Positions 1-64,000 of a stretch of DNA of 64,000 bases are shown here, in pieces. How positions within the stretch are numbered: the stretch's first letter is position 1; each line of letters begins with the position of its first letter. Source of the DNA: Trichosphaerium sp. ATCC 40318 (Eukaryota > Protista > Tubulinea). The translations under genes and the position numbers were made by a program. The notes under the pieces are model-generated. The model was not told where the DNA came from. It saw only the letters and a list, made by a program, of their open reading frames with translations, and ran no database searches. The DNA is taken from the NCBI GenBank assembly GCA_038496445.1, contig JALMLS010000039.1, forward strand, positions 55,096 to 119,095, in the 5' to 3' direction.

Positions 1-759
1 ATGCTCCATGGTAGCAGAGTACCAGTAAGTTCTCCATTAAATGACCAAACTAAAAAAAAATTCCTCTAAAAAAGGTTGTAACGAAAATCGAAGATGGCTT
101 GTACTTGGGTGGATTTCCAGCTTTCTGGAGGTTTACAGACTACCCAAAGAAATCACCTTATAGCGCTATAGTAGATATGACTTGTGAGGTACGATTGTAG
201 GCGTGTTTTTGTCCAAACTGGTTACAATTGAGTTTTAATAAAACTTGAATAGATTCCTCAACAATACAAGTGGCGACATTACATCAACGTACCACTTTGG
301 GATGGTACAGCACCTACTCCAATACAAGTACAAACATGCGTTGATTGGATAACAAAGCAAAGAAATGCAGATAGAGGTGTTCTAGTGCATTGTGGGTTTG
401 GTATTGGAAGGAGTTCAACAATAGTCATTGCGTATTTAATTTCAAACGGTAATACTATTTGTCACGTGTTACAAGCATATAATCCATACTTTGGTTTTTT
501 CTTTTTTCCTATTTTCTCAAGTAGCACGGAGTTGTTGTTCGTGAAAGGGTTGACATGACTCTGTTGCTCAATCGTTTTTTTCATTGAGACTTTTTTACAA
601 TTTTTTGTTTTTCTCGTCTGTTAGTACTCACTTTGTGGTTTAGGTTCTTTTGAGACAATTGATGAGGCATATATGTATCTAAAATCAAAAAGATCTATTG
701 TTCATATAAACACTAGTTATCGCAAAGCACTTCAGTTGTGGCTAGATAATAATAAATAA
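1..759 (+). CDS. Dual-specificity protein phosphatase, spliced; 5' end may lie outside the window
   Basis: Exons at about 74-188, 253-448 and 643-759 join to give ...IEDGLYLGGFP...IVDMTCE|IPQQ...PLWDGTAP...VLVHCGFGIGRSSTIVIAYL..., with the HCx5R catalytic motif; TAA at 757-759. Confidence 0.88.
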
Positions 760-1320
760 TAAAAACTAATATATTCTCACTATTCAAAACAAATGTACAC
801 AATAACGAAAGAAACAACGTTTCTAGCAAGGCCTACTAGAGACACTGTAGCAACCATAGTTTTTCTTATATTGTTAATCTTTACAAGTGAAAGTGTTTAT
901 TTTCTTTGAACATAGTTTGTACACCATTTTCTTGATTGATCAGCTCTTCCGAAGATATAAATAGTACAAGAGAATCTATTTATATAATTTTAAAGTGTCC
1001 GTGTCCATTGCATGAGAAACACCATTTGAGCCGTTATATGATGTCACGTTTGACTACTTATCATCGAACTTACAGCAACCTAAAGAAAGACAACGTGACA
1101 TAAAAAAATTGTAATAAAACGACTTAGACATTAATTCTATCTACGTTTACCAACACAACAACTTTGATTTATGTTACAGCAACGCAATATAAGGACACTA
1201 ATCTTGTATTTAACTTTCCTTATTAATAAGAAAAGGCAAGCTACACACATAAAGGCTAATGGTATTGAGAAGATGTAACCAATTTTATTCTAAACTAAAC
1301 TACATATGATTCTTGCAAAG

Positions 1321-1663
1321 TCATCCATTAATATACGCTTTCACAGCTTCAATAAACTCAACACTGTCCAAACGTAGGCTCTTAGTACGTTCTCGTGCAT
1401 AGAACGAACAATCCACCCTGCTGCCCTCCTGTCGCAATGTGTTTTGTACAAACTCACCTGCGGACTTCCAACGAGCTTCGTTCTTTGCTTTAAAGGTATA
1501 GCATGGACTTGTATTATTCTTGGTGATTGTCACCCAACTAAAAGGAAATAAGTGGTTTGTGGTGGCGAAATAAAAGCGCAGAGAAGGCGTACTTGTTTAT
1601 AGCTTTACGCACACTCTGTGTATCACGGGGATTGTGGTTTTTATATGGCTTAAGTAGCACCAT
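1321..1663 (-). CDS. Small two-exon hypothetical protein (about 95 aa)
   Basis: ATG at 1663; a GTACGC donor near 1591 and a TTTTAG acceptor at 1538 join MVLLKPYKNHNPRDTQSVRKAIN to WVTITKNN...KAYING* in frame. No recognisable domain. Confidence 0.4.
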
Positions 1664-4252
1664 GGAAAGTAAGAATAAGTTAGGATCGCTAAACAAACAA
1701 AAGATATAAATAGAGATCCCGCCAAACAGGTTTGCAAAATGAGCCAAGTTAAGTAAAAAAAATGAGCTATTTTCCACCACAGAGGCGCCAAAACATGTGA
1801 GTTTGGGGGTTTTTTTTTTGCTCGTACTACACTTCAAAGACCTTTTCGCTTAGCTTTCTTACACCCAATTCGAGAACCTACAAACAAAAATTGGTTTAGA
1901 TTATTGATTGAACTACCCGTACCACTACTAGGACTAATACTATTAGTGCACTGTTGTTGGATTTGCCTAGGAGCTGAAACATGTTTTCTAAAGCGAAGTA
2001 TGAGCAAGACAGATACTTTTTGATAGAACAATGTACGTACTGCTTGAGTTTTCTTGTAATACAATTATAGGGGTATCCAAACGAGTTTTGTTTAGTTCAT
2101 TGTTGGTCTGAACTCTAACTGACTCGGGAAGGCCTGATACAAGACTCATTACTAAACGTTGGTGTTAGAGAATAGCACCAAAAGGTCAACAAAACAAACA
2201 TCAATACATAGCACATTATTGAACGGAAACAAGGATGGAAGAGCAAAAGTGTAAGTTATAGCGTAGAAAATGATTTCAAAATCACAACGAAAAAAGGCTT
2301 TGGAGCACTCGGAATTCTGTGAAAAGTAAAAAGTCGTTCAGTTTTGTTAAATGACGGTTTTCACAAGAATGAGTCTAGCTTTATACACTACTACGCATAG
2401 AGTACTACTATAAAAATTAGAGCGCCAGTAGGGGAGCTTTAAGCAAAACAACTTTGGTATTCTGGTTCAATGCCACCGAAGTCTTTTAGCGCTTCTAGCT
2501 TAAGTAAGGCAGAAAACTCGCAAAGTTTTGAGGGTGGGATTTTGTCAACAAATATTTGTCCGAATCGTTGGTTACAGCCAATTTCACTTTTGTTGTAGTC
2601 AACCTTTTAAACATGTACATAGCAACAGGAGGAGGGCGTTTTTGAAAACAGTTGGCTTACGTTTGTTTTTTTTTTATGCTACAGCGTACCTGTAAGCTTC
2701 TTCTGGTATAATGGGCCACTTTGCGTGTTCTGCACTACGTCCGTATTTTTATATCTTACTTCCGCAATATGTTGGCTCATTCCAGTAAAGAGCTCTTCCA
2801 CATAAGGTGGAACAACTAAGTTTTGAGCTGGTGCAGTTGCCATACAGATTTGATTATTCGGTCAAATGACATGCGAGAAAGGTGTGAACGTTTTCTCGCA
2901 ACCATAAATAAAACGAAGAAACACAAACTAAACGCACGTGATGCTTTCCAAAACTATTATCAAAATTACAATGCTTTTTGTGCTTCTCAATCTGGTACTT
3001 CAATTTTTGTTTTTTTCAGTGACGGTGTGTCCTTCAACTAACACCACTTTATGAAAAAAAAAAAACCTAAAGCTGTTTTTTCATTTTAGTCTTCTCAGTG
3101 CCGCTGTGCAGGTATTGCATTTTGGTATTTATTGGTAGGTATCAATGGTAGTATTATAGAAATACAAAGAGTTATTTCAAGTTACGTTACGTTGTGATTT
3201 CAAAAGAGTTTTCATGTTCGGTGTTAAGGCTTAGTACAGAAAACTCTCACGCCCAAAGTTAAAAAAAAAGTCACTAGACGACTCAAAGGCTAGTGGCTCG
3301 CATGAGCTTCGCTGTTATAAGAAAACGTAGCACAAATTTATTTACTGAATATTTCTAAGTGGCTTGAAATGGGCTTTCAACCACTCTGTCTGTAGAAATT
3401 TATAAATTTTATAGCGTTTAAGACTACTTTTAATCGAAAGGAAGTACCTGGTGGTTCAAAAATAAGCCAACAATTTTTTTCTTTACTGAATGAAGTTCTA
3501 AAGCGCTGACCAGTCTGAAAACCGATATTGAAACCTGGATCGGTATTTGCCACCTCTAAGCACAAAACGGTTTACTTCTTGGCACAAAAAAGCGATATTC
3601 GTCACGTGCTTCCTAAACGCCACAGAAACTTATAGGCATCACTTTTTCTGCGTAGAACTACTTATTGCTAGATTGTTTGCGCTAATAGAACTAGTGTTGC
3701 TGGTTTTTTACTATCACTCCACAAAAGCGTTCAAAGTCATATTGTAGGTGCGTGTAGTACAGTCAACCTATCAATTCGGCGTGTATTTTTGCCCAAGCTG
3801 TAAAGGCCTTTTTTTCCATGGTGTAAAAGCTACATCGTGACAAGCAAACAGCGTGAAGAACTACGAGAGGGTCACATTTTAAACGATACGAGGTGAGTTT
3901 TTAAAGCAGTTTAAACTAATATTGAGATTTACAGACACTTGGGAACTGTTCTCCTATCTATACATAAAAAATTCGAAGAGTTCAAGTATATATTCACAAA
4001 ATGATTTTGGTGCAAAGTTTTGTAGAGGAATCTGTGAGGGTACGAAGTACGATTTAGTGAGCCGACAGAATCTAAGCAAACACCGAATAAAACTTTTAAG
4101 TAAAGTTGTGTGATAAAAAACTGATGTTAAAAAAAGACTGAGTTTTAGTTTACCTGGTAGAGGAAAAGTACAGGCCTACCTTTTGTCAAGAAGTGCCAAA
4201 ACTTGTGATGAGTTCTTACGTAAATTAATACAACGGAGCTCTTTCGCTAGTT

Positions 4253-5240
4253 TCATTTGCACACCTTTAGGTGAGGATCACCAAGCTTTTCAGTAAGAAG
4301 GCCTTGAGAGAAATCTGTATGTCTACGTATATGGATAAATACGGTCTCACCATGATGGTATGATTGTCAACACCACTACCAAAATTACAAGAAGAAATAC
4401 AACTACAATTACAATCACTACTGGCAACACCGGGAAATCAGAGCCACTGTCTGATTGTGTTGAGCAGGATGAAGAAAACAATACAACTAAACTTCCAATT
4501 GTATCTGTTTGGAGATTAACTACACTTTCAGCTTGTTGTTATTACGTACTTTGTTTAAAGCATGAGTTAATGTCTGAAAGTGATATGTTTTGTTTATCAA
4601 TGATGCAATCATCTCTAAAGTTCATGAATGTCAACGAATCAATACTCACTGCAGTTGTATCAACGACTATGTTTTCTTTAAAATAAGCCATCCCCTATTG
4701 AGATTGATGAGTTAGAACCAACAACAATCACTGTATTCTCTGCAAACACGACATCTCCTATATTTTGGTTATGACACGTGTTATAACAATTAGCTGTACC
4801 TAACGTGGCATAGGTTGTTCCAACTACAGAAAAGATGCCATCAATGACAGCTATATGGCTAGGCGATACGGTGCTTGCAGCTGTAGTAGGGGTAATTGTA
4901 GGTATACTAGTACATAAAGTCTGCCTTTCTAAGCTACATGGGACGTCATTAATACCTAGACACAGTCAACTGTAGAAACAATGTAAATGCATACCAAAAG
5001 CTGCTTCCATCATAAGACATCGTTCTTGACTGCCAGCACCATCACCAAGCTAGGCTCATCGTGGTTCATAAAGTACTTGACTAAAAACGTATGAATGTTC
5101 TCATTTGCACCAACAAGAAATAGATCAGTTTGTAAAATAGGTTTTTGACTATTCTGCCTTGTGAAAGATGATAATGCTTCTTCACATGTTCCACAATCCC
5201 TTTGCATATTACGGCAGTCTTGACAGGCGTTCATTGCATA
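4253..5240 (-). pseudogene. Disrupted C-type-lectin-like / Thr-rich stalk / transmembrane surface protein, paralog of 51662-53562
   Basis: Reconstructs DCGTCEEALSSFTRQNSQKPILQTDLF (cf. DCSKCIDNLNTYVWQSSGLTLTQTPLY in the intact paralog), EPS..QERCLMM..GINDVPC, a TSIPTITPTTAAST stalk and TM segment VLPVVIVIVVVFLLVILVVVLTII. Frameshifts near 5050, 4680 and 4327; in-frame stops at 4539-4544 and 4347-4349; N-terminus absent. Confidence 0.7.
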
Positions 5241-5631
5241 ATCTTTATTTCACCACGATGCGCATTAAGCCACGCTGTTGGAGCCGCTCAGTGATTCTGT
5301 CTTGTTAAAAGCTCAAAATCATTTTCAGTAAGCATCTCTGGCAACATATCTCCACTAATCACAGTTAGATTATACTCATAAGGTAATCTAATCTTCCACT
5401 GTGTAAGTGGAATATATACTTGAGTGCAACTACATTTTGTGTAAGAAGTCATGTTATCAGCTTTGAAAATTAGTCCTAAAGCAATGGAGATAATAGTAAG
5501 TTTTTCTTACTGATTAATAGAACTTTATTAGAGCAACAACTACTTACATATTGCACATGACGTGAAATAATTTTGCTGCATGTTTCCAAGCTAATTAATT
5601 TTGCACCTGCCACTGCCTATTACTACAACCG

Positions 5632-6456
5632 TTATTTATTGATAGTGTGTGCACCTGCCAATGCCTTCAAACCTTCATCTGTTACATCTGTATATGATAA
5701 ATTAATATCATGTACACCTGCCAATGCCGCAATGCCATTGTCTGTTATTGCCTTACAACAATATAGGTTGATAGTGTGTACACCTGCCAATGCCTTCAAA
5801 CCTTCATCTGTTACATTTGTATATGATAAATCAATATCATGTACACCTGTCAATGCCGCAATGCCATTGTCTGTTATTGCCTTACAACAATATAGGTTGA
5901 TAGTGTGTACACCTGCCAATGCCTTCAAACCTTCATCTGTTACATCTGTATATGATAAATCAATATCATGTACACCTGCCAATGCCGCAATGCCATTGTC
6001 TGTTATTGACATACAACCACATAGGTTGATATCATGTACACCTGTCAATGCCGCAATGCCATTGTCTGTTATTGCCTCACAATAATATAGGTTGATAGTG
6101 TGTACGCCTGCCAATGCCTTCAAACCTTCATCTGTTACTTTTGTACATGATAAATCAATATCATGTACACCTGTCAATGCCGCAATAATGTCGTTTGGTA
6201 GCTCACATCGGTTGAGATCAATAGTTGTATTGTGGAGTAACGGACTACCAGAAAGCATCTGAACTTCATTTGTGTTTTTAATATGGATACGACCATACCC
6301 AACATGGTTATGAACAATATCTCGTAAAAAATGGCACGTTTGGGCTGTACGAAGTGTATACGTCCCTTGTTTGATAATATGGACTATTAACTCAATTGGT
6401 AGCCCAACAAGGTCGAATACTTGGTTGAACTGTGTTTGTTGTTTTTTCTTTTCCAT
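5632..6456 (-). CDS. F-box-like + LRR protein, family copy 1 (8 internal repeat units, C-terminally truncated), intronless
   Basis: N-terminal FDLVGLPIELIVHII...AQTCHFLRDIV (LPxE F-box-like pattern), then 21/22-aa units xGVHDIDLSxTxVTDEGLKAL and AGVHTINLxxCxAITDNGIAAL. First ATG at 6456 (the ORF track starts at an upstream TTG). Ends abruptly AHTINK* without the cap seen in copies 2 and 3. Confidence 0.85.
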   Translation of the reverse strand: MEKKKQQTQFNQVFDLVGLPIELIVHIIKQGTYTLRTAQTCHFLRDIVHNHVGYGRIHIKNTNEVQMLSGSPLLHNTTIDLNRCELPNDIIAALTGVHDIDLSCTKVTDEGLKALAGVHTINLYYCEAITDNGIAALTGVHDINLCGCMSITDNGIAALAGVHDIDLSYTDVTDEGLKALAGVHTINLYCCKAITDNGIAALTGVHDIDLSYTNVTDEGLKALAGVHTINLYCCKAITDNGIAALAGVHDINLSYTDVTDEGLKALAGAHTINK

Positions 6457-6815
6457 TGTATGATCAATGTCAATTTTCGTCAAATAATCGTACTAAATAG
6501 CGTACAAGTGTTGCGAGCACAAGTATACTGCGAGAAAAGTTAATTTATTATCTAAAAAAGGTGGCTTAATGCGTGGTCTACCTTAATCTCATGAATTTAC
6601 AAACGTAAAGTTGTTATTTTGGTATCAAGTTCATTGGAGTTATTAAGGACTTCATGTCACGCAGTGACGTAATGGAACATCTTCTCAATGTTGTTTGTTT
6701 TAATCAATTTCTACACTCGTAAACTTAAAAATCCACAAAAAAAAAACAAGAAAAGCAAAAGTGGATATTGATTGGGAAAGCAAGTTTTTACTTTTATTTT
6801 GAATTACTGTTATAT

Positions 6816-9983
<3,168 letters not shown>

Positions 9984-10411
9984 TGTTGCTTACAAAGTGA
10001 GAGGAATGGATAACGTAAAAGGGCGAGAGAAAGCAATGGTTTGGCGGTGAAATTGCCTTAATCAACATGGCTTAAAACGCTGACTGAGAAAAGCCGCAAA
10101 CGCTGTTCTATAACCTGTACAATATCTACGCCGCGTACAAATACTATTTTAGTGATAAAACTCAATTGTCACAATTTTACAACGCTAAACTCGCAAGCAG
10201 TACCCTCAAGCGTGTTTTAGGGTCCAGATATACATCAATATACCGTTTATTCACTGCGACCTTTTTTAATGTGCTTTCCACCTTTTATGAGCGTCAAAAC
10301 CACTCCAACAGTTATTTTACCGTTTTAATAAACCTATATTGTGAATGTGTTCCCATATTTTCGATTCACAGCCCAAACGATACAACGCAAGCCAAATACA
10401 GCAAGGTAACG

Positions 10412-13400
10412 ATGGGTAATAAGAGTTTAAACTCCCGTACGTACTTATAAGGCGTAACAAAGCGCGTTCGTGACTCTGTTGTAGAATTACGTAAGAAGAA
10501 ATGGAGAGAAAGGGAGGAGGTTAACCTAAGGAAACATAAGATATCTGTACGAGTTTTCTGAGAGTTTTTGAGAGTTTTTTTAGGCTTTAGTCTATATTTC
10601 AATTTAATCACGTGATATATTGAAGCGTTGTTAACATTGTTTGATGTGTAGGAAATACCACCTTCTGTCTCTGATTTAAAGGCAAAGAAGGTCATGCTTG
10701 CTGAGAATGATATTACAGAGGTAAAAAAACGAATCACTTTGAGCGTTGTTTGGTTTATTTGTTTGGTTGATTTTTCTTTTTTTTCTTTTTCATTTTTTTG
10801 GTAATTTTTGAACTTATTATTATTAGCTTCCAAGTGAGCTTTGTGCTATGAAGAATTTAGAATACTTGGAGTTAAGGTTCGTTGATGTTTTTATTTATTA
10901 ATAACTTGGTTGTTCTCTTTTTTTTAATTACGTCAAACAGTTCAAATCGGTTGGGAACATTACCACCAGCTCTAGGTACGAACATTAAAACTTTAGCTGT
11001 AAAAAACTTGAAACGCTGAGAATAAGAAAATCCGGCGCTAATACTTCTTGTTTTTATTGTTCTTCGTCTATTATTATCAGTGTTTTGTCACGTGATATTT
11101 TTTTCTCGCGATAATCGTGTTAGGAATTACTTTTTCCCTTTTGTTTTTTTCATGTTTTCCTCACGTGTTATTGACATTGTCACGTTTTTTTTCAAACTTA
11201 TTACGTCTTTAGGTCGTATGCAGAAACTAAAGGAGTTGTATTTGGATAACAACAAGCTATTTTTAAATCCCCTATCACCTGGTACGCGAAAGCTTTTTTG
11301 AAAACAACTGGATTTTTTTAAAAGTCGCTTTACGTCCACTCTCAAACGTTGTTGTTACGTTTATATGAGTAAAAAATTTATGAGTGTATCACGTGTATGT
11401 TATTAACGTTTAAACCAAGCGCTTGGGCAATTGGCACAACTTACAGTATTGGTTTTGAGGAAAAATCAGCTTGATGATATTCCAATGGAATTATCTCATT
11501 GTGCACGCTTGACGTGAGTATTTAGTCTACCCCTAAGGTGTTAATTAACTTCTATATTTCACAGGTTATTGGATGTATCTGAAAATAACTTAAAGGTACC
11601 TTTTTACAATCAACAAAACCGCAAGCTTTTTAGCTGATTTTTTTTCTTCAAAGTCATTTCCACCGGAGATTTGCGAATTGAAGCAATTACAAACCCTAAA
11701 GATTGAGAAGAACAACTTACAGGTATGTTTTTCTTGACTTATTATAAGACTTCTTGAGAGGATGTATGGCTAACAATTTGAATTACAGGCACTCCCAGAG
11801 AAGTTAGGAAATTTGGCTTCTTTGACTGAAATGTCATTTTACGAGAATCAAATTCGTAAAATTCCTGACTCCATAGGGGATCTTAAGAAGCTTTGTAAAG
11901 TGAATTTCGGCAGGAATAAGTTACAAGAACTACCAGAGAGTTTTAAAACACTAAGAACATTAACACACGTGCGTTTCAAATTACATCAATTCCAAATTTT
12001 TCTTAATTTTTTTTTGTTATTTAGTTTTACATTGGTGATAATGGTGCTTTGGATGTACGTTGTTTTTAATCATTAGTATCAATTATTCTGATTTGTATTT
12101 TATAGACTTTACCAGAATTCACGTGCTTTCCGTCACTACGATACCTGAACATCCAAGGTCTTAACGTAAGTTGTTTTTATACATTAATACTAGAGAGAGT
12201 GTTTTACTTTTTTTTTCGAAAACTCTTTATTGCGCTCTACTAGTTTTAGTAATATTTTTTTTAGATTTCACGTATCGATCCATCTATTGGAACATTGAAA
12301 AACCTTGAAAAACTCGAAATGCGTACGTTGTAGCAAGAATGTCTTCCTTGTATCTTTTTTTGAACCTGCAAAAATTTTTTGCTCACGTGTTCTAGGCGCA
12401 AACCACCAGATTCAAAGCTTGCCACCGCATATTGGTGATTGTTTACAACTCCAAGAACTTGTACTTATATTTAACACGTTATATTTGTATTTATTAAGGT
12501 ATCTATAGGACCTGTTTGGATGTAGGTTTACAGCTATTCCAAAAGAGATTGGTAAATTGGTTAAAATGAAGGTATTAATTTTTTTCGATCTTCTGTGTTT
12601 TCTCGTGCTTACAAGGCTTTCTTATAGGTTCTTAATCTTAATGGAAATAAGCTTACTACTGTAACCTTCCCTGCCGCTGTTGGAAACATGAATCAGCTGG
12701 TAAGATAGTTGAGTATCGTTAAATCATTTCTCATATTTTTTTCAAAAATAGGTACATCTTAACCTGGGAAACAACAAGGTTCGTAACGCACTCTCAAGTA
12801 TTATCTTTTGATATTTTAACCTTTAATAGCTCAGTACGCTTCCACGTGAAATCAGAGGTTTGGTAACTTTAGAGATACTTGATGTTAGTATCAACGAACT
12901 GACTGATCTTCCTGAAGAGGTACGTTGTTTTTTTTTTTTTCAGATAAAGTTGTTAAACGTTTTGTAAGATTGGCAAAATGTGCAAGCTTCAAAGGTTCTA
13001 TTTGAACGGAAATCAATTGAAAAAGAGTACTAAACATATCATCAAGAGTATCTGAGTAAAATAACTGGTTTTGTAGTACCTGAATCGATTGGAGAATTGA
13101 CAGAACTGAAGATTCTTGATTTGAAACAGAACGAGATTTCTGTTCTTCCAGAGAGCCTTGGCCTCCTTAAACAAGTCACCAAGTTTGACTTTTCGAATAA
13201 TATGCTAACAAAGCTTCCATGGTAAGTTTGTTGACAAGATTGATCAACTCAACTATTGATGGGAGAGTTATGAAGGCTTTTTGTTGACATTTGTTGGCTT
13301 TTTTTGCTAATTCGAATCTTTAGGTCATTGCACTACTTACACCGTAATTTGAAGATTTTAGAGGTTTCTCATAACCCTCTAATCGTTCCACCACAGCCAG

Positions 13401-13724
13401 GTACTTATATTTTAGTCACATGATACCGAACTGAAGTGAAAAAAAAACCCAATCTTTTTCCTTTACAATAACGAATGATTGACGTCCTTTTTCTTTAGTT
13501 GTAAATCGTGGTCTATCACCTATACTTGGTACGTTCACTTTAATATTATATTCATAACAAAACTTGTATGTTAAATTATTGTACTCATTGTGTTCTATTT
13601 AGAGTGGCTAAGAAACCATGAACGAGAGGTAATTTTTTTTTCTTTATCACGTGTTTTTTTTTCTTACTCGTTGTTTTAGGGAAGAGATGCTTCTATTGTT
13701 GGTCTTGGATTACGAGACAACTAA
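10412..13724 (+). CDS. lrrA: Leucine-rich repeat protein, ortholog of Dictyostelium LrrA (about 20 introns)
   Basis: MGNKSLNS..., canonical LxxLxLxxNxLxxLP repeats, NNKLFLNPLSP, NQLDDIPMELSHC, NMLTKLPW and C-terminal HNPLIVPPQPVVNRGLSPILEWLRNHEREGRDASIVGLGL match my recollection of LrrA along its length. Confidence 0.85.
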
Positions 13725-13946
13725 TATTCATTCTATGAAACACTAAGAATATTGCCGTTAAATTAACAAAACAAAAGGGCGTAAAATTACCCAAGCAAGA
13801 AAGAACAAAACCAAAAAAAAAAAATGGTCAGAAAAAAAAAAACTTTAATAAAATTCAACGCCTGAAATCACGTTTTTATTGTCGACTCTATTTCCCCCTT
13901 TGTAATAGTTACAATACCACAGACTTAGTTTGTTTATTTTTGTGTA

Positions 13947-14753
13947 TCACTGTGTTTTGTTTTTTTTAATTTGGTTTGCAAGAAGCTCTTTGTTTACAAT
14001 TGTATCACGTAATTCTTTGTTATAAGGTTCTCCATTCTCGAACCATATTTTGACATCACTCTTCTTTCCATCAACGTATGTAACTTGTAACTTTATTTTC
14101 CCATTATCATGCCACTCCTTGTGCTCACCAACCTCATTTCCATCAACGTACATTGCTTGTAACTCAAGTTGTCCGTTCTCATACCACATCTTTACTTCAC
14201 CATTATTTTTTCCACGAACAAACACAGATTGTGCTTTAATTTGTCCATTCCTATGCCACTCCTTGACATCACCATGTTTCCTACCAGCAGTATACATAGC
14301 AGAGAACTTGATTTGACCATTCTCATACCATCCTTTTGCCTCACCATGTCGCTTACCAACAATGAACATATCTTGAAACTTGAGTACACCAGTCTCATAC
14401 CATGCCTTGTACTCGTCATACAATTTACCTCGAAAATACAAAGCCTTTGCCCTGATCTGACCATTCTTATACCAACCCTTATACTCACCACTCTTCTTGC
14501 CATTATCATAGACAGTTTTGCTTTTTAAACTGCCGTCATTGTACCAAAGAATCCAAACACCTTTTTTTTTGAGATAATCATCATAATGAGTGTTAATAGC
14601 AGCTTTTTTTGAAAGCACGTGGAACTTTACAAATGTTTCCTTGTTGAAACTACATAGATACTTTTGGAGTTCGTTTGGAAGTCGTAGAATGTAACAAATC
14701 TTGGCACAAGGGTATGTTTGTACCAAGGTTGGTTCTTTTTGTACTTTTCGCAT
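13947..14753 (-). CDS. F-box-like + MORN-variant (MORN_2/YwqK-like) repeat protein, intronless
   Basis: CYILRLPNELQKYLC N-terminal motif, then about 7-8 24-aa repeats of type GExKxWYENGQIKxxxxYxxGK. Confidence 0.85.
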   Translation of the reverse strand: MRKVQKEPTLVQTYPCAKICYILRLPNELQKYLCSFNKETFVKFHVLSKKAAINTHYDDYLKKKGVWILWYNDGSLKSKTVYDNGKKSGEYKGWYKNGQIRAKALYFRGKLYDEYKAWYETGVLKFQDMFIVGKRHGEAKGWYENGQIKFSAMYTAGRKHGDVKEWHRNGQIKAQSVFVRGKNNGEVKMWYENGQLELQAMYVDGNEVGEHKEWHDNGKIKLQVTYVDGKKSDVKIWFENGEPYNKELRDTIVNKELLANQIKKNKTQ

Positions 14754-15609
14754 GTTTGTGGTTGTTGTACTTGCTTACACCTCCCAACAGTACTCTAATG
14801 TATTATCTAGAGTTGTTTTGATTGTGACAGCGTTTAACTAGTCTCGCAGGTACAGATATGCTTATGCAACGGTAAAGGCAATTTGGCGAGGAAACTAAAG
14901 TCAAAATGTTTCGTCACGTGACAACCTGATGTTAGTCTTGAGTGCTGGCTCATGATGCCTCAGTATCGTCAAACGTATGGCAAGCTTTGTTCAGGTGGGA
15001 GTAGAAGTTATATACTTGTACAGCAGTTATTGGCTGAAAAACTGGATTGCTCTCTAAAATCAAGCAAAAACAATAATCTATTGTTATCTACGCGTATAGA
15101 GGGCGTTTCTGCGTATTCACAGTTCAGATTTTTCAAAAGGCAATCACGTGACATAACATCTCTAAATGCAAACTAAGATTTATACACACAGACATTATAT
15201 TCATGTACAACATAGGTGGTGAAGGCAGGGTAAAAGGTAGTGCCAGTGTTGTTCGATGCTTGTTTTAGCTTAACACTCTAACTTCGGAGAACTGTGCGAA
15301 AATGGTATCTGGCACATTCTGGCGGTGGTCCCAAAAGAGCAATCTGTGCGTGTTATTATTACTGAACTATATTGTATTTTCTTTTCGTTAGCGCTTTAAC
15401 CTGTCACGTGTTCCTACTGGTGATATCAGGCGTGCTTCATTATTCAAGGTACTCCTAACTAGCTCAATTTCAAACGCCGCTATTACACTAGAGATGATAG
15501 GGACGAGACGTCAAAACGACGTGGAAGGACATTAAGGCAACCACTATAAGTCAAGTTTAACTTTCACTTTAGGCTAATACCACTTTGTATAACAAATAAA
15601 CACTATAAC

Positions 15610-16927
15610 ATGGGAAACCAAGCCGTACGTTGTTCTAACAAGTTTTTTTAACTTAAAATACACTTAAATGTCTTAAACGCCCTTCTTACGCGTTCAATAC
15701 GCTAATTATTGATCAAAACAACAGTCAAACGACAGGAAATTTGTAAAACTGCATGTAGAGGACGAAAATGGCCTGGAAGTGACAAACGTTAATGGCGAAC
15801 TTGAATCTATAAGTCAAAATAGAACAGCACCTTTTAACAGTTTGGAAGTTTTTTCAACAAACAAAGAAAATACAAATTTTACAGTTCACTTCACATCAAC
15901 TAAGGATACAAGACCTTGTTGTTTTAGCTTTGAAGGTGCTTATTTTAGTATCAGAGGATGGTCATCTTCTCAAACGAAATACTCGTTCAGTGGTTCGTGT
16001 AATAGGGTATGCATGGTTTTTTGTTCTTAGAAAAAAATGAGAATTTGGTTTCGGTTTTGTTTGTGTGTACACTAGTTCATCTCATATCAATATTCACAAA
16101 AGGCACTGTCATATTGTTATGGAATTATAATAGATTAATATATATATATATAATAGACATGTGCGAAAGTACTGATTGTTTTTCTTTTTGAAGGAATGGG
16201 CAGAGAAAATAACAAAGACACTTGGTAAGAAGTTGTATTTAAAGACTGATCCAGGAATAAGTTTTGAATCTTATTTCGCACTTGACAAGAAATCATATAG
16301 CACAAATGAGCAGGTTACAGGTTCATTCCAACTCAAGAACACAGGCAAAATTCTATTCGGGTACACTACTTTTTTTTTTCTTATTTTTTTCAGGTTTTTT
16401 TTTATTTCTTGATATTTTCTTATCTTCACGTGAAGACGTTCATCAAAATGTTATGTTAGTATCACTATCATAAGTTATGAGTATAACGTTTTTGACTCAA
16501 CTCAGTGCTTAATTTTATTTTTACTGTGTTTAGCCTTCAGAAGCTAATTTTTTTTCTTGGTAGATACAACCATGGCGGAAACTACAGAGGCACTCATAAT
16601 GGTCGTTGTGAGACTTTTTCTTTTGAAGCTACTTGCGAAGGACAAGCAGTGAATGATATTGGAAATAACTTTTGTATGGGTGGCATGTATTCTACACCTG
16701 CTTTAAAACCAGGACAATTATCTTCACCGACTCAATTCAATCTTTGTGATTGGTTCACAATGAACCCTGGCCAGTACAAAGTCAAGTGCACTTATAACCT
16801 TTCAGATATACTATTACGTCCTGGTGAGCATGATTTAACTCTTTGTGAAAGGTCTCAAGCTAGATGGTATGATATAGCAGAAGGGGAGTTAGAGTTTGAA
16901 GTATATGAAGTTGGAAAGCATGCATAA
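15610..16927 (+). CDS. Hypothetical spliced protein with N-myristoylation motif
   Basis: MGNQA|SNDRKFVKLH... gives MGxxxS after splicing; open exons at about 15725-16006, 16193-16360 and 16564-16927 (YNHGGNYRG...FCMGGM...). Confidence 0.65.
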
Positions 16928-17242
16928 TATGTTTTTTCTTCTGCTTTTTTTTTTTGAGTAATTTAAAGCAAGTGTCTTGATCACGTGTGTATTAATAAAC
17001 ACGACAACACTTAACCTGTTCAACTGTTGTATCACAGTATCTTAAAGTCAAAGTCATTAACCGGTACAACATACCGAAAGTTGCTGGCCGTGTTTAGTGT
17101 ACAACGTGGCTTAATGTTGGGAAGAACTTGTGATTGTGCAAAAAAAGCAAAAAATTTGATTGTAACGCCTTATGTGTTTAATATCACCCAGCTAAACGCA
17201 TTTAATCCCTCAAGTTCTCTTTTTACTTTAACATTTGCTTAA

Positions 17243-18081
17243 GGGTGTCCTCTAAGTTTTTACTCTGGTTGACCATTGGCAGCGAGTGTAATAATACATA
17301 CTTTGTGATGTATTTTTGTCTGTTTACCCTTCACCTAGCCTAGTAAACTGTGATCTGGTATCACAGTTTGCGTCAAGTGAGGGTTCACTTGCCTTTTTTT
17401 TTTAACAGTCTTTGATTTTTCTATATTGGGCCCTCTAACTATTTATGTCCTTCCGGAATAACATTTACAAAATTGCACACCCTCTGATTTGCTTTATATT
17501 TTTACCATACAATAACCATGTATATACGCAGCTCTGTGTAAAAAATTGGCTTCGAATATGAACTTTGACCAGTATGATTTGCTGTTTTTAGCAGTTTTTT
17601 TTTTCTCAATTGCACACCCTCAGATTTCTCTTAAACCTTATATTCAAAGCCTCCACACCTATTTAAGGTGGTTCTACCAATATCAGCTTCGAATATAATG
17701 TTTAGCAGCTGTATTTTTCCTATTTTGGAATGAAAATCTTATTTTAGTATTTTTTCTTATTTGAACAGGCTTGAATTTGCTTAATACGCAGGTATGCGGT
17801 TACCACGGTTATGACAAGCGCAAATATTGAAAACGAACATCGAATACAGGTTTTATCTTAAATAATAACGTAAAATAGCCTAAAACGCATTTATATGGTA
17901 GGGAAACGCGTTTAAGATAATTTTCAGTTTTGGTAGATGAGTTTAAGCAGTTTTTTTTTTCAATTTTTTAAAGGCCACCAGCGTAGCTGTAAAGTGCTAC
18001 GCTGGTTGCTCTAGGTGTGTGCAACATGCAAGCAAAAAATTAGGCCTTTTAAGGCTTTTTGGCAATTGTGGAAGGACACCC
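17243..18081. mobile_element. Non-autonomous DNA transposon, Kolobok-like (839 bp)
   Basis: TTAA|GGGTGTCCT ... AGGACACCC|TTAA: 9-bp perfect TIR, TTAA on both sides (17239-17242, 18082-18085), purine-purine termini; no ORF; internal tandem duplication of about 137 bp (ttgcacaccctc near 17473 and 17610). Confidence 0.72.
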
Positions 18082-18085
18082 TTAA

Positions 18086-19601
18086 CGAAAACTAACAGTT
18101 ATCAATGGAAAAACAACAACAAACACAGTTCAACCAAGTATTCGACCTTGTTGGGCTACCAATTGAGTTAATAGTCCATATTATCAAACAAGGGACATAT
18201 ACACTTCGTACAGCCCAAACGTGCCATTTTTTACGAGATATTGTTCATAACCATGTTGGGTATGGTCGTATCCATATTAAAAACACAAATGAAGTTCAGA
18301 TGCTTTCTGGTAGCCCATTACTCCACAATACAACTATTGTTCTCAGACTGAGTGAGCTACCAAACGACATTATTGCGGCATTGGCAGGTGTACACACTAT
18401 CAAACTATATTATTGTGAGGCAATAACAGACAATGGCATTGCGGCATTGACAGGTGTACATGATATTGATTTATCACATACAAATGTAACAGATGAAGGT
18501 TTGAAGGCATTGGCAGGCGTACATAAGATTGATTTATCATCTACAAATGTAACACATGCAGGTTTAAAGGCAATTTCAGGTGTACATACCATCAGGTTGG
18601 ATTACCACAAAAATGTAGAGCTACCAGATATTAAAGCGTTGACAGGTGCACATAAAATACGTTTCGCCTATAAACTGTGATAAACAAGCTCAAAATCAAG
18701 ACATTTATCACTTTTATCAATTATCCTTATTCAACTCCAGCATGAACATGTACAACTGTTACCTTACCAAAGGTCGCTGAAATGGGGACCAGGATTGTAT
18801 TTTATATATGTCAACACTGAAGGGAACAAAACTAGTTAGGTCTTTCCACGTGTACAAAAAATAAAATGACTTCCAAATTTCTCAATTCTGCAAACAACAT
18901 TGTAATACGCTACATTTTGATTTACTAGCTAGCTACTGGATTTTTATCTATTGTAGTCACGTGTTTATTATTACAAAATTACATGTTTTTCTCTAGTCGC
19001 GTCTTCTCAAACACGTGAGCAGGTGAGTATTATATGAGTGCCCGAATACGTGACTGTTGAACACTTGAATCCTGTGGGGCAATGGACCTCTGTCACCAAC
19101 TAATTGGTGTGCACTCTCACGCGATTTATTCAAAAAAATTGTGTCCCACACGTGACTTTTATCAAAAGAACACAAAACGAAAAACTGTTCGAATTTTCAA
19201 CGTCTTAGCTTAGGTTTGTTTACCACACCTTCTCCGCCATTTCTCCCCACGCCATGGGAACGTGCGACAGAGAAAGTTGATCAACTTTAGTGTTTTTAAG
19301 CTACACAAGCCATATGTTGCGTATATAATGATATAAGCGTAGTAGTGCACACTACAAACAAAATAAAGCCTACCCCTTTTAATTACGGCGCTATTTGTTC
19401 CGCACGGGCAAACGTATACCCAAGCGCGTTATAAACTTACAATAGTACGTTATGGCGTTATTCAAGAACACGAACTCAGTGTCGTCGCTGAAATAAGGGC
19501 TTTTTGTTATTCCGGTTTCTGACTTAACGGCCTTTTTGTCCGTTCTGTTTTATTGGCATTTACTACCTTACAAGCATACCAACGCAATGAATATACTTGT
19601 A
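18086..19601. repeat. Inverted segmental duplication arm (partner 27883-29917)
   Basis: The LRR gene, its 3' flank and the P450 promoter plus first 5 codons recur in reverse complement at 27883-29917; the partner lacks about 19157-19485. Confidence 0.9.
18105..18680 (+). CDS. F-box-like + LRR protein, family copy 2 (2 internal units plus cap), intronless
   Basis: N-terminal about 75 aa essentially identical to copies 1 and 3; units B, A, then cap AGVHKIDL...SGVHTIRLDY...TGAHKIRF. Confidence 0.85.
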   Translation: MEKQQQTQFNQVFDLVGLPIELIVHIIKQGTYTLRTAQTCHFLRDIVHNHVGYGRIHIKNTNEVQMLSGSPLLHNTTIVLRLSELPNDIIAALAGVHTIKLYYCEAITDNGIAALTGVHDIDLSHTNVTDEGLKALAGVHKIDLSSTNVTHAGLKAISGVHTIRLDYHKNVELPDIKALTGAHKIRFAYKL

Positions 19602-21970
19602 TTAGCGTTTCAAGGACTATTACTGTTGCTTTTAGCATTAGTAATACTTGTTTTGATTCTAGTAGCTCGTATGTACCTACCAGGGTATATTTACGTACTT
19701 GTGGCACTATTTTATTATCCAAACGTTCCAAGACATCCAAACTACAAACCAAACCTTTCAGTATTCGTTCCACGCACAGAGTAAGCCAATGGACTAATTC
19801 AATCAACGATCAAAGTGATTAAGTCTTCAACAACCAACGATTCGTTTCTAGGTTCGGTAATCGACGTGAAGACACTCCAAGAGATAAGAATGGTACTATA
19901 ATTGATCGTAGGATTGACTATTAACAGAATTACAACAGGCGTTTGGGAGAAATTTTTACTCCGGTTTATACCTGGAAGAAGAATGGAGGCTCATTTCCAA
20001 ATTACGGATCCTGACCTTGCAAAACAACTTCTTATAAAAGAGAACCTTCCAAAGAATCTTTCGTCTTATACTGCTCTTGAACAGCTTATTGGTAAAGGCT
20101 TGGTATCACTACAAACAGGATCTGAGTGGAGACATAGAAGGAGATTATTAACACCTTTGTTTTTCTTTAACACACTTGCAAGGATGGTGCCTTTAATGAG
20201 TACGGTGTTTATGTTAATTGATTATTGCTCTTTGGTTCTTTTTGTACTATTTTTTATTTTTAGTTTTGACACGTGATCTCTTTAGATGATGTATCAGAAC
20301 GTTGTTTGAAAAAGTTAGCTGAAAAAATAGATAAAAACGGAGGAAAATATGAGTTAGTTCCAAGAGAGGAATCGACAGTTATTACACAGAGTATGTATCG
20401 CATTACTTAATTAAAACTTTATCAAGGTGACTAATAACAATATTAGACATGATTATAGCACTTATCTTTGGCGGGGAATTCGACCAAGAATGGTAAGTTG
20501 TTTCTTTGCTTTTTTTTCTTTTTCTTTTCGTTTAATAATTTTAAGGTTCGGCGAATCGTATGGTAATTTGCTCAAAACATTCCGCTCCTATATGTTATCA
20601 AAGTTCGCCCTGGGACCTTTTGCAGGACTACTTCCTTATGCCAGGTTCTTAAGCAGTTGTGAAATTTAGACTGACTTCTGTTATTAGAAAGTTCGAATGT
20701 ACAAGAAGCCAAATACGAGACAAACTCAAAGAATTTATTGAAAAGAGGAAAGTTCAGGTCGATAACAATGAATTATCCGATGATAGTGCTGATTTAGTAG
20801 CACTTATGCTCAAAGACAACGGTGATGGTCGTTTATCTGATGACACTATATTAGCTGAATCTTTGACATTCTTCTTTGCTGGCTATGATACAGTACAAAG
20901 AAAACTTGTTTGTATTTCTGTTGATACTGACCTCGCTTTTATAGACTGCAAATCTTTTCTCATGGATACTTTACTATCTATCAAGATACCCAGATATTCA
21001 AGAGAAATGTAGAATGGAAATAGAGTCAGTAGTTGGTACGTGAAAATTTTTCCGAAAAAACATCTTTCAATTAAAATAAAAAACTTAACAAAGTTGTCCA
21101 CAGGCGATGCCAACACAATAACTAAGGACAATATTACAAAGATGGAATACGTAAAAGCATTCATAAAGTAAGTACATTAATACAATCATCACACACTAAT
21201 ATTTTCAAACAGGGAAACACTTCGAATGTCTCCACCTGTAACAATAATACCAAGAAAAACAACAAAACCAATGAATATCGCTGGCCATTCCATTCCAGCA
21301 AATACACCGATTTCAGTCAGCTTCTACGCTATGCTTCGTCATCAATTACATTGGTACGTATATAATAAATGTCAAGTTATGTATATCTAAGTGTGGTGCT
21401 ATTGTAGGGACAAGCCAAATACGTTTAAACCTGAAAGATTTATGAACGGTTCTTCTTCAGAAAAACAATCAAAATTCTGCTTTGCTCCTTTTTCTGCTGG
21501 TGTTCGTAATTGTATTGGACAAAAACTTGCTATGATGGAAATAAGTATACTAGTTGCAACGTTTTTAAGGAAATTTAAAATAGTCAAACCAAGTGGTACG
21601 TCAAACTATCCAAAAAAAAAACTTTAACTCCAAAAAAAAACAACTTCAACTCCAAAAAAAAAAAGGCTTTCACCGAGCTACTCTACTTCTGTTTTCCGTT
21701 TGGTTTCTATTTCCAAAATAATTGTATTCGTGTGGTTGGGAATTAATACTTGTCATAAAAACCGAACACTTGGGAGTGAAAAATGTTGGCTCTTTTTTTT
21801 TTTGAAATTTCGTGATTTTTTTTTTTTCTATGTTGATTTTATTGTTAACCTTCGCTGTTTAAGGTCAAAATGAGGATCCAACTGATGCCAGAAAAGTTTT
21901 CTATGGAAGTATACTAACAGAACCAAATCCTAACCTTACCGTAATCCTGAAACATCGCAGTAAGGCTTGA
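19587..21970 (+). CDS. Cytochrome P450, multi-exon
   Basis: N-terminal TM anchor MNILVLAFQGLLLLLL, WRHRRRLLTP (C helix), FFFAGYDT (I helix), KETLR (ExxR), PERF, FSAGVRNCIG heme ligand; TGA at 21968-21970. Confidence 0.95.
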
Positions 21971-22526
21971 AGGTCCTCAAACTGAAAGCTATTGTGTACA
22001 AAGAATTTTCAATAAAAATAATAAGCGAAAGCCACCAATTTACGTTTGTACTAATTGTGAATGTCAAATATTTTAAATTAATTGTAAGCTCACAGAATAA
22101 AGACTATACTATGTGGTACCAAATTCATTCTTTCTCCCCAGCAAGCCTTCAATAACGTGAATCACATTCAAACGTTGTATCTGCTAGTTCCAGCAAAATT
22201 GTCAGTTCTATAAGAACTAACAGAAGTTGCAAGATCTGTCAGATCTGACTAAACACGAAAACCAAAAGTCACAAACAGCAAAAAGTTGCAAAGATTAGCA
22301 AACTTGAATGATACGGACAATATTAATTAGGCATTTACATGTGTCATAAGCTTGCTATTATATCATAGTAACACGTGATGCTTCATAACTTGTGGCTCAT
22401 GAGTTGAAGGCTCTAAAACAACAAAAAAGAAAATGCCAAACAAGCAGTTTATTTATAGTTTGCTTAACACTAGCACTGAGAAACCAAGTCACAACATGGA
22501 TGTGGTTGCTATATAAATACACTCGC

Positions 22527-22928
22527 TTAATTACATTTATAGCGGGTTACTCGTGGTTTCCCGCCAACGTTCATGCTACCATGGTGATTATTACATCTTC
22601 CAGCGCTAGGTGTTCTCTGATTGCATCGTTTACCACAGTTTTTCTTATTTGGAATGCGTTCATACTAAGCAATTAAATTGAGTGGAAAGTTGAAAGAGTA
22701 TGGGATGAAAAAACTACGTACCGCATCGTAAAGGGCATCAGGGCAAGCTCCCCAACGGTCAGCGCAAAAAGTTCCCGAACTTCCGTCAATTTTTTCATAC
22801 AATTTTGAGCACCATTTGCCTATGCATGCTTCTACCTCTTCGTCATTTCCTGATACCGGACATGTGAACATGAAAACTAAAAAAATAATAGCCAGGGATA
22901 GCGTAGGTATTAAAGATATGTTGCTCAT
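22527..22928 (-). CDS. Small secreted cysteine-rich protein (two exons, about 114 aa)
   Basis: Signal peptide MSNISLIPTLSLAIIFLVFMFTCPVSG; a GTACGT...TTAG intron joins to YERIPNKKNCGKRCNQRTPSAGRCNNHHGSMNVGGKPRVTRYKCN*; 8 Cys in the predicted mature part. Confidence 0.7.
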
Positions 22929-24884
22929 TGTAAGGTGATAATAATGTTTTTGAGTGAAAAGGTGTAGTGAGTTTTTCAAGAGTTTGTCCGATGTATTCCC
23001 GATTTCACATAACCACAAAAACCACCAAACTACACGACCCTACACTACACGATGTTTCACTATTATAATTATCCTTGTCGACTTCAACTAGTAGGTAAGT
23101 TACCCTAAGACAAAGGTTGCCTGTTGAAATAAGCCGAAACTGCTACAGCGAACAACTTCATCTGCCTGTTGTACTAAGGAATGCCACAAAAAAGGTAGTT
23201 GTCTTTTTCTAGCACGTGGAGTATGTAGTAACTTTGGACATACGCCTATTTGAGCGCTATAACCCAATCTTACATTGGCCTTGCTGTTATTTACATACCT
23301 CCGCGGATAGTATACACCACAGTATGTATAATTATGTTAATCAAGCAAAGGGTGAATCGTGCAAAACATACAGACCTGGCAGAACAATGTGAATATATCA
23401 CATTCCACAACACGAGAGCACCTTACTTAAACAATAATTCGACAAAATGTGTGGTAGGTTGTGTAAGGTACTGCCATACTCTAAAATATAGTGTATACAT
23501 GTTCTGTATTGTACTGGTTCACTTCACAGTCAAACTTGCGTTGTGCCATAGCTCATGTAAAATGTAGACTTTCACTTAAATGTTTCCACCTCTGTATGGC
23601 TTCAAAAGCGTAGAATACTCTTTATATGCATTTAAGTAGCGTTGTGAGCGAAAAGTAATTGAAAACGGTGTGAGGTTTCTTTGTAAAACATGCTCTAAAT
23701 GCCAGGAAACTCGCACTCTATTCAGCTTTTTTCCAACAATAAGGTTGGTGACTAGAGGGATCATCTGTTCCATAGCTAAAAAATACAATTTCATATGTTG
23801 TTCTTTTTCATTGGTATTTTGCTGTACCAAAAAGATAGTCTTGGTTAGGAACGGCGCTCCCCCAGCTCTACAGGTCTTACGGGTTTTGCAGTGAAACGCC
23901 AATGTATCATGTTACTTTGTGATACCTTACACTGGCCAGGCTAGTGGATGCTCAGTGCTGGAATATACACCTATGAGTCTACCATCTCGGCAAATGCGGT
24001 GAAACATTGCCCGTGAAGATGCGCATATGTAGCTTAACATAGCCCTGCACGGCGCTTGTCGTAAGCTACTGCCCATTTTTACTCATATATGTATTTCCTT
24101 CCTTGTTTGTAGATAGTATTCCGAATTCTTATGTACCTTTCATTTGTGGATAAAAATAAAAAGGTGGTATTGAGAAATATCAATAAAACACAATTTCGTT
24201 CACCTAATAATGTAGTATTGGTGTTTATGAGCATGTTGTATCTTTGTTTTTGTATCAAAAGGTAAATTCGAGGATAGTTTGATGTAATTCACTGAAAAAA
24301 TGCTAAATTTTACCTTTAGGCCAGCGAACATTGGTCCTGTCCATGACTTGGGATCTTACCATTCTCCAGCCTCCAATCCGTACCCTAACATTGCGCCAGT
24401 ACCTGGAAGTCATTTTGTATTGACAAACATCCAGTCTAATACTCCAAATATGGATAATGCACATTTCAAAACACCTATAAACCCTTGTAGTATCTCTTTT
24501 CATATGTGACAACAGTGGTGGAGATGTTTTGGTTCAGGAAACGTGGCACTAAGTGATCAATTCTGTTTTCAAAAAAAAGCCAAAAAAGAATGAGAATTAT
24601 CGTAATATTAATCCTGTGTAAAGGTATTCGAGAAATCTCTCCAGGCATCTTGGGATAAAGTCAAGAACAAGGCTAGGAATAAGTACGTGAAAGAAGTATA
24701 CGTACATACAAAATTAGCAACCAAGTCCGTTAATTTGCGAGTATTTCATTTAGACTTATAGCGAAGACCTCAAAACAAGAAGGTTCTTTAGCTAATTTTC
24801 CGACTGGGCGTTTCCAAACTTAAACAGCTAACCCTGCTATAACCGTTTAGCAACCACCTCTAGCGCTAAGCATCTTATTCAACT

Positions 24885-25005
24885 GCCACTCCTATTTGTA
24901 GCAATGCACATAACTTTCCGTTCTTACTCTCACGTCTAAGTTGCATGAGGATACACTAATGTCATAGCTTACAGACTTGTAAAAGGTTACATATGTTCAC
25001 AAACA
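24885..25005. repeat. Diverged dispersed repeat of about 120 bp (copy at 33980-34100; terminal motif also inverted at 63907-63927)
   Basis: Shared blocks cactcc(c/t)a(a)tttgtagca, gttctta, tgcatgaggata(c/t)act, atagctt and aa(a/g)ggttac in the same order. Confidence 0.7.
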
Positions 25006-25490
25006 GCGCTACTACAAAATAGCGTTATTTCAAGCAAGCTTATAGCCCTTTGATTAGGAAAACAGTAACCACAGACCTTTCAATGAGGCACAATGTATCA
25101 AAATATAAATACTGCAGCTGTTCTAGGTGATCTTTTGTTTTCTAGATTGCTTGTGTCACTTCTCAAAGACTGGCGAGATTTTTTATTGAAATGCTTTTTG
25201 ATGATAGAGATCTCATATTAGCACCATAGCGTATGCTAGGGGTTTTGTTAGATAAAATATAGTTCGCCGTATTTCAAAGACAGCATTTTTCCTTTCAAAA
25301 AACAAACTTGGCAGTCATTGAGAAGTGACACATGTGTTCACATTGAGGTTCTATGTTATGCTAATAATTGAAGCAGAGTGTTATGATAACTTTATTAGTA
25401 GTATAACGATCAATAAAACAGCTTCACAAACAGGCCGGTCAACGCTATTCTGAAAAGTTGGTTTGTAGTTTTTTTTTACAAATAGTCGCT

Positions 25491-26860
25491 ATGAACCACA
25501 TGTCCAACACAACAGTAATCATTGTGATATCAATCTTTTTTACACTTTCTATGTGCCAGAACTCTCTCCCCGGATTTATTCATCCTGTAGAAATGAATCC
25601 TGACTCTGGAACAGTCGAAGTATACAAAACAGACTTGGAATTAAATGGTACTAGCCTAACGAGTATTTTGTTTGTGTTGTTGTATTTTAGCTTAAAACAA
25701 TTCTGAGCGAGGTTTACACTACTTTTCGCTCATAGCTATTCAGAAGCATGTTTTGCCAACAGTCAACTATCTTTAAACCACGTTTTTGTTCATGTGAAAT
25801 ACGTCTATTTTGGAAACGGCATTGTTTAGTTTACAGGCTCTTTTTCTTATTTGCTTTAGGTTTGGAATCACTTGGCATTACCGCTCAATTCTTCGATACA
25901 CCTACAGCTGAATTTCCTTTTTTATGTGAGTCAAGTCGATGCGCTTAAGTTTTTATTTCTTGATTTTATGAAATATCAAATATTCGACACTTTACTGATT
26001 TCGTACATTAGTACCCTCATTAGATGGCGAAAGAATTCTTATTACATATTCATCCACAAGCCCTGAACCAAATGCGCAAGTTGGATACAAAGACTTAGAA
26101 AATAACGAGATATGCATGGGTAGTATCGATACCGAATTTTTTGATGGGCAGTTTATTGATGAAACGGATTTTTATGGACTAGCCTTTACTACTGATACCG
26201 GCGCTTTTACCATTGACCGCTATAGTATTGATATCTCCAATCCAAGCGATTGTATATCAGACCGAACCGTCACTTGTACAGTGCAAGGTGGTTTGATACG
26301 TGGTAGTACGTAACTGAATTTGTGTTCTAAGATATTTTTTTTTCTCAGAATAATTTTATGTTGTAGTGGAGATTGATGGTGATACGTCGTACTTGTCTTT
26401 ATCTATTAGTTCAATTTCAAGCATAGTGAAATTTGATACATCTATTCTAAGTACAGATCCTTGCATAATTGATGTTGGAACGCTTGAACCTCTTGGACCT
26501 GACTATGAAAGCTCAGAAATATTGTTAACAAATTTCTCTGAGAGTAAACTGCTTGTAACTGCTGTTGCAATAAGAACGACGTTTCTTGTAGATAAGACAA
26601 CAGGTACTTCTAACTAAGATAAAGAGGTTACCATTACTCATTTAATATTTAGGTGCCCGAGAACTATACAACATGGTACCTGATACCATACCTGTGGCTA
26701 TAAATGTATTTTATCCTGGTATATCAACATCAACATGTATCAAGGTACCACATAATTATTTTGACCTTTTCAAAAATCACACGTGATTATTAATGTCTGT
26801 TTTAAGATCACACCTGAGATGAATGCACGCAGGATTCAATTATTATCTCAACAGAAATAA
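25491..26860 (+). CDS. Hypothetical secreted acidic protein, multi-exon (possibly disrupted at the first junction)
   Basis: Signal-peptide-like TVIIVISIFFTLSMC; open exons at about 26011-26307, 26367-26603 and later. I could not find an in-phase splice between exons 1 and 2. Confidence 0.5.
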
Positions 26861-27128
26861 AGAAAGCAAAAAATGTTGAATGTGGGTAAAAAAATAAAAC
26901 CTCAAATTATTGTTGTTTAGGCTTGTTCGTATTCACATAGAAAAACTGAATTTCTGACTTAGACAAGTCCTTTAAATGCAATCATACAGCGTTGCAAACT
27001 TCTCTACCTTAATTTCAATATCACCGCACTTGAAGCTTCCTTAAAGTACTCAAGATGAATAACATTTAAAGCGCTTGTTATCAGAGCACCTTTACGTAAA
27101 GCAAATATTTTTAATCTTACTGAATTTA

Positions 27129-27882
27129 TTAAAGAATGATACAACATCTTGATCTGCGCGTTTTTACGGGCTTAATAATACGCATAGATAAAGGCCTAGG
27201 AGGTAACTTTGGTGTTGCTTCTCTGACTTCAATGTGTGGATACTCGTTAAGTGTTACAGGTGGCTCTGTTGATCGTCCAGTATAAGGTAATAAAGGTACA
27301 CTATGAAAATAGTTTAAGTTTCTTCATGAATTATGATAAGAAAACAAAGTAGTTGGCTTGAAATCTCCTTGATCGCATCACGTGATTTTTAGAAAAATTA
27401 AATAAACAATCACGTGATATATTCTCAAAAGTGCAGGGATAATTTTTTTGATACGGTTTAATGTCTCTGTGATGCTGGTGTAGGCGTACAAGTCACTTGG
27501 TGTATCTTTATGATTATTTCTTGTACTTTCGGTTGTTTTGAGCTCTACACAAGTAATTATTGGCGTCACAACGTAAAACAGGATTATTTTAGTATATTTA
27601 CCTATAGTTTCTTCTTCAGAGTCCATTATGGCGGACATTGTTAGCGATGCAAACGAGCAAGCGAGTAACGTAGTAGAACTTGGAGGGTTAATTTATCAAA
27701 GATACAATTTCACAAATATCATGGCTTATCGCGATGTTAAGCTCGATAAAAACACGTGACGAGCTGAGTTTTTTTTTCTTTCTTAGGGATTACCTATTAG
27801 AATGTCAGTGTTTTTGATTATCGCGGACGTTAACAAAACAAATGCTTCTTCAACTAAAACAAAAGAAGAACATTAACAGAAG
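27129..27882 (-). pseudogene. 5'-truncated spliced gene ending in a CaaX motif
   Basis: Last exon VPLLPYTGRSTEPPVTLNEYPHIEVREATPKLPPRPLSMRIIKPVKTRRSRCCIIL*; upstream exon-like pieces (EEAFVLLTSAIIKNTDILI) abut the duplication breakpoint at 27883. Confidence 0.5.
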
Positions 27883-28484
27883 TACAAGTATATTCATTGT
27901 GTTGGTATGCTTGTATGGTAGTAAATGTCAATAAAACAGAACGGACAAAAAGGGCGTTAAGTCAGAAACCGGAATAACAAAAAGCCCTTATTTCAGCGTG
28001 GACATAATAGTCACGTGTGGAACACAATTTTTTGGAATAAATCACGTGAGAGTGCACACAAATTAGTTGGTGACAGAATCGATTTCGAGAGGTCCATTGC
28101 CCACAAGCTTCAAGTGTTCAACAGTCACGTATTCGGGCACTCATACCTGCTCACGTGTTTGAGAAGACGCGACTCGAGAAATTACATGTAATTTCGTAAT
28201 TGACTACAATAGATAAAAATCCAGCAGCTAGCTAGTAAATCAAAATGCAGTGTATTACAATGTTGTTTGCAGAATTGAGAAGTTTGGAAGTTGTTTTATT
28301 TTTTGTACACGTGGAAAGACACCTAACTAGTTTTGTTCCCTTCAGTGTTATAAAATACAATCCCGGTCCTCATTTCAGCAACTTTTGGTAAGGTAACAGT
28401 TGTACATGTTCATGCTGGAGTTGAATAAGGATTATCAATAAAAGTGATAAATGTCTCGATTTTGAGCTTGTTTATCACAGTTTA

Positions 28485-29891
28485 TTAGGTGAAACGTATT
28501 TTATGTGCACCTGTCAACGTTTTAATATCTGGTAGCTCTACATTTTTGCGGTAATCCAACCTGATGGTATGTACACCTGAAATTGCCTTTAAACCTGCAC
28601 GTGTTACATTTGTATATGATAAATCAATCTTATGCACACCTGCCAATGCGTTCAAACCTTCATCTGTTACTTTTGTATATGATAAATCAATATCATGTAC
28701 ACCTGCCAATGCGTTCAAACCTTCATCTGTTACTTTTGTATATGATAAATCAATATCATGTACACCTGCCAATGCCGCAATGCCATTGTCTGTTATTGAC
28801 TCACAATAACATAGGTTGATAGCGTGCACACCTGCCAATGCCTTCAAACCTTCATCTGTTACTTTTGTATGTGATAAATTAATATCATGTACACCTGCCA
28901 ATGCTGCAATAACATTGTCTGTTATTGCTCTACAATAACATAGGTTGATAGTGTGTACACCTGCCAATGCCGCAATGCCATTGTCTGTTATTGCCTCACA
29001 ACAATATAGGTTGATAGTGTGTACACCTGCCAATGCGTTCAAACCTTCATCTGTTACTTTTGTATCTGATAAATCAATATCATGTACACCTGTCAATGCC
29101 GCAATGCCATTGTCTGTTATTGCCTTACAACAATATAGGTTGATAGTGTGTACACCTGCCAATGCCTTCAAACCTTCATCTGTTACTTTTGTAGATGATA
29201 AATTAATATCATGTACACCTGCCAATGCTGCAATGCCATTGTCTGTTATTGACATACAACCACATAGGTTGATAGTGTGTACACCTGCCAATGCCGCAAT
29301 GCCATTGTCTGTTATTGCCCCACAACAATATAGGTTGATAGTGTGTACACCTGCCAATGCCGCAATGCCATTGTCTGTTATTGCCCCACAACGATATAGG
29401 TTGATAGTGTGTACACCTGCCAATGCCTTCAAACCTTCATCTGTTACATTTGTATATGATAAATCAATATCATGTACACCTGTCAATGCCGCAATGCCAT
29501 TGTCTGTTATTGCCTCACAACAATATAGGTTGATAGTGTGTACACCTGCCAATGCCTTCAAACCTTCATCTGTTACTTTTGTATATGATAAATCAATATC
29601 ATGTACACCTGTCAATGCCGCAATAATGTCGTTTGGTAGCTCACATCGGTTGAGATCAATAGTTGTATTGTGGAGTAATGGACTACCAGAAAGCATCTGA
29701 ACTTCATTTGTGTTTTTAATATGGATACGACCATACCCAACATGGTTATGAACAATATCTCGTAAAAAATGGCACGTTTGGGCTGTACGAAGTGTATATG
29801 TCCCTTGTTTGATAATATGGACTATTAACTCAATTGGTAGCCCAACAAGGTCGAATACTTGGTTGAACTGTGTTTGTTGTTGTTTTTCCAT
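28485..29891 (-). CDS. F-box-like + LRR protein, family copy 3 (15 internal units plus cap), intronless
   Basis: Same N-terminus as copies 1 and 2; unit order A B A B B B A B A B B A B A A then cap; first ATG at 29891. Confidence 0.9.
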   Translation of the reverse strand: MEKQQQTQFNQVFDLVGLPIELIVHIIKQGTYTLRTAQTCHFLRDIVHNHVGYGRIHIKNTNEVQMLSGSPLLHNTTIDLNRCELPNDIIAALTGVHDIDLSYTKVTDEGLKALAGVHTINLYCCEAITDNGIAALTGVHDIDLSYTNVTDEGLKALAGVHTINLYRCGAITDNGIAALAGVHTINLYCCGAITDNGIAALAGVHTINLCGCMSITDNGIAALAGVHDINLSSTKVTDEGLKALAGVHTINLYCCKAITDNGIAALTGVHDIDLSDTKVTDEGLNALAGVHTINLYCCEAITDNGIAALAGVHTINLCYCRAITDNVIAALAGVHDINLSHTKVTDEGLKALAGVHAINLCYCESITDNGIAALAGVHDIDLSYTKVTDEGLNALAGVHDIDLSYTKVTDEGLNALAGVHKIDLSYTNVTRAGLKAISGVHTIRLDYRKNVELPDIKTLTGAHKIRFT

Positions 29892-30115
29892 TGTATGATC
29901 ACTGTCAATTTTCGTCAAATAATCGTACTAAATAGTGTACAAGTGTTGCGAGCACAAGTATACTGCGAGAAAAGTTAATTTATTATCTAAAAATGCGTGG
30001 TCTACCTTAATCTCATGAATTTACAAACATAAAGTTGTTATTTTGGTATCAAGTTCATTGGAGTTATTAAGGACTTCATGTCACGCAGTGACGTAATGGA
30101 ACATCTTCTCAATGT
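29892..30115. repeat. Upstream region shared with LRR copy 1 (direct repeat of 6457-6691)
   Basis: Near-identical sequence ending at cttctcaatgt in both (6691 and 30115); copy 3 lacks a short stretch containing ggtggctt. Confidence 0.9.
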
Positions 30116-32189
30116 CAACAATCACTTTCTTTATCCAATATGGATACGCCGGAGAGCTCAAGGTGGATGTGCTTGTGGAAAGTATATTTCAATGGAATAG
30201 AAAGCGCAGGACCTTTAGACTTTATTATTGGATATAACATAGCCCTTGAAGGCTCCGAGGCACATGACAATGCTTCAATGTACGTTTTCTAACTTTGAGT
30301 TACTAAATAAAATATATCCACGCACGTGATCACAAAAAAAAACGTGCGTTTTTACACATCTTCGTAGATGCTCACAAGGCCTGTTTCTTGAAAGCTCACA
30401 AGCATCAAAGATTTTCTTCGATCCTGGCCCTTTCTGTGAGGTACTCAATAGTTGACAATAGCGATGTTCCAAACGAATAGAATACCGAATATATCGCCAA
30501 AACGTGAAAAGTTGGAAATAGTCGACTATATTCCGATTCGGTTTTCAGAGAAGAGCGACTGTGAAACTGAAAGTTGTTGGCTTTTTTTTCAATCACCAAG
30601 TGCTTTTTGTTCATCCAAACCACTCTCATATGTATTAAAATGCATAGTTCTATACATAGAGTGGTTGGAAGCCCTATATTGAGTGAGTTTAAGATATCTA
30701 CATTTTAGCAGTAAAACTAAGCCTAACCGACACTTTTTTGTGAAATTGTGCCAGTGGTGACGTTTTTTTGACAATTCGAGCCAATCTTGAGCCCGCCACG
30801 TGATCTATTTTTTTGCTGTCTCAACACCACTTTTTAGTACTTTCCACGCGTAGAAATAGCCATCACTTGAGGTAAAACATATTTTAACACAATTTTGTAG
30901 TTTTATCTATTGCTTTCTCTATTAAAAAAAAAGTCTCAGACGTGTGAGGCTGTAAAAAAATGGGTTCAGGACAGCAATATGGATGTAATTTGTGCCGTTT
31001 TGTCTCACCACAAAAAGCGAGAAGAATATATTCGAAATTTTTTTCAAATACGAATTTTGCAATCTATCCGTTTGGAACATTGCTAGTTGACATGTTTGGC
31101 TTTTTTTTTAAAGGCAACTAACACGTTCCAGCATTTGTACCTTTCTTGTTCCAGATATGCCTCGGACACATTTAACTATAACGATGCGTGGCCTTACGAA
31201 TGGTACTCTTTGCTCAGATACTCATAAACCATGTACACTATGCAATGATGGTTTCCACAAAACCAAGTCAGCTATAACGTCACTTGAGATTAACAGTAAC
31301 CTCGTTCTTGCATCTAACCCACAAGAAATAATATTCACTAAGCATTACGTACTTCAATTCCATTTATTCCTTGGTACACAATAAATCATGTGATTTATGA
31401 TTAATCATATTCACTTTTTTGTTAACACTGCTAAGAATACGAGCCTATATGTGGCGATGGTGTACATGAGATTTTTGAGGAGTGCGATGACGGGAACAAA
31501 CAAAACGGAGATGGTTGCTCAAGGTACACTCAATAGCTCTCATCAAAGTTTCTTTGTTGATTGAAGTTAGTCTTTGCTTTATTGATACTATCGCTACAAA
31601 TACTTCAGCGCCTGTAGCGAAAAACTAAACAATTAGTGGAGATGACCCTAGAGCGTGTAGTTTTAAAGACTTTGAGTATTGCCTTCAAAAATACCTTCAC
31701 TTGAATTTGACAGAATTTCATTGTAATTTTAACACTCCTTGGTGCTTGTTTGATACTAACGCTAACTGGGATTATATGTTTCTGTAGATGTTGTAGTTGC
31801 TGTGAGGAAGGTAAGGAGTGTTTTTTTCTAAAAAGGTCAAGACATAACTGTTTGTTTACACGTAAACATTTTTCTCAAGTTTATCTTGTTTAGATGAAGA
31901 AGACTATATTCAAGAACCTGCAATTTATTCTCCACCAAAAGACAACGAAAAGGATCAAGTAAGTATATTTATACCTGTAGAAAGGCTACCCTTAATAGCG
32001 TAAATAGGCGTTAAGTACCACAAAAAAAGAAAGAAAATAAGCCGACAAGATTGGTTCATACGTGAAGAGGACCCTGATGAAACATCCGGTTCAAGCATAG
32101 AACTTAACTCAATGAATTCATTGGATAGTGTTGCTTCACAAGGAACTTTAGAAGAGCTCTCCAAGTCGTTTCCGGAGTACTACAAATAA
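30116..32189 (+). CDS. Cys-rich protein with a Myxococcus cysteine-rich/DUF4215-type repeat, multi-exon, probably 5'-truncated
   Basis: Exon at about 31436-31523 reads EPICGDGVHEIFEECDDGNKQNGDGCS; other open exons at 30116-30289, 30368-30440 and 31156-31348; ends SKSFPEYYK*. The frame is open right up to the LRR-promoter junction and has no signal peptide. Confidence 0.65.
30459..31085. mobile_element. hAT-like MITE (627 bp) inside an intron
   Basis: TIRs TAGCGATGTTCCAAACGAATAGA / TAGCAATGTTCCAAACGGATAGA (21/23); 8-bp flanking repeat GTTGACAA / GTTGACAT. Confidence 0.85.
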
Positions 32190-32772
32190 TGTAGTTTTAG
32201 CAACAATAAAACAATTTTAATGTCTTGAACTGTTTTTTTTGGAAGTCGGCATTCCAAAACCGACCTTCATTTACCATAAGTGTTTCACTCTTTTCCGCTT
32301 CTTTGTTGGGTAAGAATCAAGCTGATAGCAACCAAACACAGAGTATGTCGGTTGGTTCAACCAACACCTCCACAAAAAGCTGTAACCGGTTTCCACTGCT
32401 CGTTTATATGAGTCAACACATTATCAACAGCGATGTATTTGAACTAACGAAATCCACAAGAAAAGATCAAGCTTTCGTAAATGTGATTTTTGTCACCGTT
32501 TACCTCTTTTTTTTGCTTCCCGTTACCTGTGACAACAACCCCGAAAGTTGTTCAAATCAATGGCGCTTGCAATTTTTGCGTCTTTTGAAAGATGAACTTT
32601 ACCACCTATTAACCGACTCCAGAGCTTTGTACATAATGTAATAACAGAACAGTCACCTTTTTTAAGGATTCCATAAATTTTGGAGAACTTTATAGCAGTT
32701 ACCAATGGATTTTTTATTAAGTCAGTGTTCGATGAAATTGTGACATCTAAACTGTTAATCAGTAACATGTAT

Positions 32773-33315
32773 TTATTCAAGGTCATATTCCTCCTCCTTC
32801 TTTTTCTTGTAGCAAGAACAACAAGCACATACACAACCTACAATACTTGCTATTATTATACCCAAAATACATAGACCACCAATGATGGAACAAACAATTA
32901 CTATAATTAATACTTCGACAATAGATAATCCACAACTTTTGTTTTCACAATTACTCCCTTCGAAACCACTGTTTGTCAAATGTCATTAAAAGTCGTAGAT
33001 ATGAATGAATATTATACGTACCCTTCACAATAGTAACATCCAGGTCGTGAAAGACATGATTGTTCATCATAATTTGAATTGCAAGTACCTTTTTAAAGAG
33101 TCAAATAGAAAACCGATTCATTTTGTAAGAGGAAAAAAACCCGTACAAAACACGTTTGGAGCGTAAAGACAATCAAACGAGGTGCTGTTCCAGTAGCAAT
33201 CTGATGGACAGTTGATCGGAGCGTAGGTGGTAGATACCGGCTCATCTGTGCTATTTTGAGCTAAAGACAAACATACAAGTGCCAGAATTAAAGTGAAAGC
33301 AGCAAGTGTTGTCAT
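32773..33315 (-). CDS. Small type I membrane protein with Cys-rich ectodomain (3 exons)
   Basis: Signal peptide MTTLAAFTLILALVCLSLA, Cys-rich CPSDCYW...CLSRPGCYYC...GSNC, hydrophobic TM region, juxtamembrane CVCACCSCYKKKK, short acidic tail. Confidence 0.75.
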
Positions 33316-34159
33316 ATAAGGCTTAGTTTGCGTTAAAACACTTTTTTGGTTTTTTTGGGTTATGTACTGCTTTTCGTCTGAAATGGCCTTCCAAGCAGGT
33401 AATACGGTTGGTAGATTGGATAAATAAAGATTAAACACTAAGTCACCACACTTGTTAAGTGGTGTTCTCTGTGTGGTGCCTTTTTTGTGAATCCACTAAA
33501 TGACATAGATAGTAACTAACTTTGCTAATGCCTGAACCACTAGCGACACGGGGAAAAAAGTGTAGAAAAGTGGAGAAGTTTGATTTCGGGAGAGTTATGG
33601 GTCAGGATGTTGTGGGAAGTATTCGGGTTCAAAAGATCAATCACACCCACTGTTGTTGTAGTCAACATCGCACTACAAACACGAAGTATTTGAAACTCAA
33701 TACAGCAAGCGTCTTTCTTACTATCGTATACATAACAAAATACCATCTGACATTGTCACTGCATAGTACAGTGAACGCTGAGCCAATGTAGACCACTGTT
33801 CACTACAATCAAGTCTATAAAAGTCCTCGGGGAAGAGAACCCGACCTTCACAAAACGTCATCCATTTAATGGTATCTCACAGTTCGACAAGAGTCTGAAA
33901 AATAACCTAGCTTCACGAGCGAAGGATTTGACATGAAATAACGCGTTCTATTTTAGCGTAAGCCTACGTTGTATAATGTCACTCCCAATTTGTAGCAGGC
34001 ACGTGACTTTTTGTTCTTATGCTCACTTCAAGTACTGCATGAGGATATACTCATGGTATAGCTTGTAGAGTTGCAAAGGGTTACTCATGTCACAACGACA
34101 CTAGTGTATTTCCCAAAGGCGTTCTATTTTATTTACATAAGGATTTCATTTTGTACATG

Positions 34160-35660
34160 TTGTTAATAGAATAGTACATCCATAAAACGCTGGTGCCATG
34201 ATTTACTGTACTTCTTTTGAAGTACACCATTCATAAAATAGTACTTTGATCTCAATAAACCATTGTCATACCAATGATATGTCTTTCCTTGTAGTCTACC
34301 TTTAACATAAAAACTCTTCTCTTTCAAGTTACCATTTTTATACCACCACTTCTTCTCTCCTTCAAGCTTACTCTTGACAAAATTAGATCGGCTCATTTTG
34401 CTGCCAGAATAATAATAGCATGTTTGAGTTCCTTCTATTCTACCTTTGACATAAGAACACGTGCTCATCAACTGACCATTGAAATACCAAGTCTTTTTCT
34501 CTCCTTCTATTTTACCATTAACGTAATTGCAATGCTCTTTAATTTGACCATTACTGTAGTGACACGTTTTCTCTCCTTCAAGTTTACCATTTACATAGTT
34601 CTTTTCAAACACTTGACCACTCCTGTACCACTGTGTATGTTTACCGTCTCTCATACCGTTGATATAATATCCTTGCTTTGAGAGCTTACCATTCCAATGC
34701 CATTGCGTGTATTTTCCTTCTTTTTTACCATTTACATAGAACGATGTCTCTTTTACTTGTCCATTATAATACCACTGCTCGAGTTTGCCATCAATTTCGC
34801 CATTGGTATAGCGAGTATGTCGATGCAATGAACCATTAATATACCACTTTTTGTACTCGCCTTCTCGCTTATCGTTGACGTAATGACAGTGTTCTTTTAA
34901 GGTCCCATTTCTGTGCCATTTCTTAAACTCTCCTTCTTGCTTTCCGTTGACATAAAAACTCTTCTTTAGCTGGCCGTTCTTGTACCACTTCTTGATCTCG
35001 CCTTGTAGTTTATCATTGACGAAATACCCTTGTTCTCTCAATTGACCACTGTGGTTATACTTCAACCACTTGCCCGTCTTTTTCATATCATAGTTATACC
35101 GTGTTGACATTGCTGCATGTTTTGAAACCAGCGGCCATTTTAAATAGACTTCGGGATCTATATCGCATATATCAAGCTGTATCTCTGGTGGAAGGCTAAG
35201 TAGGTAGCAACCGCGACGAGCACTTGATGGTGATGAGAATACAGATTTACTCTAGTAATAATAGTTAGATGATTGTAAATAGGGATAGTACTGTTACCTT
35301 GGATGACATTGTAGAATGTAGAATTGTTGTTTGTTGTTCGTTTGTTTTATGAAATAATAAATCCACAGTTGCGTTCATGAAAGTGATGCTATGATCGCGT
35401 CGAAATTGCCTCGTGAATATACCAAACGCCAAGCCTTATTCCTGCAATTCTGATAGCAGAAGGTGAGGAAGGTTAAAACGTACTTTGGCTCACATCCATG
35501 TATAATTTTCGGGTGATCTAATTCGGTGATATACTCACGCAGTATTTGTGATATCCTTGAATATTCTGATATTTGTATCACGTGATAATCGAGACTTTAA
35601 GTTAAGGGGATTTATGGTTCACAATACCGGGAAATATTTTTCCCACAACAGTTATTAGCC
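34160..35660. repeat. Inverted duplication arm (partner about 56563-58055)
   Basis: The gene plus about 350 bp of upstream sequence recurs in reverse complement 21 kb away; similarity stops close to the stop codon. Confidence 0.88.
34163..35309 (-). CDS. F-box-like + MORN-variant repeat protein, copy A (4-codon first exon)
   Basis: The ORF extends upstream in frame: MSSK|SKSVFSSPSSARRGCYLLSLPPEIQLDICDIDPEVYLKWPLVSKHAAMSTRY..., then about 12 repeats GExKxWYxNGQL. Confidence 0.85.
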
Positions 35661-36039
35661 TTGGACAAGGTTATAGTATCTAAACTCTTTACGCCAGATT
35701 AGATTCACATACCGGTAGAATTACCGATTCACAGAAAACCTCAAAATGAAGTCGTGATACTATACCTCCATTATACAACTTATATTGCCAGCTGAAACCA
35801 AGAAGCAAATTCAGATTATTGAACGTGGGTTCTTAGCTACTGTTGATCAAAAGTTGTAGAGTGAATCGCCTAACTCCGTTAGGAACAGATTGAATGCGCG
35901 TTGTATAGTGTATTTTGCTATGTAGTGTCCATTGCTAGCGTTTAAGGTACGCAATATAAGGTTTATGAGTCATAATACTCCGTTATATGAGGTAGACTTT
36001 TAGAGCTTTATTTTGTACATATTTTTGGTAGCATGAAGT

Positions 36040-38688
36040 TTACTTTTTGTTGTTTACTTTATTTACTGCTTCTTCTAACGACTCTTTACCAAAATCAGGA
36101 TTAGTAGCATCCTTTTCTTCCTAAACATTTATTGATTAATCACAAAAAAACTACAATTCTAGGTGACGACATACCTCACAAGCTTTGATGAGATGTTCTT
36201 CGTGAACCTGAAAAAGGAAAAAAAAATTAGCAAGACAAGAACAGATACGGAAACCACGTGGTGAATATAAACTTGAAACGATCGAAAATTGGTTCTACAC
36301 GTACATTCACACCCATTAGTTGGTTTCCTATTGTCAACCAACCTGGTCTTGTATTATGTGGTCGTCCAAAAAGTTCAACTTTCCTCATACTAGGAGCTAA
36401 ACGCTCAATAACATTGTAAACTTCGTCAGGCTTTCTTGATGTTTGTCGGACTTCCGCAACAATGACATCACAGTCTATACGTGTATTTAGGGTTGTTGGA
36501 TTTCCTTTTAACCCAACCTAGAAGAAGACAGTAAGGGCAAGACAAACTCTTCAAAAAAAGTCAGAAACGTCGAAAAAAGGTTGTACCAGACAATGCTCTT
36601 TGGAGTGATTTAGCCAATGACCAGTTCTTCCTGTTCGTATAATACGTTGTAGCTGATTTGTTTTAATCCATACAAGCTCATCAACACGCTTGTATCCCCA
36701 TATCTCAAGGCATTCTCTGCCTAATTCCTAAAAACACCATTAAAACCCACTTTAAAATAAAACTCCTTGACCAGCGCGGATTGATTTACAAATAAAACAA
36801 TAAAATTTGTTATGGCTTACCATTGCACGCCCAGTGACCCAAAGGAAGATATAACCTGCGAAAATATCAGCACAAAAGAAAAAAAGTAACAACAGATAAA
36901 GTAGAATATTAAATTTAATATGATTACCATTGTCTTGTAGTTTATGTACTGGTAAAGAACGCATCTCGGCATCTTTCATTGTTCCATAAGGTAGCTAGAA
37001 AACAATCAAAAAGATTTCTAATATTAGCAGTTCGATCGATTTCAAACGTTTCCAAAACAAAAGAAACGAAGGAAAAAAAATTGAAAACACCTTCTTGAAA
37101 ATTTCTAATATTTCAGTCGTACCTCCATATGAATATCCCAAGGTGGATCAGCCATAACAACCTCAAATTTACCTAGCTTTTCAAAATCAAATTTTCTTAT
37201 ATCACAGTTTATCCACTGAGCAGGCTTCAAGTTCTCTGGAACAGGTTTTGGTTGTGGTTTACTTGATTGCGCAACTTCTTCATCATCAATCTCATAGTGA
37301 ACAAAACGGCACTTATCCATTCTTCTACAAGTATCCAAATAAGAGCAATCACCAAGAGAAACATCTGTATGGTTCTGTACAATACGCTTAAAGTGAATCT
37401 AAAGAGAAATAAAAAGTTAGAAAAAAATAAGAAAGATCACGTGTAATAAAAAATACTAAAACATGCTTACTCCACTACAGACGAAACCTTTCGCTCTGTG
37501 GCATCTTTTTTTTGTTCTATGAGTACAATATTCTCTAAATGCTTCTCCAGTAGATCGAAACTACAACAAAAGTAAGGCACATAGAACACTAACTAACGAA
37601 CTATTTTTTTCGATTTTTTTTGTTTTTACCTTGTTTGTTCTCTTTTGTTGTTGGTATGTAGGTTTATCTAACAAGTCCAAAATAGTGTTATCATTACCTA
37701 ATCCACTTCTAGTACAGAAAGAAGGCTTATTCAGTAACTCGTCAACCTCATCAACTAACAAAGAAAAGAAAGTAAGTGAACTGTTAAAAAAACATGTTCA
37801 TTTCACTACTTACCATGTTCTTCCTTTTTAGGCTCTTTGTTATCTTCTTTTTTCCTTCTACCGTCTCTAGATTCTTCTTTTTTATTTTCTCCTTCTCTGG
37901 TTCGCTCTTCAGCATCGCCTGATATGTTGACATCGACATCCATGTCATCAAGCGGAAATAGTGTCTTACGCAATCCAAGGAGCTTCTCTTTGTTTAAATC
38001 TATTAAAACAAGCCTAGCATTAACGTCTGAGGCCATATCTAGCTCATCTAATACAATAATATCTCCATGAGAGTCGACAATATCCTAAAAATGTTCAGTT
38101 GATTTTTTTCTAATTTTTTTTATCATCGGCACAGTTACGCCTCAAAAACGCTTCCTGTGGCGTATGTTCTATGCTCTTACCTTTATATACGTTGTTATTA
38201 TGTCTACAAGTGTTTCACCGCCATAGTTATCAACGTGAGTATCCGGATAACGCCGTCTGAAGGCTTCTTCAACAACATCTTATGAAGTAATTAGAAAAAC
38301 ACCTGTCAAAACGTTGATAGGCGGAACGTTGAGAAAAACGCTGTTCGTTGTACCTATGTTGACAGGCATTGTAAAATTTTCTTCCAGAAGAGTGTCTATT
38401 ATGTTACGACTATGCCTGGATTAAAACGACGCGTGTGTAATAGGTTTTAGCGATAATAATTACGCACTGTAAATCTTGCACTTCTATTCCACCTAGGGTA
38501 GAAGCATATGGAACAGAAGATAGATCTCTATTATCTCCGTTATCTTCTAACCGATATTAAGCGATTTTGTAATTATGTAGTACATCACCTTCGTTTCTAC
38601 CCAATGCATGCATAACCATAGCGCGTAGCATCTTTTGGCGTCTTTTTAACGCCAGGATTTTTTTAAACGTCTGTGACACATCAGACAT
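36040..38688 (-). CDS. METTL3: mRNA m6A methyltransferase catalytic subunit METTL3/IME4 (MT-A70), multi-exon
   Basis: CCCH zinc finger [37 protein letters not shown]|[52 protein letters not shown]. Confidence 0.96.
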
Positions 38689-38805
38689 TGTACCTTGCAA
38701 TCTATTTCGTTGCTGTGTAGCAACGAAAGACCCAAAGAACAAAAAAAAACAGTTTTGGTCAAAAATTCGCCAAGTTTCTTGATTTACGCCAAATCGTACG
38801 ATGAA
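38689..38805. promoter_or_regulatory. Putative compact bidirectional promoter (METTL3 / karyopherin)
   Basis: Only 117 bp between divergent ATGs; similar arrangements at 47872-47990 and 9984-10411. Confidence 0.5.
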
Positions 38806-41800
38806 ATGAGTAGCCCGTATCAATTACAGACTGTGTTGCAGGTATCGTTAAGAACAATATTTGATCAAACCAATAAACCGCCTTTTAATCTAAGCACGTA
38901 ATTAGGCTCTCGGTGCTTTATATAGTGCCTCGACAACCCCAGAGCAACGCGCTGGCGCTAACAGTTGGTTGACGAAGTTTCAGCAAAGCAATGATGCTTG
39001 GGGCATTTCATTTGGTTTATTACGCTCACAGGTGCGTGAATAGACAAAAAAACAGTTTAACCATCAGTTTTTTCCTCAATTGCCGTGCAGCATTATAAAC
39101 ATACTTCAGATCGATATTAACACGCGTCTAGAATCCTCAGGCATCATATTTTGGAGCTTTCACACTTCACTCCAAGATAATCGCTACTTGGTACGTTTTC
39201 AAGGTCTTTTTTGGCGTTTCCTTGCATTTGCGTTCATGAAATCACACTGTCATGTGTCACAATACAGATTGCGTACGCTCGCAATAGTGTTTGTATGTAT
39301 TTTGAGCAATGACACGTGCAAGAGGGTTCAGAAACTATCGAAATTGACATGCGTATCTTCTTTCCTTTTTTCTTCATCTTGCGTCTTTTATTAATTATCT
39401 ATAAAGGATTCATCTACCTCCTGCACATAAACAGCAATTATCACAACTACTTATGGCTGAAGTAGGTCAATTACAAAACAGTACGCAGCTGGAGATGGTT
39501 TTTTTTTATTTTCTTTTTTGAACATAACTATGTTTCTGTTGGTACTAATTTATTTAAGGACCTCGCAATGTTCTTACAAAATTGAGTGCAGCTATCGCTA
39601 CTGCAGGATTACTATCGCTGCCTGATGAGTGGCCTTCATTTTTTCTAGATTGTACAAAGCTAATACAAAGTGTACGTCAAGTGGTTTTAGTTCAACAATT
39701 TCAATCACGTTTTTCTTATTCTCTGTTAAGGGCCATCTATTGGCGTTCCTTGAAATTCTTAAGCTATTCGCTGAGGAACTATTTCAAGAGTTTTCGAGGA
39801 GCCTTAAGCTTCCAGAGGTTAAGCGGTAAGTAATGACAAACAACAATCTATAGATTAATCAAAAAAAAAATAGAAAAAAAGTTATGGTTGTTGCGTATCA
39901 ACAATTCCCTCAACTCCTCGCTTTGTTGATGGGATTCCTTAAAATACAAGATAAAGTAGTAGTAGAAGCAACAATGAGTTGTATATCAGGTTGGATAAGT
40001 GCAGAGCATATTGTCAAGTACGCCAATGTTTTTTGCTTGAAAATCTTTTCTCGGTTTTTTTCCAGCTTTGTTCTTCAGAGCTTTTCTATCTTTCTTCTTT
40101 AACACAAGTTTTAGTAGCGTAATCGATACAGATCTAATAGATTGTATATTCGAGTGTATGTTACGATATAATAGTACTATATCTGAAGGAGCAAATGTTA
40201 TAATCGTAATTCTTTCATCTCTTTCTTTTATGAAACGTCCTCTAACAGTCAAGAAAATATTGGCACAATCTCTTCGTTTATTTCAACCATTCCTTAATGC
40301 ATTAGAAGGTACATACTTTACCTTGTTTTTTTGTGTCATCTCAGAGGGAATTAAACACACCTAGAAGATGATGAAGATGCAAGACATTCAATTATTAATT
40401 TATGGGTTGATTTAATTCAAAATGAGCCTGATGTTGTTTGTAATGATCCTAATGGAGTTCGTCTTGCACAACTAATGGTATGTTATTTAAGAAACCTCAA
40501 TTCAGTTGGGTTTAATTTATACGCTGTAGCTTGAAGCTGTGAGGAGAGGAGAGTCAGATATAGTTGACTTAACGTTTACTTTTTGGTCTGAACTTATTGA
40601 CTTGATTAGTGTTTCAGAGAGTATGTGGCTTGTCACGTGATTTATTTTTATCTCCTTATCAAACCTTTATACTTACGCGTCAATTCACCAGGTGACTCAA
40701 CTATTGGTTCAGCGTATATGCCTACCCTGCTACAGCTAATTCCAGCTCTTTGTATTCATTGTAGATTTGCTGATGATTTCTCAGGTAATACTTTTGCTCT
40801 CATTTATCGTTGTGATGTTGCCTTAAAATTGTTTCTTTAGATTGGTCAGAAGATCTACAAGACGATTTCAAGAAATTTAGAAGGGAACTCGGAGATATAA
40901 TGGCTCACTGTCATCCTTTCTTACAGTATGATTTTTTTTTCGACGTTCAAAAATTGCTTCTCTCTTTTTTTTCTTTTGTTGTTCTTAGCCTTATGACCAG
41001 TACTAAACATCTTTATTTTTTCAGATATAACCAGACTAAAGTCCTTTTTGACCTGTTAAAAACTGCTTTGCAACGTTCTTCTATTGCATGGCTTGATGTA
41101 GAGGCTGTTTTATATGTTTTTGGTAAAGTTATAGAATCAGGTGATCTTGATGATGAAGAACATGTTACAATACGTGATGTATTGGAAATACTTCCTAAAC
41201 TACCTAAAGAACAGACTGAACTTAAAATTACAGCTGTGCGGTTTATAGGCAAGTTATTTTTTTGGTTGTTTTGTGCTTTTGTTTGATTCAAAAAAAATGA
41301 GCGGTGTATTTTGCTCTCCTCGTCGCTCTCCGAATCACGTGTTCTCAAGCTTTTAATTAATTTTCTTTAGGCGAGCTAGGACAACCTTGGTTAACAAACC
41401 ACCCAGATTATGTTCCTGCTGCACTTTCTTTTGTTACAACAGCGTTCGAAGGCACGTTTTTTTTATCACGAGAAAAAACGAAAAAAACTTCCGCAGCTGA
41501 CTTCCATACTAATTTATGTTAATAGATCGTATTGCTGCATGCCCTGCTGTATGTGAAATAGTTCACTCGTATACTTGCATTTTGCTCACCTTTGTTTAGG
41601 TTGTCGCACTGCATTCTATCTGTATGGATTGCCCAAGGATTATTGTTCCTCATTTAGCTCCTTTATTAAATGTTTCTCGTTCAGTACTTTACCAATTACC
41701 GGTATGTATAGAAACAAACGCTATTGGTTAAATATACTAAAAATGTTGTAGCATAATGAGAGACACTTGCTTACTGCAGCATTGTTTATTTTAGTCAGCG

Positions 41801-43431
41801 AACTGCCTGTAAAAGATATCAAGTGCGTTTTTCTTGTTCTTCTTTCCTATTCTTTGCGTGCAAATAATCTTCCTTACATGTCAATAGGCCTATCATTGTA
41901 CAAGTTATAGGACCTATACTAGATGACCTACATAACGTTGTATCAACTATGAATGAAGAAACTGCAAAGGTAGAGAAACACCTTTTTTTAATTCCTATTT
42001 TTTTCTTACAATTATCTTAACCTAGAACAAATCAATTGTGGATACTATTACAACTCATTTGGCTTGCATAGCAGCTGCAGCAACGAATTTAAGGTTAATA
42101 ATAGAAGGTGTACATGCAAGTCAAGATATAGTATCAAGAACACGGTTACATAAAGGAGAAGAACACCCATACGCTCCTTGCTTTTCAAGAACTTTACCTG
42201 TTCTACCGCAGATCTTGAAACTTTGTTGGCATGATTCTACAGTTGTTCTGGTACGTATTGTTTGATTTATTGTCTTGTTGTTACTAATGATATTCAGAAT
42301 GTTCTGGCTGTTTGTGCGAGTGCACTTGCTACTTTGTCTGTCGCTCATTTTGATGTTTTTTTACCTGATGTTGTTAATATCTTTATTTGGATATTTGAGA
42401 ACTTACAGTTCCAATCTGGATCTTGTAATGTATTACATAAGTTTTCTACTATGCTTGTTATTTATAAAGTACGTTACCATAAAAAAAAATGAAACTTGCT
42501 GCCTCAACAGAGATTGACGCATTCTTCTTTTTTTTTTTTTTTGAATACATTCCATAAAATACCTCTTTTCTTCACTAACTCGTTTATTAGGAATCTGAAC
42601 TATACACACCGTTATTTGCAAAATGTATAGCTACTATTACAAAATGTTTAGGCGCCATGCTTAATGATGGTACGAGGCAATAGTCTTAAATGTTCCCAAG
42701 AGAGCTTACTTTTTTAGATATCAATGCTCGACCAGATATTTCAAATGCTTACTTTCAAATGCTCTTACAAGCTGTTATTGCGATGCCAAAGGCTTTATTT
42801 TGTGATAATCAAGTATATAATACTGCAATGCAAATAGTACTAGCTTCTCTATCATGTTTGGATACAAATGCCGTTAAAAGCAGTTGTTTGTTCTTAAAGG
42901 TAAAAAAAAAAAAGTTCACTCTGCTCTAAGGCTTACTCTCTTTTATAGTCTCTTTTAAATGCTCAAAGTAGATTAAATATATCTAATTTATTACAGCAAC
43001 ATTATGTAGATCTTATCAGACAGTTATTAAAGGTATGTATTGAGGTTTTTGTTCGAAGAAAAGTTTTGACTTATTTTACTTTTATAGACTATTTGCTGTG
43101 GCAATTTGTTCCTTGTACCTAAACACCTTGCACCTGTACTTCTATTGTGTATAAAAGAATTTCCTGGAGAGACAAGACAGGTTCTATCACAACTTCTAAA
43201 AGACCCAGGGTTTCCTGTACCTGGCTTGGATGATAAAACAAAACAAACATTTTTAAAACAGTGTCTTGGGTAAGATTATTTTTGAAATTTTGTAAATTTG
43301 AAACGTCAACTTAACGTTTTTTTGCTTACTGTTCCTTAATTAGTACTCGAAAACTTTCAGATTTCGCAGCACGTGTAGATGATTTTTCAAGGACCGTCAG
43401 GATACATATAAAAGCTCAAGAACAAACATAA
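38806..43431 (+). CDS. Karyopherin-beta, transportin-3/importin-13-like, multi-exon
   Basis: ALGALY...ANSWLTKFQQSNDAW (IBN_N-like), YFGAFTLHSKI, VLTKLSAAIA...W, FKKFRRELGDI, WLDVEAVLY, WLTNHPDY, ARPDISNAYF; TAA at 43429-43431. Confidence 0.88.
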
Positions 43432-43685
43432 TAAAAGTAAAAAATGTTCAACAACAAAATTTTGTTTTTCTTCTCAAAAAACCTAAAACAACAGCATCCA
43501 CCGCTTCAATATGGATATTTTGTCAAAAAGTCGAGGAATTGCTGAATTACGTAATATTCCGGAAACATAACGCGGTCGGACCCCTTGACTGAGCTTGAAT
43601 AGTTGAATAAATACCGACATAAGAAGCGCTTTAAACTGAAAAAGTCCGCGTCAAATAAATGTGACATACTTTTCAACACCCGTAT

Positions 43686-45145
43686 ATGTCTTATAACCAT
43701 AATATACCACTGGTAGTAGCAGATAGTTTTATTCTAGCGCTTGTTAACGAAACGGTGTACAGTTTTCGCCAGGACCTTGGATATAAGGCAGTAAAGCTAA
43801 CGTATAATAATTTACCGCCTATTGTCGCTATTACAGGACACAGAAGCGATTATGCTCTACTATCTTCGAACGACAAAATATACACGTGGCACCACAATAA
43901 ATCTCCGTTAAAACCAAGACTTTCTTCATCACCTGAAGGCATAATTTCTCTTAAATCGGGAAATCAACAAATGATATTTCTTACAAAAACAGGAAAAGTC
44001 TTCCAACGTGATTACGTGTCCAGACAGTTTAGTCTTGTTAAACGATTACCTTCTATAGATACAATAGAGTGTTGTGGTGGTGTTAATATGGCTATAAGTA
44101 AAAATGGAGAACTATACTACTGGGGAGCAAGTGCGGAACATTTGACAAAGTTTCATTCACCGAAACCGATAAAAATAGAATGGATTGTCCCTGGTGATAT
44201 TGCATTACTTTCTAGCGGATCACACATTCGCCATGATGGTAGAGTTTATTATGGTCCATCACATGTATCTGTTGTAGATCCGCCGGATAATATCATATCA
44301 ACTTGCAGTATTGTGAACACAATGTATATGCTGACAAGTAATGGAGATGTTTATAAATGGAATCATGCTACGGACACACCCACAGAACAAATACCTTATA
44401 TAAAGTGTAAATACATTGCTAGTTGTCGAGGAAGGGCAGTTGGATGGTGCATGGATGGCTCTTTTATGATATTACCTTCAGGTTATACAAAACAAAGAAC
44501 AATCAAGTTTAACAAAAAACCCAGCCACAACAAGATGGTACACAAGTGCTTTCCTTTCAATGTGAACCTCTATGTCTATCATTTAACAGTATACTTAGTT
44601 TCACACACCTGTAAAGCTTAAAGGAAAGGCATCACGTGAAAACAGAAAGACTTATGAACACAAGAGAAAAGGAGGATATCCTCACAAGGGGTTTATTGAA
44701 CTTAGTAAAAGCTATATAGAACATGCTTTTTATGCTACTGTACGGGTGTATCAAACACCAGACAATGAAGAAAATCAAGTTGAAAAGGTTGATTATTTGA
44801 CAGGTAGCTATACACTGTAGTGAACACTTTGTCTTCTGCTAATGTGGTCTAGTTGAAGATAACATTGATGGTGATGATGATAACTCTATTACAACACACT
44901 CTGTTATTGAAGATAGAGGCTTTCCTATCCCTAAAATTGATGCAAATGTAAGTGTTGGCTAGGAAGGTTGAAAGTGGAATAGCTTATTTGTGATTTAGGC
45001 AGATGATTCGATGGGTACTTTGTCACTATTTGAGCAGTTCTCAGAACACAACAAAGATACAGCGTCTGATTTCAATAATGTACCATCTCTTCCTTTGAGC
45101 TTAGGTCGCACAGCACCATCATCTAAAGGAGAGTCAGTTCTATAA
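43686..45145 (+). CDS. RCC1/BLIP-II-like beta-propeller protein with spliced acidic C-terminal extension
   Basis: Repeats IISLKSGNQQMIFLTKTGKVF, IDTIECCGGVNMAISKNGELYYWG, MYMLTSNGDVYKW; further open exons at about 44629-44802, 44853-44947 and 44999-45145 (inferred). Confidence 0.7.
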
Positions 45146-45523
45146 AAAAAATATGTTTGTACTGTGATACAAAAGACTACTGCAACATTCAAATCCGACT
45201 TTGTTTTCCCCCACAAACCTTACAATTCATTTCACTTATTAGATTACTCCATTCGCTTGTTTGCAACACAGATTGGAAGAGAACCAGTCTCATATCAGCT
45301 TTGAGCTTTCTGGTCATGTAGCTAGAGACATTGTTCCGTTTGTTAAACCAGTATTTTGGAAACAAAGCGAACAATAACTGTACAACGTTTTCATAATCTC
45401 AGATATTTCCTAAGTATTTTTACAAGGCAAGAAATTGTACACAACAGATATAAATTGAAAGAATACATTTTGCAAGACACTCTAAAGGTGAACATAAAAC
45501 ATGTGTTTTTTTTATGATGGTTA

Positions 45524-46843
45524 TCAATCTTCTTCTACTTTTGGCATTGCCGTTTTCTTGTTGTGTTGCTCCATGTCTGTACATTGATCAGCAGCTAGAC
45601 GCTTCACACCAACAAGATGTTTAAGCCCTTCTTGTGTAACAGAAGTACCATTAACATCAATCGTATGAACACCAGCTAAATACTTTAAACCTTCATTTGT
45701 AACTCTTGTACACATTGCCAAGTTAATCTCATGTACTCCTTTCAAATACTTTAATCCATCATCTGTTATATTCGTATACCTCAGATATATAGTATGAACA
45801 CCTGATAAAGACTTAACTCCTTTATCAGATACATTACAACAACAAAGGTTAATCTCATGAACACCTTTAAGATAAGAAATACCATCATCAGTGATCTGAG
45901 TCAACCCTCTAAGATTAATCGTATGAACGCCTTTGAGCGCCTTTATACCTTTATCTGTTACTCTTGTATCTTCTAGATGAATACAATGAACGCCTGCTAG
46001 TGGTATTATACCGTCATCTGTAACTGAAGTGTTTTTAAGGTAAATCGTGTGAACGCCTTTAAGCAACTTAACACTTTTGTCTGTGACAAAAGTATGAGAA
46101 AGATTTATGATATGAACACCAGCAAGAGCAGATACACCTTTATCACGTACTGCACAAGAATAAAGGCTTATTGAGTGTACACCAGAGAGCGATGATATAC
46201 CCTTATCGGTTATAGGACAGCGTGAAAGGTTTATAAGTTTTACACCAGAAAGGAATTTTATACCTTGATCAGAAACAACATCATGAGCTAGATTAATATC
46301 ATGAACACCTGCAAGCGCTCTTAAGTTATCATCACTAATATTACCAGTATCTGATAGATCTATTTTATGAACACCTGATAGTGGTGTCAAGTCTAGGCTA
46401 TCCAAAACGCAGTTTGAAAGAATTATTGTATGGACACCAGAAAGACTTGAAATAATTTTGTTGTTTAGGAATGCACAGTTAGAAATGTCAATGTGTTTTG
46501 AACCAGATAGATAACTTATTAGCTTTGATATAATCTTCACTTTAGATGATTCGTTTCTGTTTATGTTAATACCAAAAGGAAGTTTGATTTTGTCCTTTAA
46601 GGCAACCCATGGCCGTGCCTTAATGCGGGTTATGTTTTTCATTCGTTTGTATTTTTGGAATCGTTTAAAGTCCCATACGGATTTTAAAAGTACTGAGGTG
46701 TATCCCACGTATGTGTGTATTACATGAGCGAGGTTTGTACATGTTTGGGCTACAGCAAAGCGTGATTTATTTAAAAAGCTTAAAATGAACGTTAGAATCT
46801 CCGGAGGTAGAGAATCAAGCGCCACAATAGTCGATCCTTCCAT
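45524..46843 (-). CDS. F-box + LRR protein (divergent family member), intronless
   Basis: LDSLPPEILTFILSFL...AQTC...YVGY, then about 14 GVHxIxL...VTDxGI repeats. Confidence 0.9.
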   Translation of the reverse strand: MEGSTIVALDSLPPEILTFILSFLNKSRFAVAQTCTNLAHVIHTYVGYTSVLLKSVWDFKRFQKYKRMKNITRIKARPWVALKDKIKLPFGININRNESSKVKIISKLISYLSGSKHIDISNCAFLNNKIISSLSGVHTIILSNCVLDSLDLTPLSGVHKIDLSDTGNISDDNLRALAGVHDINLAHDVVSDQGIKFLSGVKLINLSRCPITDKGISSLSGVHSISLYSCAVRDKGVSALAGVHIINLSHTFVTDKSVKLLKGVHTIYLKNTSVTDDGIIPLAGVHCIHLEDTRVTDKGIKALKGVHTINLRGLTQITDDGISYLKGVHEINLCCCNVSDKGVKSLSGVHTIYLRYTNITDDGLKYLKGVHEINLAMCTRVTNEGLKYLAGVHTIDVNGTSVTQEGLKHLVGVKRLAADQCTDMEQHNKKTAMPKVEED

Positions 46844-47414
46844 CTAGCTTATATTTAGGATAACAGAAGTAAAATTAAGTAATATACCTCCGAAAAGCTA
46901 TTGACAGCACTGTACTGACGCGTCTGGAACGGTTTGAAACAGTTTTCGTCAAAGTACGTCAAATAACCAGCAAAAAACACCCAGCGAAAAATTTGACTCA
47001 TGCTAACCCTTGTCAACTCAACGCGCAACCAACAACTTAGTTGACTCACAACAAACTTTGTTAACTCTTTACGGAATGAGAAATCAGCACGTGGTTGATC
47101 ATCACAAAATACCCTTTTGTACTTCTTACCTACGCCGTTGCCTTACGTTACTATCAACGTGAAGTACACTAGAGCTGAATCGTCTTTGACGATCAAATAC
47201 AAATAATTATTGACACGTGTGCTTGTTTCCACATGCGGCGCGTAGAAAATACGGTTTTTTGGAATTTGAGGATATTAGGATGAAATAAAGGTAAAAAAAT
47301 CAAGTACATACCGGTTCATTTTTGCTGTAAATGGATGATATTATTATTTACATCTAGTATTACAACGACACGGTATGTTTTTGTACAAGGGTGAGGTGAT
47401 GAAGCCAAAAAGTG

Positions 47415-47871
47415 TTAATCTATTAGAATATCCACTACAGGCAACTGTTGGTGCTCAGTGTCATCGTTTTGTTGTCTGCAAGGCGTTAGCTTGTCGTTTA
47501 CTGCCGAAAAGGAACCAACGCCAAAAAAAAACCGTATGGTACAGTATGGTTGTTTAAGCATGAAAAGACGCGTTGGCGTACCGAAGGAAGAGCAATGCCG
47601 TTTTTAAATCGTGTTTTACTTTTGGGTGGCAAGTGATGACTTCTGGTTTTTTCCCCCTGGCTCCTACTTTACGTCTGGGGCCAACGCGCCGTTTGCGCAT
47701 GTACTTTTTCGCTGAATTAGCGTCTCCAAAGCGAAATGGTACTGGTGTTGAAGCAGGCATGTCACTTGTAGTCAGTGGCGCAAATGGCGCTGGCGGGAAT
47801 GTTTTCTTGTCATTTGTTTGTGGAATTTGAGGTGGATTTACTGTGTTTGTTGGCTCAGGTACTTCTTCCAT
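47415..47871 (-). CDS. Small Pro-rich/basic hypothetical protein (two exons)
   Basis: MEEVPEPT...FRFG...KKYMRKRRVGPRRK (NLS-like); a GTACGC...GCTAAC..CAG intron gives terminal RQQNDDTEHQQLPVVDILID*. Confidence 0.6.
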
Positions 47872-47990
47872 GTCTCCTATTTGTTATTTGTTCGTTTTAG
47901 GGCCAAAAAAAAAGTCAACAGAGGTTTGGTAGAAATGGCATTGCGAAACGCTCTATTTACATTATACATGCGTAAAAGATAACAATAGCC

Positions 47991-49733
47991 ATGGAATCAA
48001 AGCTACCCGAAGGTGCTTCTCGCATGGATACTATACTGTCACTTTGTGGTTCCAAACAGGTAGAAGGGCGCGTGGCAGGTAATAAACAAGCGTTAAAATT
48101 AGTTTTGACAAGCTTAGGACTACTTTTGCTTACAAAAGAACAGAACGCTGCAGAAACTATATTCGTAGACGAAGAGAAATCTGTAGCGCTCTTCGCACAA
48201 ATTTCAAAGGATAACTTTTTACAAATGATTATGCGTGGCGAGAGCCGAAACAAGTTCGGAGCGTTAGTGGTTTACATATTACGTGCGTTCGCGCACCATC
48301 AGAGCATCACTGAGACATTATATTACGCAAACGCCGTTAGCTCTGTTATTGATAACCACAATGACTTCGACGCTCCCTTGAACGCTATTTTTGAAATAGT
48401 TGGAGCTTCAGTACAACATTTAAAGTCCAGAAACGAAGAAAACGCTGACATTTCCAAATGCCGTCTAAACATATGCAGTACGCTTTCATTACTCACTAAA
48501 TGCTCGTTTATAAACTAATTGTTCGAGTAGGATCTTTGGGTGAGCTGCTGCCTTCTACGTTAACGCCAACTGATGTAATATCCGGTAAAGTCATTTTAGA
48601 CGCATTGGTTACAGTATTACGGCATATTGGTACGCTTCTAGACGAGATCTTGTATTTTTTTAGCTAATTTTGTTTAGTTAGCTCTCAGGATGCCCAAAGA
48701 GCGTTCATGGCTACTACAGACATTTCTAAAGTCTTAGACGCTTTGGCAGCGTCATTCTCGAAAGCTTCAGATTTAACGAAGTTTTCTCTTGGCAAAGTTC
48801 TTGTCGTACTGCTCCCTAATTGCTCAGAACTAACATCAAATACGGGTGAAACTATAGTAACAGGATTAGTGGATGTGCTTAGAGGCAATGTACAGCGTGA
48901 GCACCGCGTGATGGCGTTATCTTTGGCGTTTCATCTCAGTGAGATATTGACTACGCGTTGGCTTGCTACTTGCCAAGAAGGAAAAGCGCTAGAAGTAGTT
49001 TTACGACTGTCTGGCATCGATTTGGCTATAATTCTTGATGATATTGTCGTAGAGCACTCTATATCATCTGAGGTTATGCACCACGCTCAGTTATGTTGTG
49101 CACTGCTAGAGGAGGGTATTTTATACACCAGTTGGCTTGGTGATCAGATCGAAGAAGGAAAGGATTTGCCTGGAAATCAAAAACCAGATTTTGCCATGAT
49201 AAGACGGATTTTAGATATGTTCAAACAAATCGCTGAAGCTGCTTTACAATTCATGTTATATGATGATGCAATGCATATGCCTAAAGTTACAACATTATTG
49301 ATGAGGCTTGTCGGTGCTTACACTCGAGAAGAGACACAGTTAGCGTCAGAGGTGTATTTGTCTGCTTTGCCTAATTCTTGGATTTTTCTTAAGACTCATG
49401 TTGAGAATTTACAGTTTTTTTTACCTGGATTGATGCTTAGAATAGAGGATTCTGGTGATGATTTACAAAGTTATCTTGTTAATTTGGATATTGAACCATT
49501 AGATAAGTGGTACGCATGCTATTCTTATTTTTTCCATTTTTTTTCTTGGTTTTTTTTTCTCAAAGTATTGAGGCGGAAACCTTGTTTTTCTCTCTACTTT
49601 TGTTACCTTTTGGTTATTTATTCTTTTCTTGTGCTTAAAGTATTTCCTTTCTAGGATTTCACAGAACAAGGAGGCTACAACAGAAAGCCTTACTTATCAA
49701 CTTGTAAATCAGCTGAAAACTCTACTGAAGTAA
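47991..49733 (+). CDS. NCDN: Neurochondrin-family armadillo-like protein
   Basis: Removing a 39-nt in-frame intron gives GRVAGLLLLTK; LRLSGIDLAIILDD, LMRLVGAYTREET and FFLPGL match neurochondrin-family motifs; TAA at 49731-49733. Confidence 0.75.
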
Positions 49734-49859
49734 AAAAAAAAATTAAATTGTAAAGTACTTGTTGGGTGTCCATCCCTATGCCGATAGTATTTATTGGCTG
49801 CAATTTCTTATTGTGTATAGTACCAAAAATAAGTTCCAATCTGCTATACATGTTTGTCA

Positions 49860-50430
49860 AGTTGCAAAGGTTGTTGATGAGAAACTAGGAAACATAAATT
49901 TCTATTGCGCCAGTGTATTCCTTGACAATTTCATAATCCGCTATTACGTGACTTCAATGGTATGTATTCCATAAAGTGCTTTTAACCCTTCAGCTTTTAT
50001 ATTTGTACAAGACCACCAAGCGAATTTTGTGTACACATGCCAGCTATGCTGTCTGGACGAGAGTGATTTTAGTTTAGGTTTTTATTAGAACATTGTTTGT
50101 AGAATATATTGTTTGTTGATCGCTTTGAAGAACGATGAACTGAAATCACTAAGCCTTCTTGATTAAAGTTATATCACTAAGCCATTTAGCAATACCTCCA
50201 GCTGTTATGTTTGGACAATACTTAAGCAAATGGTATGAGCACCTGCCAATGCCTTCAAACCTTCATCTGTTATTTGATCACAACAATTCAAGTCTACCCA
50301 CCAATGGCTTTAGTACACCGAAAGTCCAATATCCTTGCTCTAAGCTATATTAACAGTGAAAAAAGTGATTTGCTAATACCCCTCAGGGACTGGCTGGTGG
50401 TACATCAAATACTATTTTTTGTGTACATTA
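49860..50430 (-). pseudogene. Decayed LRR gene of the GVHxIxL family
   Basis: CDQITDEGLKALAGAHTICL (50240-50272 closely matches the repeat unit of copies 1-3), LACVHKIRL and EGLKALYGIHTI, with several stops and frameshifts. Confidence 0.75.
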
Positions 50431-51227
50431 TTTGTTTATTCAGCATATGTTTGTAGTTCAATGAATTGACCGACCAGCTCCTAAGAAACTTGTTGCCAAC
50501 AAAAGCAACAAGTTTTGACAAGGCTTTGAAATTTACCCATTGCGTGATTGCCGAGTAGAAAACTAAAAAAGGTTCATGTAATTTAGGTTTGGGTAAGTGA
50601 GACAACAGTTAAACATCCAGCCATATACCAAACATTACTGAAGGTGCAGATCAACACTCTTGTGTTAGGAATACTGACTTCACAATCATGAATATATCGT
50701 CAATCACAAACCTGCGAAAACGGTTTACTTCGGTGTAAAAAAAAAAATGTAACGTTCTCACCGTTTAGTACTCGCCTGAAAGTGCCAGCATTCGCGTGTG
50801 GGGCTAGTAATTTACCTTGTAAAAGTTCAACACCTTGACACCAAGTAGCTGAGACCCAAACGACGTTGCAAGGTAAAAAATTATATCACGTGATTTTTTC
50901 ACATTTTTTGTTATCACGTTTTTTTTTTTTCATTGTGTGAATATTTCAACTCCGAAATTTACACGTAATATATTTACCTGTGCGTTTTTTGATATTGTTT
51001 TAGTAGAAAACAGTGTGAATTCACGTGGGTAGCTAGCAGTTTTTGTGAGCTACGTTTAAAAAACTATCTCCTACCAAAAGCTTTCGCACTTTCACCTAAG
51101 ACCGTATTTTCGAACAGTTTTTTATAACAGCGTAATCTTGCTCGTATGTATTGCTAGTGTTGCAGTATTGGTTGTACTTAGTTTTATACAAATCCGCTTT
51201 CTTAAGAAATGAAACAGTGGTATACAC

Positions 51228-51588
51228 TAACGCCCTTCCATTATGAATACAAGCTATATTCATATTCATTGTCCAGTAAGCATATTCATGAATATTCATT
51301 CATGAATATGCATGGGCGTTTGGTGAGTCAGGATGTTGAGAAGTTGTTGGTTTGTAGCACCTAGAGATGTTCCAAATGGATAGATTCAACAACTTGTATT
51401 TGAAAACCGAATGGAATAGTCAACAGAACACCAAAACTCTCAAATCAAATCAAAATCATCCATCAAATGCCACAATTTTCGGCCGTTTACTGTGTGCATG
51501 AATGAAAAAATTGTTGTAGTCGTGAATATTTGTGAATGTAGGCTGTATTTGAATATTCAAATTATTCATTCATAACGGAAGGGCGTTA
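51228..51588. mobile_element. hAT-like MITE (361 bp)
   Basis: TIR TAACGCCCTTCC(A/G)TTATGAAT (20/21); perfect 8-bp TSD GTATACAC (51220-51227, 51589-51596); subterminal TATTCA/TGAATA repeats. Confidence 0.92.
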
Positions 51589-51661
51589 GTATACACATGT
51601 AAACTGTAAAACATTTGTGTGGAGACTTTGCTCCATCGACATTCAGTTGGTGTTAATTTTT

Positions 51662-53562
51662 TTATTGGTGCTGTGACAGGCGTCGAATACATCTACTTTT
51701 TCTGTTTAAACTTGAATAGACTGGTGCTTGTGTTGTTGGAACCTCAGTTGTAGGAGGTTCAGTTGTTGGAGGTTCTGTAGTTGGAGGTTCAGTTGTTGGT
51801 GGTTCTGTAGTGGGTGGCATTGTGGTAGGAGGTTCAGTTGTAGGAGGTTCAGTTGTAGGTGGTGCTGTTGTTGGAGGTTCAGTTGTTGGCGGTTCAGTTG
51901 TAGGCGGTGCTGTTGTAGGAGGTTCAGTTGTAGGTGGTGCTGTTGTTGGAGGTTCAGTTGTAGGCGGTTCAGTTGTAGGTGGTGCTGTTGTAGGAGGTTC
52001 TGTTGTAGGTGGTGCTGTTGTTGGAGGTTCAGTTGTAGGTGGTGCTGTTGTAGGAGGTTCAGTTGTAGGTGGTGCTGTAGTAGGAGGTTCAGTTGTAGGT
52101 GGTGCTGTTGTTGGAGGTTCAGTTGTAGGAGGTTCAGTTGTAGGTGGTGCTGTTGTAGGAGGTTCTGTTGTAGGTGGTGCTGTAGTAGGAGGTTCTGTTG
52201 TAGGCGGTGCTGTTGTTGGGGGTTCAGTTGTTGGCGGTTCAGTTGTAGGTGGTGCTGTAGTAGGAGGTTCAGTTGTAGGTGGTGCTGTTGTTGGAGGTTC
52301 AGTTGTAGGAGGTTCTGTTGTAGGTGGTGCTGTAGTAGGAGGTTCTGTTGTAGGTGGTGCTGTAGTAGGAGGTTCTGTTGTAGGTGGTGCTGTTGTAGGA
52401 GGTTCTGTTGTAGGTGGTGCTGTAGTAGGAGGTTCTGTTGTAGGCGGTGCTGTTGTTGGGGGTTCAGTTGTTGGCGGTTCAGTTGTAGGTGGTGCTGTTG
52501 GCGTTTCAGTTGTTGGTGGCTCAGTTGTTGGTGGTTCAGTGGTAGGCGGGTCCGTTGTTGGAACAGCTGTAGTAGGTGGCAATGTAGGAGGTGTTCCTGA
52601 AAACGTCAATTACGCGGGTTCAAATTGATAGGTATACAAAGAGTGATCTAAGGATACGTACGACAAAAAGCCCCCCAATTTTCACCGCAAGGAAAATCAC
52701 TGAGATCAGTGCTAGGGGAAATGTAAAGACATTCATGACTGCCCATAGTTGGCTGTTGCGAATTATGGTATTCCATAATGTATCTGCCAACATCCGCATT
52801 GTTGGCCGCCTATAATTCGTTAGTGGCCACGTGGTTAGGTATCTTTTAACTTACAGAGCCTACAATGTCCATGTAAAGCGGTGTTTGTGTAAGAGTCAAC
52901 CCAGAGCTTTGCCAGACATAAGTATTAAGATTGTCAATACATTTAGAGCAATCTATGGTACTTGAAGATGCGCTACACATTAAACATCTATACAAAGTAG
53001 CAGATTAATGAACTGTGAAAAGAAGTCTGTCGTACCTAAAACTAACAGCAATTGGTACGTCTCTTCTACCGTTTACCCATCCGCGGCGATTGAAGCTTTT
53101 AGCAGCGGTATAATCTTCGGCAGTGAGTATTTCCGCCAATGTCATGCCTCTAATGTTATTAAACACTATCCACAAAAAGGTATGGCTGATATCAACCCGC
53201 AAAAGGTGAAATCTGGAAGTTTGGAAAATCGGGAAATGTAAAGGAAGTGCTTTTTCTCCCCACACCACCAACAAATTGAGTCCTCGGTTGCCGGAATTGG
53301 GTTATAGCACTCTGAATCTCAAGGGGGGAAGATTTCGTGGCATATTTATTGATGGTGTGGGGAGGAAAAAAGACTTCCATTAACTGGCCAGATTTTCAAA
53401 CTTCCACATTGTTGCCCATTCTCTATCAACCTGCTAGTTAGCGTACTCGTTCTCACACAATTCAGCGGCGCCATCCCAGGGTCCACTTGTAGCTATGTAT
53501 ACAATATCTTGAATAGATGATACAAACGTGGTGACAAGCAAAAAAGGTAACAGAAGATACAT
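51662..53562 (-). CDS. Secreted C-type-lectin-like domain + mucin-like (PPTTE/PPTTA)n protein
   Basis: Signal peptide MYLLLPFLLVTTFVSS; spliced exons WDGAAELCE..GMTLAEI..GWVNGRR..YVWQSSG..QPTMGSHECL..LSDFPC..AFC follow the CTLD pattern; then a long Pro/Thr repeat. C-terminus uncertain. Confidence 0.8.
51735..52585 (-). repeat. 15-bp coding minisatellite (about 55 PPTTE/PPTTA units)
   Basis: Visible periodicity with synonymous variation; a higher-order block repeats at 240-bp spacing (52191 vs 52431). Confidence 0.95.
53199..53423. mobile_element. Fold-back MITE, possibly Mutator-like, in intron 1 of the lectin gene
   Basis: Imperfect inverted arms of about 80 bp (aatctggaagtttggaaaatc...ctccccacaccaccaacaaat versus its reverse complement); flanked by TATCAACCC/TATCAACCT; the paralogous intron near 54745 has one copy of this sequence and no insert. 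Confidence 0.7.
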
Positions 53563-54620
53563 TGCTTATAGGAAGATATGGTTAGTTATGTTGTTTATTT
53601 CTGTTTCTGTGTATTTTGAACTGAATCACAAAGAGGACCGGTATATTGTAGCCTTCGTTGCTGAAAATTATTTTGGTCACTGTAACATTCACGTTACTCA
53701 GCGCAGAAGAAATATTACGGCACAAAAACAGATGTTTCACAAACCATTTTTTTGAATTTGAAGTTTTTGACGTTTTGTTGGTTCGGAATTTCGTGCTTTA
53801 CTCAAAAAGGCAGCAGTTTTGAGCGTGGAAAGCAGGAAACACGGTCATACGTTCTAAAAAATAATGTAGAAAAATTATTGAGTTTAAACACAATTCAATT
53901 GGTTAGCTAACATTTTTTATGATACAAGGATTCTACAACCAAAGTTGAACTCCTAGCAGGTTCATAATATAGTGTATAGGTTCTATACAAATACAACAGC
54001 ATCGCTAAATAACATGCATAAATACTTGAGTATCTAAAACAAACCATAACGTCTCCGCTGAATATAAAAACGCGTATTAACACCATCGGAGGTGCTAAAA
54101 ATCTAATAGCTTTTAAAACATTTCTTACGCTCACTCTCCTTAAAAACAGCCTCAAAATGCTTGTATTTCGTAATAGACAACACCAATAGCTACCACACGC
54201 AAATTAAATAAAATACATTGGAAGAACTACGCATACGGGCACGTGATATATAGAATTGGCATTTCCACGCGACATACTATTTTAGGTAAAGCGACGGGAC
54301 ACAAACCTCCGCCATTTAATTGTGGCCTTTGAAAATTGATGTCAACTTTAGGGTATGCTTAAATATGTCTCAAGAACATCTACTGCCTCTCTTCAAGCGA
54401 ATATCAGCGCACTCAATAATTATTGTGAATCTCAGAAAATCACGTGATTCAACACATTTTTTATAAAGGACTTGACTTTTTTTTTTTTTGCGAAATAGGA
54501 CCATTTCATCTTTTCGAGCGAAGGAGTTTTCAACAGTACAACAAACACCTTTTACAGGTCCTGTTTGTGATTCAGCTAGAAATAAACAGAACAGAAAAAC
54601 ACAAACAACATTACTAAATA

Positions 54621-54902
54621 CAGTATCTTCTATTACCTCTCTTGCTTGTCATCATGTTTGTATCTTCTATTTAGGAGATTATTTATAGACACTAATGTAG
54701 ACTGGGATGGAGCAGCTGAAGTTTGTGAAAAAGAGTACGCTAACCAGGTTGATAGCCGAAAGAATGATGCTAAATAACCATATCTTTTTTTGTGGATACT
54801 GTTTATTAACATAAGGTGCATGCTATTGGCTGAAGTCCTCATGGACGCTGATTATAAAGCTACCAAAATGCTAATCGCATTGGATGGGTAAATAGAAGAA
54901 GA
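54621..54902 (+). pseudogene. Head-to-head pseudogene fragment of the lectin gene (exons 1-2)
   Basis: YLLLPLLLVIMFVSSI*EII...DWDGAAEVCEKE|..MLLAEVL..ADYKA..GWVNRRR; ATG lost, TAG stop, frameshifts. Confidence 0.8.
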
Positions 54903-55663
54903 CTTTTGATCGGTTCTAAGTAGGTGAAAGATAGATTTAAGTTAACTCACAAATTGCACTTGTGTGTAAACTTTGCGAGCAAAATTTTTGTCTATTTAGA
55001 CTAAATAAGCCCATGATACTCGGCCATTTAATACGGTAACATCAGTTCACATACTAGCATACTAATCAACAAAGTACGGACACAATCATGTGTACATTGG
55101 ATAAAGAAAAAAACCTAGTTTCCTCATCTAAACAAGCACTTGCATGCTTCCTTGAGGTTTTGTTCACTATGTTTTGGTGTGAGAATACTCTCAAATACTG
55201 GTGCATATAATACATGAAATTGCAATGCGGTCGTAATTGGTATATGTCAGCAATATACAAAGGAGCTATGGCAAGGCACTACTAAACGATGTATCTTTCA
55301 AGCAACAAGCCACATGATCCAATATCAAACTCTTACTTAGAAGTGTGTTGTAAACTAAAAGGAGTAGGTTCTAAGTTTATATAGAATCCAAATGATGTGC
55401 GACTTAGCTAGCTTTTTTACGAACTTGGCTCATTCTAAAATAGGAAATTTCTTGAACGTTTTCATAATCTTAACTACGGTAGTACTGCAAGTATTCGACA
55501 AAATGGCTTTGTAGACCCATAATACGGAAAGGAAGTGCGCTTACCATAAACGAGCAAAATGTACAAAACAAGAAATAGTCAAGCTTTTTAAGATCACTTT
55601 TCTAGCTCACCTTTATTTCGTTTAAACAACACGAGTGGCATTACCCAGAAGCCTAAACAAACG

Positions 55664-56242
55664 ATGGGCACGTTTAATATCGTCTCAGTACTGTTACTGA
55701 GCATTATCGTCTTGTGCAACGCAGTACGGTATAGGCCAGTACCTAAGGTTACTATGAAGACGTCACAAGACTTTAATTGCAAAGCTTGGTTGATTAAAGG
55801 AGACAACATCGTCTACGACGAAACAAACATGTATTCAGAATACTCTACAACCTACGACCCACCTAGAGAGAATTTCAGACGAAGAAGCGGAGAAGACCGC
55901 GAATTCGTCACAGACAGCGCGGTTGACTTTAGAATTTGCACAGACGGTATCGAATGTGATCCAAAGTACACTAGACAGTACGAAGTAAGACGATGGTGGC
56001 AACTGGAACGTCTTATTGAAGGAATATTTGATGAGCCGTTGTTTACTAGTTTCAGAGGCAGTCAAAGAGTTAAGGTGTCTGGAAGTGGTAATGAAGATAT
56101 GTTCAGGTTCAACCTAGATAACGACGAAACAGTTTGCCAGTTGTTTGCAGTTAAGAAAGGATGGTTTTCTGGCTTTAAGTTCGAGTATACTCTTTGTCAT
56201 GTGTGTACTGTTGAAGAAACACAACAGAAACTCTATCAATAA
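55664..56242 (+). CDS. Intronless secreted hypothetical protein (192 aa)
   Basis: Clean ATG-to-stop ORF, signal peptide MGTFNIVSVLLLSIIVLCNA, 6 Cys in the mature part; no recognised domain. Confidence 0.75.
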   Translation: MGTFNIVSVLLLSIIVLCNAVRYRPVPKVTMKTSQDFNCKAWLIKGDNIVYDETNMYSEYSTTYDPPRENFRRRSGEDREFVTDSAVDFRICTDGIECDPKYTRQYEVRRWWQLERLIEGIFDEPLFTSFRGSQRVKVSGSGNEDMFRFNLDNDETVCQLFAVKKGWFSGFKFEYTLCHVCTVEETQQKLYQ

Positions 56243-56900
56243 ATATCTTAAACCCGTTTAACAATATTGACTGTTTTTATATTGATACCACTATAATACA
56301 CCTAACCCAACGTTTTAAATGCGGGTTTGTCTATTAAAAACGCTTTTGAGATTCGTTGAACGAAAAAAAGAACTAGCAGGCTTTAGCCGCGTAAAAACTA
56401 CTCCTCATGTACTGAATAACGGGTGAGACATCACCAGTAACAAAATAGGTTCAAAAGTAATTTGAAAGTTCTGAAGTTTGGCGAACGATTTGATCATTTG
56501 TGTATTTCTATATAAGTCTACAGTGGCGTAAGAGGTTTCTTACTAGTTGCCACGTTGGCTAGCGCTATTAACTGATGGGAAAAAATATTTCCCTGGTTTT
56601 GTGGAACCATAAGTCCCCGTTAATTATAGTCTCGTGTATCACGTGATACAAATATCAGAATATTCAAGGATATTACGAATACTTTGTGAGTTTTAATTAT
56701 CACCTTATCAAGTATAGGCAAAGAATAATGCACCAAAATACGTTTTAACCTTCCTCACGTGTTCCCCGCTCATAATTGAAACCGTGAGACTTGGGGATTT
56801 TGTGTATTCACGTGATCTCATCGCATCACTTTCATGAACGCATTTATTTGTTAATTAATTCATAAAACAACGAATAACACGCCACGTCTCCGATTCTACA

Positions 56901-58052
56901 ATGTCATCAAAGCGGGTACTATTTAATTCTTTCTATTTATAATTGTCTAACTATCATCGCTAGAGTAAATCTGTTCCCTCAATAACATCAAGTGCTCATC
57001 GCGGTTGCTACCTATTTAGCCTTCCGGCAGAGATACAGCTTGATATTTGCGATTTAGATCCCGAAGTCTATTTAAAATGGCCTCTGCTTTCAAAACATGC
57101 AGCAATGTCAACACGGTATAACTATGATATGAAAAAGACGGGCAAGTGGTTGAAGTATAACCACAGTGGTCAATTGAGAGAACAAGGATATTTCGTCAAT
57201 GATAAACTACAAGGCGAGATCAAGAAGTGGTACAAGAACGGTCAACTAAAGAAGAGTTTTTATGTCAACGGAAAGCAAGAAGGAGAGTTTAAGAAATGGC
57301 ACAGAAATGGGACCTTAAAAGAACACTGTCATTACATCAACGATAAGCGAGAAGGAGAGTATAAAAAGTGGTACAGTAACGGTTCATTACACCGACATAC
57401 TCGCTTTGCCAATGGCGAACTTGATGGCAAACTCGAGCAGTGGTATTATAACGGACAAATAGAAGAGACGTGTTTCTTCGTAAAAGGTAAAAAAGAAGGA
57501 GAGTACACACGATGGCATTGGGATGGTAAATTGTCAAGGCAAGGGTATTATATCAACGGTATACGAGATGGTAAACATACAGAGTGGTATAGGAGTGGTC
57601 ACGTGTTTGAAAGGAATTATCATAATGGTAAACTTGAAGGAGAGAAAATATGCTACTACAGTAATGGTCAAATTAAAGAGCATTGCAATTACGTTAATGG
57701 CAAAATAGAAGGAGAGAAAAAGACTTGGTATTTCAATGGTCAGTTGATGAGCACGTGTTCTTATGTCAAAGGTAGAATAGAAGGAACTCAAACATGCTAT
57801 TATTATCACGGTAGAGTAATGAGTCGATCTAATTTTGTCAAGAGTAAGCTTGAAGGAGAGAAGAAGTGGTGGTATGAAAATGGTAACTTGAAAGAAAAGT
57901 GTTTTTACGTTGAAGATAAACTACAAGGAAAGAGATATCTTTGGTATGATAATGGTAAATTGAGATCAAAGTACTATTTTATGAATGGTGTACTTCAAAA
58001 GAAGTATAGTAAATCATGGCACAAGCTTTTTATTGATGTACTGTTCTATTAA
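56901..58052 (+). CDS. F-box-like + MORN-variant repeat protein, copy B
   Basis: MSSKR|SKSVPSITSSAHRGCYLFSLPAEIQLDICDLDPEVYLKW... in frame with the 315-aa ORF; paralog of 34163-35309. Confidence 0.85.
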
Positions 58053-58397
58053 TATGTAAATAAAAAAGATTATGATATTTGTCATGCCAGTTTTAGTTCA
58101 TATAGAGCTCGGTTTCACTTTGGCCCATCTCTTGGGAAATTATGTAATACATTGTGAGCATGGCATTAATGAATAACAAACATTGCGACTCCATTTTATG
58201 ACCTCATTATGGTGAACTGATTAGATTGATTTAACCCATACTTCAACAAATGATTTTTCAAGTATGAAACGGGAACTTTTCTACCATTGTCTTGAGAACT
58301 TTAATTAAAACCCTCAATGAACAATCACGTGTTTTAGGTTGTATTGTTTACTACAAAAAAGTTGGATATCAGTTAATGACAAAATTTAATTAAATAT

Positions 58398-59717
58398 TTA
58401 ATCAGTATAAATATAGACACCACGTTCTACAAGGTACACTTCTACACCTATTTTTTTCAAATCATAAATGATATCTTTGTTGACAGTACTACTATGTTTC
58501 AATTCCTTTAAATATGAGAGTGTACACAAGCTCTCACCTTTTACTTTTGAACATGAATCAATATTAAGAATATGAACTCCAACAAGTTCCGCAATACCCA
58601 AGTCTGTAACTTGCTTACAGTCGAAGATGTTGACTGTATGAGCAGAAGCTAGATACTTCAAATGATCATCTGTGATTTTCGTGTGAGACAAGTTAATGTC
58701 ATGCACACCTTGCAATGCCTTTAAACATTCACCTGTAACTTTTGTTGATGCTAGATCAATAGTATGTACACCAGCTAGCGCCTTGATACCATCATCAGTA
58801 ACTGCTGTGTAGTGTAGATCAATCACATGTACGCCAGCCAAAGCTTGAATGCTCTTATCCGTAATTAATACACACTGACCCAAATCAATGGTATGGACAC
58901 CTTTCAATGGTTTCAAATCATCATCTGTGATGTGCTTATGAGGTAATGTGATCGTATGTACGCCTGCCAATGCCTTCAAACCATAGCCTGTAACATTAGT
59001 TCCAAACAAACGGATTTTATGCACACCGCTCAGTAACTTGATTACCTCATGTGTTATATTTTTACACCAAGTTAAGTCTATAGTATGTACACCTTTCAAC
59101 ACGTTTAAACATTCATCAGAAACACTTGTATTAGTTAAATCAATTGTATGAACACCCTTAAGCGCTTTGACGCCTTCGTTTGTTATTCCTTTACAATGTG
59201 CTAGGTTTATAGTATGTACACCTTTCAGTGACTTTAATCCATTGTCTGTAACGTCTGTATTACGTAGATTAATCACGTGTACTCCAGATAATAGTTTGAT
59301 GCCCTTGTCTGTAATTCTTCGACAATCTGACAAATTAATGTTGTTCACGCCTGATAATGCTTTAATACCCCTATCTGTTATTTCAGAACAAAAAAGATTA
59401 ATAGTAAGGACGCCTGAAAGTAAAAGCATGTTGCTGTCAGTAGCATGGACATCAATATTAGATAAAGTTATTGTTGTATTTTGAAGTAGAGGGCTTCCCG
59501 AAAGTCTAGTCAGCTCGCTTTCGTTCATTACGACAATGTTATTGTATCCAACGTGGTTGTGAACAATATCTCGCAATAGATGGCATGTTTGGGCTGTACG
59601 AAGTGTATACCTCCCTTGGTTGAGAATATGCACAATAATCTCAACTGGCAGCGCGATTAGGTCGAAGGTTTGGTGATTTGAACCACTTTCTATCGTTTGC
59701 TGTTCACGTGCGTTCAT
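58398..59717 (-). CDS. F-box-like + LRR protein (divergent family member), intronless
   Basis: FDLIALPVEIIVHILNQGRYTLRTAQTCHLLRDIVHNHVGY...LSGSPLL, then about 14 GVHTIxL repeats. Confidence 0.9.
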   Translation of the reverse strand: MNAREQQTIESGSNHQTFDLIALPVEIIVHILNQGRYTLRTAQTCHLLRDIVHNHVGYNNIVVMNESELTRLSGSPLLQNTTITLSNIDVHATDSNMLLLSGVLTINLFCSEITDRGIKALSGVNNINLSDCRRITDKGIKLLSGVHVINLRNTDVTDNGLKSLKGVHTINLAHCKGITNEGVKALKGVHTIDLTNTSVSDECLNVLKGVHTIDLTWCKNITHEVIKLLSGVHKIRLFGTNVTGYGLKALAGVHTITLPHKHITDDDLKPLKGVHTIDLGQCVLITDKSIQALAGVHVIDLHYTAVTDDGIKALAGVHTIDLASTKVTGECLKALQGVHDINLSHTKITDDHLKYLASAHTVNIFDCKQVTDLGIAELVGVHILNIDSCSKVKGESLCTLSYLKELKHSSTVNKDIIYDLKKIGVEVYLVERGVYIYTD

Positions 59718-60031
59718 TTTAAAATCACAACCTCGCTATAAGTTGATTCAAACGCTAGTGGAAGGGTCCAAGTTCGAAAAAATTAAGCCAACCCAAAAAA
59801 AAGAATCACGTGCCAAACTTACACAGTTCAACATAAACGACGAACAAAACTGCTTTTTTCGACGTTAGTTTCCCGAAATGCATTTTAAGCACTGGTACTG
59901 CATCTACGGAAACAACGCCACTACGCTAGCACAGTGGAGGCAGGATTTTGATTCTTTTACGATTGAGTTATTTCGTCAAAAAAGTCAACGGTATTTTGAC
60001 TTCTTTTTTCAGTTTAGCTGTTCCTAACAAG

Positions 60032-62090
60032 ATGCAAATCACCTTGGTAACATTCACTATCTTACTTGCTTGTGCTTTGGCACAAGTTTCGAGGCCTGGT
60101 ACCCCAAGAAGCTTCAAAATCAAAGAGTTGGCAGAAACACCTGTCTACAAGACTGGACACGTTGATGCGTATGCCATGATGGAAGAAGATGAGATGAACC
60201 GCGTTTCTGATGTAAAATTACCTTACCGCTTCGGTTACCCTTTCTTCGTTAATATTACAACTGATAACTCAGGTGTATGGCAAGTAGAGAAAGGTAAGTA
60301 ACAATTTCTAACCACTTGAACGTAAAAACACGTAATTTTTTTTTTGTTTGTTCTCTTTTTTTTGCGAACAAGTATCGTCTTTATGTTTATGTCGTTTCGT
60401 GTTATTAAAATTACAAAAGAAAAGTCACCTCCAAAATGAAAAATTTTTAAATCACGTGATTGAATTTTTCCGCTGTTAAACGGACTAACTTTGGTTTTTT
60501 TTTTGTAGCTGGAAAGTACAGACTTTGGCGTCTTGCTATTAAATGTGATCACGCTTATTCAATCAATCTTGTCTTCTCGCGTTATAGACTACCTCCTGGA
60601 GCTAGCTTGTATGTCTACACCCCAGACTTCAAAACAACTCTCGGTGCTTTTACCGAAGACAACAACAAGAACGACTATTTGATGGCAATTCAACCAATAT
60701 CTGGTACAGAGCTCGTCATTGAGGTACGTATTTTTATTGCGCTATTGCTTTATTTTTAAATACGCGTAACACGTGACTGTGATCTATTGTGAACGCTTCC
60801 TTTTTTTGATATTTTTGGTTCGCGTTGTTTTATGGTTAACTTTGTTTTTATAGTACAATGAGTTGATCGACACAGCGTTCAAGGGAGAGATTGCTATCTC
60901 TACTATTGTCCACGCTTACAGACCAGTATTTTCTCAACTCACTAGAGGACCATCTGAGTTCTGTAATATCAACGTTGCTTGCCCAGAAGCCGAGTACGCT
61001 TTTGAGTTTTTAGTATTTTTTTCAGCAAGTTTTTTTTTCTAAACGAAGTTAGCGATTGGCAAGATCAATCACAAGCAGTTGCTTTGATCACCACTGGATC
61101 TGGTAATGCCGTATGTACTGGAAGTATTCTCCACAATACTAAAAAAGATTTCAAACCTCTTTTCCTTACCGCCAACCACTGTTTGGGCAACCCTTCCACA
61201 TGGGTACGTCTTTTGGAAGTTTATAAAAAAATAACGAAAAGTTATTTGATCTTTTGTGCTAACTGTTCTCTTTCAGGTCTACGTATTCAACTACCAATCC
61301 CCAACATGTGATGGTGATATTGGCCAAAAAACTGATTCTATTCAAGGTGGTACACTTCTTGCTAGAGGTGCTGCTTCAGACTTTGCTTTGGTAGAGCTTA
61401 GTGAAGCAATTCCAAAATCATACAATGGTAAACAATCACTAGCGCACTTTTAGATGATTTGTGTTTAATAACCTTTTTAGTCTTTTTTGCCGGTTGGTCT
61501 GCTGTCAATGTACCTGCTGTATCAACTGTTGGTATCTCACACCCATCTGGAGACATCAAGGTAATGATTTCTCGGTTTTTTGCGAATTGAAAAAAGTCAC
61601 GTGACGTAACTTTTTTTGATAAAAATTCACGTGAATAATTACATCTGTTTAACATGTTTAACATGTTTTTTCGTGTTAGTTGTTCGCTAATATTGTTGTG
61701 TTTATTATTAGAAAATCGCTGTAAACAAGGACCGTGTTACTTCTTCTCAATGGTCTGGTCAATACAGGGATACTCATTGGAGAGTAAACTTCTGGGATGA
61801 CGGTACAACTGAGCCTGGTTCATCTGGTTCTGCTCTTTTTGATCAAAATGGACGTGTTGTTGGTCAACTACATGGAGGTGCCGCTTCATGCTACAGAATT
61901 GACTACGATGTATACGGAAAGGCACGTGAAGACAGAAAAATAAAATACAAGGGTCAAATGTTTTTTTGACATTTTGTATTAGATCTCTTATTCATGGGCT
62001 GCTGGTTCCAGCGATGCTGATCGTTTGGATGTATGGTTAGATCCTGAAAATACTGGTACTACTGTATTTGATGGTGAATATCAGCCGTAG
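60032..62090 (+). CDS. Secreted serine protease, lysyl endopeptidase (Achromobacter protease I, S1D)-like, with propeptide; multi-exon
   Basis: Signal peptide; CNINVACP, CTGSIL..LTANHC (His), SDFALVEL (Asp), HPSGDIKKI, TTEPGSSGSALF (Ser), GQLHGG, WLDP; TAG at 62088-62090. Confidence 0.9.
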
Positions 62091-62391
62091 ATGATGACAA
62101 CGATATACTGTACAGAGCTCTTTAAATAAAGCTCTTTTTGTCTTCTTTTTTTGTTAACGTTATAATACCTTCTTATTCCTGTACACCTAAATTCTATACA
62201 CGCGTTGTGTTGCATTACAAGAAAACTGAACAAAAAAACGGTTACCAGTAACAAAACGGTCCGCAAAGATCCTTTGAGTCAAAATGAGTAAGATCCATTT
62301 ATGTTACACAACAGCCTCAACCGGCGCTACGCTCATAGGCATTGTACTACTAAGAAATACACGCCTCAAATCATAAAAAAACAGTTCCCTA

Positions 62392-63281
62392 ATGAGTAAA
62401 GACGAACGGGAAACTATAGAACTTCTAGACATACCGACAGAGATACTGGCGCACTTGCTTGATTTTTTAGACCGCAGTTATAGATTCCCGCTTCTCAAAG
62501 CTGTAAACGATTATCATCCATAATACTACACCACGTGGGATACAAACGAATCTCTGTTAAATCAAGATCAGACTGTTCACGTCTTTCAGGAAGTCCACTA
62601 CTAATAAACACGGAAATATACTTTGGAGATTTCATAGAAGCAACAGACTCAGATCTTTCTCTAATTTCAGGTGTTCGCAGGCTATTCCTTCGTACAAATC
62701 ATGGTATCACCGATAGAGGGTTACACCGTGCTACTGGTGTTCAATCTTTAACACTACAAGATTGTAAACGCATTACAGATTTCGGAATAGGACCACTTGT
62801 TAAAAATCTTAAAACAATTTGTCTGATAGATGTAGGGTATTATCAATTGACGTTACTTTTTCTTACTGGAATACCGAGTATTAGTTTACCATCATCGAAA
62901 ATACTTACAGATGACATACTGCATAAATTAGCTGGTGTACATACAATCGATTTAAGTGGTTGTAAACGCATCTCAGATAAAGGTATCTCATCATTGGCAG
63001 GTGTACATAAAATATACCTATGTAGCACAAACGTGACCGACAAAGGTATATCAGCTCTTGCTGGTGTGCACACTATTGATATATCTTGGTGTTTGGGAGT
63101 AACTGGATCCTGTATGAAAGATATATCAGACGCATATGAAGTTAAATTATCGTATACTAGTGCCAGTGATTATTGGATTGATCAACTTACCGGCGTCAAA
63201 GTATTACAATTACAAAATTGTAATATTACAAACAAGTGTCTAATTGCTTTGGCACAAAGAGGTGTTACAGTATGTAGGTAG
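62392..63281 (+). pseudogene. F-box + LRR gene with a 1-bp frameshift (pseudogene or assembly indel)
   Basis: MSKDERETIELLDIPTEILAHLLDFLDRSYRFP; one missing base at TTCCCG (about 62488) separates it from ASQSCKRLSSIILHHVGYKRI...LSGSPLL and the LRR ORF. Confidence 0.75.
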
Positions 63282-64000
63282 ACTAACACGTGTACAAACT
63301 GTAGTAAACACCCATAAACCAATTTCCTGCATTCCAGAACTTAGCTCTCCCGCTTCGGACGAAGTGGCTACAATACTAACAAAAACAATAAAAATATGAG
63401 AAAGTCCATACTGGAGTTCGAGATCGCGTCATTATTATAACGCGCCATTGACAGTATAAAATCAACCCTGTTTTATAAGTGGTATATATTAACATAACCA
63501 ATAGTCGCAACACAAAAGAAGAAGTAGTGGTTTGTCTCATATTCCCAACGTTCTGAAAGTGAGTTGAATGGAAACATTAAGTAGCAACTACCCAGTATTA
63601 TCAGTGAACAAGCACTGTTAGACACGTCCCAAGTTATTCAGATAAGCCATAAGGCTTTGCTTAGTTGCAGATAACGGCAACTCCTTATCAGTAAGGCCAA
63701 AATCCTGAGCAGAAAATCCGTTGAATTTCGTTACAATATTGTTTTATGTTTGAACTTTTTTTGGTTTTCGAGTTTAGTCTTACAATTTGTTTTAACAATC
63801 CTTTATACAATATAACAAAAAAATAGCTCACACTTGAGCTCAACATGAAAGCACGAAACGGCGAAGAACCCAATTTTGTGGATTTGGTACACTCTAGCAT
63901 GTCTGTCTGCTACAAATTGGGAGTGGCTTTTTAACAAGTAGGGTTAACACTAACTTAGGATAGCATTTCAAGTCAAATCCTCCAGGCAAAACTTTTTTTT

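What the first reader, a model, noticed from the sequence alone, without database searches (positions are those of the whole stretch)
1..64000. CACGTG palindrome is highly iterated and toggles between paralogs
Seen: by eye I count roughly 60-70 CACGTG sites, often as (A)TCACGTG(A/T), many in introns; about 6 would be expected from an approximately 34% GC composition (both figures are rough). Paralog pairs differ at exactly this hexamer: CACATG at 18553 vs CACGTG at 28598 (His/Arg), CACGCG at 19118 vs CACGTG at 28043, CAAGTG (minus strand, about 34610) vs CACGTG at 57600 (Gln/His), and sites at 56756 and 56809 are absent from the 35.4-kb copy. Inference: this looks less like ordinary E-box regulation and more like a mutational or repair-driven motif, comparable to cyanobacterial HIP1, possibly tied to a sequence-specific DNA methyltransferase, or a dense chromatin-organising bHLH site like Cbf1/CDEI. 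The direction of change cannot be polarised from this window.
Basis: partly seen in the sequence, partly recalled or inferred. Interest (0 to 1): 0.8.

Follow-up and report, generated by a model that had tools for sequence, protein, structure and literature searches.

The report
Hyper-abundant CACGTG palindrome across genome
In this intron-rich amoeba-like protist the six-letter palindrome CACGTG occurs 6-10 times more often than chance allows, in introns, gene flanks and coding sequence alike, which looks like a nuclear counterpart of the cyanobacterial "highly iterated palindromes" and most likely marks a very common docking site for a symmetric DNA-binding protein.

Summary
The window holds 73 CACGTG against 7-12.5 expected (order 0-2 Markov; 0 of 100 shuffles reach it). 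It is the top hexamer. The excess belongs to the exact hexamer: all one-off variants, and ACGT or CACGT outside it, sit at expectation. Flanks form a weak symmetric extension, RT-CACGTG-AY. All four paralog toggles are real.

Density is about 2.45/kb in RNA-verified introns, 2.44/kb in 5' flanks and 0.75/kb in verified coding sequence (still 4-6x, all three frames). It is therefore not intron-specific, not a splice signal, not a repeat and not a dipeptide effect. Sites turn over by point substitution; two toggles polarise as gains.

A stationary model rejects a single-path T:G-to-C:G (Vsr-type) drive. It fits a fixation bias from all neighbouring words (S about 2-2.3).

Close pairs lie at 30-32, 53-54 and 73 bp, in helical phase. 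This was noticed post hoc.

Best reading (0.4): a weakly selected docking site for a two-fold-symmetric dsDNA-binding protein of bHLH-Zip or bZIP type. Main rival: a methyltransferase- or repair-linked HIP1-like palindrome.

The scan had already noted this motif in 59 notes on other DNA of this genome. A 23-kb Planoprotostelium control shows no excess. I found no report in the literature.

The parts
8862..8867 (.). CACGTG site. First of a pair 32 bp apart inside one 61-nt intron (8854-8914) of the minus-strand CDC5/CEF1 gene.
   Evidence: The transcript L001 aligns at 100% identity and skips 8854-8914.
8894..8899 (.). CACGTG site. Second of the pair in the same CDC5 intron.
11390..11395 (.). 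CACGTG inside the RNA-verified intron 11282-11419 of a plus-strand gene.
11966..11971 (.). CACGTG straddling an RNA-verified 5' splice site (CAC|GTGCGT). The only verified case of this kind.
   Evidence: (joint 11968/12025).
12120..12125 (.). CACGTG in the RNA-verified exon 12106-12165.
12384..12389 (.). CACGTG in the verified intron 12323-12395, 6 nt before the 3' splice site.
12843..12848 (.). CACGTG in the RNA-verified exon 12830-12919.
13648..13653 (.). CACGTG in the middle of the verified 51-nt intron 13629-13679.
14616..14621 (.). CACGTG inside the MORN-repeat ORF 13947-14753 (minus strand), codon phase 0.
27379..27384 (.). CACGTG site, full form ATCACGTGAT. First of a pair 32 bp apart.
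27411..27416 (.). CACGTG site, full form ATCACGTGAT. Second of the pair.
28012..28017 (.). CACGTG site. First of a pair 31 bp apart in the 3' flank of the F-box/LRR gene. Conserved in the paralog at 19149.
28043..28048 (.). CACGTG site. Second of the pair. The paralog has CACGCG at 19118 (a toggle).
28598..28603 (.). Exonic CACGTG in the F-box/LRR ORF (Arg codon). The paralog at 18553 has CACATG (His). The consensus of the other LRR units (coding-opposite strand) is CATCTG, so this site is inferred to be a gain by T->C.
34458..34463 (.). Exonic CACGTG in the MORN ORF 34163-35110 (minus strand). Shared with the paralog at 57752.
35579..35584 (.). CACGTG 469 bp upstream of the 34-kb MORN gene. 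Shared with the paralog at 56640.
56756..56761 (.). CACGTG upstream of the 57-kb MORN gene. Absent from the paralog. Forms a pair 53 bp apart with 56809.
56809..56814 (.). CACGTG upstream of the 57-kb MORN gene. The paralog has CTCGTG.
57600..57605 (.). Exonic CACGTG (His-Val). The paralog has CAA GTG (Gln-Val). Gln is the MORN repeat consensus (W-Y-x-N-G-Q), so this site is inferred to be a gain that costs a consensus residue.
59274..59279 (.). Exonic CACGTG in the F-box/LRR ORF 58398-59717 (minus strand), phase 0.
61598..61603 (.). CACGTG site. First of a pair 30 bp apart in a predicted intron.
61628..61633 (.). CACGTG site. Second of the pair.
1..64000. The whole window: 73 sites, about one per 877 bp, Poisson-like at large scale.

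Best explanation
CACGTG, in its fuller form RT-CACGTG-AY, is a genome-wide recognition site on double-stranded DNA. A weak but pervasive fixation bias acting on single point substitutions keeps it about 10-fold too frequent. The scaled advantage is roughly S = 2-3 per site. In a protist with a large population, that corresponds to a very small benefit per copy.

The most economical agent is an abundant two-fold-symmetric dimeric DNA-binding protein with E-box/G-box specificity. This would be a bHLH-Zip factor of the Cbf1/USF/TFE type or a G-box bZIP. It would bind throughout gene-dense DNA (5' flanks, introns, and coding sequence where the protein allows) as a general chromatin or transcription organiser, not as a gene-specific switch.

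Individual sites are interchangeable. They appear and disappear quickly, which explains the paralog toggles, while overall density is held.

Shown: the excess, its restriction to the exact hexamer, its presence in all sequence classes and codon phases, the symmetric flanks, substitutional turnover, and the inadequacy of a single-path mutational drive.

For: (1) Excess. 73 sites against 7-12.5 expected. Top hexamer, with 0 of 100 shuffles reaching it. Among composition-matched words the runner-up has 30 and the median is 9.

(2) Only the perfect palindrome is enriched. Eight of the nine one-off word pairs are at 0.54-1.31x. The ninth, CACCTG, is an LRR-repeat artefact. The half-site swap GTGCAC is at 14 against 9-13 expected.

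(3) Flank information is confined to positions -2/-1 and +1/+2. It stays mirror-symmetric when genic sites are oriented by transcription: -1 is T19/A12/G6/C3 against +1 A22/T12/C4/G2, and -2 is A18 against +2 T25. This is expected for a symmetric dimer on duplex DNA, not for an RNA signal. A T flanking CACGTG is, from textbook knowledge, the Cbf1/USF/TFE-type flank.

(4) Density is equal in verified introns (2.45/kb, 5 in 2.04 kb, 0.12-0.41 expected) and in 5' flanks (2.44/kb). It is lower but still 4-6x in verified coding DNA (10 in 13.4 kb, 1.6-2.4 expected), spread over all three codon phases 5/6/4. One DNA-level pressure damped by protein constraint would produce this.

(5) The stationary model with a fixation bias from all neighbours gives 7.4-10x at S = 2-2.3 and leaves the neighbours at 1.0x, as observed.

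(6) Two polarisable toggles are gains, one at the cost of a consensus Gln in a MORN repeat.

(7) All seven gaps of 80 bp or less (30, 31, 32, 32, 53, 54, 73) fall in phase with a 10.5-bp helical repeat. R = 0.86, Monte-Carlo p about 0.001. Four gaps in one 3-bp bin gives p = 0.006. This suggests cooperative binding on one face of the helix.

(8) The feature is genome-wide according to 59 earlier first-reader notes. It is absent from a 23-kb Planoprotostelium control (6 against 5.9-9.1 expected).
Against: - No binding protein, footprint, chromatin or methylation data could be obtained.
- Whether this organism has bHLH-Zip or G-box bZIP proteins was not tested.
- A site every 400 bp of non-coding DNA, and 4-6x enrichment inside coding sequence, is far denser than any known transcription-factor site distribution.
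- Retention between paralogs is only slightly above neutral and not significantly so: 4/7 against 0.36 expected, and 6/9 against 0.53. Per-site constraint is therefore weak.
- One verified bidirectional promoter region (10012-10511) has no site.
- The helical-phase result was noticed post hoc on 7 gaps.
- Composition alone cannot separate selection from a general biased gene conversion.
- Most gene models come from a home-made HMM. Only two genes are RNA-verified.
Confidence: 0.4

Rival explanations
1. HIP1-like palindrome tied to sequence-specific DNA modification. An orphan, possibly bacterium-derived, DNA methyltransferase recognises CACGTG. The motif is then kept abundant because the modified site serves repair, replication or self-marking, or because a modification-guided repair or conversion system favours the intact palindrome in heteroduplexes.
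For: - The distribution matches HIP1: a perfect palindrome found in coding and non-coding DNA, in all frames, spreading by substitution.
- HIP1 is recognised by two orphan methylases and is evolutionarily conserved (abstracts of PMC4390886 and PMC13756078).
- The site contains a CpG. The window shows mild CpG depletion (0.82) with TpG/CpA excess (computed from the counts).
- TET catalytic domains strongly prefer CpGs inside bHLH/bZIP sites (abstract of 10.1101/2021.12.29.474486). This links the hexamer to methylation chemistry.
Against: - No modification data are available.
- The methyltransferase locus could not be reached, and its specificity is unknown.
- Many 'Vsr-like' notes in this genome concern RAP-type repeat proteins.
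- A Vsr-type T:G repair acting on the C/T path alone cannot give the observed pattern.
- A modification-based model does not predict the helically phased pairs.
Confidence: 0.27
2. RNA-level element of short introns. CACGUG would act in the pre-mRNA, either as a splicing enhancer bound by an RNA-binding protein or by self-pairing of two copies into a hairpin that brings splice sites together.
For: - The highest density is in introns (2.45/kb verified).
- Two copies sit 15 nt from the 5' end and 9 nt from the 3' end of a 61-nt intron.
- Pairs can form stems. One of the four pairs is clearly better than shuffles (z = -4.0) and a second is in one orientation only (z = -2.4).
- Other first readers linked the motif to splice signals.
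Against: - 5' flanks are as dense as introns.
- Coding exons are enriched rather than depleted.
- Only about one intron in five carries a site.
- Distances to the splice sites are scattered: 15-186 nt from the 5' site and 6-177 nt from the 3' site.
- Flanks are mirror-symmetric relative to transcription.
- The other folded segments are not better than shuffles: z = -0.5 to -1.2.
Confidence: 0.08
3. Pure mutational drive through very-short-patch-type repair. T:G mismatches in the CA(T/C)GTG context are always repaired to C, as Dcm/Vsr does for CCWGG in E. coli, and this pumps CATGTG into CACGTG.
For: - The polarised toggle at 28598 is a T->C change in exactly this context.
- CATGTG/CACATG is slightly low, 27 against 33-36 expected.
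- There is the unchecked Vsr/C5-methyltransferase note.
Against: - In the stationary hexamer model, a 1000-fold acceleration with the reverse step reduced 100-fold still gives only 4.9x, and it requires CATGTG at 0.01-0.16x. Observed values are 6-7x window-wide and 12x or more in non-coding DNA, with CATGTG at 0.75x.
- The other polarised gain (57600) is an A->C transversion.
- The other toggles involve different positions of the hexamer.
Confidence: 0.03
4. Artefact of composition, of shorter k-mers, or of a dispersed repeat or duplicated genes.
For: - An order-4 Markov model raises the expectation to 41.
- Five sites are shared between paralogs.
Against: - The order-4 figure is circular. CACGT not followed by G, and ACGT outside the hexamer, are at expectation.
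- Removing the paralog duplicates leaves 68 sites.
- Flanks beyond +/-2 carry 0.00-0.03 bits, so there is no repeat family.
- Sites are Poisson-spread over the whole window (CV 1.07).
Confidence: 0.01

Closest known systems
HIP1 (GCGATCGC) and other highly iterated palindromes of cyanobacteria
   Same: A perfect palindrome, many-fold over-represented. It is scattered through coding and non-coding DNA without a repeat-element context and is gained or lost by point substitution. Frequency appears to be held by something other than plain mutation bias.
   Different: Here the word is a hexamer in a eukaryotic nuclear genome with spliceosomal introns, at about 1 per 0.9 kb overall and about 1 per 0.4 kb in non-coding DNA. 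The sequence is the E-box/G-box. Cognate methyltransferases, which are known for HIP1, have not been shown. Paralog retention is near neutral, whereas HIP1 is reported as conserved.
E-box/G-box sites of bHLH-Zip factors (yeast Cbf1 at CDEI and promoters, Pho4, USF, the MITF/TFE 'CLEAR' motif GTCACGTGAC) and of G-box bZIPs
   Same: An identical core, with the T/A flanks (RTCACGTGAY) typical of the Cbf1/USF/TFE class. Symmetric half-sites fit a homodimer. Helically phased pairs fit cooperative or bivalent binding.
   Different: Known E-box factors use promoter- or enhancer-restricted sites at roughly chance genomic frequency. Here the site is 6-10x (12x or more in non-coding DNA) over chance and is also enriched inside coding exons. 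Binding was not tested.
Very-short-patch (Dcm/Vsr) repair bias on oligonucleotide frequencies in E. coli (own knowledge: Bhagwat and McClelland 1992)
   Same: A sequence-specific process around a methylatable C that could raise the frequency of its own target word. One toggle is the predicted T->C change.
   Different: The model shows the single C/T path cannot give the observed excess without wiping out CATGTG/CACATG, which are nearly normal.
Functionally selected over-represented oligomers (Chi, DNA uptake sequences, KOPS) and intron-mediated-enhancement motifs of plants
   Same: Many interchangeable copies, each under very weak selection. Density matters rather than position. Copies lie within transcribed DNA, including introns.
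   Different: Those words are non-palindromic and orientation-skewed. This one is a symmetric palindrome with no possible strand polarity.

Membership tests
Highly iterated palindrome (HIP1-like) | A perfect palindrome over-represented many-fold relative to Markov expectation. | tested here: met
   73 against 7.2-17.5 expected (order 0-3). Top hexamer.
Highly iterated palindrome (HIP1-like) | Present in coding and non-coding DNA, independent of reading frame. | tested here: met
   Verified coding 0.75/kb (4-6x). Codon phases 5/6/4. Introns and 5' flanks about 2.45/kb.
Highly iterated palindrome (HIP1-like) | Copies are not part of a longer repeat and spread by nucleotide substitution. | tested here: met
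   Flank information is 0.00-0.03 bits beyond +/-2. Paralog differences are single substitutions: CACATG, CACGCG, CACTTG, CTCGTG.
Highly iterated palindrome (HIP1-like) | Cognate (orphan) DNA methyltransferase(s) that modify the palindrome. | not testable with these tools
   There is only an unchecked note of a C5-methyltransferase/Vsr-like pair elsewhere in the genome. No modification data.
Highly iterated palindrome (HIP1-like) | Evolutionary conservation of individual copies above neutral expectation. | tested here: inconclusive
   Paralog retention is 4/7 against 0.36 expected and 6/9 against 0.53. Numbers are too small, and no close relative's genome is available.
bHLH-Zip E-box (Cbf1/USF/TFE type) or G-box bZIP binding site | CACGTG core with symmetric half-site flanks (T at -1 / A at +1). 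| tested here: met
   T at -1 or A at +1 in 72 of 146 half-sites against 0.317 background. A at -2 in 73 of 146. Still symmetric when oriented by transcription.
bHLH-Zip E-box (Cbf1/USF/TFE type) or G-box bZIP binding site | Bound by a bHLH or bZIP dimer encoded by the organism. | not testable with these tools
   No such gene lies in the window. The notes search found none. No organism-restricted protein search is available.
bHLH-Zip E-box (Cbf1/USF/TFE type) or G-box bZIP binding site | Sites concentrated in promoters or enhancers, and not elsewhere. | tested here: not met
   5' flanks (2.44/kb) are no denser than introns (2.45/kb). Coding DNA is enriched too. One verified divergent promoter has none.
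Splicing signal / intronic splicing enhancer | Strand-specific, restricted to introns, with a constrained distance to the splice sites. | tested here: not met
   Symmetric flanks, scattered distances, and equal density upstream of genes.
Vsr-type repair-driven word bias | Depletion of the T-containing precursor word in proportion to the gain of the target word. | tested here: not met
   CATGTG/CACATG are at 0.75x. The model needs 0.16x or less, and even then reaches at most 4.9x.

The most novel reading that the evidence does not exclude
A eukaryotic nuclear genome carries a true HIP-type system. A sequence-specific, probably bacterium-derived, C5 DNA methyltransferase marks CACGTG. A modification-guided repair or conversion machinery, of which the noted Vsr-like nuclease could be a part, favours the intact palindrome in heteroduplex DNA. 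The word would then have been driven to hundreds of thousands of copies. This would be the first case of a prokaryote-style 'iterated palindrome plus orphan methylase' architecture shaping introns, flanks and coding sequence of a eukaryote.
Probability: 0.12. Interest if true: 0.9.

Novelty: new variant of a known kind. Interest (0 to 1): 0.66.

Why it matters
If the feature holds genome-wide, as 59 independent first-reader notes suggest, roughly one CACGTG per kilobase is among the strongest oligonucleotide biases described for a eukaryotic nuclear genome. It affects coding sequence at the cost of consensus amino acids.

It offers a tractable eukaryotic counterpart to the unresolved HIP1 problem: what keeps a short palindrome at very high copy number?

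It also makes testable predictions:
- A very abundant symmetric CACGTG-binding protein or a CACGTG-specific modification.
- Footprints or nucleosome-free spots at the sites.
- An excess of high-frequency derived gains in populations.

Practically, the motif is a strong compositional signature. Gene finders and motif-discovery pipelines for this organism must model it, or it will dominate every promoter or intron motif search.

Tried and rejected
- Repeat or transposon origin. Flanks are unrelated and no family is built on the site. Rejected.
- Shorter-k-mer explanation. ACGT and CACGT outside the hexamer are at expectation. Rejected.
- His-Val or other codon-level cause. Exonic sites fall in all three phases. 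Rejected.
- Fixed position in introns or a branch-point role. Distances are scattered. Rejected.
- Self-training of the home-made gene-finding HMM ran away into one giant 'gene'. Only the version trained on RNA-verified introns and Pfam-supported ORFs was used. Class totals from it are approximate. The key numbers were recomputed on verified features only.
- Two attempts at the stationary model with dense or sparse direct solvers timed out. Power iteration worked.
- Outgroup polarisation with relatives. The CDC5 search found no relative above about 63% identity, and only transcript-length contigs. The exact-protein look-up of the MORN ORF found nothing. Two metagenome scans with the F-box/LRR family gave nothing usable.
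- Organism identity. The CDC5 transcript is an MMETSP contig. The best named hits are Arcella (62%) and Planoprotostelium (58%). The mitochondrial G-insertion editing noted by another reader resembles the heterolobosean BB2 (PMC5421314), but identity was not established.
- Literature. No paper links CACGTG to Physarum, to amoebae, or to genome-wide or intron over-representation in a protist.
- RNA hairpins of the paired sites. The result was mixed and mostly not better than shuffles.
Full report
**1. Observation**

An exact search finds 73 CACGTG sites in the 64,000-bp window. Base composition is 36.6% G+C.
- Expected counts are 7.2 (independent bases), 9.9 (order 1), 12.5 (order 2) and 17.5 (order 3).
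- Dinucleotide-preserving shuffles give 9.7 +/- 3.0, with a maximum of 21. None of 100 reaches 73.
- CACGTG has the highest z-score of all hexamers.
- Among the 180 words with the same base composition, the next best (30 and 29) are words that overlap the extended motif. The median is 9.

The order-4 expectation of 41 is circular. CACGT not followed by G (37 per strand) and ACGT outside the hexamer (222 against 216 expected) are at expectation. Eight of the nine one-off word pairs lie between 0.54x and 1.31x of expectation. The ninth, CACCTG/CAGGTG, is carried by the tandem LRR modules. The half-site swap GTGCAC is not enriched: 14 against 9-13. The unit is therefore the exact palindrome.

Flanks add a weak, symmetric extension:
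- T at -1 or A at +1 in 72 of 146 half-sites.
- A at -2 or T at +2 in 73 of 146 half-sites.
- No information beyond that (0.00-0.03 bits).

The motif is thus RT-CACGTG-AY, and it does not sit in a repeat.

**2. Where the sites lie**

Public RNA contigs laid on 10,501-16,500 define a plus-strand gene with at least 23 GT..AG introns of 48-138 nt. An MMETSP transcript that matches the window at 100% identity defines the ten exons of a minus-strand CDC5/CEF1 gene.

On verified features only:

| Class | Length | Sites | Density | Expected | Poisson p |
|---|---|---|---|---|---|
| 27 RNA-verified introns | 2.04 kb | 5 | 2.45/kb | 0.12-0.41 | 7e-5 |
| Verified exons plus Pfam-supported long ORFs | 13.4 kb | 10 | 0.75/kb | 1.6-2.4 | 2e-4 |

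One further site straddles a verified 5' splice site (CAC|GTGCGT). The 500 bp upstream of nine genes hold 11 sites, or 2.44/kb.

A home-made gene-finding HMM, trained on these verified features, gives the same picture for the whole window:

| Class | Length | Sites | Expected |
|---|---|---|---|
| Exons | 22.4 kb | 15 | about 3 |
| Introns | 10.6 kb | 18, plus 7 on predicted boundaries | 1-2 |
| Remainder | 30.9 kb | 33 | 5-7 |

Further points on position:
- Exonic sites fall in all three codon phases (5/6/4).
- Intronic sites lie 15-186 nt from the 5' splice site and 6-177 nt from the 3' splice site, with no preferred position.
- The CDC5 mRNA (2.4 kb) has no site, while one of its 61-nt introns has two.
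- Intronless MORN and F-box/LRR genes carry their sites inside the coding sequence.
- At large scale the sites are Poisson-distributed: gap CV 1.07, and variance/mean of 2-kb bins 1.08.

The motif is therefore not intron-specific. It is equally dense in all non-coding DNA sampled and is damped, but still enriched, where protein sequence constrains it.

**3. DNA-level or RNA-level**

When the 40 genic sites are oriented by the direction of transcription, the flanks remain mirror images, although the transcribed strand is T-rich:
- Position -1 is T19/A12/G6/C3, against A22/T12/C4/G2 at +1.
- Position -2 is A18, against T25 at +2.

Equal density upstream of genes, and enrichment rather than depletion in exons, also argue against a splicing element. 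Two copies can pair as RNA. Of the four pairs spaced 30-32 nt, one folds clearly better than shuffles (z = -4.0). A second does so in one orientation only (z = -2.4). The remaining folds give z = -0.5 to -1.2. I conclude that the signal is read on duplex DNA by something with two-fold symmetry.

**4. Turnover and direction**

Retention between paralogs:
- The MORN pair (84.5% identity) shares 2 sites. One copy has 2 sites and the other 5. Retention is 4/7, against 0.36 expected for a neutral hexamer.
- The F-box/LRR pair (90% identity) shares 3. The copies have 4 and 5 sites. Retention is 6/9, against 0.53 expected.

This is slightly above neutral and not significant. All differences but one or two are single substitutions.

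Two toggles can be polarised with repeat-unit consensus as outgroup:
- At 28598, the other LRR modules read CATCTG, the 18.5-kb copy reads CATGTG and the 28.6-kb copy reads CACGTG. Parsimony makes the last step a T->C gain.
- At 57600, the MORN repeat consensus is W-Y-x-N-G-Q. The 34-kb copy keeps Gln (CAA). The 57-kb copy has His (CAC), which creates the palindrome.

Both are gains, by different kinds of substitution. One replaces a consensus residue.

**5. What kind of process**

I built a stationary model of all 4,096 hexamers under an HKY-type substitution process at the window's composition.
- If only the CATGTG/CACATG -> CACGTG step is accelerated and the reverse suppressed, CACGTG cannot exceed about 4.9x. 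This is the signature of a Dcm/Vsr-type T:G repair, or of a conversion bias limited to that mismatch. Even 4.9x requires the precursor words to fall to 0.01-0.16x.
- Observed values are 6-7x for the window and 12x or more for non-coding DNA, with the precursors at 0.75x. The single-path drive is therefore rejected as the cause.
- A fixation bias toward the palindrome from all eighteen neighbouring words gives e^S enrichment: 7.4x at S = 2.0, 10x at S = 2.3 and 15x at S = 2.7. It leaves the neighbours at 1.00x, which is what is seen.

Such a bias is either selection on each copy or a general conversion bias for the intact palindrome. Selection at S of 2-3 is very weak in a large protist population. 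Composition cannot tell the two apart.

**6. Spacing**

There is no gap shorter than 30 bp. All seven gaps of 80 bp or less are 30, 31, 32, 32, 53, 54 and 73 bp. These are close to 3, 5 and 7 turns of a 10.5-bp helix.
- Resultant length is 0.86.
- Monte-Carlo p is about 0.001 with the period scanned over 10-11 bp.
- Four gaps within one 3-bp bin gives p = 0.006.

The seven pairs are at independent loci. This was noticed after the fact and needs the whole genome to confirm. If real, it points to cooperative binding on one face of the DNA.

**7. Interpretation**

The best-supported reading is a very common docking site for a symmetric dsDNA-binding dimer, kept at high density by weak selection with rapid turnover of individual copies. 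The core and the T/A flanks are those of the Cbf1/USF/TFE class of bHLH-Zip proteins, by textbook knowledge that I did not test here. A G-box bZIP is equally possible.

The density and the enrichment inside coding DNA are unlike any known transcription-factor site distribution. In that respect the motif is closest to the cyanobacterial highly iterated palindrome HIP1, which is recognised by orphan methylases and whose function is still debated (PMC4390886 and PMC13756078, abstracts).

The main rival is therefore a modification-linked palindrome. An earlier, unchecked note of this scan reports a Vsr-like nuclease next to a C5 DNA methyltransferase elsewhere in the genome (s1-372711). I could not reach that locus. 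Many other 'Vsr-like' notes in this genome concern RAP-type repeat proteins.

**8. Context and novelty**

The scan has 59 first-reader notes on the same motif in other windows of this genome, so the feature is genome-wide. Those notes are unchecked and are not independent evidence for the mechanism.

On the organism:
- It is an intron-rich protist whose transcriptome is in MMETSP.
- Its CDC5 is closest to amoebozoan sequences among named hits: Arcella 62% and Planoprotostelium 58%.
- No close relative's genome is available.
- A 23-kb Planoprotostelium locus shows no excess, 6 against 5.9-9.1 expected. The bias is therefore not general to Amoebozoa.

Full-text searches found no report of CACGTG over-representation in such organisms, and none of a highly iterated palindrome in a eukaryote.

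I rate this a new variant of a known kind: an iterated functional palindrome, or E-box, in an unprecedented genomic regime.

Noticed in passing
window 10412-13861 (+): A gene with at least 23 very short GT..AG introns (mode about 51 nt) and micro-exons of about 24-31 nt (e.g. 11565-11595, 12025-12054, 13603-13628). The commonest 5' splice-site hexamer among 27 verified introns is GTACGT (7), ahead of GTAAGT (4).
   Followed up: partly
window 51603-52640: A long array of a 15-nt tandem repeat (at least 49 copies, 60-86% alike), open in several frames on both strands. It sits in the most G-skewed part of the window (GC skew +0.27 at 52-54 kb). It probably encodes a pentapeptide-repeat protein.
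   Followed up: no
window 34163-35659 and 56564-58052: An inverted duplication of a 315-aa MORN-repeat gene with its 5' flank, 87% identical and 21 kb apart. A third, more distant MORN paralog lies at 13947-14753.
   Followed up: partly
window 5563-6691, 18085-19601, 27883-30115, 45524-46843, 58398-59717, 62535-63281: A cluster of F-box/LRR genes built from 63/66/129-nt modules that are shuffled between copies. These modules alone cause the apparent excess of CACCTG, TGTACA, AATGCC and CAATGC in the hexamer table.
   Followed up: partly
window 11472, 11896, 11911, 13132: Single-base differences (mostly C>T) between the window and RNA or other contigs from runs filed under different organism codes. 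Two runs also hold contigs only 90-95% alike. These could be strain variants, alleles or paralogs.
   Followed up: no
window 10012-10500: The CDC5 transcript starts at about 10011 (minus strand). The neighbouring plus-strand transcript already covers 10501. The two genes therefore share a divergent promoter of less than 0.5 kb, one of the few non-coding stretches here without a CACGTG.
   Followed up: partly
L002 (JACCEA010097653.1, 1.4 kb): A short public contig encodes an F-box/LRR protein 62% identical to the window's family at 29.7% G+C. It may come from a related organism. It has no CACGTG, but is too short to be informative.
   Followed up: no

Follow-up and report, generated by a model that had tools for sequence, protein, structure and literature searches.

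SCF substrate receptors of the FBXL class (FBXL2, SKP2, FBXL17) share with the three genes analyzed here, c1, c2 and c3 of the amoeba Trichosphaerium sp. ATCC 40318, a predicted three-helix F-box, a linker and a Cys-containing LRR solenoid. Their units run to ~26 residues, whereas those of c1–c3 measure 21 or 22 residues and are nearly identical to one another, and the F-box of c1–c3 is divergent and sub-threshold in profile searches. A second set of counterparts is formed by the F-box/LRR families of giant viruses (Tupanvirus soda lake, Hyperionvirus, Catovirus, Harvfovirus and Klosneuvirus), which resemble c1–c3 in full-length architecture and fold. One gene on a viral contig likewise alternates 21- and 22-residue units with a GVHTI(D/N)L core and holds internally duplicated, near-identical units. 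Unlike these viral families, c1–c3 lie in a cellular genome among intron-bearing host genes and carry a linker motif not found in IMG/VR. The paper describing the Trichosphaerium genome reports 8.7 introns per gene, in contrast to the intronless c1–c3, and, within a set of 1568 genes putatively derived from giant viruses, finds F-box and MORN to be the most frequent domains. Neither the kinship with giant viruses nor the flagging of F-box genes as putative viral transfers in the genome paper was mentioned in the preliminary description of this DNA.

On balance, we favor the explanation that c1–c3 form a young subfamily of FBXL-type receptors in which repeat units turn over and binding residues change under selection. 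The genes and their relatives were mapped in a stretch of 64 kb, hereafter the window, with the following features:

28485..29891, minus strand: c3, a complete, intronless F-box/LRR gene of 468 aa, with its ATG at 29891 and its stop at 28485-28487 (ORF and unit parsing)
29721..29843, minus strand: F-box-like motif of c3, residues 17-57, beginning LPIELIVHII (sub-threshold Pfam F-box-like and F-box matches; family-level support)
29619..29720, minus strand: family-specific linker of c3 (HxVGY ... SGSPLLxNT) and N-cap LRR with the variable patch DLNRC (alignments)
28650..29618, minus strand: array of c3, composed of 15 internal LRR units, with A units measuring 63 bp and B units 66 bp (repeat and unit parsing)
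28488..28649, minus strand: divergent A' unit, cap unit and C-terminal tail of c3 (unit parsing; 92% amino-acid identity with c2)
29892..30115, minus strand: 5' flank of c3, common to c1 (6457-6691; 1.3% mismatch, one 11-bp indel)
27883..28484, minus strand: 3' flank of c3, common to c2 (18681-19162 and 19480-19601; ~5% mismatch, 7 indels)
5632..6456, minus strand: c1, a 3'-truncated paralog with 8 internal units, one of them an A/B hybrid, ending in an incomplete ninth unit and a stop and lacking the C-cap (unit parsing)
18105..18680, plus strand: c2, a short but complete paralog of 191 aa with units B, A, A' and cap (unit parsing)
18339-18351, plus strand: N-cap LRR patch of c2, six substitutions in 13 nt (copy comparison)
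58398..59717, minus strand: older paralog of the family, 439 aa, with an N-terminus 60% identical and divergent LRR units (sequence comparison)
45524..46843, minus strand: more distant family member, 439 aa (F-box-like, 23 bits; LRR_6)
62493..63281, plus strand: further family member or fragment (partial N-terminus and LRR_6)
49950..50276, minus strand: LRR fragment with the unit type of c1–c3 (tblastn with an A/B unit pair)

The three copies sit singly among host-type, exon-split genes (Myb_Cef/CDC5-like, cytochrome P450, neurochondrin and RCC1-like). A cassette of ~2.2 kb has been copied to new germline sites; at its ends nothing convincing was seen in the way of terminal inverted repeats or target-site duplications, and in the 3' flank of c2 ~318 extra bases separate the two blocks that match c3. 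The closest sequence match of c1–c3 is a transcript of Trichosphaerium sp. ATCC 40318 itself (83-86% identity). An exact protein look-up of c1–c3 and six neighboring proteins found no entry in the collection searched, and exact-pattern scans of metagenomes with module A and with an N-terminal 20-mer gave no match. Judged by sequence divergence (~1-5% at neutral sites), c1–c3 appear to be a very young subfamily of a large intronless Trichosphaerium F-box/LRR family; c1, being truncated, is possibly a copy in decay. The antisense ORFs that run through the arrays (e.g., 28945-29700, plus strand) were treated as by-products of the repeat structure. The octamer AAAATTGA, which is the Mimivirus-type early promoter and lies a short distance upstream of both c1 and c3, was given no weight, because its count in the window (9 sites) does not exceed expectation (10.9).

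The arrays are built from two near-identical unit types, A (21 aa) and B (22 aa), repeated far beyond chance (TRF scores up to 1355; higher-order periods of 129, 195, 324 and 390 bp). The internal order in c3 is A B A B B B A B A B B A B A A (15 units), followed by A', a cap and a short tail. c1 reads A B B* A B A B A (8 units), where B* is a true A/B hybrid with codons 1-7 of type A and the remainder of type B, and c2 reads B A (2 units), then A' and cap. The sequence observations of the preliminary description were reproduced, namely three paralogs with a near-invariant N-terminus and 8, 2 and 15 units of modules A and B, the hybrid in c1, codon 12 of the A units reading TAT, TCT, GAT, CAT or TGT, and the complete set of B tetrads (YCCE, YRCG, YCCG, CGCM, YCCK, CYCR, CYCE and YYCE). 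Its statement that the modules occur in different orders did not survive unit alignment, in which c1 corresponds to c3 units 1, 2, a 3/6 hybrid, 7-10 and 12, and c2 to c3 units 2, 3, 16 and 17, both being collinear subsets of the c3 order. Specific variant combinations, such as the CGCM-S and YCCK units, are carried by both c1 and c3. Since the unit orders are collinear with c3, the copies differ by unit deletions and duplications and not by re-ordering; the length differences are in frame and include one 195-bp A/B crossover. Whole units have been gained and lost inside the arrays via unequal crossing-over or slippage between near-identical units. The earlier view of recombination-diversified arrays thus holds insofar as germline recombination alters unit number, but the collinear order speaks against free shuffling of cassettes. 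The suggested analogy with VLR cassette assembly was not sustained either, as each locus possesses its own N-cap and flanks in addition to a collinear order, which fits unequal crossing-over.

Upstream of the arrays, a 91-residue N-terminus is nearly invariant across c1, c2 and c3, and the F-box motif start LPxE(I/L)(I/L)xxI is present. Pfam F-box scores of c1–c3 amount to 12-17 bits, below cut-off in each copy (20.5 and 24.3 bits for PF00646 and PF12937), and two relatives, P0002 (26.5 bits) and P0010 (21.7 bits), exceed the PF00646 cut-off. Both Pfam models match 11 of 11 family N-termini at E up to 1 (best 1.8e-7), and all nine PDB matches of the family profile are F-box proteins (E 0.005-0.4), including the Legionella AnkB F-box. 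Exhaustive HMMER searching with the 100-residue N-terminus as query returned only five true relatives; P0008, a bacterial repeat protein from the same search, was judged spurious. The AlphaFold2 model of c3 (mean pLDDT 87, pTM 0.78) comprises three N-terminal helices at residues 20-28, 33-37 and 41-51, with a pLDDT of only 57-71 in the F-box part, followed by the linker and 18 regular strand/helix LRR turns (pLDDT ~90); the mean pLDDT of the c2 model is 79. FBXL2 bound to SKP1 is the best PDB match of the c3 model (6o60_C, E 3e-17), and matches among Swiss-Prot structures are FBXL2/12/13/20 and SKP2A/B, with several alignments starting from the N-terminus. Pfam LRR_6 is detected at E-values of 6e-36 (c3), 7e-24 (c1) and 3e-8 (c2). 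Family-level HMM evidence and predicted fold therefore argue that the N-terminus of c1–c3 is an F-box plus linker, each copy alone being sub-threshold, and the LRR part is predicted to be a Cys-containing, RI-like solenoid of the LRR_6 type. The F-box/LRR receptor architecture proposed earlier is borne out by the family HMM evidence, the predicted fold and the FBXL2-SKP1 match; F-box identity as such stands at the family level and by fold, but the HMM match within c1–c3 stays below the Pfam cut-off.

Taken as predicted, c1–c3 are most likely germline SCF substrate receptors evolving by birth and death. Their three-helix F-box would dock on Skp1 of the SCF ubiquitin ligase, and the solenoid of 21/22-residue LRRs that follows the family-specific linker would bind the substrate. 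Selection for new binding specificities would then produce amino-acid change at LRR positions 7, 8 and 10.

The substitution pattern was analyzed in the 25 internal units. A minimum of 21 non-synonymous and 5 synonymous events was counted there, with clustering (p ~0.01) at codons 11, 12 and 14 of the unit. These codons equal LRR positions 7, 8 and 10, located at the end of, and just past, the beta-strand in the c2 and c3 models. Omega reaches 3.4 (p 0.009) at codons 6, 7, 9, 11, 12 and 14, an estimate that rests on 5 synonymous events, 25 short units and one 64-kb window and in which codon 14 (LRR position 10) joined the binding set only after data inspection; a strictly a-priori xxLxLxx codon set gives 2.6 (p 0.05). 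Collinear units of c1 and c3 differ by 13 non-synonymous changes versus 1 synonymous change, and 12 of the 13 fall in the six codons, which exceeds the neutral reference 8-fold (Fisher p 3e-5) if the collinear units are taken to be orthologous; gene conversion within or among the arrays could shift pre-existing variants without leaving another trace. Outside the patch, the N-termini of c2 and c3 differ by 1 synonymous and 0 non-synonymous changes, at a flank divergence of 5.2%. The patch itself, DLNRC in c1 and c3 and VLRLS in c2, confirms the reported six substitutions after a near-identical N-terminal stretch; it also differs in transcript P0001, and no donor for the c2 version was found in the window. 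F-box/linker and LRR framework are held constant, and changes accumulate at LRR positions 7, 8 and 10, as well as at the equivalent place in the N-cap LRR. The earlier claim that the variable positions lie on or just after the LRR beta-strand is upheld in the models, with amino-acid change concentrated at the end of the strand and just past it and omega point estimates above 1.

Selection for new binding specificities is a moderately supported cause of this pattern. Its most serious competitor, which we judge unlikely while granting it real weight, is neutral birth-and-death, in which young repeats in redundant copies vary at their least constrained codons and some copies become pseudogenes. 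The whole-unit omega of 1.3, indistinguishable from neutrality, and the 3' truncation of c1 agree with such a process, as does the finding that, across 93 units taken from 17 distant relatives, the same codons rank with the most variable, as unconstrained sites would; the synonymous yardstick, moreover, consists of 5 events only. Neutral change does not readily yield a rate at the variable codons 3- to 8-fold above the synonymous and flank rate, nor differences at codon 12 in 8 of the 11 collinear unit pairs when neutral divergence is 1-5%. Framework omega, calculated outside the six codons of the internal units, is 0.35, and the F-box/linker of c1–c3 shows no amino-acid change outside the one patch; c2 and c3 are therefore under constraint.

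Comparison of the c3 model with BFVD returned Tupanvirus, Hyperionvirus and Catovirus F-box/LRR proteins as top matches (E 6e-37 to 6e-32; 31-40% identity; TM-scores 0.66-0.87). A giant-virus contig gene in IMG/VR, found by LRR pattern only, contains the same 21/22-residue units at 43-47% identity, and an IMG/VR scan with N-terminal patterns found no relative. Kinship links the family of c1–c3 with F-box/LRR families of Mimiviridae-like giant viruses. Since the linker motif HxVGY...SGSPLLxNT is common to Trichosphaerium paralogs and transcripts and was not found in IMG/VR, its distribution suggests that the family expanded within the amoeba lineage.

This kinship, together with a conserved F-box and a variable LRR face, is compatible with a dedicated immune-like repertoire of germline SCF receptors that send giant-virus or intracellular-bacterial proteins to degradation. 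We know of no virus of Trichosphaerium. Nematode and plant F-box genes offer a precedent, with a positively selected substrate-binding domain and a proposed antimicrobial role as summarized in PMC8120010, which cites Thomas 2006. The same pattern would be given by receptors of fast-evolving host proteins or by virus-derived genes; an immune role for c1–c3 is at present unsupported and, in our estimate, improbable. Doubtful as well is a more specific proposal, a germline F-box/LRR repertoire of giant-virus ancestry in which unequal recombination continually alters array length and two or three residues in each repeat are re-tuned, much like the repeat-variable residues of TAL effectors; it would use ubiquitin for an intracellular defence against giant viruses or bacteria, or supply decoys for viral F-box proteins.

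Genes that still serve a virus, or relics of endogenised giant-virus DNA in place of host receptors, appear more improbable still. Intronless copies in an intron-rich genome, best structural matches to giant-virus proteins and the classification of F-box genes as viral transfers in the genome paper would all follow from such an origin, but the copies are single and flanked by intron-bearing host genes (CDC5-like, cytochrome P450, neurochondrin), and the linker motif belongs to Trichosphaerium paralogs and transcripts. Moreover, the ORFs scanned in the window included no viral hallmark gene, and c1–c3, with their host-type neighbors, are not surrounded by a contiguous endogenous viral region. 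VLR-like somatic cassette assembly is unsupported and, like an assembly or polishing artefact, very improbable, for even though near-identical module arrays differ in order and number and amplified DNA with short-read polishing in the published assembly could misplace variants between units, the loci are complete genes with unique flanks, their units are collinear and share specific variant combinations (CGCM-S and YCCK in c1 and c3), and a 1.1-kb array is shorter than typical reads in this long-read assembly.

Returning to FBXL-type receptors under selection, an adaptive diversification would make c1–c3 an amoebozoan case of a rapidly evolving SCF-receptor repertoire that shares ancestry with giant-virus F-box/LRR arsenals, and would provide concrete genes and residues (LRR positions 7, 8 and 10) for asking whether host and virus compete via the ubiquitin system. 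For now, c1–c3 give a closer view of a family whose expansion and possible viral derivation are already described in the genome paper.

Nematode and plant F-box genes, as well as plant LRR receptors, already exemplify the evolutionary pattern seen in c1–c3. Tomato Cf-2/Cf-5 display, as c1–c3 do, alternating near-identical A/B LRR units, copy change by unequal crossing-over and variable solvent-exposed residues around the beta-strand; unlike c1–c3, they are extracellular receptor-like proteins without an F-box. F-box repeat proteins also expand in the amoebal niche among amoeba-associated Parachlamydiaceae, with massively enlarged F-box/LRR and BTB families (PMC4209131), and as F-box effectors of Legionella; in contrast to c1–c3, these are bacterial effectors injected into the host, and the likeness seen concerns repeat-bearing F-box architecture and niche. 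The expanded F-box families of Caenorhabditis and plants, whose immune role is proposed and unproven, parallel c1–c3 in a purifying pattern in the F-box, excess amino-acid change in the binding domain and local or tandem duplication (PMC8120010), whereas c1–c3 are distinguished by an LRR array with gain and loss of whole units, an amoebozoan host and a family shared with giant viruses.

The three paralogous F-box/LRR genes in the window (c1, c2 and c3) were re-derived from the sequence and are present as first described. Their arrays are built of two LRR unit types, A (21 codons) and B (22 codons), with a divergent unit, A', ahead of the C-terminal cap unit:

5632-6456, minus strand: c1, N-terminus as in c3, 8 internal units, partial ninth unit with stop
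18105-18680, plus strand: c2, N-terminus, units B A, then A' and cap
28485-29891, minus strand: c3, 91-residue N-terminal region, 15 internal LRR units, A', cap, short tail

With unit boundaries set by parsing on a G(V/A)H anchor, the internal order reads A B A B B B A B A B B A B A A in c3 and A B B* A B A B A in c1, and the initial counts of 8, 2 and 15 internal units for c1, c2 and c3 are reproduced. The A/B hybrid claimed for c1 is genuine: codons 1-7 of B* are type A, the remainder type B. c1 ends inside its partial ninth unit and so has no A' and cap units. In Tandem Repeats Finder the arrays show periods of 63/66, 129, 195, 324 and 390 bp (top score 1355). Some 15 nt past the premature stop of c1 (window about 5540-5620, minus strand) there is one orphan unit of LRR type, with GTAAGT after it; conceivably, the c1 cassette inserted into or next to a different LRR gene.

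The genes arose by cassette duplication. c1 and c3 have a 224-bp 5' flank in common (1.3% mismatch), and c2 and c3 a 3' flank of about 580 bp (about 5% mismatch, seven indels), the shared stretch upstream of the c2 ATG being just ~25 bp. Because of these flanks, a ~2.2-kb cassette (27883-30115 in c3) must have been copied whole or in part. The unit alignment is collinear, c1 corresponding to c3 units 1, 2, a 3/6 hybrid, 7, 8, 9, 10 and 12, and c2 to c3 units 2, 3, 16 and 17. Consequently, the “different orders” of the preliminary description reduce to one ancestral order altered by unequal crossing-over or slippage, with gain and loss of whole units; recombination thus stands as the source of varying unit number, but not as free cassette shuffling, and the analogy to VLR assembly fails on the tested features. 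The 195-bp period is present in both arrays, and a deletion of 195 bp (63 + 66 + 66 bp) that kept the frame and joined homologous A and B stretches would leave just such a hybrid as that of c1.

The LRR part of all three proteins is unambiguous (LRR_6 E-values of 6e-36, 7e-24 and 3e-8 for c3, c1 and c2). The proposed F-box N-terminus holds at the family level and by fold, but c1-c3 taken singly score 12-17 bits, which is sub-threshold for Pfam. Two relatives with the same N-terminal domain, P0002 (26.5 bits) and P0010 (21.7 bits), exceed the Pfam F-box cut-off, and both Pfam F-box models match 11/11 aligned family N-termini. All nine PDB sequences retrieved with the family N-terminus profile are F-box proteins, including FBXW7, FBXO31, Legionella AnkB, FBXL17 and FBH1; these profile matches make a good family-level case for a predicted F-box. 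AlphaFold2 models (mean pLDDT 79 for c2 and 87 for c3, the latter with pTM 0.78) show three helices at the N-terminus, then a short linker of strand and helix, and a regular LRR solenoid that in c3 makes 18 strand/helix turns. The top Foldseek match of the c3 model in the PDB is FBXL2 in complex with SKP1 (E 3e-17), and structural matches of c2 in Swiss-Prot comprise FBXL2, FBXL12, FBXL13, FBXL20 and SKP2A/B, several aligning from the N-terminus.

Variation within the units is concentrated at few codons. Counting minimum mutations per codon over the 25 internal units, and excluding changes explained by hybrid-unit recombination, yielded 21 non-synonymous and 5 synonymous events, the latter being the entire synonymous yardstick for omega. 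A-codon 12 and B-codon 14 took four non-synonymous events each and B-codon 12 three, a concentration in the top three codons with p about 0.01 under an all-neutral model with synonymous-rate uncertainty (0.0002 conditioned on the total). At the variable sites of these window units the point estimates of dN/dS lie above 1: omega is 1.3 over whole units, 2.6 (p 0.05) at the pre-defined xxLxLxx codons (6, 7, 9, 11, 12), and 3.4 (p 0.009) with codon 14 (LRR position 10) added post hoc, after the data had been seen, leaving 0.35 for the remaining codons. Collinear c1/c3 units, their orthology taken from collinearity, differ by 13 non-synonymous versus 1 synonymous change; 12 of the 13 fall within the same six codons, at 11% per site where flank and synonymous sites show 1.5% (Fisher p 3e-5), and codon 12 is unequal in 8 of 11 unit pairs. 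The models place codon 11 at the final residue of the strand, codon 12 immediately after it and codon 14 in the ascending loop, in line with the original placement of the variable positions on or just past the beta-strand. Across 93 units taken from 17 distant relatives, variability is likewise highest at these positions.

The six-substitution patch of c2 (DLNRC vs VLRLS) occupies the same structural spot within the N-cap LRR. As noted initially, its surroundings are nearly unchanged: the 260 bp of F-box and linker outside the patch carry one synonymous and zero non-synonymous differences from c3, where about ten non-synonymous ones would be expected at the flank rate of 5.2% (our arithmetic). 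Transcript P0001 holds a third patch allele in an otherwise little changed F-box. Two or three residues per unit thus change faster than the rest, which suggests diversifying selection. We keep to this grade because synonymous events are few, codon 14 is post hoc and orthology is assumed, because conversion between otherwise identical units could shift existing variants invisibly, and because Illumina polishing could place variants in the wrong unit.

The three genes most likely encode germline SCF-ligase substrate receptors of the FBXL type. Docking on Skp1 would fall to the constant F-box and linker, and the choice of substrates to the LRR face. Assembly into an SCF complex and adaptive tuning of specificity are plausible parts of this model.

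The window has a G+C content of about 36-37%, consistent with the published 37.7% for Trichosphaerium (genome paper), whose assembly was produced with Canu from Nanopore and PacBio reads of amplified DNA with Illumina polishing (genome paper). In database searches the N-terminus has its best match in a Trichosphaerium sp. ATCC 40318 transcript (MMETSP0405, 83-86% identity); no database entry is identical to a window protein. Since a Trichosphaerium gene has, on average, 8.7 introns and exons of 154 bp (genome paper), long ORFs are scarce in the window, and the intronless F-box/LRR and MORN genes are conspicuous. MORN-repeat genes lie at 34163-35659, 56564-58052 and 13947-14753 (MORN_2 E 1e-29 to 1e-37); a 1.5-kb duplicated block (86.6% identity) holds two of these genes, and one is convergent with the F-box/LRR gene at 58398-59717. 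A 315-codon ORF at 51662-52609 consists of a 15-nt unit repeated in tandem ~55 times (Extensin-like Pfam match, E 2.5e-39). The palindrome TCACGTGA occurs at 18 window sites versus 0.74 expected (e.g. 14914, 15144, 35578, 56639, 56808 and 28042), mainly intergenic and in several cases directly upstream of intronless MORN genes; in this genome it may serve as a regulatory motif. The octamer AAAATTGA, known as the early promoter motif of Mimivirus, is located 14-21 nt ahead of the ATG in c1 (6470-6477, minus strand) and c3 (29905-29912, minus strand) and is mutated in c2; across the window it is not enriched (9 sites vs 10.9 expected).

Of the Trichosphaerium gene models, about 6% (1568) have giant-virus matches, chiefly to Harvfovirus, Hyperionvirus, Klosneuvirinae and Tupanvirus, with F-box and MORN as the commonest domains among them (genome paper). 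The c3 model retrieves a Tupanvirus F-box protein from BFVD (E 6e-37) as well as Hyperionvirus and Catovirus proteins (about 1e-32), at 31-40% identity and TM-scores up to 0.87. On the 102-kb IMG/VR contig IMGVR_UViG_3300027739_000006, a gene at 1983-2624 neighbored by Nudix, Rpb7-like and capping enzyme genes encodes a 213-residue protein with an F-box-like start, units that alternate between 21 and 22 residues as in the window (43-47% identity to c2), and internally duplicated, near-identical unit pairs. A metagenome contig of 354 kb, apparently viral to judge by its gene content, carries another relative. The metagenome protein P0039 (641 residues), apparently from a GC-rich organism, carries ~15 near-identical 21-residue A-type units that vary at the same place as the window units, the residue after L-S (F, H, G, S, Y or C). 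Trichosphaerium members have an HxVGY ... SGSPLLxNT linker in common, which was not found in the IMG/VR scan, and each window copy stands alone amid genes of host type (CDC5-like, cytochrome P450, neurochondrin, RCC1-like); exon-like ORF pieces of a P450 gene (19902-21012, plus strand) start ~300 bp beyond the end of the c2/c3 shared flank. We infer that the family expanded within the amoeba lineage after, at most, few exchanges with viruses, in either direction.

The arrays are reminiscent of tomato Cf-2/Cf-5, which alternate near-identical LRR unit types in variable number. In pairing a conserved F-box with a binding domain that changes fast, c1-c3 resemble Caenorhabditis and plant F-box families, which also occur as local duplicates and for which an antimicrobial role is proposed, though not established (PMC8120010). 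Expansions of repeat proteins and F-box proteins are described for amoebal giant viruses (PMC5753266) and Parachlamydiaceae (PMC4209131). The pattern is therefore already known from other F-box families; the organism is unusual, and the viral kinship is of interest.
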